34,279 nt of DNA from Asterionella formosa (Eukaryota), in assembly GCA_002256025.1 (NCBI GenBank), contig NKIB01000255.1:1-34279 (forward strand). The letters are read 5' to 3'. Shown in pieces: positions 1-34,279 of the stretch; position 1 is the first letter of the stretch, and each line of letters begins with the position of its first letter. The position numbers and the translations under genes were made by a program. The notes beneath the pieces were generated by a model. It was not told the DNA's origin. It saw only the letters and a list, made by a program, of their open reading frames with translations, and made no database searches.

Positions 1-417
1 TTTACTAGGCCAAATAAACGAGTTAGCCCGGTAAAATCCACTATTTTCAGCATAGTTAAAAAACCGAAGTTCCTTTCTGCAGTTTCTCGCCAGATCCTAT
101 ATCCTGACGATATATAGCGTTGACCTATACCCCTACTTTGATAAATGACTGTATTTAAGCATGTGGAAAGGGTGTGTATTGGTGAAAGCTCCGTTTAGCG
201 ATATACATTTACGTTTTACTCGTAAGAAGTCTATGTTTGACTACTCTGACTTAATATTATTTTTTTAACCCTACCTCGAGCTAGGGGTTCAAACGCAGGA
301 ACCTTAATGTACTCGTACAGTGTGATACCTAATATGTACTCGTACAGTGTATGTCATTCCTACGATGATCGTTCGTACAGTTATGGTTTAATTAAACCAA
401 AAATTAAACCCGCAGTG
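1..417. mobile_element. Possible right end of a CACTA/EnSpm-like DNA transposon (terminus reads CACTGCGGG on the minus strand)
   Basis: Region ends ...AAATTAAACCCGCAGTG at 417. Subterminal direct repeats ATGTACTCGTACAGTGT lie at 307-323 and 334-350, with a palindrome TGGTTTAATTAAACCA nearby. The other end is not in the window and no ORF is present. Confidence 0.25.
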
Positions 418-2707
418 TAACTGGTTTTAATTTTTCAATATCTACATACTGTTGTAACACGCACTGTCCGTCCACTTGTATCTTCAGATCAATACCGTGC
501 CAGAATTAAAATGACCAACAAGTAGACACATAGCAGAGGCCTACAGGAAAATACAACTTGGGTTTAATTATACCAATTACCGTGGTGGATTCGAAAGGAT
601 AATGACCTCGTACCCCCAATTATTTACCTATACTATACACTATTAAGCAATTAATTCTAGCAGAACTACCGGTACCGGCATACTGATACTGGGGTTGTGA
701 CGTATGTATGTACGATATCCTATGCATATATACAGGTATGTGTACACAATGGTTGATCAGACATGCATATGAAACACAGTACGGTACAGGTATTTAATTG
801 AATACACTAGTTACGACACATACGTATTCATATTGAAGTACATGGTTGAAGACGTACGCATGTAAACCTACATCAAGTGGTTATCTACATACGATGGTAC
901 ATACATAAATCCATTGGAGAATATTTATAAACAAGGAACGGCTATAATAGTCACACATTAGTAGAATAAAGCATTTGGTTATCGTTTTTCTCTGTGCCCG
1001 GCAAGATTTGGATTTGTCGTGATTCAATCAGTTGCAGTTTATATCGTGATCGGTTTATCCTTTACTACCGGTACCAGGGTACCGGTATTCTTTCGGAAGC
1101 ACACTACCTATTATTCTTGTGCATATACCGGTACACGTATAGAAAAGGCGATGCCAGCTCAATAGAGCAAACGTTAAAATATCCATGTTTCGCAATTTCG
1201 CGTCGACAGCAACCTTTGGTCCGTAATAAGTACGTAAGTATTTACTCGCTATATAAATCTGAATAATTCCTTCGTGACTATAACGAATTAACTTCGACAC
1301 GACTATAATTAACATATCTTGCAAACTAAGTTCAAACCGTGCGTTTACTCCGTTTAGCGGTTACAGTTCAAAAGTCGTCACAGGGGTGGCTTACAGTTTT
1401 TATTAACTGGTACCTGGTACCCAGTACCAGGTACCCTGGTAGTTACTTGGAGGACATGATTGGGAATCTGTCCATCTGTTCCATCATAGCTGCACCTTAG
1501 TATATACGTCGTCATCGTTGGTGAGAACAAATTCGATGACGAGGTTACCAGTATGCTACCAGGTACCTGTTACCTAGTACCAGGTACTTCAACACATAGT
1601 ATATAAACGTACAATGCTGAGTGTGTTGTGTAAATACATACGGGTAATATGTAGAAAGCAAATCAAGAATTAGTGTTGTCAATGCCACATCAATTGTCGC
1701 AGGTACATAGTCTACCTGTATGTAGAACCGACGACGCGTTTCCATCTGTTCACACTTAATTAACACCACATACAGATCACTTATAAATCATTTCAAGCAT
1801 TGTATGGGACACCAATCAAAAACGAATTGACAACAACCATCGTTGCCTAAAATTGCTTGCATCAAACTGTCGGTACTGTATTCAGCTACAGAAAGGCGTA
1901 AGGTGAACTACTCTGAAAGGTGCATTATCGATTGCAACGAGTGGAGAAAGTCTTTGCTTGCAAATAATCACTTGGTGAGTGAGTCAGACGATGCCTGGCA
2001 ACAAGTGGTGTGGCGCCACATCGAGTGATTCGTTGTGATTTTAACGTTTTCAGTATTCGTCTCTGGTTTCACATGCTTCATTCTGCCCCTGTGGTCTTCT
2101 CATCTCGCGATGTTTCATCTGTGCTTTGTGAATGTCATCACGGGAACGGTCATGGTACGCGCCTGTTTCGCAATGATACGATTGTCAGGGATCCATACCT
2201 TTTACTGCATCCATGCTGGTGGCAAAAATCTCCACGGCGTTTTTACAAGAGCCAAAGGCTTTGCAGCTTTAGGTATTGTACGCAAAGTCAACTATCAAAG
2301 TTATTTTGCTAAACTCGTTCGTCACTTATTGGTTTGCTCGGATTCTTTTTCAATCCCACTTGCCTTCCTTTTTGAGAGCACGGACGAGAATCCAATGAAT
2401 TCGCGACTAGCCTCTCCATTTCACATTCGTTATCGGAACCATCACTCTCGCCAATGCACTCAAGGTATATACCTGCCTTTTCTCGGAGTACATAAGTTGT
2501 GACCATGGTTCAATCTTGTTACCGACTCAGTTAACTGCCACATGCATATTTGCGTAGATTTACGTACTGGACTAACTACGCGCCTCAATTTGAATTGAGG
2601 CGGGAGCCTATAATGCTCATCCACGCAACATATGGCCGGTACCGGGGCAAAAAATTGCCTTCTCATTTTCCGAATTTCGCCTTCTCACGTAATTGTTCTT
2701 TTTATTC

Positions 2708-3865
2708 ATGGATTCTCCGAAACAAAAGGAAATGGACGAACAGAATCCAACCGATCAGGACTCCATGATGGTGCTTCAGGCTCTCCTTAATATTCGAAGA
2801 GACACTATAGGATCGAGTGTGACTGTCCCTTGTAGTCCAGTGATGATGACACCTGATCGCCTTGGTGTTCCCAATCCACTGGCGGTTGGAAGCATGAGCA
2901 ATGCCGTTCCTTCGTATGAAGAAATGGCAAGGCACGGTTTCTCTCCAGATGCTTGCGACCACAATAGTAGTGCCAGCAATATTTTCGAATCAGAGCCATT
3001 TCTCGAGGACATTCGGCGATCCAAGATCAACGATGCATTGCGCTCCAAACCGCAACGTGGACGCAAGCGCGATGAGTTAAGCGCGGAGGAACGAATGGAG
3101 CTGACCAGAACTAGAAACCGTGAGCACGCTAAGAGTACCAGGTAAGCTCACCGTGTTTGATTGATGAGTCGACTGGTCGTTCGATCGACGAATGTTGATT
3201 CTGGTCCGACGAACAGTTGTTCTTCGAAAACGCCTCTGACCTCTTTGATTCCCTGCCTCTCTTCCTTTGTCTCCAGAGTTCGGAAAAAAGTAAGATACCA
3301 AGAGCTTCTTGATCAAGAGCAGCGGTTTGAAGACTTTAAGCAAGCAGAGGCGCTTCGAGCCAAGCGCATCGAATCCTTTCAGAGTTACCTCATGATTCGC
3401 CAAGGCATGCTTCGCGCACGACTGGGGGTTTCTAATGGCTCAAACGAGAAACCTCTCTCTGATGTTCTTGCTGAAGGTTTCAGTTTGGAAGGTCAAAGTA
3501 TCCATCATCTGGACACCACTCTTGTGGAACAGCTCAGATCTCACGGCAATTATTACGCCAACGTGTGTTACCTTGTCCAAGAGAATGCCATTGCTATCAA
3601 TCAAGATGGGACTGGCTTTGCAGAAGTTATTGTTTTGACCGATGATGTTCCATTTATCACTGCATTCACGAAGTTTCAGTTCCGAACGGGATGTCCGAAA
3701 CTAGCTTCCATGTGTTGGTGTCCAATCCGTACAGCTCCACGTGAATCGCTCAGTTGCCAGAAGTCTTATCCAAGTGTGGTATCTTTGGACCCAACTTTTT
3801 CTAACAGTGTCAATCACGCTGATTTTGAAGACAGCACTGGTCTTGGCATGCCTCTAAATGATTGA
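2708..3865 (+). CDS. bZIP transcription factor, 2 exons (2708-3141, 3277-3865), ~340 aa
   Basis: Splicing the GT-AG intron joins ORF 2693-3145 to ORF 3161-3865 in frame. This gives the basic region ERMELTRTRNREHAKSTR|VRKKVRYQEL (N-x7-R bZIP signature). The start could be the ATG at 2708 or 2732. Confidence 0.88.
3142..3276 (+). other. Spliceosomal intron of the bZIP gene (135 nt)
   Basis: Donor AG|GTAAGC, a pyrimidine tract CTCTCTTCCTTTGTCTC, and acceptor CAG at 3274-3276. Removal restores the bZIP basic region. Confidence 0.85.
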
Positions 3866-4204
3866 CGATACGGATGTGCTGAATTACTTCAGAGAGTGGG
3901 GTCACGGATTGACTTGAAACTCTCGGATTGTTTCGTGTTCTATGAAGGCAAGAGCGTCTACACCGTAAGTGGTGTTTGTGAATTGACCTAGTACTTATTG
4001 TTTTTATTTTCTGAGAAAAAATTGGCAGAAATAACACTCCTGGATTGTCTATGGGGACAACCAAAGTTTGCGAATTCATTTGAGATCATTAAAGGGATTT
4101 CGCATGAAAGGTAATGTTCATTTTGTACAGGGAAGTAGAGGGTATACATTTAATAGAGTTATTTCATTCTTAACCAACTACTGCGGTGTTGAGCAACAGT
4201 ACCC

Positions 4205-5164
4205 TCATGTGATCATAGTTGCTGTCATAGTAGGACAATCTAAAGCCACATGTCCCTTTTCCAGACAAAGGTGACAATGCTCGTGGTCTAAGATACACCC
4301 GTCGTCCTTTTTCTTGCAACCATCCTTATAATAATTGTGGTATCGACAGATCAGATTGTTGTCAGCTAGCGAAAAAGAACATGGAGCACCCAAAGCATGT
4401 TTAGGGAGTGTAGCCTTGGTCGAGATGGACTGCAGTTTAGTTTCGAACCATCCTTCCTCTTCCAATTTTCCAGTTTCCTTGTTAATCAGTCCTGCCTCAA
4501 GTTTGCACTCGGCCACCAATTCTCGACTCTTTACCACGACCAGTTGAGGCTGAAAGCTTTGATAAGTCCATGCAATTGCTTTCACCACCGAGTCCCAACT
4601 CCGGTTCCCTCCAATGTCGATGAAAACATGAGTCGGTTCCCCCAATTTCTCAATAATAGCATTTCTCGTTTGTATGGGAGACACTAGGCAATCCAATTTG
4701 GCTGTTCTGTCAGCAAATTCACTTCCAACAAGAGACTGACATTTCGCGATGATCTCGGACGACGTGTCAATGCCAAACCAATTCTTGGTTCGCCGGAGCA
4801 CAATTTTGGAGCATTCTCCCGTAGAACATCCAATCTCTAATACTTTGTTATCGCCGGTAAGCTGAGACCAGGCGAGGTTGCGATAAGGAATCGTTTCTGG
4901 TGTCAACAACAGGAGCGGAGCTGTTTGGGAATCAAAGACTTGCAATAGGCGTTTCCGATCGAATAGCTTTTGATTTCCTCCTTCTAGTTCCACCAAAATT
5001 CTCCCGTTTTCTGATTCACTGATGAATTTGGCTACTTCACCGTTCTCTTTGGCTGATTTCGGCCGAATAAACACATTGGAGTGAAGTCTTGGCTCCTGGG
5101 CTGGAAAGAGGCGCCACTCTGCCGAGATCGGACTGCGCTTTCTTTTTTTAAGCTCAGCTGACAT
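4205..5164 (-). CDS. Class I SAM-dependent methyltransferase-like protein with C-terminal CCCH and CCHC zinc fingers (~319 aa)
   Basis: Motif I VLEIGCSTG and motif II WFGIDTS. The C-terminus has C-x9-C-x6-C-x3-H followed by CHLCLEKGHVALDC (C-x2-C-x4-H-x4-C). The likely start is MSAELKKRKR (NLS-like) at 5164, although the ORF is open up to 5269. Confidence 0.75.
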   Translation of the reverse strand: MSAELKKRKRSPISAEWRLFPAQEPRLHSNVFIRPKSAKENGEVAKFISESENGRILVELEGGNQKLFDRKRLLQVFDSQTAPLLLLTPETIPYRNLAWSQLTGDNKVLEIGCSTGECSKIVLRRTKNWFGIDTSSEIIAKCQSLVGSEFADRTAKLDCLVSPIQTRNAIIEKLGEPTHVFIDIGGNRSWDSVVKAIAWTYQSFQPQLVVVKSRELVAECKLEAGLINKETGKLEEEGWFETKLQSISTKATLPKHALGAPCSFSLADNNLICRYHNYYKDGCKKKDDGCILDHEHCHLCLEKGHVALDCPTMTATMIT

Positions 5165-5799
5165 GATAGGACAGTAGTCGGATACAGTTAGTGGCCGAAC
5201 ATAAACAACAGATGAAGATATTGATCGCGGAGGAGACTTCGTGCGTAATCCGAATAATACTGTCACCATGGTCTACCCAGATGGTGACAGTACCAGGTTA
5301 CCAGGTACTTGTGTGCGTTGGAAGGTGATGCAGTAAAATTAAATCATAATTTCATTAGGCATACCGGTACCGGTAAATAAAAATATATACAGGTACAGGG
5401 TATCTGCCGTTGCCGTACATAATATAATTGTACATGTTGGCAGCAACCATCGTTTTTGGTATGAATTGCTCATGACTACATACGGTACCAGGTACCAGGT
5501 ACCTGGTACTGGTAGTACGACGACCTGTCTTACTAACTGTGTCTCATTGGCTGATTGCCTACATACCGGTACGCGATTCTGTGGTTGATTCAACCAGTCT
5601 AAAATTTTAAATGCCGGTAGACTACCGGTACTGCACATAACTCAATAAAGGGTACTTCGGTACACCCTTCTAAACTCCTACCACGGGTATTACCAGGTAC
5701 CAGGTTCGTTTGACTGCTATAAAAATACTAAATATTTTTACCGCCCATGAGATATGTTTGCAGCCTTCTCAAATAATCCTCCAATTTCAATCTATTCAC

Positions 5800-7611
5800 A
5801 TGAATCTCGAACTTCTCGATCCATTTCGCCGTCAGGTCCCTGATCGGATCGACTCAACGCTTCAGACGCCAAACGCCATGCATAAGGCGTTGACTCCAAA
5901 AGAAATGGAAATAGATCCGGAATGGAAAGCGGCATATCATATCTCATTCAATAGAAGGGGCACATACCTTGCTGTTGGACACGCCACTGGAAGTGTCGTT
6001 GTTCATGATTTTATGTCGAGGACCACAAGTGCTGTTTACACCACTGATTTAACAAACGATATGTATTTTCATCGTGCCATACCAGGGGACGGCAGTTCCA
6101 GTCCAGAGACGGAAACACCGCAACACACTTACCAGAACGGAGTTACCAGTGTCACTTGGTCTCGAAGATCACGGACAATATTGGCTGGCAGCGTGGGAGA
6201 TTCCGCTGTGCGATTAATTGATTGTACGCACCCTTTTGGACCTGAAATGGCCTCCATACTAGGAGCAGAGTCAAGAAGGGAAGAAGATACCATTAATCCA
6301 AAGCAGGAAAAGAAGCACAAGGACGACAAACTCGAGCAAACTACAGGAGTCGCTGAAGTTTCAAAAACTCTCTTTTTCAAATCTAATCCACAGCCATTAC
6401 ACTACCAACGAGTTCCGCGGTTTTTGTCAACAAGCACTAAAATCAATGCATCACTATCCCGTCCACCAGTATCGTCTTTGATTAGTATTGACGAACACCA
6501 GAAATACATTCGCAAAAGTAAACGAGAGGATTTGGATGCTGGCTTGAAGGTCCCCTTGAGGTTCCCAATGTTAGTCTTTCAATTACCCGATTTATTGGCA
6601 GGGTCGCTCCAGGTGCACCCTAAAGATACCACTACTGGACTTGCCATTCTTCAAGATGGATCACTTGTTGTGTTTCGAGCACCTCAGACAGCATGGGAGC
6701 TATACGAAGAAATCGATGAAGAGTCCATTGTCAGAATTGTTCCGCTTTTTAAATCCGAAGGAGGAGACAGCACCAAGTTTACATGTGCGGCGTGGTCACA
6801 TTCTGGCAAAGAGGTCTTTGCCTGTACGAAATCAGGCGACATGCTTGTGTTGGATGTTGCAGATTTCATCCTTTATTTGGGATCCACAGCGAATTGTGTA
6901 CCGAAGGTCAAGCCAATCTTCCGTTTAAGTATGGGCGCCATGGCATGGCACATACTAGTGTCTCGAAATGGTAAATACATTGTTCTAAACTGTGCTGATG
7001 CAGCACTACGAGTGTACTCCGCCGATGATGTGTGCGCATTTAAATCAGAGGAACTTAAACCAAAAATATTTCAGGACCTTGTTTCAAAGGTGCCATTTGT
7101 ATGCTGTGACTTTTCTGGTGATGCAGAATATTTGGTTGGTGGATGCAACGGGCCAAATGAAAAATATGAACTGTATTTATGGAACACCTCGACTGGGGCT
7201 CTGATGGATCGATTGACTGGAGCCCAAGTCCAACTCTATAGCGCTGCTTGGCACCCCACAAGATCATTCTTGGCTGTTGCAACTTCTGATGGATTGGTCG
7301 ATATATGGGGACCTAGAATGGACTGGACAGCATTCGCACCTGATTTTCAAGCTCTGCCCATGAATGTCGAATATGTGGAGCGAGAGGATGAGTTTGACCT
7401 AGTTGAAGAACAAGACAGGGATGCAGGGGAAAAGGAAATGGAAGAGATTGTTGATGTTGAAACTGTTGATCCAGTGCCTGTTTTTGCAAGTGATAGTGAG
7501 AGCGAGTCCGAAGCCTTCACCTTTGCCACCATAATTCACTCCGTCATGATTGCAAATCGTGGTCGCCCATTGGCTAATTCATACAAGGTCAATAATGATG
7601 AAATGGAATAA
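5800..7611 (+). CDS. RBBP5: RBBP5/Swd1-like WD40 subunit of the COMPASS/Set1 H3K4 methyltransferase complex (~603 aa)
   Basis: N-terminus MNLELLDPF, WD40 blades (FNRRGTYLAVG, VTSVTWSRRS, CCDFSGDAEYL, AWHPTRSFLA) and the RBBP5 hallmark WTAFAPDFQALPMNVEYVEREDEFD...IVDV. Confidence 0.92.
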   Translation: MNLELLDPFRRQVPDRIDSTLQTPNAMHKALTPKEMEIDPEWKAAYHISFNRRGTYLAVGHATGSVVVHDFMSRTTSAVYTTDLTNDMYFHRAIPGDGSSSPETETPQHTYQNGVTSVTWSRRSRTILAGSVGDSAVRLIDCTHPFGPEMASILGAESRREEDTINPKQEKKHKDDKLEQTTGVAEVSKTLFFKSNPQPLHYQRVPRFLSTSTKINASLSRPPVSSLISIDEHQKYIRKSKREDLDAGLKVPLRFPMLVFQLPDLLAGSLQVHPKDTTTGLAILQDGSLVVFRAPQTAWELYEEIDEESIVRIVPLFKSEGGDSTKFTCAAWSHSGKEVFACTKSGDMLVLDVADFILYLGSTANCVPKVKPIFRLSMGAMAWHILVSRNGKYIVLNCADAALRVYSADDVCAFKSEELKPKIFQDLVSKVPFVCCDFSGDAEYLVGGCNGPNEKYELYLWNTSTGALMDRLTGAQVQLYSAAWHPTRSFLAVATSDGLVDIWGPRMDWTAFAPDFQALPMNVEYVEREDEFDLVEEQDRDAGEKEMEEIVDVETVDPVPVFASDSESESEAFTFATIIHSVMIANRGRPLANSYKVNNDEME

Positions 7612-8598
7612 GGGTGGATATTAGCATATCAAATTTTGTATCTTTTTGATTCTTTGTTCTGGGTGGCATGTTATGGAAATATACACATTAATCTATCTCG
7701 AACGATGTGTATATGATGGTAGGTTAGTGGATTCAACATTAGGATACAAAATATATATCCATTGTATCTATTTTTATACAGAAACCACCATTTAATTCCC
7801 GCAAATGGACACAATATCAATTTTGCGTGGCGAGTCTTCTGTGAGCATGGCCAGCAAATATTCTTCAGTCCACTGAAGTCTTCTGCGTAAGCTGCCTCCG
7901 CTACATTATACCAATAGAATTATATACGGTAAACAGTCGACTAGTAGTTCTAGTTGCTGGATAGTAGCTATTGGACTAGTACCGGTACTGCATTTGAATG
8001 ATAAAATTATTTAGTGAGTAAAACTGATGGATAGATTTTACGGAGTACCTGGAACTACTAAATGTAACAATATCCTCGTCAGGTGGGCAAGAGTTCAAAT
8101 GTTGGTTGTTGTGTTTTGGTAGGAATTTTTTCTACCTGTGGTTGACTCAGATGATAGCAGGAGGAGTGTACATGATTGAATTGTTGATGCACATGTGTTT
8201 CTGCAGGTGGGTTGGTGTGGTTAATGCTACTAAATGGAATAATGTTACTGGAATGCACAATGTGCTGTTGTCATTCCATGGTAGTTGATTTCGAAGATGT
8301 CATTGCTGTTGCTTGCAGCCCTTTTTTATGGTGGAATTTGAGTGATGGTTTGGGAGACATTTCCATTGCGGCTCTTGTTGGTTGTTGGATGAAGTGGGTG
8401 GTGATGTCAACCTGTTGATTGGCGATTTCGTGTCATTTTCCAATAGCTGCATCAAATTACAGACAACTCTTCGATTTCTTTCTGTAAAATAGTTGCACTC
8501 ATGGCATAATGTTAACATACTTCGAGGTCAACAGCTCTTTGGAAAAGCGGAGCAAAACATCCCAGTTAGCAGTAGAGTATTTGTCGCTTGAATCAGGC

Positions 8599-8694
8599 TC
8601 ATCATGGTGACAATCCTTTGTATATACCGGTATATATGTAGCATCATCGTGATGACAATCCTTTGTATATATATATGTAACATCATCGTCATGA
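8599..8694 (+). repeat. Two-copy tandem duplication (~40-45 bp unit)
   Basis: CATCRTGRTGACAATCCTTTG(TA)n-TGTARCAT occurs twice. Copy 1 carries an extra CCGGTA inside its TA run. Confidence 0.85.
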
Positions 8695-8797
8695 AACTAC
8701 CGGTACTTCTACATGTTGTGTCTACGTCAAAGCATACCGATCTAAAAGTCCGAAAAAAAAATTGTTACTTCGCGATTTTCAACTTCTTCATCTCTCA

Positions 8798-8884
8798 GCC
8801 AATCCTGGTCACATATCAGACTTAAATTAAGCTCGCCATGTATATCTACTTAAGCTTTAAATTTGAAATGTGACCAGGATCGGC
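8798..8884. repeat. Imperfect inverted repeat (29-bp arms, 29-bp spacer)
   Basis: GCCAATCCTGGTCACATATCAGACTTAAA (8798-8826) matches the reverse complement of 8856-8884 (GCCGATCCTGGTCACATTTCAAATTTAAA) at 25/29 positions. Confidence 0.75.
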
Positions 8885-9473
8885 AGGGAAATAAGAAAGA
8901 ACATCGATTTCCGATGAACCCCTCATTAATCTAGCTTTAAACAATGAAAAGAACTTAGAATTCTTTTTACTGAAAAATCAATTGCCCTTTTAGTCGCATC
9001 CAGTTTAAAACACAATATGTTGCATTGCTGTGATACAGTCGTTAATCATATTACGGTACGTAAAACTATAGTATATACCGGTACTCCGTGATGATGATGT
9101 AGATGTACCCTGTGGTAGACCAGGTACATGGTACCGTGCCGGTATTTTAGTACCCGGGACGGAGTACCGGTTTACAGTCCATATGTAGGAGCAGACAACA
9201 TACTGGTCCCGGTAAGTTTATTATTGCTTGTCCATCTACCAGTGTGTAGCGGTCGTCCCGGTAGGCATTTTCGTCATGGCTGAACACCAACCATCAGCCA
9301 TAACGCACACCGTGCGTTTTAGTTAGAAATACGATTGGCTACGGTACCGGTAAATTAATAAAGATGTTTGACACGGACATCTATATGTAGGGACGCACAG
9401 TCGATCCCTTTCGTCGATCATCTTGATCGTGATTTGGTTTTGGTTTTCGAATTCCTCAGTTACGTCAACAGGC

Positions 9474-10217
9474 ATGCCATCGTTGCAACGGTCAATTGAA
9501 CAGCCAATCGATCTCGTCCTTATAGGCTCTATTCCTTCCTGTTCGTCTGCAGAGATGGACACAAGAGTACAAAAGGCCCATGCAGCGACTCGGCGAGGCA
9601 TAATTTTCAACGAAGACGTTTATGTTCAAGAGACCCACCACATTAATGATTTTAGTGATGACGAAGTCTTTCACTACTGGTTTGACAAGCGAGACTATCA
9701 ACAAATGAAGATAGACTTTGCACCAACAGTTAGACTTCTTTCAATTCGACAGCTTCCGGTTGACTCCGACGAACATTGCGGTCGCGGCCTTGAATATCGC
9801 ACTCGCGAAGGTGCCCAGCGGAGAAAATTAAATAAGTTGACTGCCTTGTGTGCAGTTCTAGACGAGCAGGAACGACAGCGTCTCGAAGGCGAATTGAGCG
9901 ACCACAAACTTTCTAAAGTCTACATCCGTGCCAGTGCAAGCTGTCGGCAAATGTCGCATCTTATGGCACTACAGGATGAAGAGGATGTACATGGTGTTTT
10001 GTTGATCGAAGCCGGTGGTGACGATTCCGATGAAGGTCGACTTAGTGATCACATACGATCAAGAAATGCGGGCACTGCCAGCAGGCCGGAAAGCCATGAA
10101 GAAATTCCAAGATACACTCGCAGCACGAGCCACGACAGCCCAAAGTCTAACCGTATCCGAGGTTTCTTCAACAGGCATAAAGATAAGCCCGAGCTGACTG
10201 GCGCCACCTCGCCGTAA
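9474..10217 (+). CDS. Uncharacterised diatom-type protein (RVxF-like / CxRGLE family), paralogue A, ~247 aa
   Basis: Intact ORF from ATG 9474. The core RRGIIFNEDVYVQETHHINDFSDDE...W...CGRGLEYRTREGA...VLDEQERQ aligns by eye with the ORF at 17125. Confidence 0.85.
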   Translation: MPSLQRSIEQPIDLVLIGSIPSCSSAEMDTRVQKAHAATRRGIIFNEDVYVQETHHINDFSDDEVFHYWFDKRDYQQMKIDFAPTVRLLSIRQLPVDSDEHCGRGLEYRTREGAQRRKLNKLTALCAVLDEQERQRLEGELSDHKLSKVYIRASASCRQMSHLMALQDEEDVHGVLLIEAGGDDSDEGRLSDHIRSRNAGTASRPESHEEIPRYTRSTSHDSPKSNRIRGFFNRHKDKPELTGATSP

Positions 10218-10751
10218 CGGTTACAACAGGATAACTCCAATTCCCAAATCTAAAACTCACTATCGCGATGCAGGGGTGATCTAGCTCACAATTCCCGGAA
10301 GATATTTGATGGGAGAGATGATTCTCCAATGACTGTTGAGGATGATCAATTTAGAAATTTGATTAATATTTTTTCAAGGCATCAGCGACTTTGCAGTCAA
10401 TTCCAGAAATTGCTTTGTGAAATATGTTCCTATTTTCAAAAGGAGATTGATTCAAGTCAAGCATCGAATTAATGGAATGAGTTCTTGACCGAAGCAAATG
10501 TGTGGGTTATGCCAATTGATGTAAGCTATGCAATTCTATCATTTATTTCTTGTGTTTCAAGTGATCTGGAAAGATGGATTTATGTGTGTTGATCCAGTTC
10601 CAATAATCCAGAAGTATAATATCAGCTCTCTTAAAACACACCTCTATGCACCTGTAATATTCATTCAATTCCCAGATCATCATGAGGGAGCCATGAAGCA
10701 GATTTATCAGCCCAACAAATAATATATTAAACCATCTTTCAAACTTTTGAT

Positions 10752-10791
10752 GTCACTGCTTATAGTTTTAGGTCACTGCTTATAGTTTTAG
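10752..10791 (+). repeat. Perfect 20-bp tandem duplication
   Basis: GTCACTGCTTATAGTTTTAG x2. Confidence 0.9.
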
Positions 10792-13489
10792 GTCGTATTC
10801 AAGGGCTACACATTTCTTGAAAGAATGATTGATAAGATATCAGTGTGGATAACATCAACAAATGACATTTCTCAGTTCAATCTATGTGACTCGGAAAATG
10901 CCATAGAATTATACAAATGCAGGTTTGAAAGCAGTATGTTGCTGTTCCATTTGACATTTCTGTTCACTAGTTATTCTACCTAATTGACAAGCTGCGCAAA
11001 ATTACTGTTGTCAAGGAATGGATTAAGTAACACAAAGCCATATCAAATCACAAATTCCATATTCATAACCAATTAATTTGTGTTTTGTAATTTGCAACGC
11101 AAACTCAGAACACATCTTGAAACACTAATTTATGCAACTATACCAACATATGACAAAATCTAGGATGAGTTAGGTTAGGGTTAACAGTATTCCATCAATG
11201 TACACATCGTCAATATTATACAGAGAAACTGTTTCTGTTGAAGAAATATTTGAACTAGTGTTAATGGAGATGAAAACCTACAATTAATAAGATTGGATGG
11301 AATATTTGGAAAGGTGAATGCTCTATGCAATTAACTACTATTCACAGGTATGTCGTTGCCATTGGAGTTGCCAACAATGTAAGTAAAACCTATAAGTGTT
11401 ATAAGGAAAAAGAATGATTGAATGATCAAGCAACACCATATCATTATAACTTGATTATCTGTATGAAAGTTTGGACAAAAGATCCAAGATCTAAGTGATC
11501 TGAAATAAGTGGAGTTGAATCTATTGTAAATCGATTTCTAGGTTAATAAGCTCATGATAAATAAGTAAGCAAAATGTTGCGTTCGACATTTGACTTGTTC
11601 TACAAACAAGACTATAGCATGTATCGTTTACGAACGTGTAATGCTACTGGTGTAAGGAATTTAACAAGTATAGTATACATCATATGTGACAACATAATGC
11701 TTCCAGGAAATTTTCCAATCATGTCTGCCTTCACCAGAAAAACCAAATTTACTGGAAGAAAAAATATATATAGCTAAACACCAATCATCCTCTAATCCAT
11801 CATTGTTATTCGATTATGACGATGTTGTCCATACCAATACTAGTATTGAAAGGGTACATTCTTCTGCATTGGGTCAACAAGTGTTGGCACTATTCTTATT
11901 GGTACATGTGCCCCCCTCCTTCCTGTAAATACACAACATGATATTAACAATGATGATGATTTGAGGATGACGGATATACAATCAGTTGCTAGACAAAGAA
12001 TCAGCACAACAAATACCACTTATATCACTTTTGTAGAGTCAGACTTGTTTGACTGAAAAAGAAAAGAAGTTCTGGAATGCTTGGGACTGCCGCCCAAGAT
12101 CCCGCCCATTACATCAAGACACCACACCAGATGTACACAAAACGAAATTTTCTGGTCAATCTCAAAAAACTCTTAATATCAATTCTTGGGCCTGATGCAC
12201 TTCATATCGAGATACCCACCTACTACTTTGGCCAGCAGCGTTACTAGGCATAGGAATGACAAGCTAACCAGCAACCAAGTGCCATCATCTAACATGTCAT
12301 CCAAAATATGATTTTCGAGGACTTCACCCACATGTGGGCGAGCTAGCTAGCTACTCCCCAGTCAATAATTACAAAAGAAACCTCACCAGCTGGTTCCTTG
12401 TCTCATTTGAGACTTTCCCATCCACCAGAAACACATTCCCGCTCTCTAGAAAGTCTAGTTCTCGAAAATTTCAACTTTCCTTAAATGGAAAGTAATTGAA
12501 GTCCTCAAAACAAGCTGAGACTGTGATTGGTGGTCTTGTAAAGACCACACAATGTTTTGATACAATGTTGTCAAAAATGCACTGGTTTGCGAGTTTGATT
12601 GATGTCCTATTACCACTAGAAAAAGAATACAAAGGAATGCCCATGTGACAAGCAATGATGATGGGGGTGATAATGATGTGCTGTCTGAGACCACCAGCAA
12701 TGACACTCGAATTAGGCCATGATTTGAGGGTGCTACATCAAGAAGGAAAGCCACAACAGGGTGATGCACCTCTTTGTCAACAATTATGCTTTGTGATTTA
12801 ATGTGAGTAAGCAGGGAAAATTTTTTTGGCTTAAAAGAAAGAATTAAATTGGTGTTTCCTTGTTTGATAAAGGCACTGTTTCTAAGTTAATTTGTGACAC
12901 CCAACTCCACCAAGCATTGGCCGCTTGAAGCATCTGCTCTTGCAAAATGATTTCTGTGCCCTCGTTCATCATGAGCAAGGATCATCATGGTTCTAGCATG
13001 TTTAAGCAATATCAATGGAAGGAAAATGCTATAAAAGAAAGCCAAATATAATTTCGAACAACAAGCCGGCCAGGTTGGTGGATATAATTAATATCAACAA
13101 GATACATACATGTCAATTTGGTACTGGATTTACTTTTTATAGCAGGCATGCGAGTAAAGTAGTGTACTAGACAAAGTCAATACCAACGACTAGCTGGTTC
13201 AGATGATGAATGACCAATATTTCTTTAATCCCTATGTAGCTCGAGCCATGGGTTCTAATGTAGGAGCCTTAACAACAAAGGAGGTCCTGTACTTTAGGAG
13301 TATGATTCTTCCTCAGATTTCTTCACAGTATTTAGATACAAACCATCTTTTACCCGACCTTCATCAGTGAGCTACCGGTACCAGCAAGTTGCGGTATTTT
13401 TGCTGAACTAAGGATTTAGCTGTCTTTATCCGAAATTTAATTGTTTATTTAAGCAAAAAATGACCGAATCGGGTTTTTGTACAAGCAAG

Positions 13490-13773
13490 TCGCAATCATT
13501 TTCCTGAAACGGACAACCTGTTACCGGACAACGACATATTTTATCATTATACAGAAAATCTTCTATTCATAGCACGATTCAGCGAAATAATGAGAACACA
13601 CAGTTTAGAACTATGACTTTCAGGAAATTCCTATGAATTTCAGGAAAGGACTATGACTCTCAGGAAACGTAAGGAAATGCGTAAGGAAATTTCAGGAAAT
13701 GCATGGAATTTCCTTAAGTCTCCAAAATTAGGCTTTTCTGGCCGAAGTGAAAAACCGCATATCCTTCGTCCTG
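13490..13773 (-). repeat. Left arm of a ~300-bp inverted repeat (partner 15579-15952), rich in CAGGAAAT-type subrepeats
   Basis: The reverse complement starts CAGGACGAAGGATATGCGGTTTTTCACTTCGGCCAGAAAAGCCTAATTTTGGAGAC, matching the sequence from 15579. Confidence 0.85.
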
Positions 13774-14158
13774 TGTTTAAAGAACCGTACAAGATTCCCT
13801 ACCGGTAATTGTTAGGATCATTTGAAATACCGGTTGGTGTTCCTAACTACTAATTTATAGCTACAAGAAGGTATATAAATATAGCTACAAGGTATATACC
13901 GGTATATGTTGTCTGTAAGTCTGTTTGCATAGCATTTTACACTGGTACCATTATCGTACATCAAGCAGAGTTTGCAAGTAAATTAGACCAGTAATTTTTG
14001 AAACGTCGATACAAATTCTATTTTGTGATTCTCAACATCTCGATTCCAGCCAGATTTCCCTTGCCTGTGATATCATTGCTACCACAATCGTTCTTCATCT
14101 TTCTGCCCCTGAATTTTGAAGCTGAATGAAAGTCTGTAAAATTGTTTTCTTACACGTT

Positions 14159-14660
14159 CTATTTATCCTTGACCAACCAATATGCGGTCTCCCGGCGACT
14201 ACGCACTTCTTGGTGTATGTGCTTTCCAAGTACATCAAGAGGAAAAAATCTGTACTCATTTCTGGTATCACGAAGCTTGCATGGCACCATTCGTTTGTGC
14301 ATTCCATCATTTACATCAAGCTTCAGAAGCCTTTGAGATTCTGAACCATCCCAACGAGGATAAGGCAGAACCGCTGTAACCCTGCTGTTGATGACAGGAG
14401 GACACAATTTCCTATCATGAATAACTGCAGCATTGTTGACGCTGGCTTTGTCCTTGAGATTGTTGCAGGTTTTACGTAAACTGCTGTTCAGGTTTGCCTG
14501 AACTTTGTGTACTCCACTTCCTTGTAGTATTCATCCCTCATTTTGTAGATTTCATTTGGTCCCATTTTGGGATGAATCAATCCTGTACAAACGTCCTTTG
14601 TAAGCAGCTCCTTTGCTATATCCCATGATACTACATGCTTCATTTTTGTTTTTGGCAAAA
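14159..14660 (-). pseudogene. Frameshifted remnant of a protein with a tandemly duplicated helical domain, probably transposon-associated
   Basis: Across frames it reads WDIAKELLTKDVCTGLIHPKMGPNEIYKMRDEY..EVEYTKF, then RWDGSESQRLLKLDVNDGMHKRMVPCKLRDTRNEYRFFPLDVLGKHIHQE. Both follow the pattern W..(x)LL..D...G....M.P......R.EY. Confidence 0.6.
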
Positions 14661-15578
14661 GGTAGTAATATTCAAATTATAAGTTAGGAGATAGCTTGAA
14701 GCTAGTTTTCCTTACCTTGCCATGCATTTATCTCGATTGAAAGTGAACAATGAAAAGATCTTATGCTTCCATTAGAGAATCAAATCTCTCTATAAGTTAT
14801 CAGATAGCTATCAAGTGTCATGCTTCCATGAGCAAATCAACTCTTTAAGCCAGCCAAAAATGACTACTATGAAACTGACAAAATTTCAAAACCATAACCG
14901 AATCAAATATCTCATCCAGCCTGAAATATGAAACCGACAAACAATCAAAAGAAATGCATTTGAATTCGAAAGTAGTAGCAAGAAACCGGCAGGACAAGGG
15001 AAACCATCATAAAATGATTCTTCCTGACCTTAAAAACGACATCAAAAAAACTTCTCATCATTCAGCAACTTCAGACACATCGTCAGCAAGAGATTTTCAG
15101 TTGCCGGAAATCACCGAAAGTGCGCTTGTGACACTTCTGTTCTCCCCCAACAGACACACAAAGTTTGCCTAAGTCTGCAACTCTGATTTTTCTTTGTACA
15201 GCAAACACTGTTCACATTTTCGAAGCAAGGTCCAGAACCGATGTGATCACCTGAGGAAATTGCAGCGGACAAATAATCCTTTCTTTGCCAACTATTGTGC
15301 TTCACTAGGTATTGTCTGTCACACCCAATAGTCTACGCCACTAGAATCAATGGCACCATCATTGTCACCTCCACCATTGCCATCACCTTCTAGTACTACT
15401 CCAATCATGTTGACAACAACTTCGAAAGTTCGCCCCTTGCCAACATATACTTCTGCTCACAATAACGAAGGGTTCACTCTAAACCTCAAGTTCCCACCCG
15501 AGAGAAATCCAAATGGAATTCTGGCTCTCCATGCTGCCAATGACATTGAGTTCTGTTAAGTACCTGGTAGGTTAAATC

Positions 15579-15952
15579 CAGAACAAAGGATATGCTTTTT
15601 TCACTTTGGCCAGAAAATCCTAATTTTGGAGACTTCAGAATTATCACTTTGACCAGATAAGAATAATTTTGGAAACTCCAGGAAATTTCATGCATTTCCT
15701 GACATTTCCTTATGTTTCCTGAAAGTCATAGTCATTTCCTGAAATTCATAGGAATTTCCAGAAAGTCATAATGCGTTCCTGAAAGACATGGATAGTCATA
15801 TGATGTGTGTTCTCGTTTTTGCAATTACAAGAATTCCGCAATTTATTTCGCTGAGTCGTGCTAAGAATAGAAGATGTTCTTTATATGTCATTTATAATAA
15901 AATGTGTTGCTGTCCTGAAACACGTTGTCCTGACCTTTTCATGAAAATGACC
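15579..15952 (+). repeat. Right arm of the inverted repeat (partner 13490-13773)
   Basis: Begins CAGAACAAAGGATATGCTTTTTTCACTTTGGCCAGAAAATCCTAATTTTGGAGAC, contains TTTCCTGAAA subrepeats, and includes ATTTCGCTGAGTCGTGCTAAGAATAGAAGAT, which is inverted relative to ~13557-13590. Confidence 0.85.
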
Positions 15953-17124
15953 TTTGCAAGTTGCAGTAATTTTGCTGAACTAAGGATTTAGCTCTCTTTA
16001 TCCAATATCGAATTGTTTTTTTAAGCAAAATGACCACATCGGGTTGTTGGACCAGCAAGTTGCGGTCATTTTCATGAAAAGGTCAGGACAGCAACACATT
16101 TTATTTTACAGAAAGATTTAGCTATCTTTATCCCAAATTAAAATGTTAGTTTAAGCAAAAGGACCGTAACTTGCTGGTAATGGTATTCGGCGTACATATG
16201 TATTGAACCGGTAATCTTGCACGACCTGTACCTGGTACCTGGTACCAGGTACCACCTCGCGGCTACTATGCCTTTTCAATGCCTCTTGTTTATTCACGTG
16301 TAGGGGCCAATATATGTCTGTATGCAAATTCATACCCGTTTATGTAAATTGAAGAATGGACTTCATTCCGATTCAAGGTGTCGGGACTGGTTGTGGGATC
16401 ACAAATTCCCGTAAAATTGTTACGGGGGCTGTCCTAGCTGTGATTCAACATTTTTGGGGATCTGATTGGCTTAATGACAAAACAATTTCCGATATGAAAA
16501 TGGAACCAAGATGACGAGACAAAATTCGTGGCATGCGGTAGTTAATATTCCGCCGTTTCGGTGTGTCGCGAAAGTGGACGTAAAGAATAGAAGTGCTAGT
16601 CTATACGATCACCTCGGGAACCCTCACTCCTGAAACAAATAACCACACGAATTCGGAGATGCATGACGTGAAGAATAAATTGAATGCCTAATTGTTACAG
16701 TACATAGCACAAATATAGCACCAGGTCGACCTCGTAAAATCAACATTCTGCTGTCCATCCCGAAACGATGATGGGATGATACTAGAATGACCCGAGCCAG
16801 CCTGCCAGAATCAACATGAGGATCTGTTCCTAGTTTGGAATGACCATTGTTGACGGCGGTGGTTTCTCCGAATCAGTTGTTGCACTTTCGAAGTTACAAG
16901 TACTACAGTATAGTAATCGTTCGAACACAAATAACCGGTTGTTCGCTCTCCCTCGAGTAATATCCATACAGTCCCTGGTACCAGTGTTCTGTACTGTAAA
17001 TGTGTGTATAGTGGTACTGTTACCGGTAGTCATTAGGCCTCACACTTTGCAATCTCATAAAATAAAACCAGAAGTAATTGAATCGTCGTTACTCTAGCTG
17101 AACGAAATAAATCTTCACACTACC

Positions 17125-17805
17125 ATGCCAATTATCCTTCCCCGCAGCGACTTCAATCTCCTTCGTAAGGACAGTGCTTGCTCAGCTTCTGAGATTGATT
17201 CTAGTGTATCCAAGTCTACGAGCAGCCAAGCTCTACCTGTGCAGGGGCTTGCACCTCCGGCTCGTCGTGTAGTCTTCAACACGGATGTTTATGTGCAAGA
17301 AACTATCCACATCAACGACTATACTGACAGCGAATTTGATGCTACTTGGCACACAAGGCAAGATCTTAAGGACCAGAAGGCTGAGTTTGCCGTCACTGTC
17401 CGCATGATTGTCGACGGCAGGTACTTTGGCGATGATGAATTCCATTGCGCACGTGGACTCGAATTTCGTCACCGCGAGGGTGCGAAGGAGCGCCAATCGA
17501 ACAAGCTGAAGGGTCTCATGAGTGTTTTGGTAGAACAAGAGCGCCAACAAATCGTCGGCGAAGAGAATGATGAGAAGATCGCTCAGGTCTTCATCAACGC
17601 CAACTTCCATTGCAGACATGCAGCGCATCAAATGGGACTTCATGACGAAGAGGCTGCTTTCGGAACTCTTTGCGATGACTTCTCACTGAGCTCACGTTCG
17701 TCATCAGTCTGCTCAGAGAGAAATAATAGCAAGGACATTCCAGCATCAAGTAAGAATGGTGATAAGTCTGGCCTGCGACGCTTTTTTGGTCGGATCAAGA
17801 AGTAG
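17125..17805 (+). CDS. Uncharacterised diatom-type protein (RVxF-like / CxRGLE family), paralogue B, 226 aa
   Basis: Intact ORF with a good start context (ACCATG). Core RRVVFNTDVYVQETIHINDYTDSE...W...CARGLEFRHREGA...VLVEQERQ, clearly homologous to 9474-10217. Confidence 0.88.
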   Translation: MPIILPRSDFNLLRKDSACSASEIDSSVSKSTSSQALPVQGLAPPARRVVFNTDVYVQETIHINDYTDSEFDATWHTRQDLKDQKAEFAVTVRMIVDGRYFGDDEFHCARGLEFRHREGAKERQSNKLKGLMSVLVEQERQQIVGEENDEKIAQVFINANFHCRHAAHQMGLHDEEAAFGTLCDDFSLSSRSSSVCSERNNSKDIPASSKNGDKSGLRRFFGRIKK

Positions 17806-18832
17806 TCAGCTATTTTACTCCATGTATATATTCGTTCATCATTTTGTATCATAGAGCACCTCAATGATAACTATATCACTGTAAATTTTCTTAAAACCAA
17901 AATTGCTTGTACCTGATTTGTTATGAACGAACAGCTGTTTCTACTCATGTTTCTTATAATGAAATGAGAAGAAGGGGTGGAGAAGCCATACCAAACTATC
18001 AACGAATCCTTAAACTGGCTTCAGACTCCTATGGATACCGGTATTCTGATGAATTTATGGCATCGTTTGTTTTCCTTTAAGGACATGGTATAAGACATTT
18101 CGCAAATAGCTTTCGTCGCGACCAGGTAGACTGTACCAAGCGGTATGTGGAGCGATGCATTATTGTTATGCATGGTTTGAGTCGAACATAGAAACGCCTT
18201 GCACTCTTCTGGGTAAAAACTCAATTACCACTGGTATTTAGAAAGGGATTGTCGCTTGAGTATAAAAAAAGTCTGTCAAAAATGAACATTTGGAGTTCGA
18301 CTTGTTTCGCGTGTATGTCTACCAGTACCTGGTAGTATCAGGTACAGCGCTCGCCAGGCAATGGCCACATCGCGTCCGTCCTTGTCCGTAAAAATATGTC
18401 AGGGAAGATCCGATCCCGATAAGAATTGGAAAGATCTCATTTTTGGCTTTGACGGGTGAGCGAGGCCATGATCGATTTCCTATTTTCGCCGACCAGTTGT
18501 TTTTTTCGTTGTCGTATTTATTTGTTTTACTCTTCTCTTCGCCTAGTGTGATAGCGACATAATTGAAGTGAGGGTTCAAATCTCCAAGAAATGGCTGATT
18601 TCGTCGGAGATTCGTTTTGTTTTAATTGATTTGAGTGCGGGGTCGGCAAAGTCAGTTGCCTCGAGATACAGTAGTGCCTTATTAATGCTTGGTGTTGCCA
18701 TATATGTCGTCGTAACCTCATTATCCATGATATCAATGTTTGATTTCTGGTGAGCGGTTGCAGATTTGCTCACTTAGCCTTGAAACATTGCACCAATACC
18801 GTACTTGCCTAGGTCTACTATCTACATCAATC

Positions 18833-19855
18833 ATGGGATTTCTCTTGAACAGACTGAAGGCTCGCTTCGAGGAGAAGAAGAATGACGTTTTACCAGGTAC
18901 AATTATCATGATTTCCGGATGCGAAGATGATCAAACTTCTGCGGATGTCTCCGACGTCGCTTCCTTCAAGCTCCCCGACCCCGCTGGACGTGCTGGGGGG
19001 GCTTGCACCGCGACTCTCTTGCAGGTTTGCTATGCTGACCATCGAAAACGTGATGTTGACTTGAGCTTTTCCGAAGTTTTGATGGAAATGAGAGGAGTTT
19101 TGGAGGGGAACGGGTACGCGCAGATTCCTCAGTTGAGCTCCAGCAAGCCTATGGATGTCGACGCCACGTTTGATCTTGTCCCTGAAGAGTCTACTGGAAC
19201 ACGCCGCGCACTTTTGATTGGAATCAACTACATTGGCCATGATTCTGGAGTTTTGTCCGGTTGCCACAATGATGTCTTGAATATGGTTGAGTACATCAAA
19301 AATGTTCATGGATTTTCCGAGGAGAACATAACGATTCTCCTAGACGACGAGAGTGGAGATTTCCAGCGGCCTACTAAAGTGAACATGCTTGCTGCCTACG
19401 CCAAGATTGTCGCTGAGAGCGAAAGTGGTGATGCTATATTTTGCCACTATTCTGGTGAGTCATTGATTCATTGGGGTTGTTTTATGTAGAGCAAACAATA
19501 TGCTTAACGTTTCTCTCTTATTGAAGGCCATGGTACCAAAATTAGGGATGACGACAGTGGAGAGGAAGGTGATGGGTATGACGAGGCTCTTGTCCCTGTC
19601 GACTACAATGAAGGAGCAGGTGTCCTCCGCGATGATGAGCTTTATGATGTCTTGATTCGTCCTCTGCCTCAAGGCACTACCATGACCTGTGTGATGGATT
19701 GTTGCCACTCTGGAACTATTCTCGACTTGCCTTATGTGTTTAAACCAAACGGATTGTTTGAACACGGCATGGAGATTGACGAAAATTTCAATTTTGGGAA
19801 ACTTTTTAAGAAGGTTGGCTTAGGGGTTGATGGCCTCTTCGATGGAGATGAGTAA
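18833..19855 (+). CDS. Type III metacaspase (p10 domain N-terminal to p20), 2 exons (18833-19454, 19527-19855), ~316 aa
   Basis: p10 motifs MISGCEDDQTSADV, AGGACT and QIPQLSSS precede p20 motifs RRALLIGINY, LSGCHNDV, HYSG|HG (catalytic His, formed by splicing), DEALVPVD and DCCHSG (catalytic Cys). Confidence 0.93.
19455..19526 (+). other. Spliceosomal intron of the metacaspase gene (72 nt)
   Basis: Donor G|GTGAGT, branch-like CTTAAC and acceptor AAG. Removal gives YSGHG and an open frame to the TAA ending at 19855. Confidence 0.9.
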
Positions 19856-19906
19856 AGAGGATCGAGGGCCTTAGTAGTAGGAAGATGTGATTATATTTGG
19901 TTTTAA

Positions 19907-22297
19907 TTAATCAGTTACAACGTTTCTAGTCCACGACGAAGGCATCATGCCGTTATTTTCTATTCCTTTCAGCAATGGCGAGTTCGGGAAAGCACGCCGA
20001 AAGATATATAATACAGATGGTTGCATTTGACCATCCTCACATATTGTTTTGAAGGCGTCAGACATGGCATTTTCCTTGCCTTCGTGACTAGACGGCAAAT
20101 TGTAGCACGCATCCAGCAACGCACCATAGATAGCAGCGTCACTGTCGTTGCTTGCATGACTGTGACGAATCAATTGAAAAGTCGAGACAGCCAACGCCAG
20201 AGCTTCTTGGCGAGCTGCCTCTTCACCGATTTCCTTTGAACATACATTGATTACAGAGCTTAAGATGATCCGATTTGGAACCACGCTAAATTGCTGCTCA
20301 AACGTATTGAGCAACACCCTGGTACGTTCTGCTTTGTTGCTATTCGAGCTGTTGGCTAGGGCCGACAGGATTGCGGTCAGTGTGGTTTCTTGAGGCTTGC
20401 AAAGGTACTCGCCACCGATAAACCGATTGACCTGGTCCTCAAACAAACGCATGGAAGCTTCAAAGCATTCGTCACTTCGTCCTGACCGCGCCCATGAAAG
20501 GATGATGGTGTTGAAATTTTCAGCAGAAGGTCTACATTGATGTCCGATGTCCATAGTATCCATTAATCGGAGTAATTCTTCTGCCCCAACAGGGCCTCGT
20601 TGCTTTACTCGAATACTTAGTAAAGAGTTGAAGATGACTCGGTTGGGTTCAACTCCTTGATCTAGCATACGCTGGAGAACGACATTTGCTCGATTGTCTG
20701 TGTCTCTCAATCCACTTTGGGCCAAGCCGTCCAAGACAACGCCAAAAGTAACTTGATCAGGCGTGGCCGATTTCTGCTGAGAACGTTCCATTCTCGTAAG
20801 CAAATTTTCGACACGATCAAAATAACCTGGTTTCCCTTCTTGGATCCAAGCCTTCATCAAACATGTGTAAGTCACCTTGTCGGGAGTAAGCCCGGGATAC
20901 ATCTCCGACATCTCCAACATTCGATGGAACAATTCTTCAGTGTACATAGAATCCTTCGTCGTCTTAATAAAAGCATCCATGACCATATTATAGCCCCAAT
21001 TATTTAAATCCTTTCCAAAGAGAGGCTCGAGGCGATCCAGCAGTTTCCTGGCATAGTGGCAACTTTTCAAAGTACCTTGCTTGCAATAGGCATCCACTAA
21101 CGTCATATAGGCTCGATAAGTTGGTCGACATGATGCAATACCGTCTCGATATAATTCTTCCATTTTCTGAAATACTTCCTCTGTTCTATTTGGTTGCCCG
21201 GTCTTGGCGTACATATTCATGACAGTCATGAAATGTCGCGCATTTGGCTCAAACAACTTGTTTCGGTTCGAATCAAGGTACATTTGAACTAGATTGTTTA
21301 GCATGTTTTCGCAAGATTCGGGAGATACGGCCATGGACATAGCTACTCCTGTTACGGTCTTGTTGGGAGCTTGCATTTCCTGGCGTTGAGCTTGGTAGTT
21401 CTCTTTGACGGCGTCCAGCAAGGCTTCCACCCTAAATCTTGCATCAGGCAAGTCTGAATTCTTCCAAGCCTGCATGATTGCCGAATATGAATAACTGTCA
21501 GGCTCTATTTGCAATTGATCCTTCATTTTTTTAAGATAAGCTACGGCTTCCTCGGCTTGACCGTTCCTAGCAAACGCATTCAAGACACCATTGTGAATTC
21601 TTGTTGCAGACAGAGTCGATGGTCGACTCATGTTATTTGGTATGCGACCCAACCAGTGGATGGCTTTTTCGGCATCTCCAGACCTTCCAAAAGCATCAAT
21701 CAAACTAACATATGTTGCATAATTGGGCGCAAATTCTGCATGATCACGTTGTATCATGCGCTCCACCAACTCTTCCGCCCTTGTAGAATTTCCCAACTTG
21801 CCCCATGCTTGAATGGCTGTATTGACGATCAGCGGCATTGTCCACATGTTACCAGGCATTTGAGGACCTTTTCGGTTCGAAATATTAGGAGGTACATCGT
21901 CCCAGTCTAGAGCCGTGCGAGCAAGGTCATGTATTTGGTAGGCGACCTTTCCATTGAGGATTTCTGGTGTGAGCTGGGGCAACAATCGAGACCACTGCTG
22001 CTGATTATCAATGAGATCCTTGGGACTCTTTTGAAGGGAGCGAAGAAATGCTGTGGATTTCTCAATTTGCTTCTGTAGCATATCATTAAAATCTCGATTC
22101 ATTAGAGTCAAGCGAGTACTTACACATTCTTTTTGGGATTTTTGTTTGTGTCCTGTGGCACCAGCTGGTCTAGTTCGCGCACGAGCTTGGCCGTGTTCAT
22201 GCTGTCTCTGCCTTTCCGAGCATATCTTAAGATCAGATATCGATGTCAAGGAGCGTCTCGATACTCCCTGAGGGCCTTTATTTACGAAAGTCCACAT
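19907..22297 (-). CDS. Pentatricopeptide repeat (PPR) protein, 796 aa, probably organellar
   Basis: Many ~35-aa PPR motifs, e.g. PNYATYVSLIDAFGRSG, PDSYSYSAIMQAW, PDKVTYTCLMKAW, PDQVTFGVVLDGLAQSG, PNRVIFNSLL and PSAENFNTIILSWARSG. The Arg/Ser-containing N-terminus (VSRRSLTS) resembles a mitochondrial presequence. Confidence 0.93.
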   Translation of the reverse strand: MWTFVNKGPQGVSRRSLTSISDLKICSERQRQHEHGQARARTRPAGATGHKQKSQKECVSTRLTLMNRDFNDMLQKQIEKSTAFLRSLQKSPKDLIDNQQQWSRLLPQLTPEILNGKVAYQIHDLARTALDWDDVPPNISNRKGPQMPGNMWTMPLIVNTAIQAWGKLGNSTRAEELVERMIQRDHAEFAPNYATYVSLIDAFGRSGDAEKAIHWLGRIPNNMSRPSTLSATRIHNGVLNAFARNGQAEEAVAYLKKMKDQLQIEPDSYSYSAIMQAWKNSDLPDARFRVEALLDAVKENYQAQRQEMQAPNKTVTGVAMSMAVSPESCENMLNNLVQMYLDSNRNKLFEPNARHFMTVMNMYAKTGQPNRTEEVFQKMEELYRDGIASCRPTYRAYMTLVDAYCKQGTLKSCHYARKLLDRLEPLFGKDLNNWGYNMVMDAFIKTTKDSMYTEELFHRMLEMSEMYPGLTPDKVTYTCLMKAWIQEGKPGYFDRVENLLTRMERSQQKSATPDQVTFGVVLDGLAQSGLRDTDNRANVVLQRMLDQGVEPNRVIFNSLLSIRVKQRGPVGAEELLRLMDTMDIGHQCRPSAENFNTIILSWARSGRSDECFEASMRLFEDQVNRFIGGEYLCKPQETTLTAILSALANSSNSNKAERTRVLLNTFEQQFSVVPNRIILSSVINVCSKEIGEEAARQEALALAVSTFQLIRHSHASNDSDAAIYGALLDACYNLPSSHEGKENAMSDAFKTICEDGQMQPSVLYIFRRAFPNSPLLKGIENNGMMPSSWTRNVVTD

Positions 22298-22631
22298 GAC
22301 TGTGGTTTCTCATTGTCGTCATGATTGCCACCAAGGAGAAGCACGGGGTAACCCAGTAAAAACTGTGTCAGAATGTGTCTGTTAGGCTGTTGATGTCGAC
22401 AGGTGTCCGATGACTAGATGTAGTCTGAGGGATGTCTAAACGGAAATAGAGATTAGCTATTTATCTAGAAGAATGTGCAAACCAACTGGATCAGTAATCA
22501 TATATTTTAACAAAAGAATTATTGTTTTGAAAATGTCAATGGACTATAAATTGATACTGTTATCCATATGCATAACTATGTAGAGAATCAAAAAATTGGT
22601 TCGACCTATGCAGATTGCCACAGTGTTGAAG

Positions 22632-23889
22632 AAATGTGCTATTGGCAACTTCAATTTTCGTTGTCAACATTAGTGCTATTACAGTAATTTGTATGATTGT
22701 ATTATCTGTGTCATGTTGAATATATGCACCTGATAGCAAAGCATCATTCTCGTTTTTCGTGGAGAAATTCGCTATTTTCGTCAGAGGAGTACTACTAGCA
22801 ATATCCTAAATTACTTAAGGATTTTTATTTCCATTGAAACCTGGCCTATCTCATCTGGCAGAGATGAGATGAATCATGGGGAAAGAGTTAAAACTGGGAA
22901 GGTGTGCATAAAATGTGTGATACTGGACCTTCCTGGTACTGGCCAGATGGTGTGGTATTCCACATGCTGTTGTTACCGGGGTACTACCTGTTATTTGGTA
23001 TGCCAGCAAGTTGCAGTAATTTTGCTTTTTCGTGTACACATTCCCAAAACCAACAAATATTTCCAGACTTGGCAGCTGTTTGGAAATAAAAGTATGAAAC
23101 TTCTAGCAGCTTGCTACGGCATTCGCAGGCCGTATAAAGACGACTGGACCAAATTAGATAAATTCAGATGATAAGGGGCAAAACAAGTTCTGACAAATTG
23201 TAATTTTGGGTTAGATTATTTAGGGACTATGTTGGTTTAAGCAAATTGAATCTACTTTAAGCAAAAAAATCTTAAATGAAACAAAGCTGCCTACATCATT
23301 ATGGAAGGAAATTGAGTTACTACCACCGGTACTAATCTGAGTACCGGGACACTTCTGTCGGCACATGCATCATGGCTTGCCAAGCAAGTAGCAGTATCAA
23401 CCCGGTTTCATATGTGTGTAGCGGTACATAGGAATGGATTGCTGCACATCACTATGACTACAGGGCATTACCAGCAGTTTTGATTACATCATATACCGGA
23501 GCAAATACTTCACATTTGCTGGCTTCTACAAGGACTACATACAAATTTCCCATTCGCAATCAATCAATTCTCAGTAGATAATATCCTTATTTCACATCTT
23601 TTGCTTCAATTATTCATGTTAATTCTGTAGTCGTTGTCTCGTTTGTTGTGTAGCTAGCTACTGTAAAAGTGTCGTATCTGGCTGCTCCTCGTAGCATCGT
23701 TGTTTAAAGATTGCGCATCTCTAAATTAGATGAAAAAATGTGCCTGTGGCGACTTCAATTTTCGTTGTCAATGTTATTGCTATTAGAATTACTCTTTTAT
23801 GATTGTACTAACTTTGTCATGTTTGATTTATGTATCAAAAAAGAAAGTATTGCTCTTATTTTTCGTCGAGATATTTGCTATTTTCATCA
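22632..23889 (+). repeat. Diverged ~150-bp direct repeat pair (22632-22782 and 23737-23889)
   Basis: Both copies read AAATGTGC...TGGCRACTTCAATTTTCGTTGTCAA...TGCTATTA...TATGATTGTA...TGTCATGTT...TTTTTCGT.GAGA.ATT.GCTATTTTC.TCA. Confidence 0.75.
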
Positions 23890-24327
23890 TGGTCAACGCT
23901 GCAACGATATGACGATGAAGGATTCTCCCAGCCGCTTAGTACAACTACACAACTACCGGTGCGTATTCAGTATCATAGTTAAAGCTTCATTATGACTAAA
24001 TAGGTCATAGGTGACTGTGATGGCAGCAGCATTGAAATGATAACGTCGTCACAATAAGCAAAATTGCTACTTAAAGCAAACGCACTTTAAGCAAAACGAT
24101 CCTATACATTACTTAAGTAAACAAACGAGAAGCAAAACAGATTGGTCTCAATATTTAGGCTAAATCAGATTAAAGCTAAATAGATATAGGAACAACAAGC
24201 CGGTCGGGTTAGTTTATTTAATGGATGTCAAGAAGAGACTCATGTATTATTTTGGAATTGGAATCAATATCGCCAGTACAAAGTTGTACATGGAGCTAGA
24301 TAAAACAAAATTACCGCAACTTGCAGG
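23003..24327. mobile_element. Non-autonomous TIR element of the CCAGCAAGTTGCGGT family
   Basis: Left end CCAGCAAGTTGCAGTAATTTTG and right end CAAAATTACCGCAACTTGCAGG|TA (20/22 match). No coding capacity seen. The left flank is TG rather than TA. Confidence 0.6.
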
Positions 24328-24899
24328 TATTACCGGTTGTTAATGATGTGCATTGCTGACGAGCTGTATTGTTGTCGTGCAGAAAGTACTTTCTGTACCA
24401 TAACTCATCGTTTGCTGTTTTTGGCTGTTTCTGTAGTGCCTGTAAAGCCCCTGGTTCTATCATAAATACCTTACCTTAGAGCATCGCCACCGCATCGACC
24501 AAATACCAAGCCAATTGAAGTTGCGGGTCATTACACGTCATGATGCGTTGTGTTGATCGAAAAAGCGAAAATATTTTAGCCACTGCATCGACCAAGACCA
24601 AATATGCTTTGGTCTTGGTCAAGGATGACCCCCTTATTGACGAATATCAGGTGTTTGGTCGATTAGATTCCGATAGGGGGTAGTAGAATAAAAGAAGGAT
24701 TTCTAGTATTGTTTTAGATTGTGACTCGCGCCGGCAACCTAACGTTTATATTAGTTTAATGAGTGCATAGTATATAATTACAGTACATTCACTATAGTCT
24801 CTTCATGTAGCACTCTACAGGCCAACAATGTGATCTTGGTGTGGTGTATAGTGCATCATATTGAGTCAACATCATAAAACAACAATCATCATTGTCAGG

Positions 24900-25697
24900 A
24901 TGGGTTCCGGTGTCATGTGGGAGAAGGAAGAGGACAAAGCACTCTCTCGGGCCTGGGTAGCTGCAAGTAAAGACGCAATCACTGGGACTGGTCAGAAAGC
25001 AAGCAAGTTTTAGAGCAGGGTATTTGAGATTTATGTTGAGCTTATCCCAGATGGGAAGGATCGCACCTCAACAGCGTGCACTGCTCGATGGGGAACAATC
25101 AATCAAGAGGCGACAAAGTTTTGCGGCCTCTATTCACAGGTTTCGTCCATTGCTAAGTCAGGATGGAAAGACGACAACTACCTTGAAGAATCCAGGGAAC
25201 TATTTAAATTAGAGGGAAAAGGAAGGAAACTGGGTAGAGAATTCTTGTTCGAAGGATGTTGGCGAATTTTGAAGGATGCCCCAAAGTGGAAGGGTGGGTG
25301 TGGATATTTCCGAGATCAGCAGCAAATCGCAAAGAAGAGTCCTGAGTTACTAGATGTGCGTCCTATGGGGACGGAAGCAGCAAAAGATAGAAAGCTACTC
25401 GCAAATGCTCAGCTTGTCATTGAACAAAAACAAGTGTAGATGTTGGAAAGAAAGGTGAAAGATACAACATGATGAATTTTTGTTCAAGATTTTCAGAGGA
25501 AGCCAAAAGGTGGTTTGCTTGCTGTGAAGGTTCAAGAAGCTATGGAGGACAGTTCAAAACCATCACGCAAAAAGCCAAGACCAATTCTTTGCTTCTTGGA
25601 GTCAGGCAGTTCAGTTGAAATCGATATTTCAACTTCTCATTCATCATCTACTGATGATGCGGTTTCGATTCTAGAGACTGGACCACAAGAGTATTAA
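24900..25697 (+). pseudogene. Harbinger Myb/SANT-like DNA-binding protein, disrupted
   Basis: Reads MGSGVMWEKEEDKALSRAWVAASKDAITGTGQKASKF*SRV...ARWGTINQEATKFCG...SGW...FLFEGCWRILKDAPKW. There is an in-frame TAG at 25011 (expected Trp) and further stops from 25437. Confidence 0.85.
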
Positions 25698-25804
25698 ACT
25701 AGTTTGATTCTAATGACAATACATTACACTATTCATTTCATTATTGCCAATCTAGAACTTATTTACCGACTTAAAATAATAATCTAGAATCAAGTTATTA
25801 TCTA

Positions 25805-27065
25805 CTATTTGTTCTCATGTTGAATCCACAAGTGCTCAATCATATTGTTACGCAATTGAAAGTGCTCACCTTCACTCATGTTGTTCATTCTAATATTCTT
25901 GAAATCAAGAAATGTAAGGGAATTGTTGTGATTGAAGTTGTCAACCAAAAAATCCTGAATATTGTCAAATAGATCATAGTCATTTGTTTTTTCAGTCTCC
26001 CACTCATCCTCTTTGATCATGTTGTGCAAAATGATGCATGCAACAATTTCGCTGATCATAGCACCCACTGACCAAAGTGGAAGTGCAAGGATCCTCTACC
26101 TGGCCTGTAGAACTCCAAATGCTTGCTCGACGTCCTTGTGCTGGGTCTCCTGAGGACGCATCGAGAAATAACTCCGCTTTGGACCTTGTGGCTCTGAAAT
26201 TTTTTTGACAAAATTTATGCCGATTTCTTGAGTAGATTACGTCAACCAAATAATACCCCAGATTTTGTTGTTGGCTGTTGAAGGCAAAGTGTACTTTTGG
26301 AGTCCTTCCAGCTGACAAATCATGGAAAAACGGAGAACGATCCAAAATATTAAGATCATTGTTTGTTGCCCCATGCATTCCAAACCATACATGCCAGAAC
26401 CAAAGTCTGCAATCAACCGCAGCTTCCAAAACACAAAACAATAGTCCGCCACTCATTCTTTTCCTTGATATGCTCCTCTGTGTGCATTGGGACAGTCTTT
26501 CCATGACATCCAATGAACCAAGAAGCCCCAACCAACCCTTTCCTTCATGCAAATGTAGAATCATCTCAAGGTCCTCTTTCGTCGGAGCTCTAAGATTCTT
26601 TTTACCATACCTGTTGATTATTGCGTTACAGAAGTGTTCTTGACTCTGACATCGCTCCTTGTTAAATCGTCCAACTGATCAGCTGAGCCGATGTTCCATA
26701 GGCTAACATGCAGAGTGCTGAGGTACGTTTTTGGTGTGGCGAAAATCCCATTAAACCCAGTCCAAGGCATCCTTCTTCTGAGAAAAGTAAGAATCCACAT
26801 CAACCAAATCATCAAGAATCTTCTCAAACAATGACCGTCTCATCCGGAAGCGCCTCCTGAACATTGCTTGCTGACAAGTAAATCGGATTTTCACCAAAAT
26901 AATCCTTTTTCAAAAGCTTGACATAGTCTGTCCGAAAACAATTGTGATTGGAGGCCTTTCCCGCGACCTTTGATCCTCCTCCCTTGTTTCTTTCTTGCTT
27001 TGCTTCCGCATATTGCAGAAGTGGAAGAATTGATTGTCATCTGACAAGTCACTGTCATTGCTCAT
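25805..27065 (-). pseudogene. Harbinger DDE transposase (HARBI1/DDE_Tnp_4-like), multiply frameshifted
   Basis: Motifs across frames: FRRRFRMRR, GWLGLLGSLD, LEAAVDCRLWFWHVWFG...NNDLNILDRSP, GYYLVDVIY, KDVEQAFGVLQAR and ACIILHNMI. Confidence 0.92.
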
Positions 27066-27974
27066 TTTCGCTGTGTATAAATAAAATCCATATTTATTGG
27101 TAATAAAGAAGCCACAATTCTCTACGAACAATATTCAAGTACTTAGTCATGGTTTTTTGATGGGCAGTACCAGATAAGCGTATTGCTAGCTGTGTCAGAA
27201 TAAGGTATGTATGCGGCTACTTCATGAATTAAAACCGATACACACGTAACTACAGTCTACCTTAATTTCTCTAGGCTAAAAATTTATGCGCGAGATTTGA
27301 CTAATACTGTATATTAGGATCTGGTCGATGCGGTGGTGGGGGAAAAAGATTGAAAATTTCGACTACCGGTAAATGTACTGATAAAAAATTCTCGACCAAG
27401 TGACGTGTATTGATATTTTCAACTGCAATACTGGGTACCGGTAATATGCTTTGGCATTCGGTCGATGCGGTGGCGATGCTCTTGGGAGTACTTTCCAATT
27501 GCATTCAACGCCTTTTTTTCTTCGGTACACCCCTGGTACCAGGTACCTTGTACTTCTAGTATATCGTACTGTATGTCATATGTTCCACTTTTGCTAACGG
27601 AGACTTTAGCGTCCGGTACTTGGTACTGCCTACGATGCTCTGACTAGCAGGTACTTAACAACCTGGTACCGTACCTGGCACTATGGTTCCAGGGTTCCAA
27701 TTACTGGTACCTGGTACCTTGTACTAGTTACTGACGTACAAAGAAGATTCGTTGGTCATGACCATTAGCTACGGCAAGAACACAACGGAGTCTCCGACCA
27801 GAACAACGGGTGCTACCAGGCATCGGCTTATCTATATACAGCCCACGACCGTCAGCCGTACCTATTGTAGCGGCCATCCATACAGGTAGTTCGTTTAATC
27901 CTGGGGACCAGTTACCGGTTGGCGATTGCATCATCCATTTTTACGGACAAAACTAGGAGGAGAAGCGAAGCGAG

Positions 27975-28003
27975 AGGAAAGGAAAGGAAAGGAAAGGAAA
28001 GGG
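27975..28003 (+). repeat. (GGAAA)5 purine microsatellite just upstream of the kinase ATG
   Basis: GGAAAGGAAAGGAAAGGAAAGGAAAGGG. Confidence 0.85.
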
Positions 28004-28031
28004 AAAAAAGCAAAGCAAGCAACATCCGATC

Positions 28032-30002
28032 ATGAACAACGATCTCGAATCGACGACCCCGCCACAGCTTGTGGCAACGTCACGCCCAGAGGAATCTCAA
28101 AGGCTAGCTCCCAAAATCATGGCTATGGAAGATGACAGTGAACAGAATCTTCATATTCCGAATATTTTATCACATGCGGTGGTCACCTTTCAACAGGAGG
28201 ACGACATCATTCCTGGACCGAATCCCAGCATAGCACGATCCAACGTTGAGCACCTTGACATTTCCTTGACGGAACACAACATTAAGGGAGCGGGTATTCT
28301 TGCTAGCGCGACGGATTTAAGACTTTCCCAGGAGGAATTTGCGGCGGGTTGCAACCTGTTGCAAGCAGCTGCCAGGGGCGACTTGGTTGAAATGAAGAAT
28401 CTACTCACGAGCCGAACTCACATCAACTTTAGAGACTACGATCGCCGGACGGCTCTACATGTGGCGGCCAGTGAAGGCCACTTGAATGTGGTGGAATTTT
28501 TGGTGGAGCACGGGGCCAAGCTGCACCGCAGTGATCGATGGGGTGGAAGTCCACTTGATGATGCCCACCGCCATCAACAAACTGAGGTAGCCCAGTTCCT
28601 TCGTGCTCACAAAGCAACCACCGGTTCCTTGAACAAAGTGACCAATTTAATTACTGCCGCGGCTACTGGCGATTTGGAAGAAGTGCAATCGCTGGCAGAG
28701 ACTTTGACAAGCCCTGCAAAATTAAATGCAGGAGACTACGATAAGCGAACTGCTCTGCACTTGGCTGCTGGTGAAGGACACGTTAACATCGTGGAGTTCC
28801 TGTGCAAGTCTGGAGCAGATGCTAATGCAGAGGATCGATGGGGCGGGCGACCGCTCGACGACGCTCTCAACTCCAAGCAGCTGGCTTGCGTTGAAATTCT
28901 CCGAAAGTATGGAGCTCAGAGCGGTAGTTCTCACGATCCACCATCCGAGGTACGTTCTTCTGATGTCGATCCCTCCATGCTAACTGATTTTTCCGAAATC
29001 GAAATGATTGAGCGTATTGGAGCGGGAGCCTTTGGGGAAATTTACAAGTGCCGTTGGCGAGGAACATTAGTTGCTGCCAAGATAATCAAGACTGCAAAGA
29101 TTCGAAGGGAATGGTTGGCAAAGCATGCAGTCTCAATGATGAGCATGTATCCTTATTCTGATGATGCAGAAAGGTTGCTGGATGAAGTAGATGATATGAA
29201 AGAAGAAGGCTCAGATTTTAGAGATCAGGCTTTGGCTGATTTTCGGCAAGAAATATCTGTTCTAAGGGGCTTACGGCATCCCAACATCTGTTTGCTATTA
29301 GCGTACTCCACAACTGATGCAAAGGAAGTTATGATTTCAGAGCTCATGAAATGCTCTCTCTTGGATGTCTTTCAAGCACACATGGTACATGGCACAAAAA
29401 TGCCAGAAAGGACGAAGATTACCTATGCCCAACAACTGGCGCTAGGAATGAATTATTTACACAAGTGTAAACCACCAATCATTCACCGGGATTTAAAACC
29501 TGCTAATCTGTTGATTGACCATTCGGGTGTACTCAAGATTTCTGACTTTGGCCTGGCCAAGATTCGCCCAGATCCAACAAAAGAGGACAATGATAAGTAT
29601 CGCCTCACGGGAGAAACTGGTTCGTATCGATTTATGGCCCCCGAAGTCTTTCGACATGAACACTACAACGAGACGGTGGACGTGTACTCATATGGCATGA
29701 TTTTTTACTATCTCTTGTTGGGTAAGCCACCGTGGCCCAAATGCAGTGGGATGGATGCCGTCCGAAAGGCTGCTTTGGAAGCTGATCGGCCTCTTGTGCC
29801 CAGAGATTTGGATATCCGGCTTTCAAGTCTACTGCAGGACTGTTGGGACGAAAATAGTCGCAGTCGACCAACGTTCGCGGACATTTTGGAGGTTCTGGAG
29901 GCATACTCGGAGTTTAGGTTTCACCAGAAACGCAACACTATTGGTGCCACTGCCGAACTTCCGGTGATGACTGAGCAGCGCTGTGCGTGCATTGTCATGT
30001 GA
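28032..30002 (+). CDS. Ankyrin-repeat TKL/Raf-like protein kinase (plant ILK/VIK-like architecture) with C-terminal CaaX box, 656 aa
   Basis: Two ankyrin blocks (DYDxRTALHxAAxEGH...DRWGxxPLDDA), then kinase motifs GAGAFG, VAAK, HRDLKPAN, DFG, GSYRFMAPE and DVYSYG. The protein ends CACIVM*. Confidence 0.95.
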   Translation: MNNDLESTTPPQLVATSRPEESQRLAPKIMAMEDDSEQNLHIPNILSHAVVTFQQEDDIIPGPNPSIARSNVEHLDISLTEHNIKGAGILASATDLRLSQEEFAAGCNLLQAAARGDLVEMKNLLTSRTHINFRDYDRRTALHVAASEGHLNVVEFLVEHGAKLHRSDRWGGSPLDDAHRHQQTEVAQFLRAHKATTGSLNKVTNLITAAATGDLEEVQSLAETLTSPAKLNAGDYDKRTALHLAAGEGHVNIVEFLCKSGADANAEDRWGGRPLDDALNSKQLACVEILRKYGAQSGSSHDPPSEVRSSDVDPSMLTDFSEIEMIERIGAGAFGEIYKCRWRGTLVAAKIIKTAKIRREWLAKHAVSMMSMYPYSDDAERLLDEVDDMKEEGSDFRDQALADFRQEISVLRGLRHPNICLLLAYSTTDAKEVMISELMKCSLLDVFQAHMVHGTKMPERTKITYAQQLALGMNYLHKCKPPIIHRDLKPANLLIDHSGVLKISDFGLAKIRPDPTKEDNDKYRLTGETGSYRFMAPEVFRHEHYNETVDVYSYGMIFYYLLLGKPPWPKCSGMDAVRKAALEADRPLVPRDLDIRLSSLLQDCWDENSRSRPTFADILEVLEAYSEFRFHQKRNTIGATAELPVMTEQRCACIVM

Positions 30003-30299
30003 AGTTTGAATTTGAAATAACTGCAATTCATAGAGGTTTCGGCCACAAAACATTAACATATTATATACATTACGATTGCACCTTTGGCTTCATGTCAGTG
30101 CTGAGACAACATGGAAGTGCATGGTCTATCTACAAATAAACAGTTCATCTCAATTGAAATTCAATCAATCTTTAAACTATAGTCATAATGTTCATTTGAA
30201 CAAAACGTTACAAGAAGAGTAATTTCCATAGTTTTTCACTTAGCATACCAGGTACCGGTGGTTACAATTTGGACACCATAACATGGGTTCCACCATAAC

Positions 30300-30830
30300 A
30301 TCCGCTCGCTATGTTGGCAAAGCAAAAACATACATGATCCCAATGATTATCACGGCCAATTTAGAGCTGAAATTGACACCAGGGCAGATATTGTGGGCGC
30401 TGGACAAGGGTTCAAGCTAATATCATACACTGATCAGGTGGTTGATGTTGATGGTTTTCACCATGCCCTCAGATCACTCCATGGCATCCCAATTGCTACA
30501 GTGGCCACAGCCTATGATACAGCTGATGTTTGCGCTTTCATTTTAGTCTTCAATGAAGCTTTATACTTTGGCCAAGCAATGGAAACTTCCCATATTTCCC
30601 CACAACAGTTCTGTGACAATGGAACCAGCCAGTGACCCATTACCAAAACATATTCACCCCATTCTCTACACGGAATTTATGATGAGACAACTGACACTAC
30701 CATTCCATTCTCCCTTCATGGCTGCATCTCAATGTATTTCCCTATCTGCTTTCCCACGGAATTGGAACTCAACTCTTGCCATTGACTTGAACTTGCCAGC
30801 ACTGAGGCTGAATGGCAATCTTACAAGAAA
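30300..30830 (+). mobile_element. Degenerate Ty1/copia (diatom CoDi-like) pol fragment, protease region
   Basis: RAEIDTRADIVGAGQGFKLISYTDQVVDVDGF...IPIATVATAYD...ILVFNEALYFG..METSHISPQQ, then after a frameshift SLHGIYDE...IPFSLHGCISMYFP...PTELEL...EW. This resembles the LDSHADT-type protease and downstream block of diatom copia elements (recognised from memory). Confidence 0.75.
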
Positions 30831-32145
30831 GAATACAATTTTTGCACAAAAGTGTTGGGAAATGCACAAACTGTCAGCCAGAGGAATTAGTGTTTAAATT
30901 TTGATGTCGAAATATTTAGTTGCTGCAACAAGGATACAATGTCTATATGTAACTTTGAAATGACCCAATCAAGATTCCATAGGATCATGCTACATGACAT
31001 GAAGTACCACCACCTGGTACATACATGAAAGTCAGTACAAAAAAGTGGTTGAGGTATTTCTTGCATTTTGAGCTGTTGTGCTCTTTCCAAGATTTCTATT
31101 GCTCAAGTTTTCTCATCTATTTGTACTCTAGATAGAAATAATTATCTAATTGAAGTTATCATGCTAGTTACTGCGGACTCAACGATGTCTTGTTTTAGTT
31201 TGTTGCCTCAATTCTAATTGCGTGAAGGACAAGCAGTGTAAACATATATGCATCACATTTCAGTCGTCATGCTGTCCCCATTATGCCAACACATAATACC
31301 GGTATACTGATACACAACGTGGTTGTTTGTCCCATATCTTACTATGTCCTACTTATGTAGCTAGTACCAGTAACTGGTTGGGAGTACCTGGTAACAGTAA
31401 ATATCTTGTCAATGTCACAACCAGAGACTGAGCAGGGCTTTTGTTCAAAAGTAAGTTACATACCAGTATGTTATGCTGGTATGTACAAAGCCTGTTAAGA
31501 TATATGTAAGAAATTTGAATGAGTAGGAGAATAGCGATATCTACTGGGCATTTATACAACAACAAAAATATAAATATTCAGGTCATAAGAAGTATTTTTA
31601 TTTGTAATTCGTAAAATTGACTGATGATGGGTTTGGGAAGCAGACAAAAGCAATCAAACAAAGTTTTCCAATGATACCACTCAAATTTATTATTGCTCAA
31701 ATTTCGGCGCATGAGCACAGTTGAGGCACCATTAGAACCACAGCAACCTGTGTTTTCAACGCGAATTGTAACAATTACATTGGCTCTACTCTGTAAAAAG
31801 TTATATAGCTAGAACCAATTTTAGTCATACATGCTGGTGTGCTTGCTATTGCCGCTATGTATGAATCTATGTATGTACATTGTATATATTGTTAGCTTGT
31901 TTGTGTAATATATACTTCCTGTTTAAATTGAGTCACTGTGGCCATTAACAATTAATCTGCTCTCATGAAATCTAAACAGAAATAGACATTACAAACTTAC
32001 ATAGAAAATTGATATAAATATTGATTGATTTGCTAGATATTTAGTCAGAAAAAGCAATCATGCATTCCCTGGATTAACTCATTGTGCATTTTCTATCACT
32101 TGTTTCGAACAACAGGAACGCCCCTTCCATGCCATTGCCTCAGCG

Positions 32146-32358
32146 ATGATTCACCCCAGTTACAGCATCTTGCACAAATTGTACCAGCTTCCTCCTGAAA
32201 CTAACCCTTGCTTCATTTCCCACACACCCAGCATGGATCGCCAATCCACCACTGACTCTGTCACCCTGGCCCGTCGATGGGGGACTTGTCTGGAGGTAGC
32301 ATCTAAAACGCGCGCTTCATGCTCAACTCAAAGCGGTTACCGATTTACCGAAAATTAG
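32146..32358 (+). mobile_element. Second copia pol fragment (region preceding integrase)
   Basis: SVTLARRWGTCLEVASKT...STQSGYR resembles the LARRWGIGLETAKxT..TTQxGxR block of diatom copia polyproteins. It is collinear with, and on the same strand as, the 30300-30830 fragment. Confidence 0.6.
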
Positions 32359-32364
32359 GAACAA

Positions 32365-32864
32365 CACATGATCCGGAATCGCCTCCTGAAATGTGCAGGA
32401 GAGTAGGTCAGGTTTTCTCCTAAGTAGTCGTCCTTCAACAGGTTGTCGTACTCTGCGCAAAAATGATTCATGTTAGTGGCCTTGCTTGCAAACCTTGGAA
32501 CCTCCTCCCCTACTTTTTCTTTTGCTTCATTGCATATTTCTCACTTCTTTGTTGACAATGCATCTTGCAGAAATGGTAGAGTCAATCATCATCTGATGAG
32601 TTGTTATTGTTCCTAGCTATCTACCGGTACATAGTGCCCATCGCTATATCAACAATACACATTTTAAGACATTTTAGCTCTATTTCTATTTGCTAAACAT
32701 TCGGGCGCCAGATTCAGGCAGCTACTTTAGGTTTTGGTCAATGCAGTGGGAAAAGATATGAAAATTTCAACTATTGAATAAAAAAATTCTCAACCCAAGT
32801 GATGTGTTTTGATATTTTCAACTGCAATTGGTTTTGGTATTTGGTCGATGCGGTGGAGATGCTC
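32365..32864 (-). mobile_element. Truncated second PIF/Harbinger copy (TIR plus 5' end of transposase)
   Basis: TIR TTGGTATTTGGTCGATGCGGTGGAGATGCTC|TTA at 32834-32864. The subterminal DNA is homologous to 27320-27430. The minus strand encodes AEYDNLLKDDYLGENLTYSPAHFRRRFRI, homologous to the N-terminus of the first transposase. Confidence 0.85.
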
Positions 32865-34279
32865 TTATCGTTCAAAAATCAGGTATTTGGTTGATCAGAC
32901 TCTGGCTGTAGCCAAATTAAAGAAGCATTTTTATCGGTTTAGATTATGGCTCTCACCGGCACCCTAAAACCTTTATGGTTTAATTGGTGCACAAAAGCAT
33001 ACAATACATTTACCATACTTGATTGATAAAACCAAATAATAAACTACATATATATTAATCATTTTTATTGCGCATTAGTACTGGTCTATTTCTAGGCGGT
33101 TCATCTTCATTGTGCTCCATGGCCCATATAAGATGGGGCAGTGGTTGTGGTCACTCCCTTGTATTTGGAGATGATACTGCGATTCTTTGTACATATAATA
33201 CACAAGAGATCTGAGGTTGTGAGGTTTGATTCCTGCAATTTTTTTGAGAAGCAATTGTTGGGTTCGACTCCCACACTCCTCCTTACCATCCTGTACAGTC
33301 TTGCCTGGTGTGCCAGAAATAGTGGGTTGCCCCCCTACAAGGAGCTTGTGTCGCCTTCCTAGGCAGTTGGAGTTTCCCCTGATGCTATGGCTACTAAGAC
33401 AATCACCTTTTGCAAAAGGTGGTTAGGTACTCACCTATGCTAACAAAACCAGGGAAGCACAGATCTTGTTGGCAGGTAGCACAACAATGACAGACTTGCC
33501 TAGAAATAGGGGAGTATGAATGGGCTATAAAACATACTAACATTTACATCGTAAAGTAATGTGCGCTAGCTATCCTGTAGGACTAATAAATGTTACTTAG
33601 GTCTAGTAATAGGGAAATCTCTTCATTGTCCTGGGCCCCCTTAAGTAAAATCAGTCAAATTCAGTTATGGCAGTATACATTGCTTGGGGGGCTTGGATAA
33701 TGAATGGTACCTGGTACCTACCTGGTACTGGCCATCAAGCCAAGGATCTGACAATCAGAAATGGGCGCATTGGCAATGTCAACCTCCATTTTGACCAAAA
33801 TGATGATGGAAAATCAATGCATTACCATTGCTTGTTATCTATATACTTGTACCCAATGTATAAATAAATGAATGTTAAATTGGTTTCGATTAACTCATTA
33901 GATGCTAAATATTGAATTACAAAAACAGAGTATATAATCACATCTATGTAACTCATTAAAAACGGATTTTTTCGAGTAAGCCGACCCTCACGTAGAAATG
34001 TGGTATGTTGGTTACATAATCCTTCATATGCGAACAGTAAAGACACTGGTGGTGCCGGCAAATCCTCGATGCAACTGTTACTAGACAGAGGGAGTACCTG
34101 GTAGTACTCCTTTAAGCAAGAGGAGCAATGCGAGCTCCGCATTGACGGGCTGTGTTGAAATGGTCCGTACTCCTTCCCGCGGGTTGGGTCTCTCTTCACG
34201 TAGACTCTTACGTGATCGTAGTACTACCTAGTACCACTCACTTTCTCTCTTGTCTCTGCTTCTAGCCTTCCTGCTAGAT

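Follow-up and report, generated by a model that had tools for sequence, protein, structure and literature searches.

The window considered here, the whole analysed stretch of 34,279 bases (contig NKIB01000255.1, positions 1-34,279 of the forward strand, assembly GCA_002256025.1), comes from the freshwater diatom Asterionella formosa. It contains genes, among them a diverging pair and an ankyrin-kinase gene, together with two copies of an inverted-repeat element family, the end of a Harbinger-type element, and many short palindromes in which CCGG or CCWGG (W, A or T) is framed by TA dinucleotides, either as lone units or linked in chains. The features are as follows, with strand given where one is assigned.

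667-674: lone TACCGGTA, then CCGG.
1066-1133: chain TA-CCGG-TA-CCAGGG-TA-CCGG-TA; at 1126, a further, solitary TACCGGTA.
1404-1441: chain with a 7-bp period, of CTGG, CCTGG, CCCAG, CCAGG and CCCTGG units between TAs, within a spliced 5' exon (RNA contig 1333-1973, joined to 2728).
1546-1586: chain of units CCAG, CCAGG, CC, G and CCAGG, within the same RNA-contig 5' exon.
5291-5705: six clusters between two diverging genes (5291-5307, 5362-5375, 5486-5514, 5564, 5623 and 5691-5705), bounded by RNA contigs of which one ends at 5293 and another starts at 5809.
7980-9352: seven scattered intergenic sites (7980, 8625, 8698, 9076, 9119, 9166 and 9345).
8596-8682, plus strand: 45-nt tandem duplication, copy A reading TATATA-CCGG-TATATATG and copy B TATATATATATG.
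13373-13380: TACCGGTA, whose second TA borders the inverted-repeat element on its left.
13381-16177, plus strand: non-autonomous inverted-repeat element, ends CCAGCAAGTTGCGG...CCGTAACTTGCTGG, TA on either side, inverted arms of ~400 nt.
13800-13807: TACCGGTA at the inner edge of the element's left arm.
15561-15569: TACCTGGTA at the inner edge of its right arm, counterpart of the TACCGGTA at 13800.
16229-16251: chain CCTGG, CCTGG, CCAGG, 52 nt past the right end of the element.
18320-18334: chain of CCAG and CCTGG units.
23003-24327, plus strand: the second of the two element copies, its left end CCAGCAAGTTGCAG after TA-TG, its right end CGCAACTTGCAGG then TA.
27364-27443: two insertions that carry the motif, set in the terminal region of a Harbinger-type element; neither recurs in the two further copies of this terminus.
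27537-27723: a pair of chains, one at 27537-27552 and one at 27702-27723, located upstream of the ankyrin-kinase gene.
30246-30259: TACCAGGTACCGGTG, a mixed unit pair.
31297-32629: scattered sites at 31297, 31365, 31385, 31461 and 32622.
33708-34103: chain CCTGG-CC-CCTGG (33708-33727), then at 34095 a solitary TACCTGGTA.

An earlier note on this DNA had described dozens of CCGG and CC(A/T)GG motifs set in TA within the non-coding sequence, and counts against shuffled sequence bear this out. TACCGGTA occurs 22 times in the 34,279 bases, as compared with a mean of 0.22 and a largest value of 2 in 100 dinucleotide-preserving shuffles, and TACCWGGTA 23 times (mean 0.15, largest 2, in dinucleotide-preserving shuffles); TACCAGTA/TACTGGTA is found six times and the cores ACCGGT/ACCWGGT 64 times. 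The twelve sites put forward as examples (1066-1087, 1411-1441, 1546-1586, 5291-5307, 5362-5375, 5486-5514, 5691-5705, 16229-16251, 18320-18334, 27537-27552, 27702-27723 and 33708-33727) all carry the motifs ascribed to them, and the k-mer enrichment check that had been proposed, run within the window, ranks the motif words first at 6, 7 and 8 nt, the most over-represented words of these lengths being those of TACCGGTA and TACCWGGTA together with their sub-words. When all words of the form TA-X-TA with X of 2-6 bases are tested, only TA-CCGG-TA and the two TA-CCWGG-TA forms are exceptional (P = 3e-29, 7e-20 and 8e-18). Around CCGG it is the TA on either side that holds the information (T at 62%, A at 59%), and nearly none lies beyond. 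TA stands on either side of 22 of the 57 CCGG outside ORFs and none of the 19 within them; for CCWGG the corresponding counts are 20 of 50 and 3 of 23. The 22 exact copies of TACCGGTA compare with 27 copies across all 24 one-mismatch variants, roughly half of which, by our estimate, are accounted for by chance. The motif is lineage-specific, as judged from 12 other contigs, mostly of other diatoms (75.7 kb), which hold no TACCWGGTA and four TACCGGTA where 1.12 are expected; two of the four lie within one tandem repeat (P = 0.027, or 0.10 with the tandem pair counted once).

The arrays are not the assembly artefact that the earlier note had asked about, as they are present in contigs of three independent DNA studies (X2, X7 and X8). 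These contigs span the arrays or stop at them, and array-holding bins lie at 10-40 times single-copy depth in all three. Contigs leaving the array edges enter sequences with a mere 0.36-0.44 agreement, and from 16253 outward 41 X2 contigs and 21 X8 contigs continue into unrelated sequence; because the flanks are unrelated among contigs, the arrays are no part of a larger repeat.

The CC-ended element family that had been proposed for this window is indeed there, as TA-flanked inverted-repeat elements with CC(A/T)G...C(A/T)GG tips in two copies. The element at 13381-16177 has terminal inverted ends CCAGCAAG...CTTGCTGG, and its terminal 28-mer recurs 100 nt inward. Its arms are high-copy (bin 13341-14007 lies at 37-46 times single-copy depth in three DNA runs) and its middle is single-copy; miniature, internally deleted forms are found on contigs with joints from 13431 to 16152 and from 13731 to 15695. 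Its left end abuts a motif just as described, the sequence reading ...GCTACCGGTA|CCAGCAAG, such that the element is inserted in the second TA of a TACCGGTA. The tips of the two copies (CCAG/CTGG in this one, CCAG on the left and CAGG on the right in the second) match the motif interiors CC+GG and CC(A/T)GG. The TA target-site duplication is present on either side of the element at 13381-16177, and at the right end only of the copy at 23003-24327; an RNA contig from another locus reads GTA|CCTGCAAG, and in one copy on an RNA contig the neighbouring bases are ...CATT and AACC..., without TA. Matching positions in both arms of the element at 13381-16177 carry the motif, as CCGG in one arm and CCTGG in the other, so that some copies of the motif are carried along within elements. 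By its TA flanks and repeat arrangement the family is a putative Tc1/mariner one. Pfam finds no families, and no transposase, in the four ORFs inside the element at 13381-16177, and no Tc1/mariner domain (DD(E/D) transposase or paired-like DNA-binding domain) in the 63 window ORFs scanned, which are most, though not all, of the 115 listed with at least 70 aa; an autonomous partner could be encoded in another part of the genome.

Motif-sized insertions at TA had also been predicted, and one paralogous pair is compatible with them; among the 12 of 91 contig indels listed there is no allelic pair. Between the two copies of the duplication at 8596-8682 the best alignment has a single 6-nt gap, exactly CCGGTA, in a TA run. 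The site at 8625 is alone among the 45 in having an empty-like paralogue in the window, and the pair is unpolarised: a precise loss between two TAs would look identical. The insertions in the Harbinger-type end are complex, of 12 and about 16 nt, and are no single units.

We favour, at a little short of an even chance, the interpretation that most of the motifs were left behind as a TA-targeting cut-and-paste family with tips CCAG or CCTG, present here as two non-autonomous copies, repeatedly inserted and excised; a transposon-scar origin of the palindromes is supported but not proven. An active family would duplicate the target TA on insertion and leave tip bases on both flanks on excision, and end joining that retained them would turn TA into TA-CC+GG-TA or TA-CC(A/T)GG-TA. 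If the family behaves like Sleeping Beauty and mariner, the ends would bear 3-base 3' overhangs; two CCA ends, unable to pair, would drop the last base to give CCGG, and a CCA end joined to a CCT end would give CCWGG through A:T pairing. For both of these transposons, 3-base 3' overhangs kept as footprints are described (PMC7827188). Every scar would supply a second TA, and insertion there, as at 13381, followed by excision, would add a unit and extend a chain, to which tandem duplication may contribute further units. The enrichment and TA framing of the motifs, the element with matching tips, its insertion in a motif TA, the CCGGTA pair, the two insertions in the Harbinger-type end, the unrelated array flanks and the restriction of the motif to this lineage speak for this interpretation, and 22 exact against 27 one-mismatch copies would accord with recent insertion more readily than with a degenerate binding site. 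That classic scars are not enriched, that the ORFs scanned in the window include no transposase of the family and that chains exceed what random choice of TA gives speak against it, as do the element copies whose flanks depart from TA.

The Sleeping Beauty footprint is the string TAC(A/T)GTA, Tc1 leaves comparable TA-framed scars, and fully overlapped overhangs are the usual scar outcome for Sleeping Beauty and mariner. The palindromes resemble such footprints in having a duplicated target TA and a few tip bases between two TAs after end joining, but they would retain four or five tip bases rather than two or three, no excision event or empty donor site was seen, and the putative scars number tens per 34 kb, are chained, and are the top over-represented non-coding words. 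Full-overlap scars are at or below the composition estimate in the window (TACCATA/TATGGTA 3, TACCTTA/TAAGGTA 4, TACCTA/TAGGTA 12), and the 3+3 scar TACCWWGGTA does not occur in it; the enriched forms are longer than the TA plus 2-3 nt plus TA of the classic pattern. The family shares with Stowaway-like and IR-DR miniature Tc1/mariner elements its TA flanks, terminal inverted repeats, inward terminal repeat, high copy number and internally deleted short forms, and differs in the transcript-borne copy that is without TA flanks and in having no related transposase in the window ORFs scanned. Rice likewise has a genome-wide scar record, obtained there from genome comparison, and of 94 natural DNA-transposon excisions 8 were 'perfect', the rest having deletions or filler (PMC4423477), whereas the putative scars of A. 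formosa are uniform; so many uniform scars would be unusual, because the rice excisions are mostly untidy.

The placement of the motifs relative to genes bears on the main rival explanation. They are rare in exons, as had been claimed: against a mask of long ORFs that covers 41.5% of the window, and that is a proxy for exons rather than a curated annotation, 42 of the 45 full motifs fall outside and three inside (binomial P = 1.8e-7). They crowd near gene starts, and for most genes a motif lies no more than ~150 nt from the start; the site at 5291-5307 lies by the gene on the minus strand with an RNA contig ending at 5293, that at 5691-5705 precedes the ATG at 5799, that at 9345 precedes an RNA contig start at 9396, and those at 16934 and 30246 lie before 16956 and 30282. 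The repeated, untranscribed 2.7-kb stretch at 10668-13372 has none. With this clustering and this motif-free stretch a regulatory role fits equally well, and the motifs could be sites at which an abundant protein binds DNA as a dimer (a divergent bZIP, say, or a general promoter factor), the sites having multiplied in the promoters of the lineage, though on balance we judge this unlikely. Such a protein would take half-sites TACC/GGTA either directly adjoining or with one base between them, much as AP-1 and CRE sites differ from each other by a single base. The faint TACCGGTA excess in the other diatom contigs (4 versus 1.12) is consistent with it, as is the Phytophthora infestans promoter motif M94, predicted from expression groups together with M93 (TACATGTA) (PMC3597505): M94 is the identical 8-mer, promoter-enriched in another stramenopile, and both have the form TA-NN-N'N'-TA. 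The enrichment of M94 and M93 is modest, however, the available text of that paper describes neither the 9-mer form nor chains, and the 'high confidence' grade of M94 came from a scheme that scores palindromy itself. Varied palindromes without an ACGT core are bound by P. infestans bZIPs, according to PMC11267843, but its main text holds none of CCGGT, ACCGG, GGTAC and GTACC, and therefore names no factor for the motif. The motif is moreover near-invariant, carries no information outside its 8 bases, reaches about 2 sites per kb of non-coding DNA, which is high for one factor, and occurs as discrete insertions between paralogous copies, in transposon arms and in a transcribed 5' exon.

The chains bring in a second alternative. 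The earlier note had them built by re-insertion, and the element at 13381 does sit in a motif TA, but links between perfect units number 5 where random choice of TA gives a mean of 1.29, and an added target preference or slippage would therefore be needed. A self-propagating palindromic micro- or minisatellite with no relation to transposition, its GGTACC(W) units spread by tandem duplication, quasi-palindrome template switching or templated break-repair insertions, would accommodate these links, the arrays with periods 7 and 14 reported by Tandem Repeats Finder, the perfect 16-nt palindromes formed by A-then-T neighbouring units (as expected of template switching), and the length differences among contigs across the motif-rich 4913-8569 (net gapped letters 30 in X7, 13 in X2 and 13 in X8). 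We nevertheless hold it to be improbable. The central A/T is identical in just 5 of 10 neighbouring pairs, which argues against simple slippage, and 19 of the 22 TACCGGTA are lone, which slippage is unable to seed; a slippage-born satellite would have identical neighbours and new copies only beside old ones, and neither is the case. The filled and empty copies at 8625 differ by a single unit in a TA run, and a satellite would leave both the TA frame and the agreement with the element tips without a reason. Very improbable is a third alternative, in which the motif came first, either as a place where the element prefers to insert or as a piece that elements carry and spread, and is not their residue. 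In its favour, one of the two elements lies in a motif TA, the other has TTACCGGTT at a distance of 3 nt from the right end, and both arms of the element at 13381-16177 bear the motif in corresponding places. With about 5% of non-coding TAs in motifs, however, one hit in two insertions has an estimated chance of ~0.1 and is weak evidence of preference; the array flanks are unrelated, so that most copies are not borne by a larger element; and the origin of the motif would go unexplained.

If the motifs are excision scars, a broader picture may be drawn, which we offer as possible but doubtful: a 'footprint satellite', in which uniform scars from a single family of TA-targeting miniature transposons would have accumulated into the commonest non-coding words, with the added TAs re-hit at promoter-near hotspots to give chains, and the palindromes perhaps since co-opted as regulatory sites. 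The Phytophthora promoter motifs TACATGTA and TACCGGTA could have a like history. One of the three motifs inside the ORF mask, at 3136, is a splice donor (RNA joint from 3137 to 3273).

The non-coding DNA of the window carries two TA-framed palindromes in great excess, the CCGG-type 8-mer TACCGGTA in 22 copies and the 9-mer TACCWGGTA (W being A or T) in 23, whereas 100 dinucleotide-preserving shuffles yield means of 0.22 and 0.15, respectively, and a maximum of two for each. This confirms the observation with which the earlier note began, and all twelve of the example sites it gave hold motifs as described. The most enriched 6-, 7- and 8-mers of the window all come from this motif family, and among all TA-X-TA words with X of 2–6 bases CCGG, CCAGG and CCTGG are the only standouts. 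Just three of the 45 full motifs fall in ORFs, as defined by a long-ORF mask over 41.5% of the window (P = 1.8e-7), and one of these three is a splice donor. The ORFs identified by Pfam are as follows.

4205-5272, minus strand, methyltransferase-like ORF
5674-7611, WD40 protein
18731-19489, metacaspase
19907-22309, minus strand, PPR protein
26004-26678, minus strand, PIF/Harbinger transposase
27957-30002, ankyrin-kinase

The window belongs to the nuclear genome of a pennate diatom. The best named relatives of the ankyrin-kinase are from Amphora, Seminavis and Nitzschia (~55–60% identity), a 100% match to it is also present on a 10.9-kb contig, and most runs containing the stretch are lake and freshwater metagenomes. 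Contigs of polyA RNA confirm splicing at joints 1973->2728 and 3137->3273. A 5' exon at 1333-1973, spliced across a 754-nt intron and holding two motif chains (runs of motif units that share their TAs), belongs to the gene whose CDS is 2708-3865; the protein of this gene has, by eye, a bZIP-like basic region interrupted by the second intron, and Pfam searches with each exon singly gave no family.

Of the letters flanking CCGG, only T (62%) and A (59%) are informative; one position further out is close to background. Outside ORFs, TA stands on both sides of 22 of 57 CCGG sites and on one side of 20; within ORFs the corresponding numbers are 0 and 2 of 19. CCAGG and CCTGG units are equally frequent (12 and 11) and often chained through shared TAs, adjacent units having the same central base in five of ten pairs; TACCGGTA, as read by eye, stands alone in 19 of 22 cases. 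TA runs adjoin 7 of 44 flanks of lone sites against ~3.7 expected, an excess that is only suggestive. The 22 exact copies of TACCGGTA compare with 27 for all 24 one-mismatch variants combined, about half of which, by our own estimate, are expected by chance. The forms TACCAGTA/TACTGGTA and TACAGGTA/TACCTGTA were considered as diagnostic 4-base scars of one element end and rejected, because loss of one base or a CpG transition in the main forms would explain them equally well.

Comparison of positions 1-20000 with contigs from three other DNA studies (X2, X7 and X8) shows that the motif is genome-wide and not an artefact. Bins holding arrays reach 10–40x single-copy depth in all three runs, in which single-copy bins have depths of ~105, 5 and 5. 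Contigs end at the array edges 5484, 5514 and 16253 and then continue into sequences that agree with one another at just 0.36–0.44 (30 and 41 contigs of X2, 28 of X7, and 16, 13 and 21 of X8); since the contigs diverge beyond these edges, similar arrays are spread over many unrelated loci rather than belonging to a larger repeat. The depth, which is not a count, suggests hundreds of such loci. Over 4913-8569, contigs of X7, X2 and X8 have 30, 13 and 13 gapped letters, respectively, relative to the window. The listings of this comparison cover 12 of 91 indels, 40 of 445 substitutions and 15 of 266 joints. At 1385-2647 the X2 contig has 94 differing and 54 gapped letters against the window, and at the adjoining 2654-5368 it has 52 differing letters and none gapped, which points to a far more divergent allele or strain across the upstream region.

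The motif is specific to the Asterionella formosa lineage. In a metagenome scan the kinase at 27957-30002 retrieved 12 loci at 30–62% identity, none from A. formosa, which served as a lineage control. In 12 other contigs, mostly from other diatoms and totalling 75.7 kb, TACCGGTA occurs four times (1.12 expected), with one tandem repeat contributing two of these copies, and TACCWGGTA is absent. No motif arrays were present in the viral contigs scanned, and five viral matches to a 17-nt element end were set aside as chance, the downstream sequence being unrelated and the motif not enriched. An Rfam search returned no matches, and our literature searches for the 8-mer, the array strings and diatom excision footprints found no description of such a motif in diatoms.

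The window contains two copies of a non-autonomous inverted-repeat element, the CCWGCAAGTTGCGG family. Element 1 (13381-16177) has ends CCAGCAAGTTGCGG...CCGTAACTTGCTGG with TA on either side and inverted arms of ~400 nt, in which the terminal 28-mer recurs 100 nt inward. The arms are high-copy (bin 13341-14007 reaches 37–46x single-copy depth), the middle is single-copy and silent, and shorter forms lacking the middle occur at other genomic loci (joints 13431->16152 and 13731->15695). Both arms include tandem repeats of 20 nt and 12 nt (13610-13690 and 15685-15789; units such as ACTATGACTTTCAGGAAAGG). At matching positions one arm has TACCGGTA and the other TACCTGGTA, so the two forms either convert into each other or have a hotspot in common. 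Element 2 (23003-24327) begins with CCAG and ends with CAGG followed by TA; one transcript-borne copy reads GTA|CCTGCAAG and another is without TA flanks. A 91-nt segment just left of element 1 (13038-13128) is 71% alike to one inside element 2, towards its right end (24172-24262), so a decayed third copy may adjoin element 1. Pfam gave no family for the ORFs of element 1, and no Tc1/mariner transposase domain was present in the 63 window ORFs scanned. A PIF/Harbinger-type element occupies 24478-27482 between TTA and TTG, with 32-nt inverted ends (94% complementary). Its ORFs include Plant_tran at 26004-26678 (minus strand, E = 2.9e-28) and a NAM-associated-like one at 25014-25439, and its end region is present again at 32655-32866.

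Known excision scars are rare, one-off events. The earlier note proposed that the motifs are stacked scars of a TA-targeting cut-and-paste element, a reading that the data support in part and that we regard as tentative, falling a little short of an even chance. In its favor, the motif behaves as an insertion between paralogues. One copy of a 45-nt tandem duplication at 8596-8682 reads TATATA-CCGG-TATATATG where its partner reads TATATATATATG, and the best affine-gap pairwise alignment has a single 6-nt gap, CCGGTA (MAFFT puts it at the end), with the direction of change not readable from the pair; this is the one site of 45 with an empty-like paralogue in the window. Similarly, the Harbinger end at 27330-27560 has two segments missing from its copies at 32730-32950 and 24400-24630 (reverse strand), both containing the motif, although at 12 and ~16 nt they are not single units. 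Element 1 itself is inserted in the second TA of a TACCGGTA, and its excision in the proposed manner would leave a two-unit chain.

According to PMC7827188, excision of Sleeping Beauty or mariner leaves the donor flanks with 3-base 3' overhangs from the element tips, which end joining converts to footprints. By the same route, CCA tips on both sides would not pair, and trimming of the last base and joining would give TA-CCGG-TA, while a CCA tip facing a CCT tip would form one A:T pair and give TA-CCWGG-TA; each scar would supply an extra TA open to further insertion. Counting against footprints, neither the usual scars with full overlap nor the 3+3 scar is enriched in the window, perfect-unit chain links number 5 against a random-TA mean of 1.29, and clean natural excisions in rice were just 8 of 94 (PMC4423477). 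Both element 1 junctions are present in X2, no joint across 13381-16177, as an empty site would give, is among the 15 of 266 joints listed, and the data examined contain no transposase of the family, excision event or empty donor site. If the motifs are footprints, scars would be a major and readable mutation class. They would shape promoters, give rise to simple repeats and record transposon landings, providing a direct measure of long-term transposon traffic in a diatom; over-represented TA...TA promoter palindromes may then be mutational debris rather than binding sites.

The main rival, that the motif is a regulatory palindrome, is unlikely. The sites cluster by gene starts, with none in a 2.7-kb silent repeat stretch, and TACCGGTA is identical to M94, a predicted Phytophthora infestans promoter motif reported beside M93, TACATGTA, in PMC3597505. 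Oomycete bZIPs bind varied palindromes lacking an ACGT core, according to PMC11267843, but the main text of that paper lacks the strings CCGGT, ACCGG, GGTAC and GTACC and so names no factor for the motif. A pure binding site sits poorly with a nearly invariant motif that acts as an insertion when paralogues are compared and that is found within transposon arms as well as in the transcribed 5' exon 1333-1973. The footprint and regulatory readings are compatible, not exclusive, and a regulatory role would make this a promoter element of unusual density and exactness, in a group with barely described promoters. An origin in a repeat process unrelated to transposons is distinctly improbable, and a motif that is the target of the element, or is carried by it, is more improbable still.

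Other repeats are also present. The window begins inside an extremely high-copy repeat (1-667; ~800x single-copy depth in X2, ~650x in X7 and ~490x in X8), where joints between opposite strands connect positions 1-3 with 58-60. The stretch 10673-12006 is moderately repeated (~7x single-copy depth), has neither RNA cover nor motif, and contains, at 10752-10794, a perfect 20-nt tandem repeat. Two 44-nt arms at 8783-8899 (77% complementary, separated by 29 nt) may form a small hairpin element from a different family.
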